Shown piece by piece: positions 1 to 64,000 of a stretch of 64,000 bases of DNA (positions are counted from its first letter, which is position 1; every line of letters starts with the position of its first letter). This stretch comes from an uncultured Gammaproteobacteria bacterium (GTDB lineage: Bacteria; Patescibacteriota; Patescibacteriia; JACPHY01): assembly GCA_964585225.1 (NCBI GenBank), contig CAZPCZ010000001.1, positions 6,018 to 70,017 of the forward strand. The letters are read 5' to 3'. The notes beneath the pieces were generated by a model. That model saw only the letters and a program-made list of their open reading frames with translations. It was not told where the DNA came from and searched no databases. A program made the position numbers and the translations under genes.

Positions 1-406
1 GGTCCCCAGACCCTCCGCTGTAGATGATGGGTACCGTCCCGTCGAGCTCACGATACGTCGCAATCCCCCGCCACAGCCGACGCCAGCTCGCGCCGCTGAG
101 CTCCCCGACATCGCGTCGTCCGTCCGGCTCCGTCGCTCCGCCTGCGAGAATGACGATTGCCGCAGCGTCACGATGGCGCGCGGTGATTGTCGGTGGGGCC
201 GCATACCGTTGCTCGAGCGTCCACGCGAGGCCGTTCGCAACCAGATCGAGTGAGAGGAGCCAGTACGCCGCGAGCGCCACGGTGAGGATCCAAAGCCCGC
301 TCCGGCGACGGTGCCGCCGCACGAGGACGATACCGACCACGAACGCCGCCGCGAGGAGCGTCGGCGGGAGGAGGAACGGCGTGATGAGTTTGGAGACGAT
401 GAACAT
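1..406 (-). CDS. DUF218 (YdcF/ElyC-like) domain protein, 3'-truncated by window edge
   Basis: Not in the ORF track because it has no stop inside the window. Manual minus-strand translation from ATG at 406 gives MFIVSKLITPFLLPPTLLAAAFVVGIVLVRRHRRRSGLW...AIVILAGGATEPDGRRDVGELSGASWRRLWRGIATYRELDGTVPIIYSGGSGD. The TM helix followed by the ILAGG...RL...YSGG pattern is typical of DUF218. It starts 7 nt after the CapD-like stop. Confidence 0.55.
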   Translation of the reverse strand, partial: MFIVSKLITPFLLPPTLLAAAFVVGIVLVRRHRRRSGLWILTVALAAYWLLSLDLVANGLAWTLEQRYAAPPTITARHRDAAAIVILAGGATEPDGRRDVGELSGASWRRLWRGIATYRELDGTVPIIYSGGSGD

Positions 407-412
407 CCTGAC

Positions 413-2398
413 TCACGCGAGTTCACGCGTACGCTCGCGTGCACGATCCGGGGTGACCGGAGCACCCACAGCGACCGCGGCGCGCGGTGGCGCCGTCACT
501 CCCGGCTCATACCACGCGATGCGCTGTCGGAGGAGCTGACGGATCGCGCTCCCGTCGGTGTCTGGGAACCGCGCGAGCTGATGGAGCTGCTGCACGAGCA
601 CCTGCATCTCCTCACGCGTCGTTACCTCGTGGGATCGAGCAACCCAAAGCTTCTCATGCGCGGTCGCGGTCGTCCCCTCTTCCGCGGTGAGGAGCTCCTC
701 GAAGAGCTTCTCGCCGGGACGGATGCCGATGTACTCGATCGCGATGTCGGTGTGCGGGCGGAGGTTGTGGAGCCGAATGAGTTCCTCGGCGAACGAGCGG
801 ATGTGCACTGGATCGCCCATGTCGAACACGAGCACCTCACCGCTGCGTCCAATCGCGCCGGCCTGGAGGACGAGCGCGACCGCCTCGGGGATCGTCATGA
901 AGTACCGACGCATCTCCTCGTGCGTCACGGTGAGCGGTCCACCGCGCGCGAGCTGCTCGAGGAAGATCGGCAGCACGCTCCCCCGTGATCCGAGGACGTT
1001 CCCGAACCGCACCGAGAGGAACGCGGTCTGACTCTCCGATCCGCACGCGCGGCAGAGTTGTTCTGCAATGCGCTTCGTCGCGCCCATAACGCTCGTGGGG
1101 CGCACCGCCTTGTCCGTTGATATGAGCACGAACTTCCCTGTGCCGACCCGCCGTGCTGCCTCTGCGATGTTCCATGTCCCGACGACGTTCACCTTTACTG
1201 CTTCTGATGCATTCCCCTCCATCATCGGGACATGCTTGTACGCCGCGGCGTGGAAGACGACATCCGGTCGGCACCGTTCGAACACTTCATCGACGCGATC
1301 CGTATCCCGAATGTCGCCGACGACGTACCGCACACGGTCCACGAGCGCCGGGAACTCGCGGCGGAGCGTGAGCTGGAGGTGGTGGAGCTCGGTCTCATCG
1401 ATCTCGAAGCACACGAGCGATCGCGGTCCATACCGACAGCTTTGCCGGACGATCTCGGAGCCGATCGAACCCGCCGCACCCGTGACGAGCACCGTCTTCC
1501 CCGCAAGCACGCGGCGGATCGCCACGGTATCAACACGGACAACCTCACGGCGAATGAGATCCTCAATCTTGATTTCCTCAATCGCTTGGAGTCGAATCTG
1601 CGGCGCGTGGACGTCATACAGCCGCGGCACGATCTTCACGTCCGCAATCCCCGCTTCCTTCGCGGCCCGGTAGATGCGCCGGAGGTCCTGGTGACCGAGC
1701 GATTGGATCGCCACGATGACGGTCTCGACGCGGAGAGAACGGATCGTGTCCGCAAGGTGGCGGATCGCACCGCGCACGCGGACGCCGTGGAGGCGCGTCC
1801 CGAGCAGGCGCTCATCGTCGTCGAGGAATGCAACGGGTGCGTAGACGTCATACTGTGTGCGCTGCATGTCACGGAGCACCATCTCACCGGTATTCCCCGC
1901 ACCAATGATGATTGTTCGTTTCCCTCGGCCGGTGTGTCGCTGCCCGCGGAGCACCTCCATCGCCGCACGCTTCCCGATGCGGAGCGCAGCGACGAGGATG
2001 AAGACGAGCACCGCATCGATGAGCAGGACGCCGCGCGGAAACCCAACGAACGAATCCAGCCGGAGAAAATAGAGCGCAAACGCGAGTGCGAGCGAAGCGG
2101 CGATGACCGCGTTGAGGATGTTCGCGAGATCGCGAAGCGACACGAACCTCCAGCTCATCGCATAGCCCCCGAAAAGCGCGAGTGCGCCGAGCTGTGCGAA
2201 GAGGAAGAGCGGGAGCGCGGGGAGCACGAGCCGGGCGTACGGCGGTTCCGGCATGAAGTCGAACCGGATGAGGAACGCTGCGGCGAGCGCAACAGTCACG
2301 ATCCACGCGTCCACGAGGAGAAAGAAGACGATGCGTTTCCCGCGCGTCGGTTGGAGCATGCGGCGGATGAACCGGATTGCGGGGAGCGTCGTGATCAT
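413..2398 (-). CDS. Membrane-bound polysaccharide biosynthesis protein CapD/PglF/WbpM family (NDP-HexNAc 4,6-dehydratase)
   Basis: 661 aa. N-terminal TM helices, two Rossmann motifs (IIGAGNTG and VTGAAGSIGSE), YKH catalytic region and extended-SDR fold. ATGA overlap with the upstream WecA-like gene. Confidence 0.85.
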   Translation of the reverse strand: MITTLPAIRFIRRMLQPTRGKRIVFFLLVDAWIVTVALAAAFLIRFDFMPEPPYARLVLPALPLFLFAQLGALALFGGYAMSWRFVSLRDLANILNAVIAASLALAFALYFLRLDSFVGFPRGVLLIDAVLVFILVAALRIGKRAAMEVLRGQRHTGRGKRTIIIGAGNTGEMVLRDMQRTQYDVYAPVAFLDDDERLLGTRLHGVRVRGAIRHLADTIRSLRVETVIVAIQSLGHQDLRRIYRAAKEAGIADVKIVPRLYDVHAPQIRLQAIEEIKIEDLIRREVVRVDTVAIRRVLAGKTVLVTGAAGSIGSEIVRQSCRYGPRSLVCFEIDETELHHLQLTLRREFPALVDRVRYVVGDIRDTDRVDEVFERCRPDVVFHAAAYKHVPMMEGNASEAVKVNVVGTWNIAEAARRVGTGKFVLISTDKAVRPTSVMGATKRIAEQLCRACGSESQTAFLSVRFGNVLGSRGSVLPIFLEQLARGGPLTVTHEEMRRYFMTIPEAVALVLQAGAIGRSGEVLVFDMGDPVHIRSFAEELIRLHNLRPHTDIAIEYIGIRPGEKLFEELLTAEEGTTATAHEKLWVARSHEVTTREEMQVLVQQLHQLARFPDTDGSAIRQLLRQRIAWYEPGVTAPPRAAVAVGAPVTPDRARERTRELA

Positions 2399-3423
2399 GC
2401 GGGTGGTCGTGCGGGGCGGAACTGATACCAGGCCCAGATCGCAACGGCGAGGAGGATCGCCGTGACCGTCGTTGGGATGAGGAGGTTCGGGCGCTGGAGG
2501 CCGATGAACGCGAGGACGACGAGAGCGACATCGAGCGCGAGCACGCCGAGCACCACGGTGGAATGCCGATGACCGGCTTGGACCGCGCGCTGGTACGAGA
2601 ACATCCGGTGCGCTTCATACCACCGCTCACCGCGGATCGCCCGGCGGATCGTCGTGAATCCTGCATCAACGATGACCACTGCGAAGATGGTGATCCACGT
2701 GAGCGCAGGGACCGCTCGGAGCTGCTCGGAAGCGACCGCGAGCACCGCGAAGGAGAACCCGAGGAGCACGCTCCCGACATCCCCCATGAAGATCTTTGCA
2801 GGGTGCCAGTTCCACACGAGGAATCCGAGTGCTGCAGCGGCGAGGGTCCCGTAGGCCGCCGCGATCGCCGGCGCGCCGACGAGGAACGAGAGGAGCGCAA
2901 GGACGCTTCCCGCGAGCACTGCCTGCGCACCGATCAGCCCGTCAATCCCATCCATGAAATTGTACAGATTACTGAAGGCGACCGTGCACAGGACGGCGAG
3001 GAGCGCGCCCCACACGCCGAGCGACACCACCGTCATCCCAACGAAGATCGTGTCCGGACCTCTGATCCACCAGATCGCCCACACGGCGGCGATGACGTAC
3101 GCGATGAGACGGACGCGCGCCGGGAGCTGTCGCCGATCATCCATCCATCCGACGACGGCGACGAGCGCCCCACCGCCGACGAGCGCCATGGCAATGGACG
3201 CCGGGAGCGCCCCCGTAACCCCAAGAATCGCGAACACGCCGAGTGCGACGACCGCCAATCCAATCCCTCCGCTCGACGGTGTCGGCACCGCATGCGAGCT
3301 TCGCGCGTTCGGCATCGCGAGCCACTGCCGCGCAACCGCATGCCGGTAGACCATCCCGGTCAGGATCGCGGATGCCGCGGCGACCGCAAGAAAGGAAAGG
3401 GTGAGCTGGAAACCGAGACCCAT
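2395..3423 (-). CDS. Polyprenol-phosphate HexNAc-1-phosphate transferase (WecA/WbpL/MraY family, GT4 phosphoglycosyltransferase)
   Basis: 342 aa polytopic membrane protein with the NLYNFMDGIDGL motif and a DDxxD-like (MDDRR) region characteristic of MraY/WecA. Confidence 0.85.
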   Translation of the reverse strand: MGLGFQLTLSFLAVAAASAILTGMVYRHAVARQWLAMPNARSSHAVPTPSSGGIGLAVVALGVFAILGVTGALPASIAMALVGGGALVAVVGWMDDRRQLPARVRLIAYVIAAVWAIWWIRGPDTIFVGMTVVSLGVWGALLAVLCTVAFSNLYNFMDGIDGLIGAQAVLAGSVLALLSFLVGAPAIAAAYGTLAAAALGFLVWNWHPAKIFMGDVGSVLLGFSFAVLAVASEQLRAVPALTWITIFAVVIVDAGFTTIRRAIRGERWYEAHRMFSYQRAVQAGHRHSTVVLGVLALDVALVVLAFIGLQRPNLLIPTTVTAILLAVAIWAWYQFRPARPPA

Positions 3424-3555
3424 ACGGGCTTACGCCATCACGGATTCGCAGATTCTTCGCGGATATGCTGATATGCGGATGGCACTGATGCGGGTCGGCG
3501 ATTCGATCCGCGTATCCGTAATCCGCGACCTCATCCGCGAATCCGTGATTGCGCG

Positions 3556-4083
3556 TCAGCGCTCCTCCACGCTCCACGCGTCCCAATACCGCGCGTCGTA
3601 GCGAACGTCATCGTCCTTCGTCTCCTCCATCGTCGCCGTGGAGAAGTACATGACCGTCGCGTCGGTACTCAGTGACATCGCACCGTTCGCATAGCCGGGA
3701 GGAATGTAGAGCACGGCGGGTTTCTTCGCGGACATCGTGTACCGATACACCTTCGCGTTGCGGTCCGGCTTCACCCAGTCGCCAACGATGGGCACCGCAC
3801 CGACGAGTGCCACACCCGCGACGACGAGGACATATTTCGCCTCACGCCGGTGCGCGTGCCACGCGCGAATGAACCCCTGCCGATGGTTCTGCAAAAAGTA
3901 AAACCGTTTCACGCCCTGAAACGTGAACCCGTTCACGTACCCCACCTCTCCCCGATCATCGACCCCAAGGCCACCGCCCTCGAGGAATGTCGGCTCGGTG
4001 TAGGGGGGAAGCTGGTCGCGTGTCGCGGTCAATCCGAGGTTCGCGGACGCGGGGAGTGTACGCATAGCATCATTGGTGTCCAT
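3556..4083 (-). CDS. RmlC-like cupin, putative NDP-sugar 3,4-ketoisomerase / epimerase (FdtA/WxcM-like)
   Basis: ORF 3556..4095 (the 4095 start is GTG). The cupin core reads RAWHAHRREAKYVLVV...LYIPPGYANG...YFS. Start is ambiguous between GTG 4095, ATG 4083 and ATG 4065. The N-terminus overlaps the tail of the downstream epimerase ORF, which was extended by a palindromic element. Confidence 0.6.
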   Translation of the reverse strand: MDTNDAMRTLPASANLGLTATRDQLPPYTEPTFLEGGGLGVDDRGEVGYVNGFTFQGVKRFYFLQNHRQGFIRAWHAHRREAKYVLVVAGVALVGAVPIVGDWVKPDRNAKVYRYTMSAKKPAVLYIPPGYANGAMSLSTDATVMYFSTATMEETKDDDVRYDARYWDAWSVEER

Positions 4084-5110
4084 CGGCAAACCCACGAGAT
4101 TTGCTCCCCACCCCCACGTTCTCCCCCTCCCCTCTCAGATGGGAGGGGGAGTGAGAGGGGGAGAGGAACGCCTGTGATAATGGGTGTACCTTCAGGAAGG
4201 CCTCATTACTGTACCGCGGGCTCCGGGCATCCTTCAAACGCCCACTCGCGACGAGATCGCGGATCTGCTGGATGCCGTCGTCGAGCGTGTAGCGGGGCTG
4301 GAATCCGAGCTCGCGGCGCGCGCGGGTGCTGTCGAGCCGGACATCTCCGGTTGCCGATCGGTCCGCGGGCCGGACGTCCACGCGTGTTGACGGAATATGT
4401 CGCTGGACGCGTGCGGCGAGGTCAATAATCCGCTCATTTTCGGTGCAGAGGTTGAATGGACCCGTCACCGACGTCGCGACGTGATCGGCCATCACCTTCG
4501 CAACATCGCGAACGTAACAGAATCCACGGAACTGTTGCCCACCGTGAACGGTGAGGACGCCATCCGTGCACGCGTGCATGGCGAAAAGATTTGGGACAAG
4601 ATCGAATCGCGGACGACTCATGGAGTCCGCAAGGCCGAAGAGTGTCGCGAGACGCACGACGAGCGCGCGCCCAGCGAGATGGCGCTCGGCCGCCACTTTC
4701 GTTTCCTGATACAACGTCTGCGGATGGAGCGGCGCATCTTCCGTGAGCACGCCGTCGCTCACGCCGTACGCGAGTGATGTGGACGGGAAGATGATGCGAC
4801 CGTCGTACGAACGCGCGAGCCATGCGAGCGATTGCGCATTGAGCGCCACCGCGAGCTCCGGATACAACGCACACGCACCATCTGCGACGAGCGCCGCGAG
4901 CCAGATGACCGCGTCCGCCCATGCGAGATGTGCACGGAGCCGGTCGCGGTCTCGGATGTCACCACGCACAAACGCATGCGGCTTCCGATACTCCTCCTCC
5001 CAGAGGAGACAGTCGTAGACACGAACCTCATGACCAGCCTCCGCGAGGAGGTCGGTCACCGCGCTCCCAACGTATCCCGCACCACCGACGACGAGGACGC
5101 GTTGAATCAT
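4070..5110 (-). CDS. NAD-dependent sugar epimerase/dehydratase (SDR), paralog of 30471..31460
   Basis: VLVVGGAGYVGS Rossmann motif. Blockwise similarity to the 30471 gene (VYD.LL.EE.YRK, WADAV.WLAALV.D.ACAL). C-terminal tail ...SPSHSPSHLRGEGENVGVG is encoded by palindromic element copy (a) and is about 19 aa longer than the paralog. Confidence 0.85.
   Translation of the reverse strand: MIQRVLVVGGAGYVGSAVTDLLAEAGHEVRVYDCLLWEEEYRKPHAFVRGDIRDRDRLRAHLAWADAVIWLAALVADGACALYPELAVALNAQSLAWLARSYDGRIIFPSTSLAYGVSDGVLTEDAPLHPQTLYQETKVAAERHLAGRALVVRLATLFGLADSMSRPRFDLVPNLFAMHACTDGVLTVHGGQQFRGFCYVRDVAKVMADHVATSVTGPFNLCTENERIIDLAARVQRHIPSTRVDVRPADRSATGDVRLDSTRARRELGFQPRYTLDDGIQQIRDLVASGRLKDARSPRYSNEAFLKVHPLSQAFLSPSHSPSHLRGEGENVGVGSKSRGFADGHQ
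4119..4166. repeat. GC-rich palindromic element copy (a), in-frame within the 3' end of the epimerase ORF
   Basis: ttctccccctcccctctcagatgggagggggagtgagagggggagagg. Arms are CTCCCCCTCCC / GGGAGGGGGAG. Confidence 0.7.
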
Positions 5111-5120
5111 GTACGTGCCT

Positions 5121-5173
5121 CACTCCCACCTTTTCTCCCCTCCCTCGGGGAGGGGGAGCGAGAGAGGGTGGGC
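5121..5173. repeat. GC-rich palindromic element copy (b), intergenic, in the 5' leader of the epimerase gene
   Basis: cactcccaccttttctcccctccctcggggagggggagcgagagagggtggg, with outer arms CCCACC/GGTGGG. Its reverse complement is nearly identical to copy (d). Confidence 0.7.
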
Positions 5174-5311
5174 GCAATGAGTTCACCGAAACGATTATGA
5201 GTGGCTTGATCGCACCCAGCGTACCGCACCCCCACACCGCGGGCAATGCAAAGCCCCACTCCGATGCTTGTCCGCCTTGGGCGGGGACATCGGAGCGGGG
5301 CGTGAGCAGCT

Positions 5312-6472
5312 CTACGCGATCTCGCTACCGATGCGCTGGCGCACGACCGCGTACGGGACACGACGGATCGGATGGTAGAGCAGGTACAGTACCCCGATGA
5401 TCGCCACGGCAACAACGTACAGCGCACTGCCACGCACGAAGAGCGGGAGAACGAATGCGGTCGTGAACGCGATCGACTGCACGAACCACGTGAGCGCGGA
5501 GAACGCGTCGAGCGTCGCTCCGTCCGAAACGTCCCCGACGAGTGCGAACGTGGTCGTCCGCCCGAGCCCGAAGTTCACCGCGAGGAACGCAATGGCAACG
5601 ATGAGGAGCGCTGGGCTGCCCGCGACCGCGAGGAGGACGAGTCCAGCGATGCTCGACCCGAATGTTGCGGTGACCATCCCATTGCGTCCGGTACGGTCCG
5701 AGAGCGCGCCGAACGCGTACGCGGTGAGCACCGGCGCGAGGTAGAACAGTGCGATGAGCACCCCGATGGCGGGAGTGGCCCCAAATACCTCCCCGATCTT
5801 CAGGGGGACAATACCGAGGATGAACCCCTGGATGAAGTTGAACGGGAACCAGACGATCACGATGCGACGCGCCGTTGCGCTCCGGAGCATTCGGAATGCC
5901 GCGCTCCACTCGCGACGCTTGACGTCGCCGTGGAGATCATCGAGGCGAGTGAGGACAGCGAGCGCGAGGAGTGGAATGGTTGCGAAGGCGGCGAGGCCAG
6001 CGCGGAATCCGATCGTGGGAAGGAGGATGCCGAGGAGGAGCACGCCGCTCGCTGCGCCCACGGCGAACATGGTCGCGAATCGGCCCGCGTCTGCGCCGTA
6101 TGTGGCAGGATCGCTCGCGCGGATAAGGTACGCACTCTGTGCGGTCCAGAGTACCGATCCCGCGACGCCGAGCACCATCGACGCGGCAAGAATCGCTGGT
6201 GGCGACGCAGTGAGGAGCGAGAAACCGTAGAGCGCGTACGCTGTCACCGCGACGACCATGCTCCGCTTCGCGCCGAGACGCGTGACGACGCTCGCCGCAG
6301 GCAAGCTCCCGACCATGAACGCGAGGTACACGAGGACGAGCGAGAGGAACCCGATGCGCGGGATGCCGAGGTGTTGGAAGTACGTCGTCACGTACTGCTG
6401 GAACCCATCGAATCCGAAAAAGATGAGCAGGAAGCTCACCCCGAGGAACTGTACGTTTCGCGATCTGCGCAT
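5312..6472 (-). CDS. MFS transporter
   Basis: About 12 predicted TM segments in a 386 aa hydrophobic protein. Start at the internal ATG (MRRSRNVQF...) is supported by an AAGGAG RBS 7 nt upstream. ORF-track start 6685 is rejected because its N-terminal extension is low-complexity. Confidence 0.8.
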   Translation of the reverse strand: MRRSRNVQFLGVSFLLIFFGFDGFQQYVTTYFQHLGIPRIGFLSLVLVYLAFMVGSLPAASVVTRLGAKRSMVVAVTAYALYGFSLLTASPPAILAASMVLGVAGSVLWTAQSAYLIRASDPATYGADAGRFATMFAVGAASGVLLLGILLPTIGFRAGLAAFATIPLLALAVLTRLDDLHGDVKRREWSAAFRMLRSATARRIVIVWFPFNFIQGFILGIVPLKIGEVFGATPAIGVLIALFYLAPVLTAYAFGALSDRTGRNGMVTATFGSSIAGLVLLAVAGSPALLIVAIAFLAVNFGLGRTTTFALVGDVSDGATLDAFSALTWFVQSIAFTTAFVLPLFVRGSALYVVAVAIIGVLYLLYHPIRRVPYAVVRQRIGSEIA

Positions 6473-6545
6473 AGCGACTCCTTCTGTTATGCTGGATACC
6501 TCAACGGTACGGGACACCGCACGCGTTGTCGATCCGAAATGGAAA

Positions 6546-6572
6546 GCGCCCCGCAGCGATACTGCGGGGCGC
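6546..6572 (-). terminator. Intrinsic terminator hairpin downstream of the 6622 gene
   Basis: GCGCCCCGCAG-cgata-CTGCGGGGCGC (11-bp perfect stem), followed on the minus strand by TTTCCATTT. Confidence 0.6.
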
Positions 6573-6621
6573 GATGTTGCCTCGGTGACGCATGATTCCC
6601 TCCTGTCGATGCCGTCTCTAC

Positions 6622-7179
6622 CTATCGCCGGTCCTTCGCTGCCCGCCGCTTGAGCAGCTCCAGTTCCACCTGAGACGTGCCACACTCGGCAGGCAAGATC
6701 GGCGTTTCAAACATGCGCTGATCTGCCGATCCTTCCAGGAACATGACGAGCTCGGTAATCTTGTCGCACTCGCCACGTCGGCATGCTTCCAGGAGCGTAC
6801 GTATGTGCTGAACCACGTACTCCCGGTGCCAACGCATGACCTCGTCCCTCGTGCATCCAAGCCGCGAGACAGGTACGAACTTGCGGCAATCGAATGCGGC
6901 GCGGAGGAATGACACGCGCTCCACGGCGCCACCTCGACACTCGTCTACAATCGTTCGAAGTGCGCGCACGAGCTCATCGGCGTGGGCGTACTTCTGTAGT
7001 GCCCGATCCATCGCACGCACCTTCCGAACACTCACCCCCACACCAGCAGGTACGGGAGCCTGGATGAGTGGCAAACCAAGATGCTGCAGCAGCGCCAAGA
7101 ATCGGAGCTGGAGCACTATTGCCTCCCGAGTCATGGCGTCGAGTCCGCTGATCATCGTATAGAATCGATCAACGCCCAT
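6622..7179 (-). CDS. Hypothetical protein
   Basis: 186 aa from MGVDRFYTMISGL. GAGGAAA RBS 5 nt upstream. Overlaps the HAD stop by about 10 nt. No recognisable motif. ORF-track N-terminal extension rejected. Confidence 0.5.
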   Translation of the reverse strand: MGVDRFYTMISGLDAMTREAIVLQLRFLALLQHLGLPLIQAPVPAGVGVSVRKVRAMDRALQKYAHADELVRALRTIVDECRGGAVERVSFLRAAFDCRKFVPVSRLGCTRDEVMRWHREYVVQHIRTLLEACRRGECDKITELVMFLEGSADQRMFETPILPAECGTSQVELELLKRRAAKDRR

Positions 7180-7834
7180 GTGTTTCCTCATTGGTGAGCA
7201 CTCTGTGGTGTTCGCGCAAAACGATTCGCAGCTCCTCAACGCCGACGACCGGAGTTGGATTGTACTGGTGCACTCGGAGTCCCGCTCCACGGGCCGATGC
7301 GCAGTTCGCAACGGCGTCATCCACGAGGAGAATCGTGGCCGGATCGCGGTCCTGCCAGCCGAGACCTGCGAGGATCGTGGACCATACACCGGGGTCGGTC
7401 TTCGTCATACGGATCTCGTGCGAGCGCACCACCGGACCATACCGTCCCGCGAGGTCGATGAGCTCGCGCTCGCGTGCAGTCTGCCATGCGTTCGCTGTCG
7501 TGACGAAGGCGAGCGGAACGCCTTGTCCCTTCAACGACTCGAGCACAGCGAGCACCTCCGCATCGACCGCATAGATGTGCGCGTCGTGTGCTGCACGGAC
7601 GAGCGCATCGGTGAGGTACGGTGCCTCTACCGCCTCGCGCACCGACGTTGCGAACTGCTCGCCCGTAATCCTCCCACGGGCGAATTGTCCGTACGCGCTC
7701 TGGTGGAAGAACAGCGCCCACTTGTCCGGACGCACGCCGAGCTCTGCGAGAATCGCGTACGTCACCACGTGCGTCGCGCGGACGATGACGTTCCCGACGT
7801 CGAAGAGAGTCACCTTGATCTGTTGCTCGCTCAT
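7169..7834 (-). CDS. HAD-superfamily hydrolase (subfamily IA-like)
   Basis: Start MSEQQIKVTLFDVGNVIV carries the DxG motif I. GGAGGT RBS. ATGA overlap with the upstream gene. C-terminal ...LLVDDA... is motif IV-like. Confidence 0.8.
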   Translation of the reverse strand: MSEQQIKVTLFDVGNVIVRATHVVTYAILAELGVRPDKWALFFHQSAYGQFARGRITGEQFATSVREAVEAPYLTDALVRAAHDAHIYAVDAEVLAVLESLKGQGVPLAFVTTANAWQTARERELIDLAGRYGPVVRSHEIRMTKTDPGVWSTILAGLGWQDRDPATILLVDDAVANCASARGAGLRVHQYNPTPVVGVEELRIVLREHHRVLTNEETHGR

Positions 7835-8772
7835 TCGATACCTCCTTTCGGGGTCCAGTTGAGTGCCTCGATCGCCGCGCGGCCGAGGTGGGTGAGGTTG
7901 TACTCCCACGCCTCGCCAGACAGTGCGAGGTGGATGCCGCAGGGGTGGAGCCCGCCGTCGTCACCGAAGTGGAACAGGATCGGACTCTTTCCCGCACGCG
8001 GCACGACGACCGCGACGGTCCGTCGGAGTGCGACCCACTCCGGCTCACCGCGCTCGCGATTGCCCGGACGACACTCCGTATCGAACAGCCGCCAGCCGTC
8101 CCCATTGAGGTGGAGCCGCGCGAGGTGGAGGAACGAGAAATCGCCGACCGGACCGACCGTGACGACGCCGCGGCGGCCTTCGAGCACATCCCTCCCGATC
8201 GGGAGGATGTCGATGGCCGCCTCGTACCGAGACGGAAACTCCGGACGAACGAACCCCCAGACACTCCGTTGCTCCAGGTCGAAATGTTCCTGGTGCACAC
8301 CGAGCTCCGGAGGGAGCAGGAATCGCGCCCAGCCGTCCTCGCGGCACACGCCGACCTCGACGATCTCCTCGAGCTGCTCGGCGAGGAGCTGCGCGTCTTC
8401 CGCCATGCCACCGGCGGGCTCCGCCGAGTTCTGGATCACCGGCGCCGCAGTGTTCCGCACGAGCATGACGAGCGCCTCGTTCGGCCACCGATCGAGCCCG
8501 TACTTCACGAGCAATCGCTCCATGAGCGACTCCGGGAGCCACGTGAGCGAGCGGAACGGGACGAGAATCGCCGTCGCGCCGCCAAGGAACCCGAGCGTCT
8601 GGAATTCACCCGACACACGCCGTCGAATGCGATCGAACACCTCGGGATCCGCACCCGCCTCGCTGATGTGCGTCGGCCGCGGACCTTCGACCGTTCGAAG
8701 GTCGCCGATCTTCGCAATGATGTCGCCATTCGACGCGATCGTGCCGGTTATCAGTCCTTGCATCCACGCCAT
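7831..8772 (-). CDS. Hypothetical protein (possible double cupin-like beta fold)
   Basis: 313 aa with a GGGAGGAG RBS 9 nt upstream of the ATG and translational coupling to the HAD gene. No confident family assignment. Confidence 0.55.
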   Translation of the reverse strand: MAWMQGLITGTIASNGDIIAKIGDLRTVEGPRPTHISEAGADPEVFDRIRRRVSGEFQTLGFLGGATAILVPFRSLTWLPESLMERLLVKYGLDRWPNEALVMLVRNTAAPVIQNSAEPAGGMAEDAQLLAEQLEEIVEVGVCREDGWARFLLPPELGVHQEHFDLEQRSVWGFVRPEFPSRYEAAIDILPIGRDVLEGRRGVVTVGPVGDFSFLHLARLHLNGDGWRLFDTECRPGNRERGEPEWVALRRTVAVVVPRAGKSPILFHFGDDGGLHPCGIHLALSGEAWEYNLTHLGRAAIEALNWTPKGGIE

Positions 8773-8869
8773 CGGAATGCTCCTCCCTACGGTTGCTGTT
8801 CAGTTGTGAAACAACGATCGGTGCGACCGTACCACGCTCCCACACCGCAGTCAACATCAGCACACTAAA

Positions 8870-8925
8870 CCCCGCACGTGACACTCCCCCTCGTTCTGAG
8901 GGGGAGCAGGAGGGGGTGCGGGGTC
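8870..8925. repeat. GC-rich palindromic element copy (c), intergenic between the HIT stop and the 8772 gene start
   Basis: ccccgcacgtgacactccccctcgttctgagggggagcaggagggggtgcgggg. Nested palindrome: outer CCCCGCAC/GTGCGGGG, inner CTCCCCCTC/GAGGGGGAG. Confidence 0.7.
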
Positions 8926-8942
8926 TGTGCCGAAACCGGAGA

Positions 8943-9347
8943 TCACTTGCTGCGGAATTCGCGGTGATGTTTCAAAGTTTTCACGATCTGTGTGCGGAGC
9001 TTCGACGCGAACGGAAACGTGCGTGCGCGCTTTGGCGCGTGGTGGAACACGTCGAACCCCTGCTCGTTGTGCCGCGGGACGAGGTGCCAGTGGACGTGCT
9101 TCGCTTCGTCCATGTAGATGAGGTACACCTTCTCAATGCCGAGGGTTTTCAAAAGCGCATCGCGGACGAGATCCACGACGTCCATGAGGTATTCGACCTG
9201 CGCACACGAGAGGAGATGGAGGTCGCGCACCGGCCGCTTCCACACGACGACCGTGTGTCCCTTCGTGATCGGCCGCATCGCGAGGCACGCATACACACGC
9301 GCGTCTTCGTAGACGATGGAAGGTTTTGGGGGGTTGGGGAGCGACAT
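8943..9347 (-). CDS. HIT-family nucleotide hydrolase/transferase
   Basis: Canonical histidine triad HVHWHLVPR. 134 aa. Confidence 0.85.
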   Translation of the reverse strand: MSLPNPPKPSIVYEDARVYACLAMRPITKGHTVVVWKRPVRDLHLLSCAQVEYLMDVVDLVRDALLKTLGIEKVYLIYMDEAKHVHWHLVPRHNEQGFDVFHHAPKRARTFPFASKLRTQIVKTLKHHREFRSK

Positions 9348-9458
9348 ACCACGCGTATAGCATCATCTCTTGCGCGGCGCACGTACTCCCTTCTATGATG
9401 AGGGGCGTCGAAGCCGCGCGCAATCCCGCGCACGGCAACGCTCGACACGAGGTGCCCT

Positions 9459-10589
9459 TTGCACGAACACTACGACATCGCGATCATTGGCGCTGGCATC
9501 GTCGGCTGCGCGACCGCGCGGCATCTCACGCACGTGTTCCCTGGCCGCTCGGTCGTCGTCATCGAACGGCGCGGTCGGCCGGGACTTGAGACGAGCGCTG
9601 CCTCGAGTGGGGTCATCCATTCCGGGCTTCACCTCCCGCCGGATTCCTGGAAGGCGCGGCTCGCGGTACGCGGCCGAACGCTCGTTCTCGACGCGTGCGC
9701 GGAGTACGGCGTCCCGATGCGTGCCTGCGGCATGCACGTCGTCGTCGCGCCGGGGGATGCGCCGCGCCTCTGGACCGAGGTCCGGAGCTTCCGCGAGCTC
9801 CTCCGCCGTGCGCGAACGCAGGGTGTCACGTGTTCCACCGTCCTATGGTGGAAGGTTCGTAAACACGAACCCGCGGTCCGCTGCCTCTTCGGGATCCATA
9901 TCCCGAACGTCACGGTCATTGATGTGCCGGTGCTCGTTCGCCGGCTCGCCGGAGATGCAGCGAACCACGGTGCAGCGTTTCGGTACCGCACGACAGTGAC
10001 CGGTGTCGCGGTGCGCGGCAACGCGTACGAGATCGCGACCGACAACAGCGTCGTCCATGCGCGCGCCGTCGTGAACGCCGCCGGGCTCGGCGCGACGCGT
10101 ATCGCTGCGCTCGCCGGGTTCCCGGGTCACCGCGTCGCACTCTATCGCGGCGAGTACTACGAGGTCACCGATCCCGCACTCCGCGATGCGGTGCACGGTC
10201 TCGTCTATCCCGTCTACCGCCCCGGGAGCCCGGGACTCGGCATCCACCTCACGAAGACCGTGGACGGACGACTCCTCATCGGCCCGAACGCGCGGCGGAT
10301 CGAGCGACCGGAGGATCTCGAGATCGACCGCACGCCGCCGGAGGCATTCTACGACGCGGTGCGAACATTCCTCCCGCCGCTCCGCCTCGACCACCTCCGC
10401 TACAGCCACGCCGGCATCCGCACGAAGCGGGACGACGGCACACCAGAGCCGGACTTCCACATCGAACTCGATCGTGCGGTTCCTGCCTTTGTGAACTGCA
10501 TCGGCATCGAGTCCCCAGGAATCACCGCCTCGCTCGCGATCGCCGAGCGCATCGCGGAGCTCCTCACGCCGGTGCTCCACAGCACCTAA
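9459..10589 (+). CDS. FAD-dependent oxidoreductase, L-2-hydroxyglutarate oxidase (LhgO)-like
   Basis: TTG start with GAGGTG RBS. YDIAIIGAGIVG dinucleotide-binding motif. Only plus-strand gene in the window. Confidence 0.8.
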   Translation: MHEHYDIAIIGAGIVGCATARHLTHVFPGRSVVVIERRGRPGLETSAASSGVIHSGLHLPPDSWKARLAVRGRTLVLDACAEYGVPMRACGMHVVVAPGDAPRLWTEVRSFRELLRRARTQGVTCSTVLWWKVRKHEPAVRCLFGIHIPNVTVIDVPVLVRRLAGDAANHGAAFRYRTTVTGVAVRGNAYEIATDNSVVHARAVVNAAGLGATRIAALAGFPGHRVALYRGEYYEVTDPALRDAVHGLVYPVYRPGSPGLGIHLTKTVDGRLLIGPNARRIERPEDLEIDRTPPEAFYDAVRTFLPPLRLDHLRYSHAGIRTKRDDGTPEPDFHIELDRAVPAFVNCIGIESPGITASLAIAERIAELLTPVLHST

Positions 10590-10616
10590 ACGCACCACGG
10601 CATGACCGTGGTGCGT
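10590..10616. terminator. Bidirectional intrinsic terminator between convergent genes
   Basis: ACGCACCACGG-catga-CCGTGGTGCGT (11-bp perfect stem). Followed by TTCTCCGTT on plus and TTTAGG on minus. Sits between the LhgO-like stop (10589) and the GT4 stop (10652). Confidence 0.65.
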
Positions 10617-10651
10617 TCTCCGTTCATATGGTATTCCGTGCGGCGGAATCA

Positions 10652-11905
10652 TCACGCAGGAACGACGAGCGTCGGCGCCCTAACGAGCAAGCGTTCGAGG
10701 TGATCAATACACAATCGTTTCCCGTAGTGTGCTGCCGCGTACGCACGGCCCGCAGCACCGAGCACTGGGAGCCGCGCGCGTTCTGCGTAGAGCTTCCGTA
10801 CGAGCTGTTCTGCGGTATCGAGATCATCGGACCGGCACGCATACCCGCATCGTGTATCCCGCATGATGCTGAACCCGTCATTCCCGTCGTTTAAGAGCGC
10901 GAGCACCGGAATGCCAGCCGCAAGGAATCCGGTGCACTTCCCCGGCACCATAGAAGTCGTGTACGTCGCCTTGAGACAGAGGAGGCCTACATCGAATTCC
11001 TTCACGAGCGCGGGATACTCGGAGGGATCCACAAAATCCTCAAACTGGACGTTCGCGATGCGCTCATCGCGCGCGCGTTGCTGCATGCGCGCTTTCTCCG
11101 TGCCATCACCCACCAAGAGGAACCGAACGTCGCGGAAATCGGCGACGCGCTTTGCGAGATCGAGCACCACGTCGAGTGACTGTGCCGGTCCGAGAATGCC
11201 AGGGAACCCGATGACGAACTTCCCATCGAGACCATGGCGACGTCGGAAACGACCTTCCGGACGTACCGCATCCCATGCATCGAGGTCAATCCAGTTCGAG
11301 ACAACGGTGACTTTCTCGGTGGCCACACCCTTCCGCTCGATGAGGAATCGCCGACTCCCCTCCGTGTGCGTCGTGATCGCATCGGCGCTCGCGTACGCGT
11401 GACGTTCCATGCGCTCGAAGTATGCGATGATCGCACGGTTCCGCATGATGCCGAGATCAATCGCGTTCTGCGGGAAGATGTCCTGGACGTTCAGGAGGTG
11501 GCGGCAGCCATGCTCGCGTGCGATCGCTTGCCCAACTAGTGCGAGCGGCAGCGGAGAGACGTACGAAACGACTGCAGCGACGCGCTCACGGACGTGCTCG
11601 CGGTACGCACGGAGGTACCGTCGTGGGAGGTCGAGGTGCGCGATGCCGCGGAGGAGATACGCAATCCCATGCGCCGGAAGCGTACGAATGCGGATGACGC
11701 GCACGCCGTTCTCCACCATCACCGGCTCGAAGTGCCGCGCACGCGCATCTGCGGAGAGATGATACCGCGGCCACGGCGCGAGCACTGTGACTCGGTGCCC
11801 GCGCGCAACGAGCTCCTCCGCGAGCTCGCGGAGCATGATCGATATCGAACGGACCTCGGGAGGGTAGCAGATGGCGACGAGCACTATGTGCATACCTACG
11901 GCCAT
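10652..11905 (-). CDS. Glycosyltransferase family 4 (GT-B)
   Basis: 417 aa with GT4 N- and C-domain pattern (...FVGRL-like VGDG...E.FG...EAMA-like region). Alternative ATG at 11893. Confidence 0.8.
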   Translation of the reverse strand: MAVGMHIVLVAICYPPEVRSISIMLRELAEELVARGHRVTVLAPWPRYHLSADARARHFEPVMVENGVRVIRIRTLPAHGIAYLLRGIAHLDLPRRYLRAYREHVRERVAAVVSYVSPLPLALVGQAIAREHGCRHLLNVQDIFPQNAIDLGIMRNRAIIAYFERMERHAYASADAITTHTEGSRRFLIERKGVATEKVTVVSNWIDLDAWDAVRPEGRFRRRHGLDGKFVIGFPGILGPAQSLDVVLDLAKRVADFRDVRFLLVGDGTEKARMQQRARDERIANVQFEDFVDPSEYPALVKEFDVGLLCLKATYTTSMVPGKCTGFLAAGIPVLALLNDGNDGFSIMRDTRCGYACRSDDLDTAEQLVRKLYAERARLPVLGAAGRAYAAAHYGKRLCIDHLERLLVRAPTLVVPA

Positions 11906-11917
11906 TGTTCCATTGCT

Positions 11918-13048
11918 TCATTGCTTCATTGCTACCGACTCGCGGACTCGCTCGAATACCTCGAGGAGGCCGCGGGCGGTGCGATCCCAGGTGAATTCCT
12001 GAACGCGCTTGGTGCCGGTGGCGACGAGACGTTCTCGGAGTGGGGCATCGTTGAGAAGTTGTAGGATTGCGCGCGCGATGTCTTCCGGATCTCGTGGTGC
12101 GAAGTATACTGCGGCGTCGCCACAGAGCTCGGGCATCGGCGGGGTGTTCGATGCCACAATGGGAACCCCGCACGCCATCGCTTCGAGGAGTGTGTGCGGG
12201 CAGGATTCGAGCATGGAGGGGAACACGAACGCGGTCGCACTCCGCATGAGCGCGTGAAGCTCGTCCTGCCGGACGAGGCCGAGGAAACGGATGCGATCAC
12301 TCACGCCCAAGGCGGCGATGCGCGCACGGACGCGATCGACATACCGCTGATCGTGCACGCCGCCCGCAAACCACAGTGGTGGCGTGTCCGGCTGTTTCGC
12401 GACGAGCCGTGCGAACCCCTCCACAAGCGCGAGCTGATTCGCGTACGCGACGAACTTGCTCGCCGTCAGAAAGTACGGATGCGCTGACACCTGACACCTG
12501 ACACCTGACACCTGACCAATCGGATTACCATTGTAGACCACTGAACTCTTTCCAGCAGCGTCCGGAAATCGCTCGACAACCTCATCGCGGACCGCGTGGG
12601 ACACCGCGACGACCGCGTCGGCGCGCGTGATGGATCGTTTCGTGAGCTCCCACTTCATCCGAGATTGTACGTCGAGCATCCACGCGTTCCCAAACTCACG
12701 ATAGCGGAACGGCTCCATGTTCCGGATCGCGATCACCTGCGGACACGGCGCCCGGAATACCGCGATGTTCTTCGCGGTGTAGAGGAGATCCATGCGATGC
12801 CGACGGAGCTCCGTGGGAAGTACGAGCTGCTCGTAGCGGAACCGTTCGAGCGCGCTCGTCTGCGGTCGCACCACTTCATGGAATACGATGTTCGGTCGTT
12901 GAAGGCCGGCTATGAGCGGATGTTGTTCCGGAACGAAGCAGTGGTACTCGTTCGGTGTGTCGACATCCGCAAGTGCCGGAAGAAGATTCCGGAAGTACGT
13001 CGCACCACCATACCCGAGACCAGAGAGGAGCGTCAGGGCAATTCTCAT
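11918..13048 (-). CDS. Glycosyltransferase family 4 containing a heptanucleotide tandem repeat
   Basis: Start MRIALTLLSGLGYGG has an ATGA overlap with the AsnB stop. C-terminal GT4 motifs (FVFPS..ES.P..LLEAMACGVPIV). Carries the CTGACAC x4.7 repeat, which encodes QVSGVRCQVS. Confidence 0.8.
   Translation of the reverse strand: MRIALTLLSGLGYGGATYFRNLLPALADVDTPNEYHCFVPEQHPLIAGLQRPNIVFHEVVRPQTSALERFRYEQLVLPTELRRHRMDLLYTAKNIAVFRAPCPQVIAIRNMEPFRYREFGNAWMLDVQSRMKWELTKRSITRADAVVAVSHAVRDEVVERFPDAAGKSSVVYNGNPIGQVSGVRCQVSAHPYFLTASKFVAYANQLALVEGFARLVAKQPDTPPLWFAGGVHDQRYVDRVRARIAALGVSDRIRFLGLVRQDELHALMRSATAFVFPSMLESCPHTLLEAMACGVPIVASNTPPMPELCGDAAVYFAPRDPEDIARAILQLLNDAPLRERLVATGTKRVQEFTWDRTARGLLEVFERVRESVAMKQ
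12484..12516. repeat. Heptanucleotide simple sequence repeat (CTGACAC)x4 plus partial, inside a GT4 coding sequence
   Basis: ctgacacctgacacctgacacctgacacctgac. The unit is not a multiple of 3, so gain or loss of a unit shifts the frame. Confidence 0.9.
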
Positions 13049-14931
13049 ACGAATCCCTGATGCCGCGCCCACGACATGAGGGTATGGAGCGCCCACGGCC
13101 GTGCCCAGGTGACGCCGCCACGGTGATGCCAGAACATATCCCAGAGCTGACGGCATGCACGCACGTTGATCCCGAGTGCATTCTCCGCGGGGAACGATCG
13201 CAGGAGCTCGTCAACTTGTGGACGGAGCTGCCCTCGTAGCCATACCTCCCACGGGAATGTGAAACCCATCTTCGGCCGATTGTATACCGCTCGCGGGAGC
13301 TCCGCCTGCACCGCGCGGAGGAGGAGTGGCTTTGGAGACGCCGCATCCGAGAATGCCGAGGCCGGTGCACGAAATACTGCTTCCACGAGCGCGCGGTCGA
13401 GGTACGGAACCCGCACTTCGAGCCCGTGCGCCATGGACATGACATCCGAATCGCGCAGGAGCGTATTCGCGAGGTACCCACGGAGTTCGAGGAGCGACAC
13501 GGTTCGAGCAGCATCGAGCCCTTTGAGTTCCTCTGCGACGCCAGTCTTTGTCGACCACGCTCCACCCGATCCGGACGTCGATCCCGAGAGCAGGTGCTCG
13601 CGAACATCGGGATGGAAGAGCTGCCTCGTGATCGCGTAGCACACCATCGCGTCTCCTGACGACGTGAGGTACGCAGCGAGCTTCGCGGTGATCGGCGCAG
13701 CCGACGCCCACGTACGCGCTCCCCATGCGATCCCGTGACGAACCGAACGCGGGAGCGCGGCAACCATACGATGCGCCGCCACCATCCGAGGGATCCGACG
13801 AAATGTCGGATACCCACCGAAGACTTCATCCCCCCCTTGTCCGGAGAGGATCACCTTCACGCCCGCTGCACGGACCGCCCGCGAAATGATGAACACATTC
13901 GCTCCGTCGATCGACGGCTGATCCTGTGCCGCGAGCGCCGCGGGGAGTTCGGCCGCGAGATCCGCATCGCGGATGACGAGTTCGTGGTGACGATGACAGT
14001 ATCGTTCACCTACCTGCCGCGCGTACGCGCCCTCTGCGTACGGCGCCTCGGGGAACGTCACCGTGAACGACTCGAGCGACTCCCCCGCCCCCACGTGATG
14101 CGCGAGTACCGCGAGTGCACTTGAATCCACGCCGCCACTCAGGAAGAGGCCGACGGGCACATCGCTCACGAGGTGTCGCGCAACCGCACTCGCAAGTACG
14201 CTCGCAATCTCCGCAGGCGATGACGGGACGCTGCGCTGTGACGGGCTCCAGTATCGCTCCACCGAAACCTCCCCCGTTCGTGCTTCGAATACGAGCGTGT
14301 GCGCAGGGAGGAGCTGCGATACGCCCGCGAGGATCGTCCGTGGTGCCTGTACGGATCCGAATGCGAGGTACGACATCACCGCAGCGTGATCAATCCGCTT
14401 CGGCGCAAGGCCGGATGCCAAGAACGAACGCACCTCGGACGCAAATGCGAATCGCCCCGCGGTATCGTGTAGCCAGTAGAGTGGCTTCACGCCGACACGG
14501 TCCACTGCGAGCAGGAGTCGCTGCGCCGCCGCATCCCACAACGCGAACGCGAACATCCCATCGAGGTGGTTCACGCACGCCCGACCGTACCGCGCGTACG
14601 CTTTCAGAATGACCTCGGTGTCGCTCCCCGTTCGGAATGCCGCGCCTGCGGCCGCGAGCGACTTCCGAAGCTCGCGGTAGTTGTAGATTTCACCATTGAA
14701 CGTGATCCAATTCCCCGTTTCAGGATCACGCATGGGTTGGTGCCCCGACGGAGAGAGATCAATGATCGCAAGACGCCGATGCACGAAGCCGACTACGCGT
14801 TCGCCCATCTGCGCAAGCACCTCGATTCCCTCATCATCCGGCCCCCGGTGCGCGAGCGACGACGCGAGCGATTGCAATCGCTCGCGGGTGACGTCCTCTC
14901 GCGTTCCGATGATTCCGGCGATGCCGCACAT
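13045..14931 (-). CDS. Asparagine synthetase (glutamine-hydrolysing) family amidotransferase
   Basis: MCGIAG N-terminal Cys nucleophile, SGGVDSS PP-loop, 628 aa. Confidence 0.9.
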   Translation of the reverse strand: MCGIAGIIGTREDVTRERLQSLASSLAHRGPDDEGIEVLAQMGERVVGFVHRRLAIIDLSPSGHQPMRDPETGNWITFNGEIYNYRELRKSLAAAGAAFRTGSDTEVILKAYARYGRACVNHLDGMFAFALWDAAAQRLLLAVDRVGVKPLYWLHDTAGRFAFASEVRSFLASGLAPKRIDHAAVMSYLAFGSVQAPRTILAGVSQLLPAHTLVFEARTGEVSVERYWSPSQRSVPSSPAEIASVLASAVARHLVSDVPVGLFLSGGVDSSALAVLAHHVGAGESLESFTVTFPEAPYAEGAYARQVGERYCHRHHELVIRDADLAAELPAALAAQDQPSIDGANVFIISRAVRAAGVKVILSGQGGDEVFGGYPTFRRIPRMVAAHRMVAALPRSVRHGIAWGARTWASAAPITAKLAAYLTSSGDAMVCYAITRQLFHPDVREHLLSGSTSGSGGAWSTKTGVAEELKGLDAARTVSLLELRGYLANTLLRDSDVMSMAHGLEVRVPYLDRALVEAVFRAPASAFSDAASPKPLLLRAVQAELPRAVYNRPKMGFTFPWEVWLRGQLRPQVDELLRSFPAENALGINVRACRQLWDMFWHHRGGVTWARPWALHTLMSWARHQGFV

Positions 14932-14979
14932 AGGCGCTACGCGCGTTGAAGAACGGAGAGCAGAAGAACGGAGAAATTT

Positions 14980-15915
14980 TTAGATTGGTCGTCTTCCTCT
15001 CCCAGTAATGCCGTTCGGACCGCGCTCGACGACCACGCCCGTGAATCCGGCATCCGCGAACCACCCGCGCACGGTCGCGAGCGTCTGCGGGTGGTCGTGT
15101 GCGGGACTCAGCATGTCGAACGTATCGAGTACGGACCACTCCGCATTGAGCTCCGGTGACAGCCCGAGGTGGCTGTACTCCGCAATCGGCAGGAGCCGCG
15201 CGCCCCACCGACCCATCATGCGGCGCGCGTACCGAGCCGCAGGCATGAGGCCCGGCACCACCGCTGCAACCGTACGATAGAGTCGCTCCGGTGGCAACCG
15301 CTTCGTGATCGGCCGGAGGAGGTACTTCCATTGGAGCAGCGCCGCAGGGTCTTTCCGATACACGTCCATCGCGAGTGCGCCGCCAGGCCGTACCTGCGCC
15401 GCGAGCGATCGGAATGCCGCCGCAGGGTCTGGTGTGTGTTGGAGCACGCCGAGGCAGAGCACACGATCGAATTGTCCGGGTACGAACGGAATTGCATCAA
15501 TGCTCGCCTGAAAAATGTGGATGTTTGGGAGGTGGCCATTGTTTGCGAAGTTCGCTTCCACCGCATTGCTCAAATCGAACGACCACACGTCAGCTCCCGT
15601 AGACGCGAGTACCTCTGTGAACCGTCCTGCGCCGCAGCCGGCCTCGAGGATCCGTTCGCCCTCCATACGCTCCGGCCAGCCCGTCACTGCGAAGAACCGC
15701 TCGCGGGAAACTGAGAGTCCCGAGTGCGAATCGAGCTGTGTACGCACGTACCGATTCCACTGCACACCGAACGATGCGGCGTAGTGCTCGTGACCAACGA
15801 ACCGCGGAACACCGCGCAAGCTGAAGAAATCACTTGCGCAATGGGTGCACGTGAGCGCTCCAGCTTGTGTGATGAGCACCACGCGACACCGAGGACACGA
15901 GTAGGAAAGCATCAT
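14980..15915 (-). CDS. Class I SAM-dependent methyltransferase with N-terminal zinc-ribbon
   Basis: CPRC...CTHC zinc-ribbon. LEAGCGAGRF SAM motif I. ATGA overlap with the upstream Wzy-like gene. Confidence 0.8.
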   Translation of the reverse strand: MMLSYSCPRCRVVLITQAGALTCTHCASDFFSLRGVPRFVGHEHYAASFGVQWNRYVRTQLDSHSGLSVSRERFFAVTGWPERMEGERILEAGCGAGRFTEVLASTGADVWSFDLSNAVEANFANNGHLPNIHIFQASIDAIPFVPGQFDRVLCLGVLQHTPDPAAAFRSLAAQVRPGGALAMDVYRKDPAALLQWKYLLRPITKRLPPERLYRTVAAVVPGLMPAARYARRMMGRWGARLLPIAEYSHLGLSPELNAEWSVLDTFDMLSPAHDHPQTLATVRGWFADAGFTGVVVERGPNGITGRGRRPI

Positions 15916-17255
15916 GCGCGATCAAGCGCTCCGGTGCCTTGCACATTCGACGCACGAGCACCCCGACGTCGAATGAACCATCCGGAAACCAGTACGATGA
16001 CCAGCGGCACCAAGATGGAGAACTCCAGTATGGCCTTAATGAGCGTCTGCTGCACATCTCTGAAAAACAGAAGTGCGAGCCAGCCGGAAGTTAGTGAGTA
16101 CATTGCTCCGTACGGAACGAGCGGCTCCTGTTTCATGCGTCGGAGCAACCAGGACACACAGAAGAGGAACACCATAGAACCGATCATCCCGAAATCCACC
16201 ATGAGAGAAACAAACGCATGCATGCCGCCGTTCGGCGAATTGATATGATAGCCGAGGAGTGGCGGAGCGATGACATAGTCAAGCTTGTTCGAAAACACGA
16301 ACGACGGGATGAGGCCGATCGTCCCGGTCAGGAGCGTCAACGGAAATCGAATGTATGGGATCGCGTACGCATGGAGGAATTCGAGGAGGGAGTGGCTCAC
16401 GTTAAAGTTTTCAGAGAAGAGATGGAACACGAGATACTTCATGGTGTACTGCGTGGGATTGAGGATTTGAGCGAAGAGATTGACCCGATAGAGCTCGATG
16501 GCATGCGAGGCCACGATGAGCATGAACAAGGCGAGCGCGATGTGCCACGCCCGAAGACGACGCACGTACACTGAAAAGAATGTGAGCAACGCGAGTGCCG
16601 ACGAAAAAATGATCACCCTCCCACCGGAGGCAATGAGGACCATCACGATGATGAGGTATGCAATGGAGAACCGGTGGGCGATCGCACGCCAGAACGATCC
16701 CAATCTTTTCCGTCGCTGCCATGCGTCGGCAGTTGCGAGCATGGCAAGCGTGAAGATGAACATTGCTGCAGCGGTGAATGAACCGAGCACGCGTATCCGC
16801 GTCAATGGTCCATACTCAAAGATCGTCGGGAGCATCGAGTACCCGAACGCCACGGCAGCCACCACACCAACCACAAGGAACGCGTTCAGTACACGTCCAT
16901 CACACCATTGTCGCTTCCATTGCCGTGGATTCCGCCGTGAACCAACGAACGCGTCTCCCGCCACGAATGCACCGTACAGAAGCAAGCAGGACATGAAATA
17001 CGCCACCCATGTACGATCGGAAATCGAGGCGTAGAGCGTCTTCCACGCCACATAGGGGCTGCCGTACCCGGAGAAGTACTCATTCGTCCCAAGAGAAATC
17101 GGTATGAGGAAATAGAAGACGAATCCGCACGAGAACAAGAGGACGTGATCAATTTCAAGTCCGCGCCGCTTCCACCACCGGTACGCAATGACGAATACGA
17201 CGCATGCGTAACACAGACCCTCCAGTACGTCTCTCGCAAATACCATATTCACCAT
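15912..17255 (-). CDS. Polytopic membrane protein, O-antigen/oligosaccharide repeat-unit polymerase (Wzy/EpsG-like)
   Basis: 447 aa, at least 10 TM segments, rich in F/Y/W. Markedly lower GC (about 50%) than the flanks. Confidence 0.6.
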   Translation of the reverse strand: MVNMVFARDVLEGLCYACVVFVIAYRWWKRRGLEIDHVLLFSCGFVFYFLIPISLGTNEYFSGYGSPYVAWKTLYASISDRTWVAYFMSCLLLYGAFVAGDAFVGSRRNPRQWKRQWCDGRVLNAFLVVGVVAAVAFGYSMLPTIFEYGPLTRIRVLGSFTAAAMFIFTLAMLATADAWQRRKRLGSFWRAIAHRFSIAYLIIVMVLIASGGRVIIFSSALALLTFFSVYVRRLRAWHIALALFMLIVASHAIELYRVNLFAQILNPTQYTMKYLVFHLFSENFNVSHSLLEFLHAYAIPYIRFPLTLLTGTIGLIPSFVFSNKLDYVIAPPLLGYHINSPNGGMHAFVSLMVDFGMIGSMVFLFCVSWLLRRMKQEPLVPYGAMYSLTSGWLALLFFRDVQQTLIKAILEFSILVPLVIVLVSGWFIRRRGARASNVQGTGALDRA

Positions 17256-17261
17256 ACGCGC

Positions 17262-18899
17262 TCACTCACTGGAACCAAGATCTCGAGTGTATAGTTCATA
17301 ACCGTTCGACGCGCGTAGGAGCTCAAGGTCCTGCTGCTCCTCACGTACAATCTCCTGATCTGCCTCTACCGTGTACGCAGGGCTCTCCGGGCGCAGACCA
17401 TTGTTCATGCGGTCGAGGAGGACGTAGTTCGCGCGGTAGCGATGGTTCCTACTCTCGAGTTGTGGGAACGGCAGGACACCGCGCACGCGGAACAGACGCG
17501 GCATGAGGAACTGCTGGGTGGATACGATCGCATCGCGCGGGATTATGGCGATGAGATCATCGGCTGCGCGAACACGACCCGTCACGCGATACGCGGACCA
17601 GTGGAACGACTGCGTCCGGAACGGCGCCGGACGGAACCGATCGCTCCAGAACTGAAGCGCGAGCGGCGAGGGACCGAAGAATAACCCCGCGACGAGTACG
17701 CCGGCGCACGCGGCGACCGATGCGGCCCTCGCATTCCTCGCGTGGTCCGCGCGCGCGTGTGCCGCGAGCCATGCCGTCACACACGGCCACGAGCAGACGA
17801 ATGCCCAGAAGAGGAATGGAATCGCAGGCGCGACGTAGTAGAGGAGGTACGAGGTGTGCGTGTACGATGTCGAACTGCTCACGAGGCCAATGGCGAACGT
17901 CGCGAGCGCGGGGGTGAGCGCCGCGGGCGCAAGGAGCGGGAGGAAGAGGATCGGGAGGAAGAGCATCGCGAGGTTCGCGAATTTCACGGTGTCGGCTGCG
18001 AACGCGAGGGCACGAAGGGGATGCTGGAGGATACCGAAAATAACCTCGATGGGAGTTGCACCAAATGTACTGAAGAACCCCTGCGCGATGTGCGCTTCCG
18101 CGCCAGGACCTCGGAGTGCGGGCATCACCACCTGGGTAATCACAGCGAACGTGGCGAATCCGAGCAGCGTAGTCACTGCGCCGTGTGCACGTCGCCGCTG
18201 GAGGAGGAATAGGTACACCCCGAACATCCCGACGGTGAGCCCGACCTCTTCGCGCACGATCGTCGCGAGGATGACGAGCACGTAGTACCACCCGATCCAC
18301 TGGCGCTCCCACGCGTAGAGCATCCACAGGAGAACAGGGATCGAGAAACGAAGCATCTCGAATTCGTAGATCGTCGTGTACTGAAACGTCGGATACCAGA
18401 GGAGGAGTGCGGCCATGACCAGTGCGAAGTGGTGAGCTACCCCGCTCACGTTTTGCCTTGCACAATGTAGGCGGGCGAGGAGGAACAGCGGGATCACTGC
18501 AGACGACATCACGAGGACGTTAAGGACGAGGAGTGTCTGCGGGTACGGGAGGAGCTTGAACGGCAGCGCGAAGAGGTAGATGAGCGGAACGAAGTGGACG
18601 GAGAGGTAGTTCAATGTCCCTGGCGTGAGGAGTTCGTGTGAGAACGCGTACGGCTTGCCCGTCGTCGCGATCGAATGGAGGAGCTGGAGCCAATGCGAGA
18701 CGTCCGCGTACATGTGGAGTGACGCGTACTTCAGGAGCTGCGCGGTGAGCAGAAATATCGGCACGAACGCGATCATCACGATGAGCAGCCGTCGCGGGAC
18801 GTTCCACCCACAGCGCAGCGCGATCGTATATGCGAACATCGCAGCGACGAACGTCGCTGCGATGCCGACGGCGTAGTAGATCACGAAATCTGCATTCAT
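17262..18899 (-). CDS. Large polytopic membrane protein, DUF2079/GT-C-like (putative membrane glycosyltransferase or polymerase)
   Basis: 545 aa. About 12 N-terminal TM helices plus a C-terminal soluble domain. Family call is tentative. Confidence 0.5.
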   Translation of the reverse strand: MNADFVIYYAVGIAATFVAAMFAYTIALRCGWNVPRRLLIVMIAFVPIFLLTAQLLKYASLHMYADVSHWLQLLHSIATTGKPYAFSHELLTPGTLNYLSVHFVPLIYLFALPFKLLPYPQTLLVLNVLVMSSAVIPLFLLARLHCARQNVSGVAHHFALVMAALLLWYPTFQYTTIYEFEMLRFSIPVLLWMLYAWERQWIGWYYVLVILATIVREEVGLTVGMFGVYLFLLQRRRAHGAVTTLLGFATFAVITQVVMPALRGPGAEAHIAQGFFSTFGATPIEVIFGILQHPLRALAFAADTVKFANLAMLFLPILFLPLLAPAALTPALATFAIGLVSSSTSYTHTSYLLYYVAPAIPFLFWAFVCSWPCVTAWLAAHARADHARNARAASVAACAGVLVAGLFFGPSPLALQFWSDRFRPAPFRTQSFHWSAYRVTGRVRAADDLIAIIPRDAIVSTQQFLMPRLFRVRGVLPFPQLESRNHRYRANYVLLDRMNNGLRPESPAYTVEADQEIVREEQQDLELLRASNGYELYTRDLGSSE

Positions 18900-18915
18900 G
18901 ATGCACGTGCACCAT

Positions 18916-20172
18916 TTATGCGACAGCTGCTTGCGCGGGGGTCGCCACCGTGTGCGGCCGCACTACTGGAACCGGCAACCCGTCCTCACCGTACGAACGT
19001 CCGACCCAGTAGTGGGAGAGCTCTGGCGCGTGCATGCGGAAGCCGGGACCCGATCCATCATCGGTCTCATCAAGCCGCCGGAGAAGATCCGCGACGATGC
19101 GCTCGGAGGCCTTGCCGTCGCCCATGGGATTCGGCCACGTCTTCCCGTAGAGCGCCTCGAATTTTGCGAGGACGAACTCGGGCGGATACTTCGCCGGCTC
19201 CGCAGGATCGAACTTCACGCTCGAGCCAACGTCGTACGTCTGCGGGCGTTCGGTCGCCTTCCGCATCTGGAGGGACGGCACCTGGAGCACGCACGTCTCC
19301 TCGACGACCGTACCAGAATCCGTGATGACGCCGCGCGAGTTCACCATGAGCGCAACGAACTCGAAGTATCCGATGGGGTCCACCATGATGACGTTCTTCG
19401 GGAGCGTAAGCCCGTACTCCTGGAGCACCTTCTGCGTGCGGTAGCTCGCGGGGAAGTACACCGTCCGATCCGTGTGTCCGATGAGCTTCAGAATCGCCTC
19501 GAAGGATGAGCGGATGTGCACGTTCTCGCGCCGATGGCACGTCATGAGGTAGTACTCCCCCCTCGTGACACCACGAGGCGCGAAGAACGCCGGCGTTGCG
19601 AGCGCATCGAACTGCGCTTTCCGATCGAAGTAGTACGTCTGGAGAATCTCCACGATTGGATTGCCGTACGTGACGACGATGCTCTTTGGATTGAGCCCGC
19701 CGACCATCCCCTGGAGCTTGTACTCCGGGAAGTACGTGTAGATGACATCGGACATCTGGTCAATGAGGCGTCGGTACTTATCCTCCGGCATGCGCCAATC
19801 GTACGAATGCCAGCACCCCTCGAAATGCACGATCGGAATGTTGAGCTGGCACGCGGCAATGCACCCGACGATCGTATTCGTATCTCCGAGGAACATGACC
19901 GCATCGGGCTTGAGATCCTGGAGCACGGGCGAGAGCTTCTGGATCATCGCGCCCGCGATCTCTGCATCGGTCGTACCGGACACGCCGAGCTCGAGGTCGG
20001 GCTTCGCCACGCCGAGCTCGCGGAAGAAAATGTCCTTCAAGTTGTCCGAGTAGTGCTGTCCGGACCAGATGAACGTAATGCGATGCTTCCGCTGGGCGCG
20101 GAGCGCGTTCAAGACGAGCGATGCGCGGATGACATCTGGACGGATACCGAGCACGATTGCGAGGTGAGCCAT
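18916..20172 (-). CDS. UDP-N-acetylglucosamine 2-epimerase (WecB/NeuC family)
   Basis: Start MAHLAIVLGIRPDVIR. The ORF-track start at 20199 carries a 9-aa extension. Typical epimerase_2 pattern (GDTNT..., HFEGC-like HVEAG region, MVDPIGY). About 50 aa extra C-terminal tail. Confidence 0.85.
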   Translation of the reverse strand: MAHLAIVLGIRPDVIRASLVLNALRAQRKHRITFIWSGQHYSDNLKDIFFRELGVAKPDLELGVSGTTDAEIAGAMIQKLSPVLQDLKPDAVMFLGDTNTIVGCIAACQLNIPIVHFEGCWHSYDWRMPEDKYRRLIDQMSDVIYTYFPEYKLQGMVGGLNPKSIVVTYGNPIVEILQTYYFDRKAQFDALATPAFFAPRGVTRGEYYLMTCHRRENVHIRSSFEAILKLIGHTDRTVYFPASYRTQKVLQEYGLTLPKNVIMVDPIGYFEFVALMVNSRGVITDSGTVVEETCVLQVPSLQMRKATERPQTYDVGSSVKFDPAEPAKYPPEFVLAKFEALYGKTWPNPMGDGKASERIVADLLRRLDETDDGSGPGFRMHAPELSHYWVGRSYGEDGLPVPVVRPHTVATPAQAAVA

Positions 20173-20215
20173 AGCAAAGCTGCGAGCTGAGAGCTGCAAG
20201 CTACAAGCGAGATTG
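20173..20215 (-). promoter_or_regulatory. Conserved 5' leader motif copy 1, immediately upstream of the WecB-like ATG
   Basis: Minus strand reads CAATCTCGCTTGTAGCTTGCAGCTCTCAGCTCGCAGCTTTGCT-ATG. 33 of 38 positions are identical to the motif at 30423-30462. Confidence 0.5.
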
Positions 20216-20266
20216 GTCGTATCCTCATTGCACCGCGTACATGCGGCACTGTCAACGCGCGCCTAA

Positions 20267-21199
20267 TCATACCGTTGCGGCTGCGCACGCGCGGAGCGCT
20301 TCTGCGATCGGACGGTCGGTGCCGAATGCCGTCACGAGATCCGATCGCATCGCGAGTACGCGTTGTATGGGAGCCACATGCACGATCGGCCGTACGGTCA
20401 TCCGTTTCCCAAGTGCCTCCGCGATTGCCGTGACGAGCTCTGCCTTCGTGCATGGTACATTCGGCGCGAAGTGGAGCACGTGCGATGTTGCGCGCAGACC
20501 ATCGAATCGGTCCTCCGCGATAATCCAACGACAGAACTCCGCGAATTGGAGCGTCGTCACGCCATGCCAAATGTGATTCGTATACCCGTCGATCGTCGTA
20601 CCTTCAGGTTGTGCGGCGACCCACTCCCAAAGCCCCTCTCGTTTGTACGGACTCGGACCAATGATGGAGCACCGAACATTGAGGGCATTCGGCGCTCGAC
20701 CTTCGCCGAGAAGCTTGGTGCGGCCGTACGTGTCCGTCGCATCCGGCGGGTCGGCCTCGGTATATGCACGTATGCCCACCCCCTCTCGCTCCCCCTCCCG
20801 AGGGGAGGGGGAGAAACTCGAACCGCAAAATACTCCGTCGGTCGACATGTGGATCACGTTGACCCCGCGCTGTGCCGCTGATGCCGCGAGCACGTGTGGA
20901 AATTCCGCGTTCACGCGGATCGCTCGCGCGACTGATGCGGGGTCACTCTCATCAACATGCCGCGCGGTGACGCCGATGCAATTGATGACGAAATCAGTGC
21001 GCGCGAGGAGCTGCTCCAATGTCGTTCGGTGTGAGATTTCTCGCTCGTCGCTCGAAATGACACCAGGGGGAAAAGCGACCGCATCGAATACGTCCCGCCC
21101 CACACCCCGAATCGTAAACCGCGCATCCGAGGCCAAAACATGCTCGACCATGTGGCCGAGCATGCCGCGGTTACCGAGGATGAGGACACGATATGCCAT
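20267..21199 (-). CDS. dTDP-4-dehydrorhamnose reductase (RmlD)-like NDP-sugar reductase with in-frame palindromic-element insertion
   Basis: RVLILGNRGMLG Rossmann motif. STDGVF...YTE.DPP....YGRTKL pattern. About 17 extra aa (SSFSPSPREGEREGVGI) between FCG and RAYTE are encoded by element copy (d). Confidence 0.8.
   Translation of the reverse strand: MAYRVLILGNRGMLGHMVEHVLASDARFTIRGVGRDVFDAVAFPPGVISSDEREISHRTTLEQLLARTDFVINCIGVTARHVDESDPASVARAIRVNAEFPHVLAASAAQRGVNVIHMSTDGVFCGSSFSPSPREGEREGVGIRAYTEADPPDATDTYGRTKLLGEGRAPNALNVRCSIIGPSPYKREGLWEWVAAQPEGTTIDGYTNHIWHGVTTLQFAEFCRWIIAEDRFDGLRATSHVLHFAPNVPCTKAELVTAIAEALGKRMTVRPIVHVAPIQRVLAMRSDLVTAFGTDRPIAEALRACAAATV
20776..20815. repeat. GC-rich palindromic element copy (d), inserted in-frame inside the RmlD-like CDS
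   Basis: ccaccccctctcgctccccctcccgaggggagggggagaaa. Near-identical to the reverse complement of copy (b). Confidence 0.75.
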
Positions 21200-21200
21200 G

Positions 21201-22514
21201 TCACGCGGTCAAAATTTCCGCACCAACGACCTTGACGTCCGGAAGCGGCACGATGAATTTTCCGCCCGCGTGGAGGTAGTCCGCACGTTTGCTCACGACT
21301 TCCTTCATGAAACTCCAGGCGAAGAGAAGCGCGTAGTCCGGACGCGGACCTTCCTCGACGCGCGACCATGGATGGATCGGCACGTGCGTACCGGGTGTTG
21401 CGAATCCGTGCTTCGCGGGTGCGTCGTCTACGACGTAATCGAGGTACTTCCCGTCAATGCCGCAGTAGTTCATGATCGTCGTGCCGCGTCCCGATGCGCC
21501 GTACCCGATGATCGTCTTGCCCTGCGCCTTGAGCGTATCGAGGAGCGCCATGAGATCCGTCCGCGTCTTTGCGATGCGATCGCCGTACGCTTGGAAGGTC
21601 TCCGCGCGGTCGTATCCGCGCTCGCGCTCCTGCTGCTCCATCGCGCGCACGCTCTCGGAAATCGGCTCTGAACGCTGGCCGACGCGCCGCGCGTAGAATC
21701 GTACCGCGCCGGAACGAACACCTGGCGTGAAGTACACATCGAACACTTCCATCCCGTAGCGCGCGAGGAAGTTCCGAATCGCGGAAAGTGAATAGTATGA
21801 ACAGTGCTCGTGGTACACCATGTCGTACTGCATCTCCTCCATCAGCGTCCCGACGTAGTACACCTCGAACACGAGTACGCCGTCTGGCTTCAGGATCGTA
21901 CCCACACCGTCCATGACGCTCCGCATGTCATCAATGTGCGCGAATGAGTAGCTCGTGGTGATTGCGTCGAACTGGCCGAATTGCGTCTTCACGAGCCGCG
22001 CCGCCTCACGCCCGAAAAAACCATCGATGATAGTGAAACCGTCTTGCGCCACCGATGCAACGACGTTCGATGCGGGATCCATACCGATCGCGCGTACACC
22101 GAGCTGGGCGAAGGGCTTGAGCATGACGCCATCGTTGCAGCCGATCTCGAATACCGATGGATCGGTGCGGCCAGTCAGGAACCGATCGTGGACGTCCTTC
22201 GCGAAATCCGCGCAGTGCGTAACGAGCGTCTGGATCTTTGATGAAAAGTAGAAGTAGTTCTTGAAGAGCACCTCGCCCGCGACCGCGTTCGTCACCTGAA
22301 CGAGTGTGCAATCGCTGCAAAACTTCAGATCGAGCGGGTAGTACTGCTCTCCTACGAACTGCTCGGGTTTCAGGAAGCCGCCTGCGAGCGGAACGTCGCC
22401 GAAGTCGAGCACACGCTCAAGCCGCTGGCCGTCGCAAAAACGACAGGTGGCATGCGGCATGAATTCACCGATCCGACGTTCGGTGGTGCGGACAGGGGTT
22501 GCGGTCATCGTCAT
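21201..22514 (-). CDS. NDP-hexose C-methyltransferase (TylC3/NovU-like: zinc-binding + MTase + C-methyltransferase C-terminal domain)
   Basis: CRFCDG...CSDC zinc-binding region, class I MTase core (EIGCNDG) and a C-terminal domain. Start MTMTATP has an ATGA overlap with the GT2 stop. Confidence 0.75.
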   Translation of the reverse strand: MTMTATPVRTTERRIGEFMPHATCRFCDGQRLERVLDFGDVPLAGGFLKPEQFVGEQYYPLDLKFCSDCTLVQVTNAVAGEVLFKNYFYFSSKIQTLVTHCADFAKDVHDRFLTGRTDPSVFEIGCNDGVMLKPFAQLGVRAIGMDPASNVVASVAQDGFTIIDGFFGREAARLVKTQFGQFDAITTSYSFAHIDDMRSVMDGVGTILKPDGVLVFEVYYVGTLMEEMQYDMVYHEHCSYYSLSAIRNFLARYGMEVFDVYFTPGVRSGAVRFYARRVGQRSEPISESVRAMEQQERERGYDRAETFQAYGDRIAKTRTDLMALLDTLKAQGKTIIGYGASGRGTTIMNYCGIDGKYLDYVVDDAPAKHGFATPGTHVPIHPWSRVEEGPRPDYALLFAWSFMKEVVSKRADYLHAGGKFIVPLPDVKVVGAEILTA

Positions 22515-23275
22515 ACGGCGGTCGTGTGTTCCGGTACGCGGTACGGGATGCGAGACGCGTTCCGCGCGTGAGTAAAATACTGTCGCCAAGTTCGAAATCC
22601 GTACGAGAGGTGCGAACGACCATCCTCCGGTCCACGACTCGTGAGCGTGTATGGGATCTCGCAAAACGTCGCGCCGAGTCGCTTCGCTTCGCAGAGCTCC
22701 TCGAGAATCATCGCGAATCCATGCTCGGTGAGCCGCATGTTCCGGAGGAGGTCCGTCCGCACTGCACGAAACCCATTCGTGTGATCACGGATCGGGAGTT
22801 GGTAGAACGTGCGGGCAACACCGTTCCCGACACGGGAAAGCAGCTGGTGGCGCCAAGGCACGCCGACGACCGCGCTCCCCGCAGCATACCGAGATGCCTT
22901 GATGTACGCCCATCCTTCATTCATCTTCTCGTAGAATAGCGTCAGGTATCGCGGATGATTCGTCAAATCACTGTCCATGAAGAGCGCATAGTCGAACCCC
23001 CCATCGATCGCGAATCGCGCACCTGAGCGGAGTGCGGCGCCATACCCCCGATTCACCTCATGGTGCACGACGCGAAATCGTTCATCGTGGAGCTCCTCTG
23101 CGAGCCGTACAAGGATCTTCGGCGTCGCATCGTGGGAGCCATCGTTCACGACACAGAGCGTCGTCTCGTACGGGAGTGCACCAAGATGCGCGTGAACCGT
23201 CCGCACGCTCCGCTCCGCGACTGCCTCCTCGTCATGCATGGGGATCACGATGCACACGCGCATACGGTCGCTCAC
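22511..23275 (-). CDS. GT2 polyprenol-phosphate glycosyltransferase (DPM1/ArnC/GtrB-like)
   Basis: VCIVIPMHDE, VVNDGSHD and MDSDL (DxD) motifs. About 250 aa, soluble. ATGA overlap with the upstream FkbM gene. Confidence 0.85.
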   Translation of the reverse strand: MSDRMRVCIVIPMHDEEAVAERSVRTVHAHLGALPYETTLCVVNDGSHDATPKILVRLAEELHDERFRVVHHEVNRGYGAALRSGARFAIDGGFDYALFMDSDLTNHPRYLTLFYEKMNEGWAYIKASRYAAGSAVVGVPWRHQLLSRVGNGVARTFYQLPIRDHTNGFRAVRTDLLRNMRLTEHGFAMILEELCEAKRLGATFCEIPYTLTSRGPEDGRSHLSYGFRTWRQYFTHARNASRIPYRVPEHTTAV

Positions 23276-24135
23276 TGAGGAAACGCGAGGACATTACGAC
23301 TCCCTCCTACGGGAATCGTCGCTGCGAGATCGGCGACATTGCGCGGGAGTGGCACGCCGTGCAGATCGGTGAACGTATAGCCGTGCGCGTGAAAGATTCC
23401 GACAAGCTCACTGAGTGATGCCCCATGCTCTTCGAGGCCGTACGGGAGGAGCTCCATAATGAAGCGTGGCCGATGCTGCTCGAGCAGATGCTTGGCCCCG
23501 GAGAGTACGGCACACTCGACGCCGTCAATATCCATTTTCACGAAATGCACCTTCGGGATGGCGAGTCGTTCGAGCAGCGCGTCGATGGTCACGCGCTCCG
23601 CCCCCTCTATTGATGCTCGTTGCCCTCGATGGATGGGATGGAGGTCCTCCGCTCTCCGGAGCGGCCAACTCGAGAACAGTCCTCCGGAAGGTGTCGCCGA
23701 GCGTTTGTCGCCTGACCCGATCAAGTACGCCTGCACCGCCTGTACGCGATCGCAAATACTTGGATTCGCAGCGACATTCTTCGTGAGCTTTCGAAATGCG
23801 GAAGTGGTTGGCTCAATGGCGATCACGCGTCCCTCCGCACCGACGCAGCGCGCCATGGGCAGCGTGTGCGCACCGACGTGCGCTCCGATATCGAGTACGA
23901 CGTCACCCGGTCGCAGGACGCGCGTGTACGCTCGCATTGTTTCGCGTTCGAACGCGCCGAGGAGATAGATAGTGAACTCGATGCCCTCTCCGAGATCGAG
24001 CTCCCACGTGAATCCGTTTCGTCGAACACGGACGACGTCGCCGAACCCCGCCACGCGACGCGCGAACGAGATCGGCACGTACGCCGATCGCGCGATCGCA
24101 AGTTTCGTTTTCGTGTTCATGCGCACACGCGTCAT
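23272..24135 (-). CDS. FkbM-family methyltransferase
   Basis: VLDIGAHVGAHT SAM motif followed by a FkbM-type C-terminus. Start MTRVRMN has an ATGA overlap with the GT-C stop. Confidence 0.75.
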   Translation of the reverse strand: MTRVRMNTKTKLAIARSAYVPISFARRVAGFGDVVRVRRNGFTWELDLGEGIEFTIYLLGAFERETMRAYTRVLRPGDVVLDIGAHVGAHTLPMARCVGAEGRVIAIEPTTSAFRKLTKNVAANPSICDRVQAVQAYLIGSGDKRSATPSGGLFSSWPLRRAEDLHPIHRGQRASIEGAERVTIDALLERLAIPKVHFVKMDIDGVECAVLSGAKHLLEQHRPRFIMELLPYGLEEHGASLSELVGIFHAHGYTFTDLHGVPLPRNVADLAATIPVGGSRNVLAFPQ

Positions 24136-25556
24136 AGCACTCGTCGCCGCAATCGGAACGTCCAAAGGAAGGAGCCCCCATACGCCGCGAGCACGTAGAG
24201 CATCGGCATGAGCGGTGGTCGGTATCTTGGGGTAGCAACGGGAGTGGATACGAACACGACGTAGAGTACCACTGCGAGTAATACGGACAACATCCAGCGA
24301 TCGCTCCGATTTCGGAGCATACGCATGACGCCGATGCACGCGAAGCCCAGTAGCGCGAGCATGAATACCTTCAGTAGCCAGTAGATCGCAACGTAAAGGT
24401 ACCGACCTTCGGACCAGAGCGCGGGGAGCAGCGTACGATGGCCTGTAATGGCCCCGGAGGTGAACCCGCGAATAATATCCTCCACGCGCCCCTTGGGAAA
24501 AAAGTAGTACGGAGGAAGCGTCCCAAACAGCAGCGACGGCACATCGAGCAATTTCACGACGAGATACGTGAATGGATGATCGAGTACAATCCTGCGCCCC
24601 ACCGCATATTGGTAATCGCTCTTCTCCGCTACAGATGCACGCTCGGCGGCATTCGGTGGAAGGACGGCGGCCATTTCCTGTTCGATCTCCAGATTCGAGA
24701 CCCCTCGAATGCGGGCAAGGGTATGCGCCGCATGGTACTGCAGCATCACCTCACCGGATTGCGAACTGAATGAAGAAGTGCCCACCACATACCAATTCCT
24801 CACTTTCCAACCGCCAAAAAAGGCAAACACGATCGCGAAAAAGATACCAACGTGCAGCAGCTTCGTACGGCGCGAGAGTGCACCATTCCGCAAGAGATAC
24901 AGCGCGAGTATGAAAAGGAGGGGCACCCAAAGCAAGTACACGGAAACCTTCGTCCATGTGCCCACCCCAAGCCAGAGCGCGGAAAGCAGCACGCCAGAAA
25001 TGAACTGTTGCGCCTTGAGGTATCGCATGAGATAGAAAATACCCATCGTACTGAAGAAGGCAGCCACGAAATCCGGGGTGTCATAATTCATGGCAACGGA
25101 AATCATGTAGACGTCCAGTGCCGCCAAGAGCGCTGCGGCGTATCCGAGGCCCGGACCCCACAGGCGACCGATGCGATAGGTAAAGTACACCACTCCAATA
25201 GCCATGCACCATGTCATAAACCGCACGACATCGAGCGCGAGCGTGGTATCCCCAAACACGAGGAAGCTCGAGAAGAGCATGAAGGGATACACCGGCGGGA
25301 AACGCGAGGTCGAGAGCAACGCGCCTGTCTCGCTCACTTCGCCAACAGAAAAAAGTCTGTCGTAATAGAGGTGGCGAGCAGCTTCGACGTAAGAAAGGGA
25401 ACCCCCAGCGTGAGAGAGCAACTCTTGGCCATAGTTCTTCAACCAAAACACGAACAGAAGGCCCCAGACGAGCACGACGCACGCCCAGAACAAGGTGCTG
25501 GGTCTCCACGTCGCTCGGAGAAGTGGTGCGATTCGCCGTGCGTCCATACTGGACAT
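24132..25556 (-). CDS. GT-C membrane glycosyltransferase (ArnT/PMT, GT39/83-like), paralog of 41237..42631
   Basis: 474 aa with about 11 TM segments. Motifs shared with the paralog: LLWVPL, FFGGWKVRN, FGTxPPY, LLPxLWSEGR, YVLxxYG. Lower GC than flanks. Confidence 0.75.
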   Translation of the reverse strand: MSSMDARRIAPLLRATWRPSTLFWACVVLVWGLLFVFWLKNYGQELLSHAGGSLSYVEAARHLYYDRLFSVGEVSETGALLSTSRFPPVYPFMLFSSFLVFGDTTLALDVVRFMTWCMAIGVVYFTYRIGRLWGPGLGYAAALLAALDVYMISVAMNYDTPDFVAAFFSTMGIFYLMRYLKAQQFISGVLLSALWLGVGTWTKVSVYLLWVPLLFILALYLLRNGALSRRTKLLHVGIFFAIVFAFFGGWKVRNWYVVGTSSFSSQSGEVMLQYHAAHTLARIRGVSNLEIEQEMAAVLPPNAAERASVAEKSDYQYAVGRRIVLDHPFTYLVVKLLDVPSLLFGTLPPYYFFPKGRVEDIIRGFTSGAITGHRTLLPALWSEGRYLYVAIYWLLKVFMLALLGFACIGVMRMLRNRSDRWMLSVLLAVVLYVVFVSTPVATPRYRPPLMPMLYVLAAYGGSFLWTFRLRRRVL

Positions 25557-25559
25557 TCC

Positions 25560-26987
25560 TCACGAACGGAGATCCCACCACATGCGCATGACCGCACGGG
25601 TGAACCGCCACCCTTCTCGAAACCGAAGCATCTTCGACTCACCGAATGTCCGCGCGAGGTAGTGCACGGGTACCTCGACCATCTTCAAGCTCAGCGCCGC
25701 CGCGCCGAAGAAGAGCGCGAGATCACCGTAGCGATCGAGCTGCGCCAGCTTCGATGGGATCGACATGCGCTCGAAGTCGCGCTGAAAGAGCACTTTTGTT
25801 CCGCAGAATGCATCGGTTGCGTGCTGTCCCGTCACGCGAGCAACCGCCGAACCAAAACGACGGTTCATAAAGACATTAAGGGGCTGCATCGCGCCGCGCT
25901 CCATGGGGTAGATAAGCCGCGAGCCGTACAAGAATTCGCCGCGCCGTGTACTGATGGTGTCGTAGAATGTACGCAGCGCTGCGGGATCGACGCTCGCATC
26001 TGCATCGAGCACCATGAGGATGTCTCCGTTCGCTTGCGCGAAGCCCGTCCGGACTGCGTCCCATTTTCCTCGTCCACCCTGCACCACGCAGCGCACGTTC
26101 CGTTTCCCCGCGTACTCCGCGACGACGCGCTGAATCTCTTCCCGTGTTCCATCTGTGGAGTGCCCCTCCACGAAGAGGATCTCGGTCGCGCTCCCCAGCG
26201 CCGGCACGCGTTGCACGATCTGCTCGATGTTCCCGCGCTCGTTCCGTGCGGGGATGATGACGCTCACTCGAAATCGCGCTCCCGCCGAATGGCGGGGTCG
26301 CAGCCGACACATGACGTACTCGATGACGCAGAACCGATTGATGATCGGAAGCGGAGCGAGCACGCGATTGGCGAAGGCGCTGAACCACGGAATGTACTTC
26401 GGGAAGAGCGTCCGTCTCCCGTGCTGGATGATCTCGAAATCCGCGAGCTGGAGCAGTCGCACCACGTCGTGGTGTCCAATCCAGTTCAGGAATGGGTGTG
26501 GCTGCTTGAGCCGGAGCGATGCTGCGAGCGTGAGGATCGGGGACCAGAGGCGATTGTACTTCGTCACGATGACGCGCGTGCGCTCATCACAGAGCGCGTG
26601 GATGTTCTTGAACGACGCGTGAATGTCGTCGAGGTACCCCACGAGGTCGGAGAGGATGACGTAGTCGAACGCCTTCGTAATTGGCGAGACCACGTCAATA
26701 TCGCCCTCGTAGAACTCAAGATGGGGGTATCGCTCCCGTGCGAGCCGCACGACCGTTGGCGAGCAATCAATGCCCGCGCCAACCTTCGGCTCCACTGTGT
26801 GGAGGAGTTCTGCGGTTCCACACCCAACCTCGCAAACGGTGCTCCCCTTCGGGATGAACGTCCGGAGGAGCCGCGTGAGCCCATGGTAGTAGTACGCATT
26901 CCGGCGATTCCATCGTGGAAGCTCTGGCGCGATCGCATCGAAATGCGCACGAAGCTGTGCTTTCCGCGACTGCGGTGCGTCGCTCAT
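25560..26987 (-). CDS. Bifunctional SAM-dependent methyltransferase / GT2 glycosyltransferase fusion
   Basis: N-terminal class I MTase (VCEVGCGTAEL). C-terminal GT2 (VSVIIPARNE ... VLDAD). Confidence 0.8.
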   Translation of the reverse strand: MSDAPQSRKAQLRAHFDAIAPELPRWNRRNAYYYHGLTRLLRTFIPKGSTVCEVGCGTAELLHTVEPKVGAGIDCSPTVVRLARERYPHLEFYEGDIDVVSPITKAFDYVILSDLVGYLDDIHASFKNIHALCDERTRVIVTKYNRLWSPILTLAASLRLKQPHPFLNWIGHHDVVRLLQLADFEIIQHGRRTLFPKYIPWFSAFANRVLAPLPIINRFCVIEYVMCRLRPRHSAGARFRVSVIIPARNERGNIEQIVQRVPALGSATEILFVEGHSTDGTREEIQRVVAEYAGKRNVRCVVQGGRGKWDAVRTGFAQANGDILMVLDADASVDPAALRTFYDTISTRRGEFLYGSRLIYPMERGAMQPLNVFMNRRFGSAVARVTGQHATDAFCGTKVLFQRDFERMSIPSKLAQLDRYGDLALFFGAAALSLKMVEVPVHYLARTFGESKMLRFREGWRFTRAVMRMWWDLRS

Positions 26988-27934
26988 ACGTTCGCCACGC
27001 GCGCGTTGGCTTCATACCACGCGATTGTTGCCCGGAGGCCATCCGCAAGCAACGTGCGGGCGACAAAGCCGCACTCGCGCTGTGCACGAGTCGCATCGAG
27101 GCATCGGCGTGGGAATCCTTCCGGTTTCGACGCATCCCATTGGATGGTGCCCGTGAACCCCATGATGGAACAGATGGTTCGGACGAGTGTTTCGATGGTC
27201 GTTTCCATTCCGGTCCCCAGATTCATCGGTGCGGGATCGTCGTAACGTTCCGTCGCGAGCACAATGCCCTCAGCCGCATCCTCCACGTACAGGAATTCAC
27301 GAGTCGCTTGCCCACTCCCCCATACAGACACCGCATCGTCTCCCTGCTGCTTGGCATCCGTGATTTTCCGGATGAGCGCGGGGACGACGTGCGATCGCTC
27401 GGGATCGAAGTGATCACCAGGACCGTAGAGGTTGACCGGCAGGAGATGGATGGCGTGGAACCCGTACTCGCGCCGGTACGCTTCCGCTTGGACGAGGAGC
27501 ATCTTCTTCGCGAGACCGTACGGTGCAGTCGCTGGAGCAGGATACCCATCCCAAAGGGATTCCTCCCGCAGTGGAATGGGAGTATGCTCCGGGTACTCGC
27601 ACGTCGTACCCACGACGATGAACCGCTCGACACTCGCATGACGCGCCGCCTCCATGAGCTGGAGCCCCATGATGGCGTTGTCGTAGAACAGTTGCCCGGG
27701 ATGCGCGACGTTGTACCCAATCCCTCCGACGTTCGCCGCGAGGTGGAGCACGACATCGTGGTCACGCACGACGTCCACACACGTCTCCCATCGACGGAGG
27801 TCATGCACCGCCGAACGTGGAACGGTGATCTGTGCGGGTGGGACGCCGATCGCGAGGAGGCGGCGGTGCACGGCACCACCGAGAAACCCGGTACCACCGG
27901 TGAGGAGGATGCGCTTACGCTTGAGATCAAGCAT
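26984..27934 (-). CDS. fcl: GDP-L-fucose synthase (GDP-4-keto-6-deoxy-D-mannose 3,5-epimerase/4-reductase)
   Basis: ILLTGGTGFLGGAV, HLAANVGGI, ...YGPGDHFDPERSHVVPALI. Confidence 0.85.
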   Translation of the reverse strand: MLDLKRKRILLTGGTGFLGGAVHRRLLAIGVPPAQITVPRSAVHDLRRWETCVDVVRDHDVVLHLAANVGGIGYNVAHPGQLFYDNAIMGLQLMEAARHASVERFIVVGTTCEYPEHTPIPLREESLWDGYPAPATAPYGLAKKMLLVQAEAYRREYGFHAIHLLPVNLYGPGDHFDPERSHVVPALIRKITDAKQQGDDAVSVWGSGQATREFLYVEDAAEGIVLATERYDDPAPMNLGTGMETTIETLVRTICSIMGFTGTIQWDASKPEGFPRRCLDATRAQRECGFVARTLLADGLRATIAWYEANARVANV

Positions 27935-28028
27935 ATCTATCACCAAACGTATCGAATCCCAGTGTCCCATGCGGGATATGAACGGTCAATGCGCCCACGA
28001 AACCAAATACCCCGCTTGCAACCCGAAC

Positions 28029-28063
28029 AAAAAAACGCGCCCCGATGGACATCGCGACGCGCC
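28029..28063 (-). terminator. Putative intrinsic terminator (imperfect GC hairpin followed by T7) between the cupin pseudogene and fcl
   Basis: Minus strand reads GGCGCGTCGCGATGTCCATCGGGGCGCG followed by TTTTTTT. A 7-nt homopolymer T run is unusual in this GC-rich sequence. Confidence 0.45.
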
Positions 28064-28095
28064 TCTACGACTCCACTCTTCGCTTGGAACGGTGC

Positions 28096-28516
28096 TCACG
28101 ACACCGCTCGCGCGTCGCCGTGTCCTGGCGCGGGGATGGTGTCCCGCGCATCGTACGGCCGATCGGCGAGGGTGATGAGGATCGTCCCCGGCTCCGGGCC
28201 GAAGAACGTGTGCGGGACTCCCGCGGGACATTCGATGAGGCATAGCGCGCGGAGTTGCTCGTGTACCTGCTCCTCCGCGCCCACCCCCCACCACGAACCT
28301 CGCGAACCCACCGTGTGCGAGCATGAACCACTCCGTCGTGGTCGCATGGGCATGACGTCCGAGCGCCATGTCCGCCACGACACGATCGGTACATGTGATC
28401 TCGTTCACGCGCGCAACCGTAAAGGGCGCGGGGAGCTCGACCTCAACGATCGTCCGTCGCGCATCAATGTGGACGACGGGAAGCGGCATCACGGTACAAC
28501 GACGGTCCTGTTCCAT
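28096..28516 (-). pseudogene. FdtA/WxcM-like cupin (sugar 3,4-ketoisomerase-like), frameshifted at a G6 homopolymer
   Basis: N-terminal part (MEQDRRCTVMPLPVVHIDARRTIVEVELPAPFTVARVNEI...GRHAHATTTEWFMLAHG) is in the frame of ORF 27986..28576. C-terminal part (EEQVHEQLRALCLIECPAGVPHTF...ILITLADRPYDARDTIP) is in the frame of ORF 28096..28383. The junction is at the cccccc run near 28275-28280. Confidence 0.55.
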
Positions 28517-28591
28517 GGTGTGCTCCTCTCCTGTTTCCCCCGTGAGCGGATGTTCCGAAACGAGCGACTCGAACAACGCGATCCGAATGCT

Positions 28592-29617
28592 TCATTGATA
28601 CACCGCAGCCGCTGAACGCGACCCCTCCGCAGGACGAAGGGCAAACGCCTTCCCCTCCGCATCCACCATCATACGCACGAGCGCACGGAACGTCGTCTGC
28701 GGTTGCCATCCGAGCTTCGCTCTCGCTTTCGATGCATCACCGACGAGATACGGGATTTCCTTCGGGCGCAGCTCGCGTGGGTCAAAGGCGATGTAGTGTT
28801 CTGGATCGAGCCCCGCGTACGTGAACGCCTCATGGATGAACTCACGAACGGAGTGCGCCTCGCCCGTTGCGATGACGTAGTCATCCGGCTCGTCCTGCTG
28901 GAGCATGAGCCACATCGCCTCGACGTACTCTCTCGCGTACCCCCAGTCGCGTTTCGCGTCGAGGTTCCCAAGGTAGAGCTTCTGCTGCACCCCCGCCTTG
29001 ATGCGATAGATCGCCTGCGTAATCTTCCGGGTGACATACGTCTCACCCCGGCGCGGGGACTCGTGATTGAAGAGGATGCCACCGCACGCGTACATGCCGT
29101 ACGCCTCACGGTAATTCACCGTCACATGGTGCGCGAACGCCTTTGCGGCACCATAGGGACTTGCGGGATGGAATGGCGTCCGTTCGGTGATGGGGAGATC
29201 GGTCGAATCGCCGAACATCTCACTGCTCGACGCTTGGTAGAATCGACAATTCAACCCGCTCTGCCTAATCGCCTCGAGCAACCGAATGGCGCCGAGCCCG
29301 GTGACGTCTCCCGTGAACTCTGGAACGTCAAAACTCACACGGACGTGCGCCTGCGCGCCGATATTGTACACCTCTTCGGGACGAATCGTTTGGATGAGTC
29401 GTTGGAGTGCATTAGAATCCGCGAGATCTGCGTAGTGCAAGAAAAATCGCGTCGTCGGCGAGTGCGGATCTGCGACAAGATGCGCGATGCGCTCCGCATT
29501 GTTCGTACTCGAACGACGAATGGTGCCATGCACCTCATACCCCTTGGCGAGCAACAGCTCCGCGAGGTAGCTTCCGTCTTGGCCAGTGACACCAGTGATA
29601 AGCGCCTTCTTTCTCAT
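28592..29617 (-). CDS. gmd: GDP-mannose 4,6-dehydratase
   Basis: [29 protein letters not shown]. Extended-SDR YxxxK. GGTGGA RBS before MRKK. Confidence 0.9.
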
Positions 29618-29699
29618 ATCCACCATCGAATCAAGGGCACCGGCGCACCGCAATACCCCCCACACCCGCAGGCGGTCCGTGCCCGGGTGTGCTCGTCAT

Positions 29700-30422
29700 T
29701 CAAAACCACGGGATGCCGACCCGGTGTCCGAGCCCGCGAACGAGCACCCATGCGTACGCTGGGCCGTCGCGCAGTAGTCGGAAATCGCCCGCACTCGATG
29801 GTTGCGGCATGGTAGGAACGTACGCGACGCGCCCGCCTCCGAGGAGCCCCTTCAGAGTGATCTCTGGACAAATTGCGTACCCATTCTGGGTTAACCCGAG
29901 CGCTTGGACGTACACGCGGTCAAACATCTTATACCCGTACGTGGAATCGGTCACGGTGTGTCCGAGGAGGAACCGCACGAGCGCGCGGTAGAGTTTCTGG
30001 TATGCACGGAACTGCCATGAGAGCGCGCGCGCATCTTCCGACCGCGTGTACCGTGTTGCCTGCGCAACGTGTGCGCCGGCGTGGAGCGCGGCGAGCATCT
30101 TCGGGAGCGCGCCAAGGTCATCCTCCGCGTAGGGGGACACGAGTGCGATGTACCGGCTCGTCGAATACGCAATGCCGAACCGTGCGAGCGCACCGAACCG
30201 TCGCGCAGCACCGAGGCGCTCGAGGAGCGTGAACTGCACCCATGGGTATCGCTCGCGCATAAAGCGGACGATCGTGTCGCGATGCGGATCCTCATCATTC
30301 GCGACGACGATCACGTCCGTATCGCTCGGGTTCGCCATGAGATACGCCGCGAGCTGATCGAGGAACGACGGGAGAACCTCCGTGGACGTCGTGCACGGGA
30401 TCACGATGGACACTTCATTCAT
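29700..30422 (-). CDS. GT2 glycosyltransferase
   Basis: MNEVSIVIPC...VVANDED. ATG chosen because the TTG ORF start at 30455 lies inside the conserved leader motif. Confidence 0.75.
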   Translation of the reverse strand: MNEVSIVIPCTTSTEVLPSFLDQLAAYLMANPSDTDVIVVANDEDPHRDTIVRFMRERYPWVQFTLLERLGAARRFGALARFGIAYSTSRYIALVSPYAEDDLGALPKMLAALHAGAHVAQATRYTRSEDARALSWQFRAYQKLYRALVRFLLGHTVTDSTYGYKMFDRVYVQALGLTQNGYAICPEITLKGLLGGGRVAYVPTMPQPSSAGDFRLLRDGPAYAWVLVRGLGHRVGIPWF

Positions 30423-30462
30423 AGAAAGCCGCAAGCCGACAGCTGCAAGCTTCAAGCAGCGG
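30423..30462 (-). promoter_or_regulatory. Conserved 5' leader motif copy 2, immediately upstream of the GT2 ATG
   Basis: Minus strand reads CGCTGCTTGAAGCTTGCAGCTGTCGGCTTGCGGCTTTCT-ATG. Confidence 0.5.
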
Positions 30463-30470
30463 CGGGATCT

Positions 30471-31460
30471 TCATACGCGCGCTCCGGTCTGCACGCGGCC
30501 GAATGGCATCTCGTATTCCTGGAGGAGTGGTTTCAAGTACAGGTAATTCGAGAATCGAGTGACAAATGAATTCTTGATCCGTCCCTCCTCGAGGAGCGCC
30601 TTGAGCTCGATGATGCCGTCCTCGATGCGGCGCTCCGGACGAAACCCGAGATCGCGCTGCGCCTTCGCGCTCGTTGTGCGGTAGTTGCGGTTGTCCTGCG
30701 TCATCACCGACGATCGCTCGACGACCGCATGGGGGAAGTGGTGATGGATGCGATCCGCGAGATCGTGGATGGTGCAGTTCTCCGCATGCGCGTTGTATGT
30801 ACCCGCGGATGGTGTCGTAAGCTCCTGCGCGATGAGCTGCGCGATGTCCTTCACGTGGACGAACGGCCGGAACTGCTGCCCACCGAACACGCTCATCTTC
30901 CTATGGAGCGCGGCGCGCATCGTGAGCGTGTTCACGACGAGGTCGAACCGAATCCGCGCGTGTGTATCGCCGACGCCGTAGAGCGTCCCCAGCCGGAATT
31001 GGAGCACGTTCGGACGACGCGCGAGGAGCTCCTCGCCCCAAATCTTCGTCTTCGCGTAGAGCGAGAGCGGATGGAGCGGCGACCCCTCGTGGAGCTCATC
31101 ATCACGCTCCGTCGCGCCGTACACGGAACATGACGACATCACCAAGAGCTTGCCGTGGGAGTGCTCCGCGGCGTACCGCAGCGCATGGACGTTCACATCC
31201 ATCGTGAGCCGTTCGTTGAGCGCGCACGCGGGATCGCCGACGAGCGCCGCGAGCCAGACCACTGCATCCGCCCAGTCAAGGTGCGGCTGGAGTTGCGCGT
31301 AGTCGCGAACATCTCCGTACACGAACGGCACATCCTTGCGGTATGACTCCTCGTAGAGCAGCACGTCGTAGACGCGCACCTCGTGATCGCTCGTCCGGAG
31401 TACATCCGTCAGCGCCCCGCCGAGGTATCCCGCGCCGCCGGTGATGAGGACGCGTGCCAT
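30471..31460 (-). CDS. NAD-dependent sugar epimerase/dehydratase (SDR), paralog of 4070..5110
   Basis: MARVLITGGAGYLGG. Shared blocks with the 4070 gene. Confidence 0.85.
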   Translation of the reverse strand: MARVLITGGAGYLGGALTDVLRTSDHEVRVYDVLLYEESYRKDVPFVYGDVRDYAQLQPHLDWADAVVWLAALVGDPACALNERLTMDVNVHALRYAAEHSHGKLLVMSSCSVYGATERDDELHEGSPLHPLSLYAKTKIWGEELLARRPNVLQFRLGTLYGVGDTHARIRFDLVVNTLTMRAALHRKMSVFGGQQFRPFVHVKDIAQLIAQELTTPSAGTYNAHAENCTIHDLADRIHHHFPHAVVERSSVMTQDNRNYRTTSAKAQRDLGFRPERRIEDGIIELKALLEEGRIKNSFVTRFSNYLYLKPLLQEYEMPFGRVQTGARV

Positions 31461-31461
31461 A

Positions 31462-33195
31462 CTACGTCGACGCACGGACAACCTCTCCATCATTCGCAAC
31501 GCGCGCCGCAGCGTACGTCAGCGCGAGCGCACTCCAAAACCACGGGTGGACCCAAAGGTACACGGTCTGGTGGTAGAGGACGAGCGCCAGGAAGAGCGGG
31601 AAGAGCACGACGATGGGAAGGACCACGCGACTACGCCGCGTCCTCCAAAGCGCAGCGAGTCCACGAACCATCACCACCACGAGGAGTCCGGCAATCGCAA
31701 TGAGGCCGAGCGCGCCGGTCTCGGCCCACGCGTTCATAAAGATATTGAAGATGCCCTTATCCATGTCTCCAGCCGGAACCTCTTCGTCGACGAAAATACG
31801 AGCTTTCAAGTGACGAGCCGCTGCAGCGCTCTGCGCCTCGCGCCGAACCTGTTCAGCAAATGTATCGAATATCCGCTTATCTTTCAGCTGCCCCGCACCG
31901 ATACCGGTCAACGGATACGTTCGGCCCACCACCCACCCGACGGCGATGCCGCGCCTCCGTATACTGAACGAACTCTCGACGCGTGATGGCACCCAATTCA
32001 GCCGCGCGAGGTTCTGATTGGTGTAGAACGGATCCACTGGTGGAACCGTCGGGGGAGGGGGAGGTGGAACCGTCGGGGGAGGGGGAGGGGGCGATGCAGA
32101 AGATATCGTCACCGGAACGCGCTCCGAAGTCGCGCGGGCGGTCGACGGTGATGCCGCTTCGGGAACAAACGCGCGCAGGAATGATGCGAGGGCCACCACA
32201 CGATCCTCCTGCGCAACGAGGCCCGCAGCGATCGCGTCTCCGGTCACTGGAGATGGAGGACGATCGGCAACTGTGAGGGCGTATGTGGTGCGCCACGACA
32301 GCAACGTACGCGCGGTGTTCTGAATCTCAATGAGATTGTACCGATACCAGGAGACGACGAAGAACATGCCGAGGAGGAGCACCGCCCTCCATCGTTGCGT
32401 ACGAATCGTCGTGAGCATGAGAAGGCAGAGGAATGTGAGCAGCACGATCTGTCCAACTTTCACGAATGCAAAGAACACGAGCTGGGTCCAGAGCGCGAGG
32501 ATGACGAACAGCACAATACTCACCCACCGATGACGTTGCTCCCGCACGAAGAGGTACACGAGTCCAGCGCCAAAAAAAATGAGGGCGTAAGCAAGGACGT
32601 GCACGGTGGACCTCCCGATGAACTCGGTTATCTCGAGTAACCAGGACTGTCCGGGAGACGCATAACTATGGGAAAGGAACTTCGAGTACGTCACTGTAAT
32701 GATCGCGAGGCACGAGATCCCCATTGCGCTCAATACCGAACGGATGAGCCGATCCGACCGAAGGACGTTCACGAGGAGGAAGACGAGGAAGCTGTACCGC
32801 GCAACGGCGATGCCGACTTGGAGCAGCAACGCACGATCGCTCGCGATGGGGAATGCGATGAACTGCGCGACGGCGTTCAGGAGGAGCAGCGCGTAGAGGA
32901 TGGGGGCGTGGATGATGCGAAGACGGCGCGTCGCGAGCGCATGCATCGTGAAGAGGATCACGAGGAGCAACGCGAGCTCGGTATATTTCACCGACGTTCC
33001 GAATACCGGCAACCGTCCCGGGAGCGGGATGCCGAACGCATTGAACGGGAGCAGTACGAAGTATACAAGGGTGCTCACGTGCAGCCAGCGATACTCGCGA
33101 TCATTGAACACCTCCTGAATATCATGGAACACCATCGCCCCCGCGCGATGGACGCTCTCCCATACGATTCCAATGATTCGTTGCGGGGCAGTCAT
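31462..33195 (-). CDS. O-antigen ligase / Wzy_C-family membrane protein with a proline-rich periplasmic insert
   Basis: 577 aa with at least 10 TM segments. GIGAGQ...IFNIFMNAWAETGALGLIA resembles the Wzy_C GxGxG...HN..LE..E.G signature. Internal PPPPPPTVPPPPPPTVPP from a 24-nt tandem duplication. Confidence 0.7.
   Translation of the reverse strand: MTAPQRIIGIVWESVHRAGAMVFHDIQEVFNDREYRWLHVSTLVYFVLLPFNAFGIPLPGRLPVFGTSVKYTELALLLVILFTMHALATRRLRIIHAPILYALLLLNAVAQFIAFPIASDRALLLQVGIAVARYSFLVFLLVNVLRSDRLIRSVLSAMGISCLAIITVTYSKFLSHSYASPGQSWLLEITEFIGRSTVHVLAYALIFFGAGLVYLFVREQRHRWVSIVLFVILALWTQLVFFAFVKVGQIVLLTFLCLLMLTTIRTQRWRAVLLLGMFFVVSWYRYNLIEIQNTARTLLSWRTTYALTVADRPPSPVTGDAIAAGLVAQEDRVVALASFLRAFVPEAASPSTARATSERVPVTISSASPPPPPPTVPPPPPPTVPPVDPFYTNQNLARLNWVPSRVESSFSIRRRGIAVGWVVGRTYPLTGIGAGQLKDKRIFDTFAEQVRREAQSAAAARHLKARIFVDEEVPAGDMDKGIFNIFMNAWAETGALGLIAIAGLLVVVMVRGLAALWRTRRSRVVLPIVVLFPLFLALVLYHQTVYLWVHPWFWSALALTYAAARVANDGEVVRAST
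32041..32088. repeat. Perfect 24-nt tandem duplication (gtggaaccgtcgggggagggggag x2) inside the ligase-like CDS
   Basis: Encodes PPPPPPTV x2. The plus-strand GGGGGAGGGGGAG resembles one arm of the palindromic element family. Confidence 0.85.
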
Positions 33196-35516
33196 ACGCC
33201 TTCCGATGCCATCATCGTCGTGTAGAGCGTCGCGTACCGCGCGGTGACTCGATCGGCACCGTACTCCTGGACCACCCGCTCTCGCGTGTGCAGTCCCATT
33301 GTTTGCGTCCCAGCATCTCCTACGGTGATCGCTGCAATGGCGCGTGCGAAACCCCCGACATCATCAGGATCAACCAGGATACCCTCGACGTCTGGCCGGA
33401 TGAGCGCACGCACCGGTGGGATGTTCGACCCAATGATCGGGAGCCCGCATCCCATTGCCTCGAGAACCGCGTTCGGCATCCCCTCGGATCGTGACGCAAT
33501 CACGAAGACATCCGCGGCGTGGTAGTACGGGAGGACATCCTCCACGACACCGGTGAATCGTACGCGCCGCGCAACGCCACGCTGCACGCGGTACCGCTCC
33601 AGCGCAACTCGCTCCGGACCGTCTCCGACAAGGAGGAGCACGACGTCCTCCGACAGCATTGCGATGGCATCAATGAGCGTCGTGAGGTTCTTCTGTGCGT
33701 GGAGACGGCCAACGGAGAGGACGAGGCGCGACGTCGCATGATCACTCCCGAGGACCGCTCGCCGTGCACGATCCCGTTCTGTCGCACTCGGTGGTGCAAA
33801 GCGGTCCGTGCGGACGCTGTTCGGGATGTGTGCGATCGGCGCGCATCCCACTGCGCGCATCTCCGCAGCCGTCTCATCGCTGACACCAACGAACTGATCA
33901 ATGCCGTGCCGGAGGAGCGTCACGCCACGCCTCCCGAATTGCCGATGGAGCTCCCCCACATCACCGTACAGTCCGCTACACGCGTTCTTCGCGATCACGC
34001 GCTTGCTCGGCAGCAGGTGACGCGCAATGCTCGCGACGAGGCCCGATGTCTGGAGCTGGTGTGCGTGGATGACATCGTACCGCTTCCGAAGGACGAGGAG
34101 AAGCGCGACCGCCCCAATGAGATATGCCGCCGCATTCCAACGACGCCACCCGCGAATGAAGGGAATGCGGTACATGCGAAACCCCCACCGCGTTCCGATG
34201 AACGGAAGCCGCTCCTGACGCATGGTGTCCGTACGAACGCTCGTGATAAAGAAGCTCCGGTACCCCATCGTACGGAGTCGCTCCGCGAGTTGGAGCGCTT
34301 GCCGCTCCATGCCTCCGAGCGAATCGAGGAACGTGAGGAGGTGAACGATGCGCGGACGCATGAGCTGCGTGGAGAGTGACGCACACTGCTCCACGACGCG
34401 CTCGATCACGTACTGCTCCGCGACGAGCATCCGCGCACGCTCCCCCATCCGCCTTCGTTCATCCGGATGCGCGAGGAACCACTGGAGTCCCGCGGCGATC
34501 GCATCCGGTGACTGGGGATCCACGAGGATGCCGGTTCCACCGCGCAGGAACGGCTGACCTGCCTCGCGCACGGCGTCCGGAACGAGATCGGGATTCCCAC
34601 CCGCATCACTCAAGAGGAGCGCGCAGCCGTTCGCCATCGCCTCGAGTGCGGCGTTCGAGAGGCCCTCGGTGCGCGAGGGGAGGACGAAGAGGTCTGCTTC
34701 CGCGAGTGCCGGCGCAGTATCCGCAACCGCTCCGTGGAACGTCACACGATTGGCAATGCCGAGATCCGCGACGCGCCGCTCGAGTTCCGCACGCTCCGGG
34801 CCGTCACCGACGATCGCGAGTGTGATGCATGCACGCTCCGCCGACGTGAGGCGCGCCATCGCCCCGAGGAGCGCCGCGACGTTCTTCTTCGGTGTGAGGG
34901 TTCCGACGAACGCCGCGCGGAGCTCCGTCGAGGTCGAACGAGTTGATTGATCTATGGGAAGCTCGACGCCGTTCGGAATGTCCGTGATCCGCTCTGCGGG
35001 AACACCAACGCGGAGGAGATCGCGGTGCACTGCACGGCTCGTCGCGACGAACCGATCGACGTGACGGAGGAGGAAGCGGCGTGCGAACGCGCCGTACCAG
35101 TGCGTCTGCTGGAGGACGTCGAGGTCAAACCGCTCGCCGCTGTTCCCGATCTTCACCATGATCGGCTTCCCTCGCCACCGCACGGCGACACCTGCTACGA
35201 ACGCGGGCCAGAGTGCCTGGTGCGCATGGATGACGTCGAACGACCTCGCCCGTCTCCACACGCGCCAACCGAGGAGGACGGGCGCGAGGAACCCGAATCC
35301 CATGCGCACGCGACCGATGCGCGCGATGGGGTACGCGACACGCTCCACGGTGACACCGCCGTACGCCTCATGGGTCGCCACACCACGCTCCGGACGCACG
35401 GTGAGTACGGTGACGGCATCCCCGCGCGCGGTGAGCGCGCGGGCGAGGAGCTCGCACTGCCGTTCCGCTCCACCGATCGTGGGACGGAACTGCCCGATGA
35501 CCATAAGGATCTTCAT
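33192..35516 (-). CDS. Tandem double GT4 glycosyltransferase (two complete GT-B modules in one 774-aa polypeptide)
   Basis: Two N-terminal GT4 starts (MKILMVIGQF...GGAERQ and RIVHLLTFLDSLGGMERQ). Two C-terminal E..G motifs (LSNAALEAMANG and MPNAVLEAMGCG). Confidence 0.85.
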   Translation of the reverse strand: MKILMVIGQFRPTIGGAERQCELLARALTARGDAVTVLTVRPERGVATHEAYGGVTVERVAYPIARIGRVRMGFGFLAPVLLGWRVWRRARSFDVIHAHQALWPAFVAGVAVRWRGKPIMVKIGNSGERFDLDVLQQTHWYGAFARRFLLRHVDRFVATSRAVHRDLLRVGVPAERITDIPNGVELPIDQSTRSTSTELRAAFVGTLTPKKNVAALLGAMARLTSAERACITLAIVGDGPERAELERRVADLGIANRVTFHGAVADTAPALAEADLFVLPSRTEGLSNAALEAMANGCALLLSDAGGNPDLVPDAVREAGQPFLRGGTGILVDPQSPDAIAAGLQWFLAHPDERRRMGERARMLVAEQYVIERVVEQCASLSTQLMRPRIVHLLTFLDSLGGMERQALQLAERLRTMGYRSFFITSVRTDTMRQERLPFIGTRWGFRMYRIPFIRGWRRWNAAAYLIGAVALLLVLRKRYDVIHAHQLQTSGLVASIARHLLPSKRVIAKNACSGLYGDVGELHRQFGRRGVTLLRHGIDQFVGVSDETAAEMRAVGCAPIAHIPNSVRTDRFAPPSATERDRARRAVLGSDHATSRLVLSVGRLHAQKNLTTLIDAIAMLSEDVVLLLVGDGPERVALERYRVQRGVARRVRFTGVVEDVLPYYHAADVFVIASRSEGMPNAVLEAMGCGLPIIGSNIPPVRALIRPDVEGILVDPDDVGGFARAIAAITVGDAGTQTMGLHTRERVVQEYGADRVTARYATLYTTMMASEGV

Positions 35517-36487
35517 GCACGATCGAGGAGTACGGTCCGCACTCCGCCGAGGTCGCAGATGACGCGCTCCGCATCTTCAGCGCGGACCTCTCGATACAGG
35601 CCGCGGGTTGCTCCGTCGGTACGTATGGTCTGCTCGGGTTTGTACCCGAGGGCGTGGAGTGACGTCTTGCGCTCATCTGATGATGCGAGTACTGCCGCGT
35701 GGTACCCCAGCGCGAACAGTGCACGGAGCTGCGTGCGCATGGAGTGCGCCGCGTCGTCGTACGCACGGAAGTGCGTCTCGAAGAGGATCATGCCGCAGAA
35801 TGCATCGGCGCGGACGGCCCGCACGATGCCCTCGAAGACCTCCACCTCATGCCCCTCGATATCCATGCGGACGAGATCCACCGGTCGCTTGTCGGAGAGG
35901 AACGTGCGAACATCGAACGTAGGGACCTCAATGGTGCGGCCGCTCATGCGGGCAACGGTCGTCCCGGTACGATGGGACGTGGGGTGGAGCGTGTGGACGT
36001 TCGAAAGCTCGGAGAGATGGAACGTCGCGGTCCCATCGCGGTTCGAGATGGCGCACGCCTCGATCGCGACGCGATCGGCGATGCTGTTCAATGCAACGTT
36101 CCGACGGAGGAACGTGATGTTCTCCGGTGCGGGCTCACATGCGTACACGAACCCGGTCGAACCCATGAGACGGGCCTCCATGACCACGTAGTACCCGATA
36201 TTCGCTCCGCAATCCCAGACCACCATGCCTGGTCGGAGGACGCGCTGGAGGATCCACCGGTGCTCGAGTTCGCGCTTACCGAAAATTGCGAGCGTCTTTG
36301 CAATGCCGGGATCCGCGAGATCGAGATCGAGCTCGAAATCGAAGACCCGCCGTCGAAGCACGGGCTGCTGACGAACGTATCGCGTCCAGAGGTACTGAAC
36401 AGCGTTCGCGGTATGACGGGGTCCCTCGGAGAGCTTGAAGTCCGTCCAGAGCGCTGTCACCGATCGAAGGTGCATAGGGGAAATCAC
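35513..36487 (-). CDS. FkbM-family methyltransferase
   Basis: VWDCGANIGYY motif I. ATGA overlaps on both sides. Confidence 0.75.
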   Translation of the reverse strand: MISPMHLRSVTALWTDFKLSEGPRHTANAVQYLWTRYVRQQPVLRRRVFDFELDLDLADPGIAKTLAIFGKRELEHRWILQRVLRPGMVVWDCGANIGYYVVMEARLMGSTGFVYACEPAPENITFLRRNVALNSIADRVAIEACAISNRDGTATFHLSELSNVHTLHPTSHRTGTTVARMSGRTIEVPTFDVRTFLSDKRPVDLVRMDIEGHEVEVFEGIVRAVRADAFCGMILFETHFRAYDDAAHSMRTQLRALFALGYHAAVLASSDERKTSLHALGYKPEQTIRTDGATRGLYREVRAEDAERVICDLGGVRTVLLDRA

Positions 36488-37323
36488 GATACTCGCGGGT
36501 GGAGGACCACCTCATCCTGTCCGAGCGACGCGACCGCGCGACCCGCAGGATCGCGGACATCATAGCCGAGCGCATCAATCTCCGCGGCGAGCACCTCGAC
36601 GGAATCGCCGAGGAGCGGGAGGTGCTTCGGGTGTACACTCAAAAAAATACGGGGACGCGCACGCATGAACGTGGCACGACCGCCGCGGAACACACGGAGC
36701 TCCGCACCCTCGACATCAATCTTGATGACGTCAGGGGTGATGCCGCGCGCGGCGCAGAACGCATCGAGCGTCACCTGCGGCCGCGTGGTCGCATGGTAGC
36801 GATCCGCGTTCGTACGCACCGCCCGTGCGTTCATGCCGACCACGTCCTGCTGTTCATAGAACTCCACTGCATCCGCATCGCACTCACCCACCAACGTGGG
36901 TACCACCGTGATGTTTGCACAGCCATTCAGCGCGGCATGTCGTTCCAACGCCGCGCGATTTGCAGCGGCGGGCTCGAAGGCGTAGCAGTGACCACCGGGA
37001 GCGAGCACGCGACTCGCAGGGAGCGCGTAGAGTCCGATGTGCGCGCCGATGTCGAAGACGACGTGCGCATCGCGGCACGCCGCGACCCACGCAGCGAACC
37101 CGGCATTCTTCCCGCTCCCCCACGCGGCGTAATCGAGCGACCCCACCGCGAGCTCGGGAACGATACGGAATGTTCCAGATGTTCCGATGCGCACCGGCAC
37201 GCCGCGTGGGTACGCGCGCGCGAGCGCCCACCTGACGGCAGCGCGCGCCGCTCGGATTGGCGCAGCGTCCGGCGGGAGATACCGGCGACGGATTGTTTGG
37301 GCGAGGTGAACTGCGGGAATCAT
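36484..37323 (-). CDS. FkbM-family methyltransferase
   Basis: VFDIGAHIGLY motif I. ATGA overlaps on both sides. Confidence 0.75.
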   Translation of the reverse strand: MIPAVHLAQTIRRRYLPPDAAPIRAARAAVRWALARAYPRGVPVRIGTSGTFRIVPELAVGSLDYAAWGSGKNAGFAAWVAACRDAHVVFDIGAHIGLYALPASRVLAPGGHCYAFEPAAANRAALERHAALNGCANITVVPTLVGECDADAVEFYEQQDVVGMNARAVRTNADRYHATTRPQVTLDAFCAARGITPDVIKIDVEGAELRVFRGGRATFMRARPRIFLSVHPKHLPLLGDSVEVLAAEIDALGYDVRDPAGRAVASLGQDEVVLHPRVS

Positions 37324-38519
37324 ACGGGCACTCGAGCCAGCACGCGCTCGTACACGGCCGCGACGCGCGTCGCGTGCACCGCGGGATCGAACATCCCGGT
37401 TGCCACGGTCGCCCGGCCGCCAGCGCGGAGCCGCGCAGCAAGCTCCGGGTCGCGGAGTACGCGCGCGAGCGCGGTGGCAAACGCTTCGGCATCACCAAAC
37501 GCGGCGAGGCGGCCATTCACCTCATCTTGTACAATCTCGGGAATCCCGCCGACCCGCGTCGCCACGACCGGTGTCCCGACTCCCATCGCCTCCACGATGA
37601 CGCGGCCGAAGGTCTCTGTCTCTGACGGTACCGCGAGGACGTCGCACCCGGCAATGATCGCGCGGGCGCGCTCGTGGTATCCCACAAAACGCACCGCGTC
37701 CGCGATCCCGATCGTCTGTACGCGTGTAGCGATCTGCGCGCGCAGTGGACCATCACCCACGAGCAGGAGCGCGACGTTTGGGATCCAATGTCGGAGGAGC
37801 GCAAACGCATCGAGGAGGAACGCGTGCCCCTTTCCGGATGTGAAGTGCGCGATGCACCCAATGACCGGCGCGCTCGCTGGGATCCCCCATGCCGCGCGCA
37901 CGTCCACCAGCGCCACCGGGTCGCACGCGACGGGATTCGGGATGACGGTGACGCGATCCGCGGCAACGACGCCGCTTGCGACCCACCAATCACGCGCGTA
38001 CGCCGAATTCGCGATCGCGTGCGTGATCCCATTCCGCAACCACGCCGCGAGTGCAGGCGGAATTGCTCCCGTACGTACCGATCGGAGGTGCGCGACGACC
38101 GGGATGCCGATCGCGCGCGCCGCGCGGATCGCGTACGCATCACGAACCGGATGGTTATTCGTGTGGAGGAGCGCGGCACCGTGCGCACGGAGGAGGCGCG
38201 TGAGTGCGCGAACTGCGGTCGCGTGTGCGATCGCCTCCGCGCGTAGTGCGAGCATCGGCGCGACGCGACGCGCGAGGGCGAGTGCTCGAACAGTTCCGCT
38301 CCGCACCACCGCAGACGAAGCGGTCGAGTAGACGGGGTCGCGGAAAAGCGCAACGGGAATACCGGCCGCACGCATCCGATCGAGCGCGGGAACGGCGTTC
38401 GCCGCGATGACAACCGGCGCGTACCGCGCGCGATCGAGGTGCATCACGAGTGAAGCGATGCTCTCGAAGGAGCCGCCTCCCGAACTCCCGTGGTCGAGGA
38501 AACAAATGGTGCTTGCCAT
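37320..38519 (-). CDS. Glycosyltransferase family 4
   Basis: ICFLDHGSSGGGSFE N-terminal motif. PSETETFGRVIVEAMGVGTPVV C-terminal motif. The N-terminus overlaps the upstream gene by about 76 nt. Confidence 0.8.
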   Translation of the reverse strand: MASTICFLDHGSSGGGSFESIASLVMHLDRARYAPVVIAANAVPALDRMRAAGIPVALFRDPVYSTASSAVVRSGTVRALALARRVAPMLALRAEAIAHATAVRALTRLLRAHGAALLHTNNHPVRDAYAIRAARAIGIPVVAHLRSVRTGAIPPALAAWLRNGITHAIANSAYARDWWVASGVVAADRVTVIPNPVACDPVALVDVRAAWGIPASAPVIGCIAHFTSGKGHAFLLDAFALLRHWIPNVALLLVGDGPLRAQIATRVQTIGIADAVRFVGYHERARAIIAGCDVLAVPSETETFGRVIVEAMGVGTPVVATRVGGIPEIVQDEVNGRLAAFGDAEAFATALARVLRDPELAARLRAGGRATVATGMFDPAVHATRVAAVYERVLARVPV

Positions 38520-39607
38520 GTGGCAAGGTTCACGAAGCGTTCACAAAACTCCGCGTGGCCCTCCGGTGAGCAGAGCGCGCGACGGTAGGCCTCTTGCGCG
38601 CGCGTGGCGACGCCGACCATCCGAACTGGATCGTGGAGCACCGTCGCGACGCGCTCATCGAGATCGGAAAAATCCCACGCGAACGGAATGTACGTCTCCT
38701 CGGGAATCCAGAGGTTCGGCCACGTCTCGACGTGCGCCATGTCCTGCTTCAATGTCGCCGCACCGCAGATGATCGCTTCGAAATCCCGAAGGGTGATCTC
38801 GCCGAGCCCGAAGGGCGACACGACTGCCCGCGCACGCTGCATTTCCGAAAAAAACTCGCGTCGTGACACCTTGTCCGTTCGCAGGTACCACGCGAGCCGT
38901 TTGGACAATTCGCTCCGCGAGTGCGCGACGGATCGCCGGTGATGATGGGTCCCGATACGACAGCTGAGGAATATGCTCCTTGGAGTTCCCGGGGATGTCC
39001 ACTCGTGCGGGTACCACCGAGGAACCGCGCCGCCAGCATGGTACCAGAACCGATGGAGCTGCGGCCCGAACAATCCGTAGTGCGCGAGTCCCGAATGCCA
39101 ACTCGCAGTGACCTTCTCCAGATCCGCAATCGATGGAATGAGGTTGAGATGCTCCTCATCCGGGGTCTCGCGGACGTCGAACGATCGCGCGTAGTAATCG
39201 GTGAACACCCGAGCACCGATGTACTGCTGCCGATAACGCATTCGATCACGGAGCACTTGGCCTTTACAGTACCGATCGACGTACGGGAGGACGGCGAACT
39301 GCGCCGTACCCGTGCTATCGGTGATGTCGAACCAGATGATCCTCGACACGCGGCTCCGGATACATCCGAGGAACGACGTCACGGACGACGTCCCACGCTC
39401 GCTCCACCAGGACATGAAGAACCGACTACTCACGCAGAGCACGTCCCAATCCCTCCCCGCGACCGCTGCATCCGTCGTAAAGGTCAACGCAACGCCGCGC
39501 TCCCGCAGCCCGCGCGCATGATAGTGGAGCGGAAACAAAAATGCCGCACCGTTCTGACTGTACATTCGCTCGTGGAGTACGCAAACGCGTCGCATAATTG
39601 CCGCCAT
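38444..39607 (-). CDS. Putative glycosyltransferase, CgeB-like (DUF3880 + Glyco_trans_1_2-like C-terminus)
   Basis: 387 aa. The C-terminal block VVSPFGLGEITLRDFEAIICGAATLK...ATRAQEAY resembles the Glyco_trans_1_2 family. Assignment is tentative. Confidence 0.45.
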   Translation of the reverse strand: MAAIMRRVCVLHERMYSQNGAAFLFPLHYHARGLRERGVALTFTTDAAVAGRDWDVLCVSSRFFMSWWSERGTSSVTSFLGCIRSRVSRIIWFDITDSTGTAQFAVLPYVDRYCKGQVLRDRMRYRQQYIGARVFTDYYARSFDVRETPDEEHLNLIPSIADLEKVTASWHSGLAHYGLFGPQLHRFWYHAGGAVPRWYPHEWTSPGTPRSIFLSCRIGTHHHRRSVAHSRSELSKRLAWYLRTDKVSRREFFSEMQRARAVVSPFGLGEITLRDFEAIICGAATLKQDMAHVETWPNLWIPEETYIPFAWDFSDLDERVATVLHDPVRMVGVATRAQEAYRRALCSPEGHAEFCERFVNLATWQAPFVSSTTGVREAAPSRASLHS

Positions 39608-39610
39608 GGA

Positions 39611-41230
39611 CTACCCCAACGAGGCGAGCGACTGGCCATGCACCCGCTCGAGGACCTCTCGCGCAATACATGAACTCGGATTGCGATGATCGCGAGCGAA
39701 ACGGATGTACTCGCGGTACGGGTACATCGCGTAGAAGTACGCGTACTTCTGCCAGTACATGAGGTACTGGCGTCGAAAGGCGTCTCCGGTACTCCCGAAA
39801 GGACGGAGTGCCTCGCTGAGGAGGTGCACCGTCCATGGCGGCGTGTACCGGCGGAATGGTGTTTGGAACACGCCGGACGGATCGTGCGTGCGCAGATACT
39901 CGAGGTAGAGCGATTGCCGAAACTTCGCATCAAATAGCACACGCGACCAGAAGGCGAGGTACGCATCGTCCCACAGTGGCAGCTCCCACGGGAGTCCGAA
40001 GAAATCGTACACTCGCTGTCCGGGGATCACAAGCTCGCACTGTCGCGCGCGCCACTCCCACTCCTCGTACCGTTTCATGGCTTCCTCGCGCTCCATACGC
40101 TCGGGAATTGCTTCCACGAAGGAACGCCGTACGCGCTCGCGCATCTCCGCATCGTGTTCCGGTGTCCGGAGTTGTGTCCAGAGCGAGTGGTGCTTCGCGA
40201 GGATCGCGTCGAGCCACATGCGGCGATCGATGAACGCACCCGCGAGCGAGGTCGGGACGTGCCCCCCGCTGATGAAGTCGCCGGTCTGCCCATTGATGAC
40301 CACCGTATCACGTGGGAGCGCGTGCCGACGCGCGAGATCGCAGAATGCATAGAAATCCGTCATCGTCGGGCTGACCGAGAGTTGGTGCACGAACGAGTAG
40401 TATCGTTCGCGCTCGTCGGTGCGGTACATCGCTCGTCCGAACGCACGCGTGTACGGCACGAACGTCCATGGCACGCCGAGGCGTTCCGCAATAACCCGCG
40501 CAGCAGCCGCTTCACAATTCCCCGGGATGCCGTACGAGAATGCGCGGATCGCATCGTACCCGAGGTGCTTCAGCGTGGTAATGACGAGCCGAGAATCGTA
40601 CCCACCGCTCAATGGGATGAGGGCCGTTCGACCATCGAGGCGCCCGATGAGCCGCCGGAAGATGCCCTCGGTCACCGCGTGGAGTTCCTCGATGGCGTCG
40701 CGAGGGGATGCGGTGGAGCTCACTGGATCATAGAAGCGGTAGTACTCGTGGACATGGGTGCGACCGACGCGATCGCGAACGAGGAACTCACCACCACGGA
40801 GCTGACGGATGCCTTCGAACAACGTCTCGCCATTGGTCACGTACCCCGCCATCGCGAACTCGAGGAACGCACCGGCGTTGTGCACGTCTTGGTCCATTCG
40901 CAGCGCCTGCGCATCCCCTGAAATACGAAGATCGTCGCGATCGATCCGATAGGAGAGCGGGTAGCTCTTGATCTTGTCCACGCTCGCGAGGGCACCACCG
41001 CCCCGGTCCTCCACGATGAGCGCGAAGTTCCCGTGGAGCGCGCGGAGTGCGTCGCGCAGCTCTGCGGCGTCACGGAGCAACCCATCGGAGAGCACGGCCG
41101 CGCACAGGACTTCGATCGGATCACCAGCGACGCCGTGGAGGTTCCCGATGAGTCGAATACGAACACCATCCCGCTCCACCATGCGGAGCGGGAACGCGGT
41201 CGGGAACGAGAGGACTGCGACGGGAACCAT
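39611..41230 (-). CDS. Asparagine-synthetase-like amidotransferase/adenylating enzyme lacking the N-terminal Cys nucleophile
   Basis: SGGYDSRLV PP-loop and AsnB C-domain are present. The N-terminus is MVPVAV..., not MCG, and there is no upstream in-frame extension because the neighbouring stop is at 41237. Confidence 0.75.
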   Translation of the reverse strand: MVPVAVLSFPTAFPLRMVERDGVRIRLIGNLHGVAGDPIEVLCAAVLSDGLLRDAAELRDALRALHGNFALIVEDRGGGALASVDKIKSYPLSYRIDRDDLRISGDAQALRMDQDVHNAGAFLEFAMAGYVTNGETLFEGIRQLRGGEFLVRDRVGRTHVHEYYRFYDPVSSTASPRDAIEELHAVTEGIFRRLIGRLDGRTALIPLSGGYDSRLVITTLKHLGYDAIRAFSYGIPGNCEAAAARVIAERLGVPWTFVPYTRAFGRAMYRTDERERYYSFVHQLSVSPTMTDFYAFCDLARRHALPRDTVVINGQTGDFISGGHVPTSLAGAFIDRRMWLDAILAKHHSLWTQLRTPEHDAEMRERVRRSFVEAIPERMEREEAMKRYEEWEWRARQCELVIPGQRVYDFFGLPWELPLWDDAYLAFWSRVLFDAKFRQSLYLEYLRTHDPSGVFQTPFRRYTPPWTVHLLSEALRPFGSTGDAFRRQYLMYWQKYAYFYAMYPYREYIRFARDHRNPSSCIAREVLERVHGQSLASLG

Positions 41231-41236
41231 ACACGT

Positions 41237-42631
41237 TCATGGTGCGATTGCGGTGTTCCGTCGAAACCGATAGCGTTCCCAGAGGTACGCTACTCCGTAC
41301 CCGCCGAGGACGTAGAAGATCGGGAAGATCATGGTCCGATACCGCGCCTGTGCCGCTGCGCCGGACACCGCAACGGTGTACGCGATGGTGAGGAGGAAGA
41401 GCGCGAGGATCCACCGGAATTCCCGACGGCGGATGAAGACCACCGCAGCAACGGCTGCAGCACCGTACAAGAGCAGGAGGTGGAGTTTCGCGAGTGCGTA
41501 GATGCCGATGTAGCCCAACCGCCCCTCAGACCACAGGCGCGGCAGCAGCGCACGGTTCCCATGGCTTTCCTGGACTGCCGCCTGGAGTGCGTCCGCCGTT
41601 GCGCGACTGAATAGTACGTACGGCGGGAAGGTCCCGAAGAAGAACCCCGGCATAGCGCGGAGCGTGACGATCGCGAAGTCAATCGGGGAACCGAGGATCA
41701 CTCGGGCCACCGCTCGTCCACCCTCCCGCTCCACCGCCACTTCACCACGTGCGATGAGTTCTGGCGGAAAGTACCGCTCCGCGAGTTGTGCCCGCGCTGC
41801 GGGCCGTGAGATACCCTGCTGGTGCATGAGGAGGTAGGCGGCGTTCTGCTGCAGCGTCGTCGCTCCGCTCGCGAACACGCTGCCGCCGACTGCGATGGCA
41901 TTCCGTACTTTCCATCCCCCGAAGAACACCACGATGACGAGCGCGAACACTCCGAACATGCGCACCTTCGCCGCAGGAGACAACTTGACGGATCTCCAAA
42001 GGAAGGCCGCGAGGAACACCGCGAGCGGTACCCAGAGCAGGAATGGCGCGATCTTCGTCATCATCGCACATCCAAGGAAGACCGTACCCAAGAAGAGGTG
42101 GCGATCCGCCGCTCCCCCTCGGAGGAACCGCACGAAGAACAGGAGCCACAGCGACATAAACAATCCGAGGAGCGTATCGGGAATGTTGTAGTGGTTCGCA
42201 AAGTAGAATGCGGTACCATCGAGCGCAGCGAACAGCGCGGCAGCATTCGCTGCACGCGCACTGAAGAGCGCCCCAATGCGCCAACTCACCACGATGACCC
42301 CAATGTTCGCCAGCATGAGCAGGATGCGCATCGGCTCATGCGCGGCGCTCCCAATTCCGAACACCCGGTAGCTCGCCGCGTAGAGCAACGGGTACAGTGG
42401 TGGTTGCGTTCCGGTGGGAAGGAGGCGTCCCGCCGCATCGCGCGCACCGACCGAGTACACGCCCTCGCGGACGAGGTGTTCCGCGATGCTCGAGTACTGC
42501 GTGTCCTCACTATCCGCGATGGCAGGGAAGTTCCGGAGGATGTGCGCGTACGCCACACCGTGGACCACGACGACGGCGCCAATGAGGAGGATGATGAATC
42601 GGTTGCGACGGTACGCAGCGCGGATACTCAT
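41237..42631 (-). CDS. GT-C membrane glycosyltransferase (ArnT/PMT-like), paralog of 24132..25556
   Basis: 464 aa. Shared motifs LLWVPL, FFGGWKVRN, FGTFPPY, LLPRLWSEGR. Confidence 0.75.
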   Translation of the reverse strand: MSIRAAYRRNRFIILLIGAVVVVHGVAYAHILRNFPAIADSEDTQYSSIAEHLVREGVYSVGARDAAGRLLPTGTQPPLYPLLYAASYRVFGIGSAAHEPMRILLMLANIGVIVVSWRIGALFSARAANAAALFAALDGTAFYFANHYNIPDTLLGLFMSLWLLFFVRFLRGGAADRHLFLGTVFLGCAMMTKIAPFLLWVPLAVFLAAFLWRSVKLSPAAKVRMFGVFALVIVVFFGGWKVRNAIAVGGSVFASGATTLQQNAAYLLMHQQGISRPAARAQLAERYFPPELIARGEVAVEREGGRAVARVILGSPIDFAIVTLRAMPGFFFGTFPPYVLFSRATADALQAAVQESHGNRALLPRLWSEGRLGYIGIYALAKLHLLLLYGAAAVAAVVFIRRREFRWILALFLLTIAYTVAVSGAAAQARYRTMIFPIFYVLGGYGVAYLWERYRFRRNTAIAP

Positions 42632-42655
42632 ACAACCCGTGCATGTCGAGTGCGC

Positions 42656-43825
42656 TCACGCGTGCGCTCGTGCGCGTACCGCCTCGACGGGCGCTGCGGC
42701 GAGGTCCTGACCGGCCATGTACCGGAACGCGAGTGGCCGCAGGTATTCCTCGTTGCCGCGGTACCACGCGATGGACCGGTCCATCCCCTCCTCGAACCGA
42801 ACGCGCGGTCGAAATCCGAGCGCACGGAGTTTTGAGGAATCGAGGAATTGATCCGGAATCTCGATGAAATTCGCGGGCTTCGCGCGGGTGACGGGTGCAA
42901 TATCGCGCACGTTCCGACGGAGGAGGTCAATGATGGAGACCACGCTCCGAATGCTCTCGCACCGCGAGAGGGTGCGGAGCTCCTCAGGGATGTAGTTCCC
43001 GACGCTGAACGCCGGCCATCCGTACGTCGCGCGACCCGTCGCCGGCATGTGCGCATGCTCCGTCCCGTAGTACGCCGCAATGCGCTCCATGAGGAGGAGG
43101 TACGCGGCCACGATGTCGGACACATACATGAACTCCCGGAGCACGCGCTCGTTCCCGAGGTTGATGATTGGCGCTTGCCCCGCCAGCAGGCACATGATCG
43201 TCTTCGGGATGAGCCGAGAGAAGTTGAGGTCGCCCGGACCGTAGATGTTGCACGCGCGCGCGACGAGCACCGGCACCTTGAACTGGTACGCGTACGTCTG
43301 CGCGAGCATGTCCCCGCACACCTTCGAGGCGGAGTACACATCGAGCCCGCGGAGTGCGTAGTCCTCGCGGTACGGGAGCCCCTCACGCGTGTCGTCCGCG
43401 TGGTCTCCGTACGACTTATCTGATGAGACGACGAGCACGCGCGGAACTTTGTTGATGCGCGCGACTTCGAGGATGTTCAGCGTCCCCATGACGTTGTTCT
43501 CGATGGTGGATACCGGCGAGTTCGCCGCATCGCTCACGATCGCAGATGCGGCGAGGTGGAAGATCGTGTCGATCTGGTGACGGTCGCACACGCGGCGGAG
43601 CGTATCGAAGTGGAGGAGATCACACATCTCCACGTCCGGGGACGGGAGCCCTGCGTCTGCAGCGGTCCGAATGAGGTCAAGCGTCCGCACCGGCCGTTGG
43701 TGCCGAACGGTCACGACGACCACCGCACCGCGCTGCTGGAGCGCCGTCACGAGGTGGGACGCAACGAATCCATCACCGCCAGTCACGAGGACGCGCTTAC
43801 CAAACCAGGGGGAGGAATCATGCAT
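42656..43825 (-). CDS. NAD(P)-dependent sugar dehydratase/epimerase (extended SDR, CDP/NDP-hexose 4,6-dehydratase-like)
   Basis: FGKRVLVTGGDGFVASHL. YSASK catalytic dyad region. 389 aa. Confidence 0.75.
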   Translation of the reverse strand: MHDSSPWFGKRVLVTGGDGFVASHLVTALQQRGAVVVVTVRHQRPVRTLDLIRTAADAGLPSPDVEMCDLLHFDTLRRVCDRHQIDTIFHLAASAIVSDAANSPVSTIENNVMGTLNILEVARINKVPRVLVVSSDKSYGDHADDTREGLPYREDYALRGLDVYSASKVCGDMLAQTYAYQFKVPVLVARACNIYGPGDLNFSRLIPKTIMCLLAGQAPIINLGNERVLREFMYVSDIVAAYLLLMERIAAYYGTEHAHMPATGRATYGWPAFSVGNYIPEELRTLSRCESIRSVVSIIDLLRRNVRDIAPVTRAKPANFIEIPDQFLDSSKLRALGFRPRVRFEEGMDRSIAWYRGNEEYLRPLAFRYMAGQDLAAAPVEAVRARAHA

Positions 43826-43841
43826 AGATTCATGAACGAAA

Positions 43842-44537
43842 CTAGTTGTACTTCACCATGGCCCAGAGGAACTCGATGCCGTCCTTCACGCCGATTTTCT
43901 TCCCGTCCGCGTAGCTCCGTCCGACATACGAGATACCAACTTCGTAAAGCCGCAGTCGCTCTTTCGCGACCCGTGCGGTGATGTCGACTTCGATATCGAA
44001 CCGCTCGGCAGAAAGGCGTGGGAGAATCCGCGCCATCGCATCCCTCGTGAACGCCTTGTAGCACGTCGCGACGTCGGTGAGCGCGAGGTTCGTCGTCACG
44101 TTTGCTGCCAGCGTGATGATGCGATTCACAAACGAGTGCCAGAACCGCACGACCGGCCGCGGGCGGTTCCCGAGGTACCGCGATCCGTACACGACATCCG
44201 CCTTCCCCGCAACGAGCGGCGCAAGGAGGAGCGGATAGTCATGCGGGTCGTACTCGAGGTCCGCGTCCTGGACGACGAGGTAGTCGCCGGTCGCAGCCGC
44301 GAAGCCCGTCCGGAGCGCGGCGCCCTTCCCGCGATTCCGCTCGTGGAGGATCACGCGGAGGTCTGATCCCGTCATGGACTGGAGCACCTCGCGCGTCCCA
44401 TCAGTCGAGCAGTCATCCACCACGATCATCTCCTTCCCGATACCCCCGAGGTCCACGGACCGCACGAGGTCGATGATCGAACGGATCGTCTTCGTCTCAT
44501 TGTACACCGGAATGATAACGGAGAGCGTGGTGGGCAT
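43842..44537 (-). CDS. GT2 polyprenol-phosphate glycosyltransferase (DPM1/GtrB-like)
   Basis: LSVIIPVYNE, VVDDCSTDGT, QDADLEY (DxD). 231 aa. Second GT2 + GT-C pair, with 41237..42631. Confidence 0.85.
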   Translation of the reverse strand: MPTTLSVIIPVYNETKTIRSIIDLVRSVDLGGIGKEMIVVDDCSTDGTREVLQSMTGSDLRVILHERNRGKGAALRTGFAAATGDYLVVQDADLEYDPHDYPLLLAPLVAGKADVVYGSRYLGNRPRPVVRFWHSFVNRIITLAANVTTNLALTDVATCYKAFTRDAMARILPRLSAERFDIEVDITARVAKERLRLYEVGISYVGRSYADGKKIGVKDGIEFLWAMVKYN

Positions 44538-44561
44538 GTGCCCGCAGCGTAGCGTACGATC

Positions 44562-45383
44562 CTACCGCGCTGCAACCCCCGGGAAGTACTGCCCACAGAG
44601 CGCGATGTACTCGTGTGCCGGCACCACGAAGTAGTGCTCAGCGTACCGCGGTTCCTTCGTCCGGAGGGAACGACTGTTGAATGCGTTGAGACCGTGAATG
44701 TAGTGGACCCAGTCGCGGTGCGCCATCTCACTCTCCCACATGCGAACGAGCTGGAGCTTCTCCTCCATGACGTCCGTCACGTCCATGACGACGTTCAGGA
44801 GCACAGTCGAGTACACCTGGTACGCCCAGACCTCAGCGTCCGGTGCGGGCGCATCGTGGAAGGCGGACGCGAAGAGCTCGGCGACACGCCGGTGATCCGG
44901 GTGATCATCCGCGAGGAACGGAAGGAAGATCGCGCCGGGCCGCTGCACCGCGATGGTGTGGCGCATGCGCTCGACGCTCTCCGTCCCGATGGGGATGCTG
45001 CGCGTCGGGTAGTGCCAGAACTCGACCGTCGCACCGAGCGCGGTAGCGACTCGGCGCGCTTCCCCCTCTCGGATATCGCCTCCCAATCCATCGCGTTCCC
45101 CAGACGTCACGTAGACCACGTGCACGGTCGCTCCGTTGCGCCGCGCGTGGAGGAGCGCGCCGCCGCAGCCGAACGTATCATCATCCGGGTGCGGCGAGAA
45201 AACGAGGGTGCGCTCCGCCGTGGGGCCGCCGCGCACGAGGGGCGTACGCTGCCCCGAGAACCGCTGCGTCGAGAGGACGCTGCTGAGCGCATCGAGGTCG
45301 CGAATGCGCGTCCAGTCCTCCAGGAGGAATTGGTACGCGGCGCGAGAAGCACGCTGGGAGAAGAGGCGATGAAAGATTGACAC
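44562..45383 (-). CDS. PIG-L/LmbE-family N-acetylglucosaminyl deacetylase
   Basis: LVFSPHPDDDTFGCGG signature. Start assigned to GTG at 45383, 1 nt after the upstream TAG. The ORF-track extension to 45527 would overlap the upstream gene by 143 nt. Confidence 0.7.
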   Translation of the reverse strand: MSIFHRLFSQRASRAAYQFLLEDWTRIRDLDALSSVLSTQRFSGQRTPLVRGGPTAERTLVFSPHPDDDTFGCGGALLHARRNGATVHVVYVTSGERDGLGGDIREGEARRVATALGATVEFWHYPTRSIPIGTESVERMRHTIAVQRPGAIFLPFLADDHPDHRRVAELFASAFHDAPAPDAEVWAYQVYSTVLLNVVMDVTDVMEEKLQLVRMWESEMAHRDWVHYIHGLNAFNSRSLRTKEPRYAEHYFVVPAHEYIALCGQYFPGVAAR

Positions 45384-45384
45384 A

Positions 45385-46395
45385 CTACGTATCGAGCCGA
45401 TCGCCAGGACGCATGCGGAGCGACCGGACCATGCGCCTAGCAGGAATAATACGACCTCGAGATACGCACGCGATGATGCGGAATGCACCGTCACCGCACG
45501 CAACGACGGGACACCCCGCATCATCAATGGTGAGCACGGTCCCGGGCGCCACGGGATGTCGCGCTACGGATACCGCTTCGCCATCCCACACGATGAGGGC
45601 ATGGCCACGACACGAAGTGATGCCGCCGCTCTTCGGACGAATCGCGTAGCAGGTGCGACGAATGCTCGCTCCTGTGTCGGTCCACGCGATGTGCTGGTGC
45701 GCACCGTGGTAAGGCGGATCGTATGTTGACGCATGCTCTTCCTGCGGGATCCCGCGCAGCACACCGACACGCGCCGCAGCGAGTACACGATCTGCCGTCG
45801 CAATGACCGCGCGGATGACCTGAATCTCCACATCGCCCCACGTTGCGTCTGCTGCAACTGTAACGCGCTCTCGCGTCAGGATATCTCCTGCATCGAACGC
45901 CGCGGTGACGAGGTGCGCGGTCACGCCGGTTTCCCGTTCTCCCAGCCGCACGACCCAGCGATTAGGCGTGCCGCCGCGATGTTTTGGGAGGAGCGCCGGA
46001 TGGAGATTCACCATCCCGCGTACCGGTACTGCGATTACCGATGATGGAATCTTGCGATGGAACCCAGCAACGAACACGAGATCGGGCGCGCACGCGCGCA
46101 GCGTGCCTGCGCACGTTGGCATTCGGATGGTGTCCGCAGCGAGCACCGGAATATCGTGGGCACGCGCAATCGTCGCAGGTGAATCGTAGGCGTCGAATGG
46201 ATCGCTGCATGCCAGCGCACGGCCCCACCATGCGGCGCGGAGACGCTGCGCCACGCGGATCATCACCGGAGTGACGGAGTCGAATCGCGTCACCACTGCA
46301 CAAATCTTCTCCCCACGAGCAAGGAGATGCGTCAAGAGTGCAGATGCATATCCGCGATTCCCGAATACCGCGATGCGAAATGGTGCGGTGGTCAT
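45385..46395 (-). CDS. Formyltransferase (Fmt/ArnA-N-like), candidate sugar N-formyltransferase
   Basis: N-domain ...VNLHPALLPKHRGGTPNRWVV plus a C-terminal Fmt-like domain. Start MTTAPFRIAVFG has an ATGA overlap. Confidence 0.75.
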   Translation of the reverse strand: MTTAPFRIAVFGNRGYASALLTHLLARGEKICAVVTRFDSVTPVMIRVAQRLRAAWWGRALACSDPFDAYDSPATIARAHDIPVLAADTIRMPTCAGTLRACAPDLVFVAGFHRKIPSSVIAVPVRGMVNLHPALLPKHRGGTPNRWVVRLGERETGVTAHLVTAAFDAGDILTRERVTVAADATWGDVEIQVIRAVIATADRVLAAARVGVLRGIPQEEHASTYDPPYHGAHQHIAWTDTGASIRRTCYAIRPKSGGITSCRGHALIVWDGEAVSVARHPVAPGTVLTIDDAGCPVVACGDGAFRIIACVSRGRIIPARRMVRSLRMRPGDRLDT

Positions 46396-47450
46396 ACCAA
46401 TCGCCCGCACTTCTTCACTGCCACGCCGAGCCGCGTGCTGAACGGGGCAGGGAGGATGCGCATGCCGATGCACGCCGCGCTCATTGCCGCAGCATGCGCC
46501 CGCTGCGCAATCGAACGCTCCGGCGTCACGCTGCAGGCCATGGCGTAGTAGGTCATCGGTTCCGCAACGCCGCCGAAGTGCACCTTTGATGCGTGGACGC
46601 TGCCGCTGACTGACGACTCACCCATATCGAGAAGCGGAATCCTGCGCGCGACGCATCGGCGGAGCGCTTCCCACATGAGGAGCTGCATCGGCGCGTACGC
46701 ATCGCTCCCCGGGAGCGCCGCGGCAAACGGGTAGACTGCACGACGCGGCCCGACACAGAGGAACATACCCGCGATGATCGCGCCGTCGCGCTCCACAATG
46801 TGAAGCTCCGTGTCGTGCGGACGCGCGGCGAGCACCATCGCGAAGAACTCCCGGGAGTGAATCGGCACACCCTTCGCGAGCATCCGCCGCGCGTAGCATC
46901 GATAGAACGCGTCAAGGTCTCCCGCGCGCCCCGCGCGCACCGTGCAGCCGGACCGCTCGGCGCGGCGAATCATGTTCCGCGTCTTGTTCCGCAGTGCGCT
47001 CCACATCTCCCCCCCCGAGGCCGCGATGGGCATCACGACGGTCTCCTTCTCTCGCGTCGCACCGGCAACCGCAAAATGCACCGGCCCGGACGTCACCAGT
47101 GCCGCAGGGATACGACGCGCGTCCGCCTCCGATCGCACCGCAGCGAGCAACGCCGCCGCAACCGCATCATCCATAGCAACGAGCCCGTACCGAAACGAGT
47201 AGAGCACGCCATCTCTGGCAACGTACGCCGGACAGCAACCGACGATCGCACCCGCGCGGTCGGTCGCGAGGAACCGTAACACCGGGATGCCATACACGGA
47301 CGCGATGGCATCGCACCAACCAAAGGAAACAAGCGCTGGTACCGACGCATGCACGTCGGCAAACACATCCCACGCCGCGGCATCCTCAGGCGCCGCGAGG
47401 CGAACGTCACACCGCGGGATCACTGTGTGGAGAGCGTCTGGAGCGCGCAC
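46392..47450 (-). CDS. FemAB/Acetyltransf_6 (GNAT-fold) family protein, putative aminoacyl/acyl transferase
   Basis: 352 aa. Duplicated GNAT-like halves. Family call is tentative. The N-terminus overlaps the ABC gene by about 31 nt. Confidence 0.45.
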   Translation of the reverse strand: MRAPDALHTVIPRCDVRLAAPEDAAAWDVFADVHASVPALVSFGWCDAIASVYGIPVLRFLATDRAGAIVGCCPAYVARDGVLYSFRYGLVAMDDAVAAALLAAVRSEADARRIPAALVTSGPVHFAVAGATREKETVVMPIAASGGEMWSALRNKTRNMIRRAERSGCTVRAGRAGDLDAFYRCYARRMLAKGVPIHSREFFAMVLAARPHDTELHIVERDGAIIAGMFLCVGPRRAVYPFAAALPGSDAYAPMQLLMWEALRRCVARRIPLLDMGESSVSGSVHASKVHFGGVAEPMTYYAMACSVTPERSIAQRAHAAAMSAACIGMRILPAPFSTRLGVAVKKCGRLV

Positions 47451-49204
47451 ATGGAGTGGAATTTCGATGCCGTGTTCCCGGCGAGCACATCGAATGTTCC
47501 CTCCTCGACGACACGCCCCCCGTCAATGACGTACACGTAGTCAGCACGCCGGATGGTGGAGAGGCGATGGGCGATGAGCACGATCGTCCGCTTCCCCGAG
47601 AGTCGCTCAATGTGCTGTCGGATGATCTCCTCGGATTCGGAATCGAGCGCGCTTGTCGCCTCGTCGAAAATGAGAATCTGCGGATCGCGAAACAGCTCCC
47701 GCGCAATCGCGATGCGCTGGCGCTGGCCGACGGAGAGCGCGATACCGCGATCACCAACTGGCTCGGAAAATTGTCCGGGGAGCCGATCAATGAAATCGCA
47801 CGACGCGTCGCGCGCGCGCCGACGGAGATCAGTGTCATTCGTCGCCGACCAGAACGCAATGTTCTGTGCAACCGTATCGTTGAACATGACGATCTCCTGC
47901 GCGACGTACCCCACCATCGCGCGGAGCGAATCGCGATCGAGCACGCGGTAGTCGGTTTCGTCAATCGCAACGCGTCCCGCGGAGGGTATGAGGACGCCGG
48001 TGAGGATATCCACGATCGTGGACTTGCCGCCACCGGAGGGGCCAACGAGCGCGACGGTCCGCCGTGCCGGGAATCGGAGCGAAACGCCCGCAAGCGCAGG
48101 ACGGTCGCCGTACGAAAAATGGACGTCCTCAAAACAAATCTCGCGCGCAACCGTCTCCACGCGCACCGCGCCGCGCGGCTCCGGATGTGCCGCTGCGGCC
48201 GTGAGCGCATCCTGCACCGTCCGGAGCGAACCGCTGCATCCCACGAACTTCTGCCAACTCGACTGGAGGACCAGAATGCGCATGAGCGTCCGGTAGAGGA
48301 GCAACGCGAGCACTGCAGTGGTGGCGAATGGATTTCCAATGAGCACGACGCTCCCGTAGAGGAGCGCGATGAGGACGAGGATGGCGAACGGCTCCGGCAG
48401 CGCCGCCATCGTCGCACCGACGACACCCATTCGGTACTGCGAATGCGTCATCCGTTCGATGATCGTCCGAAGTCGTTGCTCCATCATTGGAAATCGCGCC
48501 GTCGCTTTCAGGTACTTGAAGTGTTGGAGGAATTCGATGAGCTGATCCTGAAATCGGACATTTTCTCCCGAGAATTGGATCGAGTGCACACCCGCGAGAC
48601 CAACCCAATGTCGGAGGCCGACCATCGCAGCGATTCCGAATACCACCGCGATGCCGGTAATGCGTGGGTCGAGGAGAAATGAACCGGCGAGGTACACCGC
48701 AATGTACACGATGCTCACGAGGAGGAGACAGGCGTACGAGAATGCGCTCAAGAACGTCCAGAGCTCCCGCGTGAGCACGTTCGTGAGCGATCCGGTCGTC
48801 GTCTGTAAGTAGAACTCGCGGTATTCCGACGACGTCCACCCGTGCATAAGGCGTCTCGCGAGCGAACGGTAGAGATCCCGCGTGATCCGTTGAATCGCAA
48901 TCTGCTGGAGGACCGTGACCGAGAATTTCACGAGGAACACCACGGCGATCACGATGAGGAGTCGCGGGAGTGTTGTGAGTCGCAATGCGGTGAGCATCCC
49001 TCCGAACACCGACGGTGCGTGCCCAGCACCGCCCATTCCAACCGTGAGTTGCTCAAGCACGGGAAGGAACAATATGATCCCTACACCCTCGAAGAGGCCC
49101 GCGACGAGCATGAGCGGCGGGAGGAGCAGGATCCTCCCCCTCGCGAGGCGCGCGAAGGTGCGTACGGACGTACGCAGGATGGCGAAGGGAGTATCGGTAG
49201 TCAT
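47420..49204 (-). CDS. ABC transporter, fused permease/ATPase (MsbA/PglK-type lipid-linked glycan flippase/exporter)
   Basis: Six-TM domain followed by an NBD with Walker A GPSGGGKST, ABC signature LSVGQRQRIAIAR and Walker B ILIFDEATSALD. Start MTTDTPFAIL has an ATGA overlap. Confidence 0.9.
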   Translation of the reverse strand: MTTDTPFAILRTSVRTFARLARGRILLLPPLMLVAGLFEGVGIILFLPVLEQLTVGMGGAGHAPSVFGGMLTALRLTTLPRLLIVIAVVFLVKFSVTVLQQIAIQRITRDLYRSLARRLMHGWTSSEYREFYLQTTTGSLTNVLTRELWTFLSAFSYACLLLVSIVYIAVYLAGSFLLDPRITGIAVVFGIAAMVGLRHWVGLAGVHSIQFSGENVRFQDQLIEFLQHFKYLKATARFPMMEQRLRTIIERMTHSQYRMGVVGATMAALPEPFAILVLIALLYGSVVLIGNPFATTAVLALLLYRTLMRILVLQSSWQKFVGCSGSLRTVQDALTAAAAHPEPRGAVRVETVAREICFEDVHFSYGDRPALAGVSLRFPARRTVALVGPSGGGKSTIVDILTGVLIPSAGRVAIDETDYRVLDRDSLRAMVGYVAQEIVMFNDTVAQNIAFWSATNDTDLRRRARDASCDFIDRLPGQFSEPVGDRGIALSVGQRQRIAIARELFRDPQILIFDEATSALDSESEEIIRQHIERLSGKRTIVLIAHRLSTIRRADYVYVIDGGRVVEEGTFDVLAGNTASKFHSMCALQTLSTQ

Positions 49205-50799
49205 GCGTGGACACGGGTGAAGGAAGGCGCAGCCGCTGCCGGCACGCCGTCGCCCGATGGGTGCTCCACTCGCAGGGAGTCGATGAGCGTGCGGTAGCAC
49301 ACCTCCACCTCCCGCGCGGTCGCGGGCACGCGCTGCTTCGATGCGTAATCGCTCCACGAGAAATCGAATCCCGTCTGCTTCAATGCTGCGAGGAATCGGC
49401 GCCCATCACGCTGACGCTGTTCGCGTGCAACGGCGGTGTCGCCCGCGCAGAGTCGCGCGAGGAGTGGACGAAGTTCTAACCATGACCGGACGACGTGCAC
49501 GTGGGGGAGGAAGTTGTACAGGTTATGGAGACCAAATGAAATGACCGGTACGCCGAGTACGGCGGATTCGAGACCGAGCGTCCCCGTGATCACCGCGACC
49601 GCGCGTGCGCCGCGCGCCGTGTCGAGCGCGTACGCGTACGGCGAGAGCATGACGACGTTCGGGATGTCGAGGAGCGTCGCGTAGAAGTCGCGCGGGCGCC
49701 GGCCAACCGCAGCGAGGTGCTCCTTCACCACGAGCCGCACGCCCGCGGGGAGGTTCTTCGCGAGGAGCTCCACACACGCGAGCTGCTCGTTCATCTCCGG
49801 CGCCACCATGCCCATGGAGGACTCCGGCTCGACGTGGAGCGGGAAGAAGACGTACGGCTGCCGCTCGAGTTCGCGAGCATCCGCGAGCGGGAGCTGTGCC
49901 AGCTGCCGGAGATCGGCACGCGTACGGGCGAGGGACCGGAGCTGCTCCGTGAGTCGGTAGTTCCCCATCGTCACCACGCTCCGCGCGCGACGCGCCGCCA
50001 TCTGCCGGATCTGTTGGAAGGACTTCTGGAGGAACACTGGGAACGATATTTGTCGCGCAAACGTCCGGTAGTACGCGTCCGTGAACGGAAGGCGACGCAT
50101 CGCGGCGAGCTCTGCATCAGGAACGATTACCTTTGCTTCAGCGTCAGTGAGCGCAGCGTAGCGGTTCTGCACCGCTGGTACCGAATAGTACTCATCGATG
50201 CACCACGCATGGTACGCCTGGTAGTACAGGAGGAGGAGCGCGCGCATCGGGATCTTCCGATGCTGTGCGATGACCGAGCAGAGCTTGCCGAGGATGCCGC
50301 TCGTGTTCCCGATGACGAGTGACGGCTGCACGCGGTCGAAGTACTCCTCCCAGAACCGCACGACGCCATTGAAGAGGTGGACGGATTTCGCGTACGTCGC
50401 CTGGTCACTGAGATGAGACCGCGGATGCCCTGGCCCAGCAGCGGCGAATCCGCGGCCGAGGTGACGATCCGTCTGGAGCACATCGACGACGTACGTCCCG
50501 TAGTGCTCCTCGTACGCGCGTGCGATCGCGAATACCTGCACGTCATTCGGTGGTGTTCCGTACTCGCGGAAGAAGTGATTGGTGGTCGTGAATGAATCGA
50601 CCACCGCATCTCCACCCTGCCGCTTCCAGAACGCAACGCTCGAGTCATTCGTCGTCACGAAATGAATCGCCGCCCCATGGCGACGCTTGAGCTCCCGCGC
50701 GAGCGGTATCCAGAGCCACAGGTGGTTCGTGTACCCCCAGATGACGACGCTCCGCAGTTGTTCACCCCTTCCACTCCTCACGGAGGATGCCGTACTCAT
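49201..50799 (-). CDS. Capsule-polysaccharide-synthesis family protein (KpsC/KpsS/LpsZ-like, retaining glycosyltransferase candidate)
   Basis: YVFFPLHVEPESS ... RLVVKEHLAAVGRRPRDFY ... NVVML blocks resemble Pfam Capsule_synth. Start MSTASS chosen; alternative at 50853. Confidence 0.5.
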   Translation of the reverse strand: MSTASSVRSGRGEQLRSVVIWGYTNHLWLWIPLARELKRRHGAAIHFVTTNDSSVAFWKRQGGDAVVDSFTTTNHFFREYGTPPNDVQVFAIARAYEEHYGTYVVDVLQTDRHLGRGFAAAGPGHPRSHLSDQATYAKSVHLFNGVVRFWEEYFDRVQPSLVIGNTSGILGKLCSVIAQHRKIPMRALLLLYYQAYHAWCIDEYYSVPAVQNRYAALTDAEAKVIVPDAELAAMRRLPFTDAYYRTFARQISFPVFLQKSFQQIRQMAARRARSVVTMGNYRLTEQLRSLARTRADLRQLAQLPLADARELERQPYVFFPLHVEPESSMGMVAPEMNEQLACVELLAKNLPAGVRLVVKEHLAAVGRRPRDFYATLLDIPNVVMLSPYAYALDTARGARAVAVITGTLGLESAVLGVPVISFGLHNLYNFLPHVHVVRSWLELRPLLARLCAGDTAVAREQRQRDGRRFLAALKQTGFDFSWSDYASKQRVPATAREVEVCYRTLIDSLRVEHPSGDGVPAAAAPSFTRVHA

Positions 50800-51394
50800 A
50801 CATATCCACGTACTTCCCAAGCTTGTACATTGCCTTCCGCCGCACCCCCTCACGCTGCATCCCGAGCTTTCCCGCGAGCTTCTGCATCGCGATGTTCTCA
50901 GCGGATGTCCCGCAGTAGATACGGACGAGATTCAGTCGCTCGAAGGCGTACGCAATGACGAGCTGCCCGGCCTCGAACCCGAACCCCTTCCCTCCGTGCT
51001 CGTGCCCAATGATGAACGCGATCTCCACGCTCCGCGCAATCCAATCAATCGCTTGGAGCGAAACGTTCCCCACGTGACGGTCGCTCTCCCGCTCAACGAT
51101 CGCGAAGATGACGAGGTCGCCGCCCGCTTGTGCGCGCTCGAGGTACTCGCGCATCCGACGTTCCGTATTTGGGAACATCGCATGGGAGTTGTACCGACAC
51201 GTCTCCGGGTCATTGAACCACTGGAAGTACGAACCCGCGAGGTCACGCTCCTCAAGCCCGCGGAGGTAGATGCACTCACCAATGAGGAACGGGCGGTGCA
51301 TCGGGCGCGCATCGCTCCCCGAGACCGCCACCGCAGCCTGGGACGCACCGCCGTGCGGAGGAGTGAAAGGCATACGCAGGTTCACGCGCGTCAT
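50762..51394 (-). CDS. GNAT N-acetyltransferase (RimJ/RimL-like)
   Basis: ...IGHEHGGKGFGFEA... acetyl-CoA binding motif A. ATGA overlap with the DegT stop. Confidence 0.75.
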   Translation of the reverse strand: MTRVNLRMPFTPPHGGASQAAVAVSGSDARPMHRPFLIGECIYLRGLEERDLAGSYFQWFNDPETCRYNSHAMFPNTERRMREYLERAQAGGDLVIFAIVERESDRHVGNVSLQAIDWIARSVEIAFIIGHEHGGKGFGFEAGQLVIAYAFERLNLVRIYCGTSAENIAMQKLAGKLGMQREGVRRKAMYKLGKYVDMYEYGILREEWKG

Positions 51395-52719
51395 TGCTCA
51401 AACGCCATCGCTTGCACCGCAAGCGCGGTGCGGTGCTCCCACACCTTCTCGAACGCCGCAACGATATCATCGAGGTCGGCACGCGACAACCCCGGATGCA
51501 TGAGCTCACTGATGAAGAGCTCGTCACCGTAGAGGCGCTCCGCGACCGGACAGCTCTCCGGTTCATACGACGCGAGCGCACTCGGCTGTGCCAGCGTGAA
51601 GGGGTACCCGTGCCGTCCAATCGCGACGCGCTGCTGGAACATCGGCTGGAGGTAGAGGGGTTTCGTGTACCCGGGCCACATCCGCACGCCGAGATCCTCA
51701 TGGTGCTCGGTCGGTGTGAGCTCGGCAACCACCGCGGCGAGGAATGTGTCGCGCGGACACCCCGCGATGTCGCTCCGGAACCGAAACGCGTGCTCGTAGA
51801 ACACATGCGTTGCGCTGGGGCGCACGCGCGGCGGCGTGAGCGCGGGGATGCGCCCGAGGCGCTCCGCGAGGTACGCGCAGTTCCGGAGACGCTCCGCCAC
51901 GAACCCATCCAGCTTCCGAAGCTGGCACCGACTGATCGCCGCCTCGACTTCGGTCATGCGGATGTTGAATCCGACCATGTTCGTGAGGTCCGTGACGCCC
52001 TTGTCACCCACCACCGCCTCCGCATGGTTACGAATGAGCCGAACGCGATCCGCGAGCCGATCGTCGTTCGTGACCACCATGCCGCCCTCCCCCGATTGGA
52101 TGTGCTTGTGGCAATTCAGAGAGAACACGCCGATGTCGCCGAGCGTACCCGCGCACGTGCCGTCATCGCGCGCACCCGGAGCCTGGGCGGCATCCTCGAT
52201 GACCACGAGACCATTCGCACGTGCGAGCGCATTGATCGCCGTCGAATCGTATGGCTGTCCGAAGAGATCCACGACGATGATCGCTTTGGTGCGGTCAGTA
52301 ATCCGCGACTGTACCGATACAGGATCGAGACAAAAGTACTCCGACTCGACGTCCGCGAATACCGGAATGCCGCCGTAGAAGAGCGGCGCGGTCGCCGACG
52401 CGCTCATGGTGTACGGCGACACGATCACCTCGTCACCCGGGCTGATCCCCGCAGCGCCGGCTGCTGCGATGAGGCCGGATGTCGCAGAGTTCACTGCAAT
52501 CGCGTGCTTGATGTGGAAGTACGCGGCCCACTCCTCTTCGAGCGCGCGTACCTCCGGTCCGCCGTAGAATCGCGGATCCCACGAACCAAGGAAGCCGGAC
52601 AGGATGCCGCGGTCGAGCACGCGGGCAACGGCCTCCTGCTCTTCGCGCCCAATGGTGCGGTGGTCAGGGAACGGTGCTGTACGGACCCGCGGTCCGCCGT
52701 GGATTGCGAGCGTACGCAT
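51391..52719 (-). CDS. DegT/DnrJ/EryC1/StrS-family PLP-dependent sugar aminotransferase
   Basis: Start MRTLAIHGGPRV. ...AIAVNSATSGL..., SLNCHKHI (PLP lysine region). About 440 aa with a longer C-terminus than typical. Confidence 0.8.
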   Translation of the reverse strand: MRTLAIHGGPRVRTAPFPDHRTIGREEQEAVARVLDRGILSGFLGSWDPRFYGGPEVRALEEEWAAYFHIKHAIAVNSATSGLIAAAGAAGISPGDEVIVSPYTMSASATAPLFYGGIPVFADVESEYFCLDPVSVQSRITDRTKAIIVVDLFGQPYDSTAINALARANGLVVIEDAAQAPGARDDGTCAGTLGDIGVFSLNCHKHIQSGEGGMVVTNDDRLADRVRLIRNHAEAVVGDKGVTDLTNMVGFNIRMTEVEAAISRCQLRKLDGFVAERLRNCAYLAERLGRIPALTPPRVRPSATHVFYEHAFRFRSDIAGCPRDTFLAAVVAELTPTEHHEDLGVRMWPGYTKPLYLQPMFQQRVAIGRHGYPFTLAQPSALASYEPESCPVAERLYGDELFISELMHPGLSRADLDDIVAAFEKVWEHRTALAVQAMAFEQ

Positions 52720-52729
52720 ATCGTCGTGC

Positions 52730-53758
52730 TCATCGTGACGATCGTCGGGGCAGAACGACGCGCTTCCCGTCCTTCCGCGCACTCTGCTCGAGTGCATGGA
52801 TCACCTCGAGCGCGCGGAGCGCATCCTCTCCCGTGCTGACCGGCGCATCGCGCCCCTCCAAGCAATCCACGATGTGCGGGAGCACAGGTTTCAGGAAGCT
52901 CCGCGGCGCACCGAAATGCTTGATCCGTTCGTAGTTCAATTCTCGATAACTGGAGTACTCATCGCTCGCGCGGGTGCCAATGACCTCGATGTCGAGTCCC
53001 GACTCGTGCTTCAAGTTCATCCTCCCCTTCTCGCCGAGGAAGCTGACCTCCGAGAGGCAGTACTCGCGCGAATCGAAGTACTGCAACGCCGCAGTGGCAC
53101 CATCGAATCCCAAGAGTGCGTCCACGCGGACATCGTGCGGGTCTTTCGGGAACACGGTATTGGTCACCGCGCTCACCCAGCGTACCTCACCGAGGAAGAA
53201 GCGCAGGAGATCAATGAAATGCGTGCCACCATGGTACAGCCCCTTATCGTACGATGCAATCGCCGAACGCACGGCGCCGAGGAAGGTATCGTGCACGTAC
53301 CCGCCACGGAGGTTCTCCCAGAATTTTCTGATCCACGGATCAAACCGACGGCCATGGTTTACGAAGAGGAGCACCCTGTGTTTCCGGCAATGGCGAACGG
53401 CCTCGCGGGCTTCTCGCACATTGTGCGAAATTGGTTTCTCGCAGAGGATTGCCTTCACCTTTCGCTTCGCGGCGAGCGTCACGAGCGCGCAGTGCGACTC
53501 CGGCATCGTTGCAATGATGACGATGTCCGGATGCGCCTCCTCCAGCATCTGCGCGATGTCGGAAAAGCGCGGCACATTCGGGTAGAGCCGCTTCGCACGT
53601 GCGAGCGAGCGCACATCTGTATCTGCGAACGCCGCGAGTCTCACGCGCCGGTACGACGCTGCGGCCTGCGCATGGCTCGCGGGTGGGACACGCAACGGAT
53701 CAAGCTGGGCGCCCAACCCAATCCACCCGCATCCGATGATCGCGACCTTGTACTTCAT
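52730..53758 (-). CDS. Gfo/Idh/MocA-family NAD(P)-dependent oxidoreductase (sugar dehydrogenase)
   Basis: MKYKVAIIGCGWIG Rossmann motif. ...LCEKP... motif. ATGA overlap with the cytidylyltransferase stop. Confidence 0.8.
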   Translation of the reverse strand: MKYKVAIIGCGWIGLGAQLDPLRVPPASHAQAAASYRRVRLAAFADTDVRSLARAKRLYPNVPRFSDIAQMLEEAHPDIVIIATMPESHCALVTLAAKRKVKAILCEKPISHNVREAREAVRHCRKHRVLLFVNHGRRFDPWIRKFWENLRGGYVHDTFLGAVRSAIASYDKGLYHGGTHFIDLLRFFLGEVRWVSAVTNTVFPKDPHDVRVDALLGFDGATAALQYFDSREYCLSEVSFLGEKGRMNLKHESGLDIEVIGTRASDEYSSYRELNYERIKHFGAPRSFLKPVLPHIVDCLEGRDAPVSTGEDALRALEVIHALEQSARKDGKRVVLPRRSSR

Positions 53759-54537
53759 GCTCTCTCTGTCGTGTACCCGACACGATTGATCTGCTGGCGC
53801 TGTGCGCGAAGAAAAATCTCCGGCTCTCGGTCGGCGAATGTGAGGAGGTCGTCGAGATCGAACCGCGGGTTCTGTGGGTGCAACCGTGCGTAGATCGCTC
53901 GCATGATGGCGAGGTCCGTCGGTGTATCGAGGAGGAGCTCGAGGTTCGGACGGTGGTACCTCGGCGGTGCGGTGTAGTGGTAGATCGAGAACGCGTTGGG
54001 GTGGTTTCGAATGAAGTAGTTCACGTGCTCGAAGTTGTTACGGTCGCTCCGGTACGGCTCCTCCTGAGCCATCGCGTACGCGCGCTGGAGCGCGGGAAAA
54101 CGGACGACCTGGACGTCAATGCCCGGTGGGAACGTATCCTCGAGGCAGTTCGAGAGGAGATCGCACCCGCGTTCGAAAAACAGCGCGATGCCAGCATCAA
54201 GGATCATCGGAGAGATGCACGAGCAGTCGCCGGTCACGAGCACGAGCACATCCGCACCCGCGAACGCCCCGGCGCCCACGACCCGCCCGAGTACGTCATC
54301 CTCGCTCCCCCGGAACGCGCGCACGCCGAACCGATCGGCGATGGCGACGATCGCACCATCGCGGGCCTCCGTGCTCGTGGCGACCACGACCTCATCAATG
54401 CGCGGGGCAGCACGTACGCGCTGAATTACCGCTCCGAGTGCCGGGAGTCCCGGCGCGAGCTCAAGCGCCATCTTCCCCGGGAGCCGCGTCGCCCCCATCC
54501 GCGCTTCAATGGTCGCCACGACCCGCTGCCGCTGCAT
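53755..54537 (-). CDS. Cytidylyltransferase (CMP-nonulosonate / SpsF-NeuA-like, CTP_transf_3)
   Basis: Start MQRQRVVATIEARMGATRLPGK (signature ARMGSTRLPGK). The ORF-track N-terminal 80 aa are S/R-rich shadow sequence and were rejected. Overlaps the AsnB stop by about 32 nt. Confidence 0.75.
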   Translation of the reverse strand: MQRQRVVATIEARMGATRLPGKMALELAPGLPALGAVIQRVRAAPRIDEVVVATSTEARDGAIVAIADRFGVRAFRGSEDDVLGRVVGAGAFAGADVLVLVTGDCSCISPMILDAGIALFFERGCDLLSNCLEDTFPPGIDVQVVRFPALQRAYAMAQEEPYRSDRNNFEHVNYFIRNHPNAFSIYHYTAPPRYHRPNLELLLDTPTDLAIMRAIYARLHPQNPRFDLDDLLTFADREPEIFLRAQRQQINRVGYTTERA

Positions 54538-56362
54538 ACTCCCGCACGTGCTCCTCGAGGAACATCCGCGCATTGATGACGTTGAATAGGAACTTGCTCG
54601 TGCTGTTCGGCAACGGCTGTGCATCGAGGAGCTCCGCGACCGCGTGGCGGTCAACGTAGTCGAAAATGCTGCCGGGACCGAGGATGCGTTCGCGGACCGT
54701 ACGATCGCGAAGGTCCACGAGTGACGTGAGTGAGGCGTTGAACCCCTTCTTCCGACGGTCCAAGCGCACACGCTCATTCAGTGTACCGCGCATCGCCTCG
54801 CGAAGCCCGTACTTTCCGTATCCGTCCCGAATGAGATGTTCGCTCGGAATCGAGTACGCGAAGTCGCACAACCGCGAATCCAGGTATGGGCTCCGGTTCT
54901 CAATCGAGTAGTACATGGAGTTCAAATCGTCCTCGTGGAGGATCACTGGAATCACCTCGTGGAACAGCTCGTTGAGCATGCGATTCCGGAGAAGCGACGC
55001 GCAGAATGTGTGCTCGGTGAACTGCTCGCGGAAGTCCACGGTCAGGTACTGTGCGAATCGGTCACGTTCGTCGTAGACGTGATCTCGAAAATTCGGATTC
55101 GCGGTATAGAGGTTGGGATTCTGTAAGAGTGGATTGCGCACCATCGGTACGACGTGCGCGGCGAAGGCACTGCGGGCGTTGGCGTACTCCGAATGATGGC
55201 GCATCTCGTAGAGGTGGAGCAGGAAGTGATCGTAGTACCCCGTCACCAATTCGTCCGCTCCAGTTCCGGAGATCGCGACGCGGTAGCCGGCGCGTGCAAT
55301 GGCCTCGGAGAGGTACGAGTGGACGAAGTAGGAAATCGTCGCGACCGGTGCATCATGGTAGCGGATGAGCTGTTCGAGGCGTTCAAAGAACCCCGGCTGC
55401 GGGAACGGGATAGCGGTGTGCTGGCAGTGCACATCGTCCACCGTCGCACGGATGTTCTCCTCCTCATTGTAGCGCTCGTCGCGATCAATGACCGAGAACG
55501 TCGCGACGTGGTACCCAAACTCCTTCGCGGCGATGGAGACGAGCGATGCCGAGTCCACGCCACCGCTCAGACAGAACGCGAGCGGCACGTCTGCGCGCAA
55601 GCGGATGCGCATGCTCTCGATGAGGCGCGTACGAAATCCCTCCACCACATCCGCGAACGTCATGTCCTGCGGCGCGACCGGTGGGCTCCAGTACCGGTAT
55701 GAACGAACCGTCCCGTCCGCACGCACGATCACGTTCGTCGCGTACGGAACCTCCCGGACACCAAGGAAGAACGTATCGCTCCCCTTGTGGAGCGATTTGT
55801 ACCCATTCACGAGGTACCGGAGCAGATGCTGCGTGTTCACGCCAAGCGATTGGCCGGAGAGCGCCGCGAGGAACTTGATTTCGGAGCCGAAGGTAATGCC
55901 ATCTGTGGTCTCCAGGAGGTAGAGCGGCTTCTCGCCGAACCGATCGCGGGAAAGGAACACAGTCTGCGACCACGCATCGTGGATCGCGAACGCCCACATG
56001 CCCTCGAAATCGTTCACGCATGCCTCACCGTGCGCGAGGTACGACTGGAGGAGCACCTCGGTGTCTGAGGTTGTACGAAACGTCACCCCACGCTCCTCGA
56101 GACGTTTTCGGAGTTCCACGTAGTTGTAGATCTCCCCATTGAACACGATCGTGCGCCCGTCGATCGTCATCGGCTGGTGGGAACGCGGATCGAGATCAAT
56201 GATGCTCAACCGCGAGTGGAGGAGCACGCCAGAGCGATCGCCGATCCGAACGCGAAGGAATCGCTGCGCATCCGGACCGCGACGCTCCATGAGGCGGAGC
56301 GTCGCTGCGATCCGTTCCTCATCCGGTGGTCGTGTGCCGACGTAGCCAGCGATTCCGCACAT
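54506..56362 (-). CDS. Asparagine synthetase (glutamine-hydrolysing) family amidotransferase
   Basis: Start MCGIAGYVG (Cys2 nucleophile). SGGVDSAS PP-loop. 618 aa. Confidence 0.9.
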   Translation of the reverse strand: MCGIAGYVGTRPPDEERIAATLRLMERRGPDAQRFLRVRIGDRSGVLLHSRLSIIDLDPRSHQPMTIDGRTIVFNGEIYNYVELRKRLEERGVTFRTTSDTEVLLQSYLAHGEACVNDFEGMWAFAIHDAWSQTVFLSRDRFGEKPLYLLETTDGITFGSEIKFLAALSGQSLGVNTQHLLRYLVNGYKSLHKGSDTFFLGVREVPYATNVIVRADGTVRSYRYWSPPVAPQDMTFADVVEGFRTRLIESMRIRLRADVPLAFCLSGGVDSASLVSIAAKEFGYHVATFSVIDRDERYNEEENIRATVDDVHCQHTAIPFPQPGFFERLEQLIRYHDAPVATISYFVHSYLSEAIARAGYRVAISGTGADELVTGYYDHFLLHLYEMRHHSEYANARSAFAAHVVPMVRNPLLQNPNLYTANPNFRDHVYDERDRFAQYLTVDFREQFTEHTFCASLLRNRMLNELFHEVIPVILHEDDLNSMYYSIENRSPYLDSRLCDFAYSIPSEHLIRDGYGKYGLREAMRGTLNERVRLDRRKKGFNASLTSLVDLRDRTVRERILGPGSIFDYVDRHAVAELLDAQPLPNSTSKFLFNVINARMFLEEHVREYAAAAGRGDH

Positions 56363-56376
56363 ACTGCTCGCTTCAC

Positions 56377-57126
56377 TCAGAGCACGGCAACGTGCGGCGC
56401 TCGGTGCTCCTGCTCCGCAAGTGTCTCCGTGTGCTGCGCGAATCGCTCGATGCATACCGCTTTCAGCACCACGGGCATAGCCGAGTAGTACCGTCCGCGC
56501 GTCCGCTGCGGACGGTCAAGGAATCTCCCGTCGCGCGCGCGTCGGTCGAGCGCTGCGAGCGTGAGCGCGGCGCAGGTCTCCGCGTTCGCGGCGCGGAGCT
56601 CGTGGAGCGGCATCCCGCGCCGGAGCGGTACCGCTGCCTGCACAATGATCGTCCCGTCATCGAAACGTTCGTTCACGCGGTGGAGCGTCGCGATGAGCGC
56701 GATGAAGTCGCGGTGGTAGATCGCCCAGAGGTGCGTGTCGAGCCCGCGGTACTGCTCCGGATCGCCGCCGTGGAGGTTCACGAACCCCGTCGGGCAGCGC
56801 GCAATGGTCGGAGCGGCAATCTTCCCGGTCCCGAAGCTCACGACGACGTCCGGGCGCACGGCGTCGAGCACCGCGAGCGCCTCCGCGTCGTTCACGGACT
56901 CTACGGATGTCGTCGGAGCGAACTCCGCAACGGAGGGCTCCGCGCCGCCGAACCACCGGGCGCACTCGTGCGCATCCCGCGCACCTTCGTACGGGTGGTG
57001 GGTGGGGAACGGGAACGTCGCGCGTCGCCGTTCGGAGAGGACGCGGGCGCCCGGGTACGCTCGCGCGATCTCCCGAACGAAGTACGCGTGGTGCGGCGTC
57101 TCGGTGGTGAGGATGACGACGGTCAT
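56377..57126 (-). CDS. Formyltransferase N-terminal-domain protein (Fmt_N-like)
   Basis: ...VSFGTGKI...GFVNLHGGDPEQYRGLD...TIIVQ resembles the formyl_trans_N core. No C-terminal Fmt domain. Start MTVVILT has an ATGA overlap. Confidence 0.6.
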   Translation of the reverse strand: MTVVILTTETPHHAYFVREIARAYPGARVLSERRRATFPFPTHHPYEGARDAHECARWFGGAEPSVAEFAPTTSVESVNDAEALAVLDAVRPDVVVSFGTGKIAAPTIARCPTGFVNLHGGDPEQYRGLDTHLWAIYHRDFIALIATLHRVNERFDDGTIIVQAAVPLRRGMPLHELRAANAETCAALTLAALDRRARDGRFLDRPQRTRGRYYSAMPVVLKAVCIERFAQHTETLAEQEHRAPHVAVL

Positions 57127-58157
57127 GCGCGTTGCACAACGGCCTCCGCAACCCACGCCCGCTCGATGATGACCCCTTTCGGGACGGGCTCCCGGAGCAC
57201 CTTCCCGATGACCTCGTGCTCATATCCGGGCGGGATGCCGCTGGCCGGGCGCACCCACGTGAGGTGCTCGCGGGCGAGGACGGTCCCTGCCGGGAGGTCC
57301 TGCGCCGCGGCGATGGAGCGTCGGAATGCAACGCGGCCCTGCTCCTCGCATGGTTGCGGCTGCTTCACGCCGCTCCCGAGCATCGACTCCGTGGTACGGA
57401 CGCGCGTGATGAGTTGCCGGAGCTCGTCCAGCGTTGCCGAGAGCTGGTGGTCACGGAAGTCCGAATGGTCGTGGGCGATGGTGAAGTGCTTCTCGATGAT
57501 CCGAGCGCCGAGCGCAATCGCGGCGACCGCCGCGTCGTCCCCCATCGTGTGATCCGAGTACCCGATCGTGCAGTCCGGGAACCGCTCGCGAAGCGCGGTG
57601 ATCGCGCGGAGGTTCGCCTGCTCCGGTGGGACTGGGTACGCGGCAACGCAGTGGAGGAGCGAGAGATCCGCTGTCGTACCGACCGCGCGCTGCGCAGTGC
57701 GGACGCGCGCGACCGCTGCCGCAACTTCGTCGAGGGTCGCAGTGCCGGTCGAGAGGATCACGGGCTTGCCGGTCGCCGCGACGGCATCGAGGAGCGGATA
57801 GAACGTGATGTCACCGGAGGCAGTCTTGAACACCGGCACGATGGGTTCGAGGAACGATACGCTCCCAAGGTCGAACGGTGTGGAAAAAAATACAATCCCA
57901 ACATCCCGAGCCACCGCGGCGAGGTGTCGCACCGCATCGTGCGCGAGTGTAAACTTCCGGAGCCGCGCAAGGCGCTCCGCATCGCGGCTACTCGCGTAGT
58001 GGTCGGGATTGAAGGTCTGGAGCTTCACCGCATCCGCGCCCGCATCAGCCGCGAGGTGAACGAGCTCCTCCGCGAGTGCGGAATCGCCCTCGTGGTTGTT
58101 CCCGACCTCTGCGACGACGACCACGCGCGTGTTCGTATCGAGCGAACCTATACGCAT
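57123..58157 (-). CDS. neuB: Nonulosonic acid synthase (NeuB family: sialic/legionaminic/pseudaminic acid synthase)
   Basis: VVVAEVGNNHEGD N-terminal signature, TIM-barrel region, C-terminal SAF-like domain (...GKVLREPVPKGVII...). Alternative GTG start at 58175. Confidence 0.85.
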   Translation of the reverse strand: MRIGSLDTNTRVVVVAEVGNNHEGDSALAEELVHLAADAGADAVKLQTFNPDHYASSRDAERLARLRKFTLAHDAVRHLAAVARDVGIVFFSTPFDLGSVSFLEPIVPVFKTASGDITFYPLLDAVAATGKPVILSTGTATLDEVAAAVARVRTAQRAVGTTADLSLLHCVAAYPVPPEQANLRAITALRERFPDCTIGYSDHTMGDDAAVAAIALGARIIEKHFTIAHDHSDFRDHQLSATLDELRQLITRVRTTESMLGSGVKQPQPCEEQGRVAFRRSIAAAQDLPAGTVLAREHLTWVRPASGIPPGYEHEVIGKVLREPVPKGVIIERAWVAEAVVQRA

Positions 58158-58236
58158 AGAGAGCGCGAGAGCCACCGCAGCACGCCGTGCGTGGGATGTA
58201 CACGTGATGGTCGTGCTGACCGGTGGCCCAAGAATA

Positions 58237-59187
58237 CTACATCGATGGTCCCAACGAAGACCCTCCGTCTACCATGACGGGGATGCGACGGAGGTGGAAG
58301 GGATCGGCCTCATGCGTGTTCACGCCGTCGATCGCCGTCGGGCAGCAGACGATGCTGTGCGTCTTGAGACGTGCAATAACCGCGTCGTCGTAGTGGTGCG
58401 CGAGCCCCTCCGGGTACGCGTAGTGTCGCGCCACGACGCCTGCGCACTCGCGGAGCAGCCGCACGCTCATTGCGATCTCCCGCTCACGATCCGCTGGCGT
58501 ACAGAACGAGAGCATCGCATGCGAGTGGGTATGGCCACCGACGATGAACCCGTCCTGCGCCGCCAACGCGCGCACCTGCGCCCACGAGAGCTTTCGATCC
58601 AACGCATCGTCCCAGGTCATCGCCTCATCCACGCCGCACTGCTGGAACGTACACGCAACGAGCGCAGCGCGATCGATGGAAGGATCAACCTTCGCCCGCA
58701 CGCGGATCGCGTCGAGCAGTGCGATGCGTTCTCCGACCGACGAGAACACGCGGTCACGCTCCTCCCACGGGAGGCGTACTGCCCCTGGCGCAGCGTACTC
58801 GAGACACGCCTCGATGCGATCCACCCACGAACGCTCGTCGCTGCCGACCCAGCCGGTCGTCACGTAGAATGTTGCCGGCAACCGGAAATCGACAAGGATG
58901 GGAGCGGCAACGGATGCGTTGTTCTCGAACCCATCGTCGAACGTCAACGCGAACGATCGAGGTGGAAATGCAACGTGCTGCGCGCAGTGCGTGAGAACGT
59001 CATCCATCGTGAGCGGTGTCCCGCGCTCCCGCAGCATCCGGAGGAGCGCAATGAATTCCGCGCGCGCGATGTGCTTCCGGTTGTAGTTACGTACTGGGTG
59101 TGTGTGCCGTTCCACGACCCCATGGAAGAGGTAGATCGCGCATGCACGATCGTCGAGCCGATTCGCAAAGAACAGAGGTTCAATCAT
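58237..59187 (-). CDS. Polysaccharide deacetylase (CE4 / NodB homology domain)
   Basis: ...FALTFDDGFENN... (TFDDG motif) ... HTHSH. Start MIEPLFF with GGGAGG 6 nt upstream. ORF-track N-terminal 115 aa rejected. Confidence 0.75.
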   Translation of the reverse strand: MIEPLFFANRLDDRACAIYLFHGVVERHTHPVRNYNRKHIARAEFIALLRMLRERGTPLTMDDVLTHCAQHVAFPPRSFALTFDDGFENNASVAAPILVDFRLPATFYVTTGWVGSDERSWVDRIEACLEYAAPGAVRLPWEERDRVFSSVGERIALLDAIRVRAKVDPSIDRAALVACTFQQCGVDEAMTWDDALDRKLSWAQVRALAAQDGFIVGGHTHSHAMLSFCTPADREREIAMSVRLLRECAGVVARHYAYPEGLAHHYDDAVIARLKTHSIVCCPTAIDGVNTHEADPFHLRRIPVMVDGGSSLGPSM

Positions 59188-59231
59188 AAGCATCCTCCCA
59201 CGTTCGCAGCGTACCAGCGATACCTGCGCGG

Positions 59232-59693
59232 TCAACCCGGTACCGCCACCGGTTGCGGTTGCATTGCGAACGCCGACCGGAGTGCCGTGATGTGCGCCGC
59301 GCACTGCTCGGGCGTGAGCTCGTGTACCGCATCGAGGACCGGCGCGCGCGGCCAGCCAGGATCGGTGAACATCATCCCGTAGAACTCTTTCGGTCCGGCG
59401 TACCGCGGCAGGATTGCCGCATGCGCCTCGGGCGTCGCCATCATGAGGAACAGGAGGTTCAGGCGGTCGGGCGCAAACACGCGCGAGAGCGCCGCCTCCG
59501 TGTTCCGCATCACCATGGCAAACTCTGTCCACGCCTCCGGCATGATTCCGCCGAGCGTCATCGCCTCCCCGCGATACACCACGAGGAGCGCACCAAGCGT
59601 GAGCGGACGACGCTGCGCGAGCACGAGCCAGTGGCCGTACTCCGCGACGAGCGTATCGGGATGCCCAAAACTGATGAGGGCTTCAGCGCGCAT
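59232..59693 (-). CDS. HIT-like fold protein with degenerate histidine triad
   Basis: GHWLVLAQRRP...NLLFLMMATPEAHAAILPRY aligns with the HIT fold pattern (GH.LViPK ... N.G..AGQ.V.H.H.HiiPR). Only one His of the triad is retained. Confidence 0.4.
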   Translation of the reverse strand: MRAEALISFGHPDTLVAEYGHWLVLAQRRPLTLGALLVVYRGEAMTLGGIMPEAWTEFAMVMRNTEAALSRVFAPDRLNLLFLMMATPEAHAAILPRYAGPKEFYGMMFTDPGWPRAPVLDAVHELTPEQCAAHITALRSAFAMQPQPVAVPG

Positions 59694-60681
59694 GTGATGC
59701 GTTTCGATGGAACACGCCGGTCGCGTGGAGTGGCACGGGGGCGTTTGCACTCACGATCGCCTGAACCGCCTCACGAACCGTCGCCAACCGATCGTAACGC
59801 TGCGCCGTAGCGCCGAGAGGTGTCCCATCATCTGTCAGTATCGCGTGTGTAATCCAGAGACACCGATCCACGGCGCAGACGAGCAGACCGCGCTCTGTGA
59901 TCCGGTAGATCCGTCCCGGCTCTCCGTAGTACGGCGTCTCCGACAGCGCCGATCGGAGGAGCTTCACCCTCCGTCCCTTCCAGTACGTGAACGCGCCGGG
60001 GTAGGGATCGGTGAGCGCACGGATGCGATTGTGGACCTCTTGCGCCGTGAGCTGATCCCAGAGGATGAGTCCGTCGTCCGGAAACCGGATCGGGAAGTAC
60101 GCTGCCCGCGCGGGGTCCTGCGCGCGGAACGTCGCCGCACCGCGCGCGATCGCCTCCACCGCCGCGAGGAGCATGGAGGGGAATTCGCGCTCCGCAACCG
60201 CGTGGAGGTCGCCAATCGTATCGTCGGGGCCAATGGTGAACGTCCGATCGAGGATGACATCGCCGGTATCCACGCCGCTCGCCACCCGGATGATGGAGAG
60301 CGTGAAGGAGGGCTCTCCGCGGATGAGCGCCCAGTTCATCGGCGAAGAGCCGCGGCACTCCGGGAGCTTTCCCCCGTGGAGGTTCACGGTCATCACGGAC
60401 GGGATTACGATCGTGTGCTGCTGGAGAATCCTCCCGTAGCCGCCCAAAACGAAGAGGTCCGCTCGTTGCGCCTGGAGCGCGAGCATCGCATCGTCAGCGT
60501 TGGGATCGTCCGGCCCGAGGACGGGGATACCGCGGCGTTCGGCCGCATCGCGCACTGACGTCGGCGCGTCTCCGCGGTCTTCCGGGTGCACCACGACGCA
60601 CACGATGTCGTGTGTGGTCCCGCAGAGCGCGTCAAGGCACGCGACACCACGCGCGCCCTTCCCCCAGAAGACGATCCGCAT
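59683..60681 (-). CDS. Formyltransferase (Fmt-like, N + C domains), candidate sugar N-formyltransferase
   Basis: MRIVFWGKG...VNLHGGKLPECRGSSPMNWALIRGE plus a C-terminal domain. Confidence 0.75.
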   Translation of the reverse strand: MRIVFWGKGARGVACLDALCGTTHDIVCVVVHPEDRGDAPTSVRDAAERRGIPVLGPDDPNADDAMLALQAQRADLFVLGGYGRILQQHTIVIPSVMTVNLHGGKLPECRGSSPMNWALIRGEPSFTLSIIRVASGVDTGDVILDRTFTIGPDDTIGDLHAVAEREFPSMLLAAVEAIARGAATFRAQDPARAAYFPIRFPDDGLILWDQLTAQEVHNRIRALTDPYPGAFTYWKGRRVKLLRSALSETPYYGEPGRIYRITERGLLVCAVDRCLWITHAILTDDGTPLGATAQRYDRLATVREAVQAIVSANAPVPLHATGVFHRNASHAR

Positions 60682-60702
60682 ACGTGCCGCAGTATTCCCT
60701 CC

Positions 60703-61755
60703 CTACGCCGCCACCCGCACCGGCACCGCTGCGGGGAGCGTCATGGCTCCAGCCGCCGCGAGCGACCGGTACCAATCAATGTACCGCGCGAACCCGCGCT
60801 CGAGCGGGTACTGCGGATCATACCCGATCATCCGCCGCGCCTTCGAGACGTCGAGCGTGCCGCGGTCGGGCGTGAAGGCCTCCTTCGGCTCGTAGCGGAC
60901 GGTGGTGGTCGGGAAGTGCTCGCGTACGATGGCGGCCATCTCCGCAATGGAACGCCCGGCACCGTACGTGAGGTTGAACGTCTCGTTCTTCGCCTCCGGT
61001 CTCGTGAGCACGCACTCGATGCCGTGGATGAGGTCGTGGACGCACGTGAAATCGAGCCGATCGAAACCGTCCCCGTTCACGGTGATGTCCTTCCCCTGCA
61101 TCGCCTGCTCGATGAAGATCTGCCCGACGCGCCGCGAGACGCACCGCTCGCCGTAGAGCGCGGACGGTCGAACGATCGTGTACGGGAGACCGAATACCTG
61201 GTGGTAGGACTTCACGATGAGCTCGCCAGCGAGCTTCAGCGCGCCGTAGATGCCGAGCGGGTTGCACGGCGTCTCCTCGGTTGCGCGACCATCCGGAAAG
61301 TTCCCGTACACCATGGACGACGAGAAGTACACGAAGTGCTCGACGTTACCCCGCGAGTAGTCGAGCACGTTCTCGAGCGTCCGGAGCGAATGATCGAAGG
61401 TGCTGTGCGGATCCTTGTTCGATCGGTTCGCGTGCGCGACCGCGGCGAGCTGCACGATAGTGTCGGGCTGAAATCGCTTCAGGATGAGCGTGAGCGCGTG
61501 GTAGTCCCGCGCATCCTGCACGTTGAGCGGGATGCCCGCGCACTGGAGCAGCTCGAGTCGCTCGTGGAGCATCCTCGCGTAGATCGTTCGATTGCTCGTG
61601 CCGTTCTCCCCAATGAACGAGAGGAGGTTATTCACCTGGAGAGAGTCAATCACTTCCACCGCCGCCCCTTCCACAGCGAGTGCGAGCGCGAGATTATGCC
61701 CGATGAATCCCGCACCGCCGATGAGCGCAATGCGCCGTCCGTTCAACAAGGCCAT
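60703..61755 (-). CDS. NAD-dependent epimerase/dehydratase (SDR, UDP-sugar 4-epimerase-like)
   Basis: Start MALLNGRRIALIGGAGFIGHNL. YGALK catalytic YxxxK. Confidence 0.8.
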   Translation of the reverse strand: MALLNGRRIALIGGAGFIGHNLALALAVEGAAVEVIDSLQVNNLLSFIGENGTSNRTIYARMLHERLELLQCAGIPLNVQDARDYHALTLILKRFQPDTIVQLAAVAHANRSNKDPHSTFDHSLRTLENVLDYSRGNVEHFVYFSSSMVYGNFPDGRATEETPCNPLGIYGALKLAGELIVKSYHQVFGLPYTIVRPSALYGERCVSRRVGQIFIEQAMQGKDITVNGDGFDRLDFTCVHDLIHGIECVLTRPEAKNETFNLTYGAGRSIAEMAAIVREHFPTTTVRYEPKEAFTPDRGTLDVSKARRMIGYDPQYPLERGFARYIDWYRSLAAAGAMTLPAAVPVRVAA

Positions 61756-61820
61756 ACTTCCGAATTTATCCTGAGCGAGCAGAGCGAGCTGAAGGATCTC
61801 GTGGCTCGGGGACCGGATGC

Positions 61821-63026
61821 TCATCGTACCGAGGTCACGAGTGGGTGAGATGCTTCGCTTCGCTCAGCATGAACTCCTTGAATCACCGCTGCGAGCTGCG
61901 ACGCAATGTACCACATGTCGTCTTCCGTGAGGTGTGGACCGACCGGCAGCGCGATGCCGTGGTTGCTGATGCGCGCTGCGTTCGGGAATGCGGTCTCGGC
62001 GTACCCGTACTTCTCGCGGAAGTACGCGAGGTGCGGCACCGGGTGCGGGTAGTAGATGCTCGTACCCACACCGCGCTCCTTGAGCACCGCGACGACCTCG
62101 AACCGACGGGGCGCGGTGGCGTCGTCGAGGATGGCGAGACCGCAGTACCGGCTGCTCACGAACGAACCGCCGCTCGTCGCGAGGAGCGACACGCCCGGAA
62201 TTCGCGCGAGCGCGGCGCGCAGCGCGTCGTCGTTCCGCTGGCGCGCGGCGAGAAACCCGGGGACGCGCGTGAGCTGTACCGTGCCAATCGCGGCCTCCAA
62301 TTCATTCATCCGATAGTTGTACCCGAGCATCGTCACGTCGTACACGCCCGGGATGGCGCGCTCCGTCACGGTCTTGTCGAGACCGAACGCGCGCTGCCGG
62401 CGGATGCGCGCCGCGAGCGCGTCGTCGTTCGTCGTCACCATGCCCCCCTCAGCCGTCGTCATATGCTTCACGGGGTAGAACGAGAAGCACCCGACGTCGC
62501 CGAGCGTCCCGGCGTGGCGTCCGCGGAAGCGCGTGCCGATCGCGAGCGCGCAGTCCTCGACGACGAACAGCCCGTGGCGGTCCGCGATCGCACGCACGCG
62601 GTCCATGTCTACTGGCATGCCGAGGTAGTGGACGATCGAGAGCGCGCGCGTGCGCGGCGTGATGGCAGACTCCACCGCGTCGAGGTCGAGATTCCCGGTG
62701 CGCGACTCCGCATCCACGAACACCGGCGTCGCGCCGACGTACTCCACTGCAAACGCCGTCGCGACGTGCGTTTGTGCCGGGACGATCACCTCATCACCTA
62801 CACCAATGCCCGCCGCGAGGTACGCGAGGTGGAGGGCGGTCGTGCATGAACTCACGGCAATGGCGTGCCGCGCTCCCGTGAACTCCGCGAAGTGGTGTTC
62901 GAACTCCTCGATGCGCGGCCCGTGCACGAACGTCGTCCCTGCGAGCACCGCGGCGACGGCCACGCGCTCTTCATCGCCGATCATGGGTTTCCCAAATGGG
63001 ATCACGCGTGGAACAACTGCGGCCAT
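61821..63026 (-). CDS. DegT/DnrJ/EryC1/StrS-family PLP-dependent sugar aminotransferase
   Basis: Start MAAVVPRVIPFGKP. ...AIAVSSCTTALHLA..., FSFYPVKHMT (PLP-Lys). Confidence 0.85.
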   Translation of the reverse strand: MAAVVPRVIPFGKPMIGDEERVAVAAVLAGTTFVHGPRIEEFEHHFAEFTGARHAIAVSSCTTALHLAYLAAGIGVGDEVIVPAQTHVATAFAVEYVGATPVFVDAESRTGNLDLDAVESAITPRTRALSIVHYLGMPVDMDRVRAIADRHGLFVVEDCALAIGTRFRGRHAGTLGDVGCFSFYPVKHMTTAEGGMVTTNDDALAARIRRQRAFGLDKTVTERAIPGVYDVTMLGYNYRMNELEAAIGTVQLTRVPGFLAARQRNDDALRAALARIPGVSLLATSGGSFVSSRYCGLAILDDATAPRRFEVVAVLKERGVGTSIYYPHPVPHLAYFREKYGYAETAFPNAARISNHGIALPVGPHLTEDDMWYIASQLAAVIQGVHAERSEASHPLVTSVR

Positions 63027-63067
63027 AAGGTGAAGAGCGCGCCCCCGGCGCGCTCTCAACGGGTCCT

Positions 63068-64000
63068 CTATCGTACCGTAGCGACCGGCGTGTGGGAAAC
63101 CAACCCCATCTCTTGTTCTATCGCTAGGACATCCACAGGTTCTCCACTGTCTGCGGATCGCTCAATGGCGAAGCAGACGGCCATGGTCCGAAGTGCATCG
63201 TCCTCGGTGATGACCGGATCTCGCTGATCGAGCAACGCACTGATGAACTCCGTCAGGAGGTCGTACTTCGCGCACCCGGGGTACGGCTGCTCGACCGGCA
63301 CCGGCGGCACGGCGGGATCCCGCGACGTGTACCAGCGCCCGTGGGGGACGTCGTTCACGAACGTCGCCTGCGTACCGTAGAGCGCGACCGGGTGGAAGTG
63401 CGGCGATACGCACCCGAAATTCACGCTAACGGTCCCCACGATGCCACTGCGGAACTCGAAGGTCGCCGTGATGTAGTCGCGGAAGCGATACCGCGTGCCG
63501 CGCGAGGCAACCCGATTCCCGACCGCAAACACACGGAACACCTCGTCGCCCGTCAACCACCGCAGGAGGTCCACCACGTGGACACCGCCGCCGTACACCG
63601 CGGAGTAGAACGCCTGGCGTCCGCGCCACCCCTCCGTGAGCTTGTGGAGGCGTCCGTAGTTGTAGCCCGCCTCCACCGCGAAGATGTCTCCAAACGCGCC
63701 GGTGTCGCACTGCGCCTTCACCCACCGGAACCGCTGTGAGGTGCGGAGGATGGTGTTCGTGGTGAGTCGCAGTCCCGGGTGCGCGGCGAGCGCAGCACGG
63801 ATTCCGCGCGCCTCGTCCGGCGAGTAGCAGATCGGCTTCTCTGCGAAAACATGCTTCCCGTGTCCGAGCGCGGTCAGGATCTGCGCACCGTGCTGATCGT
63901 CATACGTCGCGATGACGACGCAGTCCACGTTCGGATCCGTGAGCACTGCATCGGCGTCGTTGCTCTGACGTACGCCCGGAAACCGTGCGCCGACCTCCGC
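63068..64000 (-). CDS. Gfo/Idh/MocA-family oxidoreductase, 5'-truncated by window edge
   Basis: ...VLTDPNVDCVVIATYDDQH...FAEKP... The reading frame continues open to the end of the window. The ORF-track start at 63946 is a GTG inside the gene. Confidence 0.75.
   Translation of the reverse strand, partial: AEVGARFPGVRQSNDADAVLTDPNVDCVVIATYDDQHGAQILTALGHGKHVFAEKPICYSPDEARGIRAALAAHPGLRLTTNTILRTSQRFRWVKAQCDTGAFGDIFAVEAGYNYGRLHKLTEGWRGRQAFYSAVYGGGVHVVDLLRWLTGDEVFRVFAVGNRVASRGTRYRFRDYITATFEFRSGIVGTVSVNFGCVSPHFHPVALYGTQATFVNDVPHGRWYTSRDPAVPPVPVEQPYPGCAKYDLLTEFISALLDQRDPVITEDDALRTMAVCFAIERSADSGEPVDVLAIEQEMGLVSHTPVATVR

Follow-up and report, generated by a model that had tools for sequence, protein, structure and literature searches.

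Several nonulosonic acids (NulOs) carry N-formyl groups, as the original prediction for the locus described here had correctly stated, and enzymes of the formyltransferase (Fmt) fold install them. PseJ makes Pse5Ac7Fo; Halorubrum produces Leg5Fo and has a formyltransferase within its leg cluster; and the CMP-NulOs of 'Ca. Kuenenia' bear one formyl group and one free amine, with a deacetylase and a formyltransferase encoded next to neuB and two legF genes. ElaB, a CTP transferase, and then ElaA, a Gfo/Idh/MocA protein, work sequentially on CMP-Leg. For amidino groups, the amidine synthase described in the literature is PseA, and an AsnB homologue of the Tannerella forsythia O-glycan locus has been proposed as the maker of Pse5Am.

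Here we analyzed a stretch of 64,000 nucleotides (the window) from an uncultured bacterium, in which nonulosonate genes occupy one portion of a surface-sugar operon of ~60 kb on the minus strand. The explanation that we favour, with somewhat better than even confidence, is that one set of genes (module A) yields a CMP-5,7-diamino-type nonulosonate bearing formyl groups, and that two further sets (modules B and C) are separate from it. The product would probably be a nine-carbon, sialic-acid-like sugar with amino groups that are formyl- rather than acetyl-capped.

Organization of the locus

Genes were identified by Pfam and NCBIfam profile searches, and all of the cassette genes listed below lie on the minus strand. 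Matches to gene families had E-values of 1e-11 to 1e-116 and GC3 was high in the coding frame; the genes are therefore not a product of chance. The searches recovered, where the original prediction had placed them, a NeuB homologue, a CTP_transf_3 protein, two DegT aminotransferases, two Gfo/Idh/MocA oxidoreductases and a GNAT, together with two Formyl_trans_N+C proteins, one Formyl_trans_N-only protein and three AsnB homologues (one of them Cys-less), the coordinates of these last six genes being exact. The predicted range, 45385-60681, omits cassette genes up to and beyond position 64000: module A extends from 54506 to past 64000 in the order (MT)-CTP-Gfo-DegT-SDR-Fmt1-(hyp153)-CE4 deacetylase-NeuB-FmtN-AsnB2, and a second CTP_transf_3 gene and a methyltransferase gene lie just outside the end of the window (locus L001).

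Judging from the coordinates, neighbouring genes either share 4 bp or have 10-83 bp between them. No promoter-like sites were found in the region, and terminator-like sites were no more frequent there than expected by chance. As part of the same favoured explanation, and with the same measured confidence, we regard the region as the promoter-proximal portion of a single, very long minus-strand glycan operon, assembled from three or more conserved modules that already existed.

Module A and its conservation

GfoA (63068..64000, its 5' end outside the window; Pfam) is a Gfo/Idh/MocA oxidoreductase of 355 aa when complete, as in L001. DegT1 (61821..62984; PF01041, 388 bits) is a PLP-dependent sugar aminotransferase with profile scores (302 bits for the PseC model TIGR03588, cutoff 423.5; 270 for ArnB; 222 for the LegC family) that place it closest to the PseC and ArnB 4-aminotransferases. 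SDR1 (60703..61824; Pfam and NCBIfam), an extended SDR of the Epimerase/GDP_Man_Dehyd type, had been taken for a PglF/CapD-like dehydratase. We rejected that assignment, SDR1 scoring 25 bits against Polysacc_synt_2 with no match to PseB; its scores for dTDP-glucose 4,6-dehydratase (124.6 bits) and LegB (79.9 bits) make it a putative NDP-hexose 4,6-dehydratase, RmlB/LegB-like rather than PseB/PglF-like. Downstream of the Fmt1 gene (59683..60681; PF00551 and PF02911) is the gene call hyp153 (59232..59693). Its small product, in which a HIT-like motif is degenerate (HIT at E=0.05 only), had no match in the other cassette loci and is known solely from the source organism's copy. Next comes PDA (58237..59193; PF01522), a CE4 (NodB-type) de-N-acetylase carrying both the metal and the catalytic motifs (TFDDG and HTHSH).

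The NeuB-family nonulosonate synthase (57123..58157; PF03102, 237.6 bits) has a SAF domain in addition to the PF03102 match; it belongs to the NeuB/SAF type and not to the KDO8P or DAHP synthases. It scored 292.6 bits against TIGR03569 (cutoff 399.65) and 253.7 against PseI (cutoff 340.25), and among PDB entries it matched PseI (158 bits), NeuB (150) and SpsE (148). In the NCBIfam searches no protein reached the equivalog cutoff of any Neu, Leg or Pse enzyme. Module A is completed by FmtN (56377..57126; PF00551), with a Formyl_trans_N domain only, and AsnB2.

We fetched 46 loci with FmtN, none shorter than 6 kb; some of them are near-duplicates, so that the counts given here overstate independence. 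Module A (CTP-Gfo-DegT-SDR-[GNAT or Fmt]-NeuB-FmtN-CE4 deacetylase-AsnB) recurs in these loci across several phyla, and the cassette was found in Planctomycetota and Tectomicrobia MAGs, one 5.5-Mb genome and 80 metagenome loci. NeuB is present in 43 of the 46 loci and lies immediately 5' of FmtN in 39, while the CE4 gene is immediately 3' of FmtN in 44, unlike in the window, where it is placed upstream of NeuB. AsnB2 occurs in 34 loci, SDR1 orthologues (41-65% identity) in 28 and DegT1 in 25; GfoA orthologues (39-53% identity) immediately follow CTP_transf_3 in 25. The slot directly before NeuB is filled by an Fmt1-type gene in 14 loci and by a GNAT in another 14, the GNAT of L011 being WecD-like, that is, resembling a 4-amino-4,6-dideoxy-sugar N-acyltransferase. 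The domain identities, the intact catalytic motifs, the synteny and this alternation were observed directly. They suggest that module A is the local copy of a widespread NulO cassette, conserved across phyla, of which Fmt1 and FmtN are integral components. The FmtN-CE4 pair was also seen without NeuB (L013), and the pair is thus not NulO-specific.

SDR1, DegT1 and Fmt1 might alternatively be a self-contained set, unlinked to NeuB, that provides a formamido-deoxyhexose (Qui4NFo/Fuc3NFo type) to the same polysaccharide. The top score of SDR1, for dTDP-glucose 4,6-dehydratase, would fit, as would the occurrence of WbkC, Rv3404c, FdtF and QdtF among the proteins closest to the Fmt proteins in fold or sequence, and GDP-mannose dehydratase and RmlD-like genes are found elsewhere in the window, as is an RmlC/FdtA-like cupin. 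The FdtA-like cupins originally invoked reduce to one Pfam-supported cupin (3556-4095), which is closer to RmlC than to FdtA. We hold this to be the least probable of the readings considered, since at least 25 loci, drawn from different phyla, show synteny of NeuB with SDR1, DegT1 and the acyltransferase slot, FmtN follows NeuB directly in most loci, and without SDR1, DegT1 and the acyltransferase NeuB would have no source of diamino-hexose in the cassette.

Formyltransferases and the proposed pathway

The Asn-His-Asp triad is intact in Fmt1, FmtN and Fmt2 (45385..46395, minus strand; Formyl_trans_N+C by Pfam and NCBIfam), and with scores of 133, 124 and 28 bits against TIGR00460 (cutoff 201.5) the three Fmt-like proteins are excluded from being Met-tRNA formyltransferases. 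FmtN represents a distinct family of ~237 aa, for which a cutoff of E<=1e-30 gave 267 cluster representatives (clusters at 50% identity); N117, H119 and D156 do not vary in it and line up with the catalytic motifs of PurN. The AF2 model of FmtN (pLDDT 93.7) has a sugar-N-formyltransferase-like fold, the nearest folds being ArnA-FT, Fmt, WbkC, Rv3404c and PseJ, the enzyme of Pse5Ac7Fo synthesis.

An N-formylated 5,7-diamino-type nonulosonate is well supported by the alternation of Fmt and GNAT before NeuB, by the linkage of NeuB, FmtN and the deacetylase, and by the precedents cited above. From family membership and the logic of gene slots, we infer all substrates and the following sequence of steps. 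SDR1 would dehydrate an NDP-HexNAc at C4/C6, DegT1 would aminate C4 and Fmt1 would N-formylate that amine, which ends as N7 of the sugar; Fmt1 is assigned this step because an acetyltransferase fills the same slot in other copies of the cassette. NeuB would then join PEP to the released hexose and a CTP_transf_3 enzyme would form the CMP-sugar, after which the CE4 deacetylase would strip the GlcNAc-derived N5-acetyl group and FmtN would re-acylate N5 with formyl. A glutamine- and ATP-dependent amidation by AsnB2 could come afterwards. Any role given here to GfoA, GfoB, AsnB2 or the second cytidylyltransferase is a guess.

The expectation of a 5,7-diamino pathway thus held for a nonulosonate locus with a NeuB/SAF synthase and failed for a complete route, the module A cassette having no NeuC/LegG or PseG to release the hexose from its nucleotide. 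The epimerase counted towards the pathway (18916..20199, minus strand), the sole Epimerase_2 gene of the window, is 37 kb from NeuB and is a WecB-type non-hydrolysing UDP-GlcNAc 2-epimerase (199.7 bits for TIGR00236); NeuC, at 58.4 bits, was rejected. A phmmer search of the 46 cassette loci likewise found no Epimerase_2 except a WecB adjoining WecC in L011.

FmtN and the CE4 protein could instead act in a transient, Arn-like formylation, which we think unlikely: FmtN would formylate a new amine, pulling an unfavourable transamination, and the CE4 protein would later deformylate it like ArnD, itself a CE4 enzyme, leaving a finished sugar with a free, positively charged amine and no second formyl. 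Such a scheme would suit the frequent adjacency of FmtN and CE4, also as a stand-alone pair, the ArnA formyltransferase domain as the nearest fold to FmtN, the Kuenenia NulOs with one free amine and one formyl already as CMP-sugars, and the other Arn-like parts of module C (an ArnC-like GT2, an SDR and an ArnT-like PMT_2). However, the closest solved structures to the CE4 protein are the de-N-acetylases PgaB/BpsB, no solved ArnD structure being matched at E<=0.01. Moreover, N5 comes in already acetylated from GlcNAc, so that a deacetylase is required regardless, and half of the cassettes have a dedicated acyltransferase for the DegT-derived amine, which makes transient protection unnecessary.

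AsnB homologues and amidino groups

AsnB2 (54506..56362; Pfam) combines GATase_7 and Asn_synthase domains, has an MCGIAG N-terminus with Cys2 and scores 380.7 bits against TIGR01536, exceeding the cutoff of 267.1. It is thus predicted to be a glutamine-hydrolysing, ATP-dependent amidotransferase, and its presence within the cassette, like the proposal made for T. forsythia, would favour the originally suggested model, in which AsnB homologues add amidino groups, and formyltransferases and amidotransferases build one multiply N-modified nonulosonate. We give this model little credence. It was premised on an AsnB-like PseA, which we take to be a member of the WbuX family (TIGR03573); none of the three AsnB homologues matched this family in the NCBIfam searches, and the WbuX gene of L011 has no homologue in the 64-kb window. 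With the PseA/WbuX amidine-synthase family missing from the window, amidino modification finds no support. Of the 46 related cassettes, 20 have a genuine WbuX gene beside the AsnB2 orthologue; the two are therefore not substitutes.

The other homologues lie in different modules, 40 and 14 kb away. AsnB1 (13045..14931, minus strand) is a full AsnB homologue with the same MCGIAG N-terminus, located outside the NulO cassette amid GT4 and methyltransferase genes, and scores 441 bits against TIGR01536 and 411 against the XrtA/PEP-CTERM amidotransferase (cutoff 817). AsnC (39611..41230, minus strand; Pfam and NCBIfam) consists of an Asn_synthase domain only, without the glutaminase Cys; it has a 61% identical orthologue in L097 and is part of a block conserved with that locus. 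The identity of AsnB1 to AsnB2, 31%, is the highest among the three. The copy number, previously read as one multiply modifying pathway, involves unrelated paralogues (24-31% identity) in different conserved modules; there are three Fmt and three AsnB copies because the operon is a mosaic of such modules.

Modules B and C

Module B (CTPdn-GfoB-DegT2-GNAT, all on the minus strand) appears to be a second NulO-associated set. CTPdn (53755..54537; PF02348), an SpsF/6OEW-like CTP_transf_3 cytidylyltransferase (95 bits for PDB 6oew), is a paralogue (36% identity) of the CTP gene located upstream, outside the window. GfoB (52730..53758; Pfam), a Gfo/Idh/MocA oxidoreductase, has relatives in NulO clusters in all three contexts sampled, one right behind CTP_transf_3 and two located 3-4 kb downstream; the fold neighbours of its AF2 model (pLDDT 93.6), WlbA, DgpA and RgNanOx/YjhC, do not discriminate its function. 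DegT2 (51391..52719; Pfam and NCBIfam), a PLP-dependent aminotransferase 37% identical to DegT1, has a 44% identical orthologue in an Uhrbacteria NulO cluster (L101), where a counterpart of the module B GNAT (50762..51373; Acetyltransf_3, PF13302, 94 bits) immediately follows GfoB. This GNAT shows a faint likeness to PseH (28 bits, cutoff 93). By analogy with ElaB and ElaA, module B probably acts on the CMP-sugar.

Two further minus-strand genes follow. The product of hyp532 (49201..50799), with a below-cutoff match to PF05159 Capsule_synth (E=0.006, 16.6 bits) and no NCBIfam matches, is a weak candidate for a KpsC/KpsS-like transferase using a CMP-ulosonate. The second (47420..49357; Pfam and NCBIfam) encodes a fused TMD-NBD ABC exporter of the HepA/MsbA/PglK type, the real start of which probably lies downstream of 49357.

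Module C, also on the minus strand, begins with a FemAB-like protein (Acetyltransf_6; 46392..47450; Pfam and NCBIfam), a putative aminoacyl-tRNA-dependent transferase whose stop overlaps the start of Fmt2 by 4 bp, and continues after Fmt2 with a PIG-L family de-N-acetylase (44562..45527; PF02585, 85.7 bits). This trio is conserved in four of six sampled contexts (L094, L097, L098 and L099), with PIG-L orthologues at 39-49% identity. Next come a small GT2 of 231 aa (43842..44537; Pfam and NCBIfam) resembling the polyprenyl-phosphate glycosyltransferases AglJ/PpgS/ArnC, SDR2 (42656..43825; Pfam and NCBIfam), an extended SDR dehydratase/epimerase, and PMT_2 (41237..42631; Pfam), an ArnT-like GT-C glycosyltransferase, with orthologues in L097 at 66%, 85% and 65% identity, respectively; the entire block, including AsnC, is repeated in that locus. 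Module C may change the N-acyl group on a second amino sugar, first deacetylating it and then aminoacylating and/or formylating it, and would probably deliver that sugar via a polyprenyl-phosphate carrier to the GT-C transferase. The Fmt2 family gave ~60 matches, and relatives of Fmt2 adjoin NeuB and CTP_transf_3 in two of the six contexts sampled.

Organization of the glycan locus

The window (G+C content 58-67%) carries a near-continuous minus-strand chain of GC3-supported ORFs, with a WecA-like Glycos_transf_4 gene (2395-3423) at one end and reaching past position 64000 at the other, and Pfam and NCBIfam scans of around 45 ORFs of the chain identified it as one very large glycan locus. An exact-match look-up retrieved identical DNA on metagenome contigs, one of which (L001) is 100% identical over 49683-64000 and reaches 2.3 kb further. 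As this extension carries a methyltransferase, a second CTP_transf_3 gene ('CTPup', 230 aa) and the 5' portion of the first Gfo/Idh/MocA gene that is cut off in the window, the operon continues upstream of the window. Start codons were refined with the L001 gene calls. Genes in 39611-64000 are spaced by 4-bp overlaps or 10-83 bp gaps, and a consensus scan detected no promoter-like sites and found terminator-like sites at chance level only, a pattern consistent with co-transcription.

The original prediction saw a single multiply-modifying operon behind the unusual copy number of formyltransferase and AsnB-type genes; what we found instead is a mosaic of conserved modules. Module A (54506 to beyond 64000) contains the NeuB homologue, module B (50762-54537) comprises CTPdn, GfoB, DegT2 and a GNAT, and module C (39611-47450) is built around a second formyltransferase, Fmt2 (45385-46395). 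The underlying observation was largely confirmed, as the coordinates of all the Fmt and AsnB genes were exact and one cytidylyltransferase, two DegT aminotransferases, two Gfo/Idh/MocA proteins, a GNAT and NeuB with its SAF domain were all found, while its interpretation was partly supported. Among the AsnB homologues, AsnB2 (54506-56362) belongs to module A and the Cys-less AsnC (39611-41230) to the module C block; AsnB1 (13045-14931), at a distance of 40 kb, is surrounded by GT4 and methyltransferase genes.

Family assignment of the module A proteins and their paralogues

The NeuB homologue matched PF03102 (237.6 bits) and, at its C-terminus, SAF (38.6 bits), and its PDB matches were PseI, NeuB and SpsE only, placing it in the NeuB/SAF synthase family and not with the KDO8P or DAHP synthases. 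It scored 292.6 bits against the N-acetylneuraminate/legionaminate synthase model TIGR03569 (curated cutoff 399.65) and 253.7 bits against the PseI model (cutoff 340.25). The remainder of the pseudaminic acid pathway also fell short, with 302 bits for PseC (cutoff 423.5), 28 for PseH (93.1) and 27 for PseF (205.7), no PseB match for SDR1 and no PseG-like gene in the annotated cassettes. So did the legionaminic acid pathway (LegB 79.9 bits, cutoff 475; LegC 221.6 bits, cutoff 420). The subfamily HMM comparison that had been proposed for choosing the stereochemical series thus gave split leanings (to NeuB/LegI for NeuB, to PseC for DegT1 and to RmlB/LegB for SDR1), none of them above cutoff; with no Neu, Leg or Pse enzyme reaching its equivalog cutoff, the series is not callable from HMM scores. 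SDR1 (60703-61824), previously described as a PglF/CapD-like dehydratase, is RmlB/LegB-like.

Fmt1 (59683-60681), Fmt2 and the single-domain FmtN (56377-57126) all matched PF00551 and carry the Asn-His-Asp triad of the folate-dependent N-formyltransferase fold; in FmtN, N117, H119 and D156 are invariant and align to the NxH...D motif of PurN. As anticipated, they are not Met-tRNA formyltransferases, all three scoring below the TIGR00460 cutoff of 201.5 (133.2, 123.9 and 28.4 bits for Fmt1, Fmt2 and FmtN, respectively). Against the ArnA model (cutoff 777) the Fmt scores were 139, 113 and 33 bits, and there is no fusion to a UDP-GlcA decarboxylase. Judged by fold and motif, the three proteins are predicted N-formyltransferases of sugar amines. 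The putative deacetylase belongs to the CE4 (NodB-type) family, with 64 bits against PF01522 and the motifs TFDDG (residue 84) and HTHSH (residue 221). AsnB1 (441 bits) and AsnB2 (381 bits) are members of the TIGR01536 family (cutoff 267.1), both beginning with MCGIAG (Cys2), whereas AsnC (44.8 bits, no glutaminase Cys) falls outside it.

Module A is one copy of a conserved cassette

We searched the NeuB homologue against one genome per species and retrieved copies at 53-55% identity in three Planctomycetota MAGs and one Tectomicrobia MAG. The Planctomycetota MAGs hold the closest cassette copies in the genome collection (53-58% identity), with the gene order CTP, Gfo, DegT, SDR, Fmt1, NeuB, FmtN, CE4 deacetylase, AsnB, as determined by tblastn with the window proteins. 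In the Tectomicrobia copy, a GNAT fills the Fmt1 slot, and neither FmtN nor CE4 was detected. For this analysis the cassette was defined as NeuB, FmtN-family and CE4 genes together with a CTP-Gfo-DegT-SDR block and AsnB. The window carries this cassette, its parts being 43-65% identical to the Planctomycetota, Tectomicrobia and metagenome copies, with the peculiarities that the CE4 gene precedes NeuB and that a small gene, hyp153, is inserted.

A profile scan retrieved 80 further loci from metagenomes. Among 46 FmtN loci of at least 6 kb, CE4 immediately follows FmtN in 44; NeuB occurs in 43 and immediately precedes FmtN in 39; an AsnB2 orthologue was found in 34 and the CTP-Gfo-DegT-SDR block in 25-28, many of those contigs ending early; near-duplicates among the fetched loci (L006-8, L011/12, L036/37) mean that these counts overstate independence. 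The window holds one copy of an uncharacterised, NeuC-less cassette common in environmental bacteria, in which the synthase is directly linked to a deacetylase, to an AsnB-type amidotransferase and to one or two formyltransferases, the usual NDP-sugar hydrolase being absent.

Immediately ahead of NeuB, 14 of the 46 loci have a GNAT and another 14 an Fmt1-type gene. The GNAT of this slot resembles WecD, the acyltransferase of dTDP-4-amino-4,6-dideoxygalactose. Because the two types alternate in one slot and the GNAT is WecD-like, Fmt1 is best read as a putative N-acyltransferase for the DegT-derived amine.

The inserted hyp153 (59232-59693, minus strand, 153 aa), between Fmt1 and CE4, has a degenerate HIT-like motif (EAHAAILPR against the expected HxHxHxx; HIT E=0.05). 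Among the cassettes, only the copies of this organism (L001-L005) were seen to carry it.

A fixed FmtN-CE4 pair

FmtN represents a tight family of around 237 aa, with >1000 matches at 45-66% identity, 267 representatives of 50%-identity clusters at E<=1e-30 and the invariant motifs NLHGGDP..YRGLD and GRYYS. Its AlphaFold model (pLDDT 93.7) has as nearest solved folds ArnA-FT, Fmt, WbkC, Rv3404c and PseJ. FmtN and the CE4 deacetylase are a fixed pair. In its simplest reading, the pair would swap a GlcNAc-derived N-acetyl group for a formyl group, and the cassette provides candidate enzymes to replace an N5-acetyl group that is normally invariable. Alternatively, formylation followed by deformylation, as by ArnA and ArnD, may leave a free amine.

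A 4.98-Mb genome (L013) carries the pair alone (10001-11610), beside an EamA transporter and housekeeping genes and with no NeuB within 10 kb. This stand-alone occurrence indicates that FmtN and CE4 are self-contained and are not restricted to nonulosonate loci.

The missing NDP-sugar hydrolase step

The original prediction included a NeuC-type 2-epimerase in the route. The sole Epimerase_2 gene of the window lies 37 kb off and is of the WecB type (199.7 bits, against 58.4 for NeuC). A phmmer search with it across all ORFs of the 46 loci found no Epimerase_2 gene beside the cassette, the only match being a WecB gene adjacent to WecC, around 3.9 kb upstream at the L011 edge. Distant, WecB-type and without a counterpart beside related cassettes, this epimerase was ruled out as part of the route. 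No NeuC/LegG or PseG was found in any Pfam-annotated cassette copy, so none of its genes could be assigned to the release of the hexose from its nucleotide, and the cassette gives a defined protein set in which to look for this missing step.

The Gfo/Idh/MocA protein is the obvious orphan of the cassette. The HMM neighbours of GfoA are sugar 3-dehydrogenases, and in some enzymes of the family transient oxidation probably drives elimination. We consider it rather improbable, though conceivable, that the cassette encodes a NeuC/PseG-independent nonulosonic acid (NulO) route. Such a route would use redox-assisted chemistry of Gfo enzymes, paired with cytidylyltransferases, on the nucleotide-sugar (transient C3 oxidation and elimination releasing the hexose, or oxidation of a CMP-NulO hydroxyl); module B would add a third N-acylamino group at the CMP stage and AsnB2 would convert a formamide to a formamidine, giving a previously undescribed triamino and/or formamidino NulO.

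AsnB2 is not a stand-in for PseA

PseA presumably belongs to the WbuX family (TIGR03573), and none of AsnB1, AsnB2 and AsnC matched this model (cutoff 203.2 bits). In L011, the AsnB2 orthologue is followed by a genuine WbuX gene (14822-15949, 304 bits). tblastn with this gene detected homologues in 20 of the 46 related cassettes and none in the window. Since AsnB2 lacks a TIGR03573 match and WbuX accompanies AsnB2 orthologues elsewhere, AsnB2 is not a PseA stand-in. Of the predicted N-formyl and amidino modifications, the former is upheld by the slot logic and by precedents, and the latter, as a product of AsnB, is not, given the lack of TIGR03573 matches among the AsnB homologues of the window. 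In the literature PseA is named as the amidine synthase; PseA/WbuX makes acetamidino NulOs, and in Tannerella an AsnB is linked to Pse5Am by proposal only.

In L095 (11879-14451), a WbuX amidotransferase with HisH- and HisF-like genes adjoins an Fmt2 homologue.

Module B

CTPdn, GfoB, DegT2 and the GNAT of module B are distant paralogues (29-37% identity) of module A genes. The three contexts sampled for GfoB relatives were all NulO clusters and nothing else, with the relative directly after CTP_transf_3 in one and 3-4 kb downstream of such a gene in the other two; two of the three contexts place it inside a run of 3-5 Gfo genes with a BNR_2 (sialidase-fold) gene. In a Candidatus Uhrbacteria cluster, a GfoB relative occurs with DegT2 and Acetyltransf_3 GNAT orthologues beside NeuB, a PseB-like SDR and Epimerase_2. 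The structural model of GfoB is confident, and its predicted fold neighbours WlbA, DgpA, RgNanOx/YjhC and inositol dehydrogenases score alike and are non-discriminating. Module B is clearly NulO-associated; it may either repeat module A steps for a second derivative or add a further amino group at the CMP-sugar stage.

In L100 (5090-10050) and in another sampled locus, the tandem Gfo run with BNR_2 lies between CTP_transf_3 and DegT/NeuB or MBOAT genes.

Module C and the FemAB-like/Fmt2/PIG-L trio

Fmt2 has around 60 detectable relatives, and a FemAB-like (Acetyltransf_6) gene and a PIG-L gene flank it in four of six sampled contexts. One locus (L097) repeats the whole block at 43-85% identity: FemAB, Fmt2, PIG-L, GT2, SDR2, PMT_2, AsnC and a GT1-like gene. 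In two others (L098 and L099), NeuB, CTP_transf_3 and a small GT2 are immediate neighbours of the trio. The donors of FemAB-family enzymes are aminoacyl-tRNAs. This donor class and the composition of the trio suggest that an amino sugar would be deacetylated and then aminoacylated and N-formylated; the trio is a lead of its own towards N-(formyl)aminoacyl sugars. Delivery on a polyprenyl-phosphate carrier is likewise suggested by the ArnC/AglJ-like small GT2 and the ArnT-like PMT_2.

Between them, modules A and C share with the Arn pathway (ArnA-FT/ArnB/ArnC/ArnD/ArnT) an Fmt-fold formyltransferase, a DegT, a de-N-acylase, a small GT2 and a PMT_2, and Fmt1 and Fmt2 score 112-139 bits with the ArnA model. 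They differ in lacking the UDP-GlcA decarboxylase fusion, in that the neighbour of Fmt2 is PIG-L and not CE4, and in the FemAB-like member of the trio. A purely Arn-like Fmt2, with a transient formyl group and ArnC/ArnT-like delivery, was rejected: the analogy is only partial, as Fmt2 is conserved with FemAB-like and PIG-L genes and two loci place the trio beside NeuB and CTP, not beside a GT-C.

Comparison with known nonulosonic acid systems

Bacterial surface glycans are capped by nonulosonic acids, the N-acyl groups of which determine charge as well as recognition by phages and the immune system. To our knowledge, few N-modifying NulO enzymes are known (PseH, PseJ, PseA and PtmG/H). N-formyl NulOs and their Fmt-fold makers have precedents, and the locus is mainly of value as an entry point to a common NeuC-less NulO cassette. 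The locus differs from the known systems in having two formyltransferases in the cassette, a constant AsnB and Gfo, no LegG or PseG, and two further NulO-associated modules adjoining.

In the PseJ route of Anoxybacillus kamchatkensis (PDB 6CI2), which leads to Pse5Ac7Fo, an Fmt-fold enzyme replaces the N-acetyltransferase PseH on the NDP-hexose 4-amine and gives an N7-formyl NulO. Fmt1 occupies the same acyltransferase slot, and PseJ is among the fold neighbours of FmtN. However, PseJ is a 189-aa single-domain protein of a canonical PseB/C/G/I/F pathway, whereas Fmt1 has a C-terminal domain, and PseJ is absent from the Fmt1 PDB sequence matches at E<=1e-8. The cassette also lacks PseB, PseG and PseH equivalogs and adds a second formyltransferase, CE4, AsnB and Gfo.

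By the description of its genes, the closest described system is that of Ca. Kuenenia stuttgartiensis (2026 SugarBase preprint, 10.64898/2026.04.20.719630), whose CMP-NulOs have one formyl group and one free amine. It likewise has a deacetylase and a formyltransferase inside a NulO cluster, beside neuB and two legF-like cytidylyltransferases (order legB, legF, legC, deacetylase, formyltransferase, neuB, legF, legG). It differs in having LegG and one formyltransferase only, and Gfo and AsnB are unmentioned in its description. The formylated and free-amine NulOs recently detected by MS in this anammox bacterium may find their genetic basis in such a cassette.

The archaeal Halorubrum sp. PV6 also has a formyltransferase gene within its leg cluster and a glycan with Leg5Fo; its pathway differs in being canonical (LegB/C/H/G/I/F, with a NeuC-type LegG) and in having no CE4, AsnB or Gfo. 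In the ElaB-ElaA-ElaC CMP-Leg5,7Ac2 8-epimerase of Acinetobacter baumannii KL49, a CTP transferase gene is directly followed by a Gfo/Idh/MocA gene, ElaA oxidising the C8 hydroxyl of CMP-legionaminic acid after ElaB. The CTP-then-Gfo order occurs twice in the locus studied here, where the Gfo is followed by an aminotransferase and an acyltransferase, in contrast to the ElaC reductase, and no ElaA-named chain was found among the Gfo PDB matches.

Other genes of the locus

A 532-aa protein (49201-50799, minus strand), whose sole match, to Capsule_synth (KpsC/KpsS), is below threshold, precedes a fused ABC exporter (47420-49357, minus strand), and the two may constitute a CMP-ulosonate transferase/export pair. 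A weak Capsule_synth gene is also found near NeuB in L099. Two PMT_2 GT-C genes and three small GT2 genes are present in the locus (41237-42631, 24132-25556, 43842-44537, 22511-23275 and 29700-30455, all minus strand), which suggests more than one polyprenyl-phosphate-sugar side-branching system besides the cytoplasmic GT4 enzymes.

Of the FdtA-like cupins predicted originally, Pfam backs only that at 3556-4095 (minus strand), which is more RmlC-like than FdtA-like. The two overlapping frames resembling a split cupin at 27986-28576 (minus strand) had no Pfam match even at E<=1 and may be a frameshifted gene, or nothing. The region 20267-29665 (minus strand) encodes a GDP-mannose 4,6-dehydratase, a GDP-fucose-synthase-like SDR, a sugar C-methyltransferase with a zinc-binding domain, an RmlD-like reductase and FkbM methyltransferases, and a methylated 6-deoxyhexose branch is probably made by the same operon.
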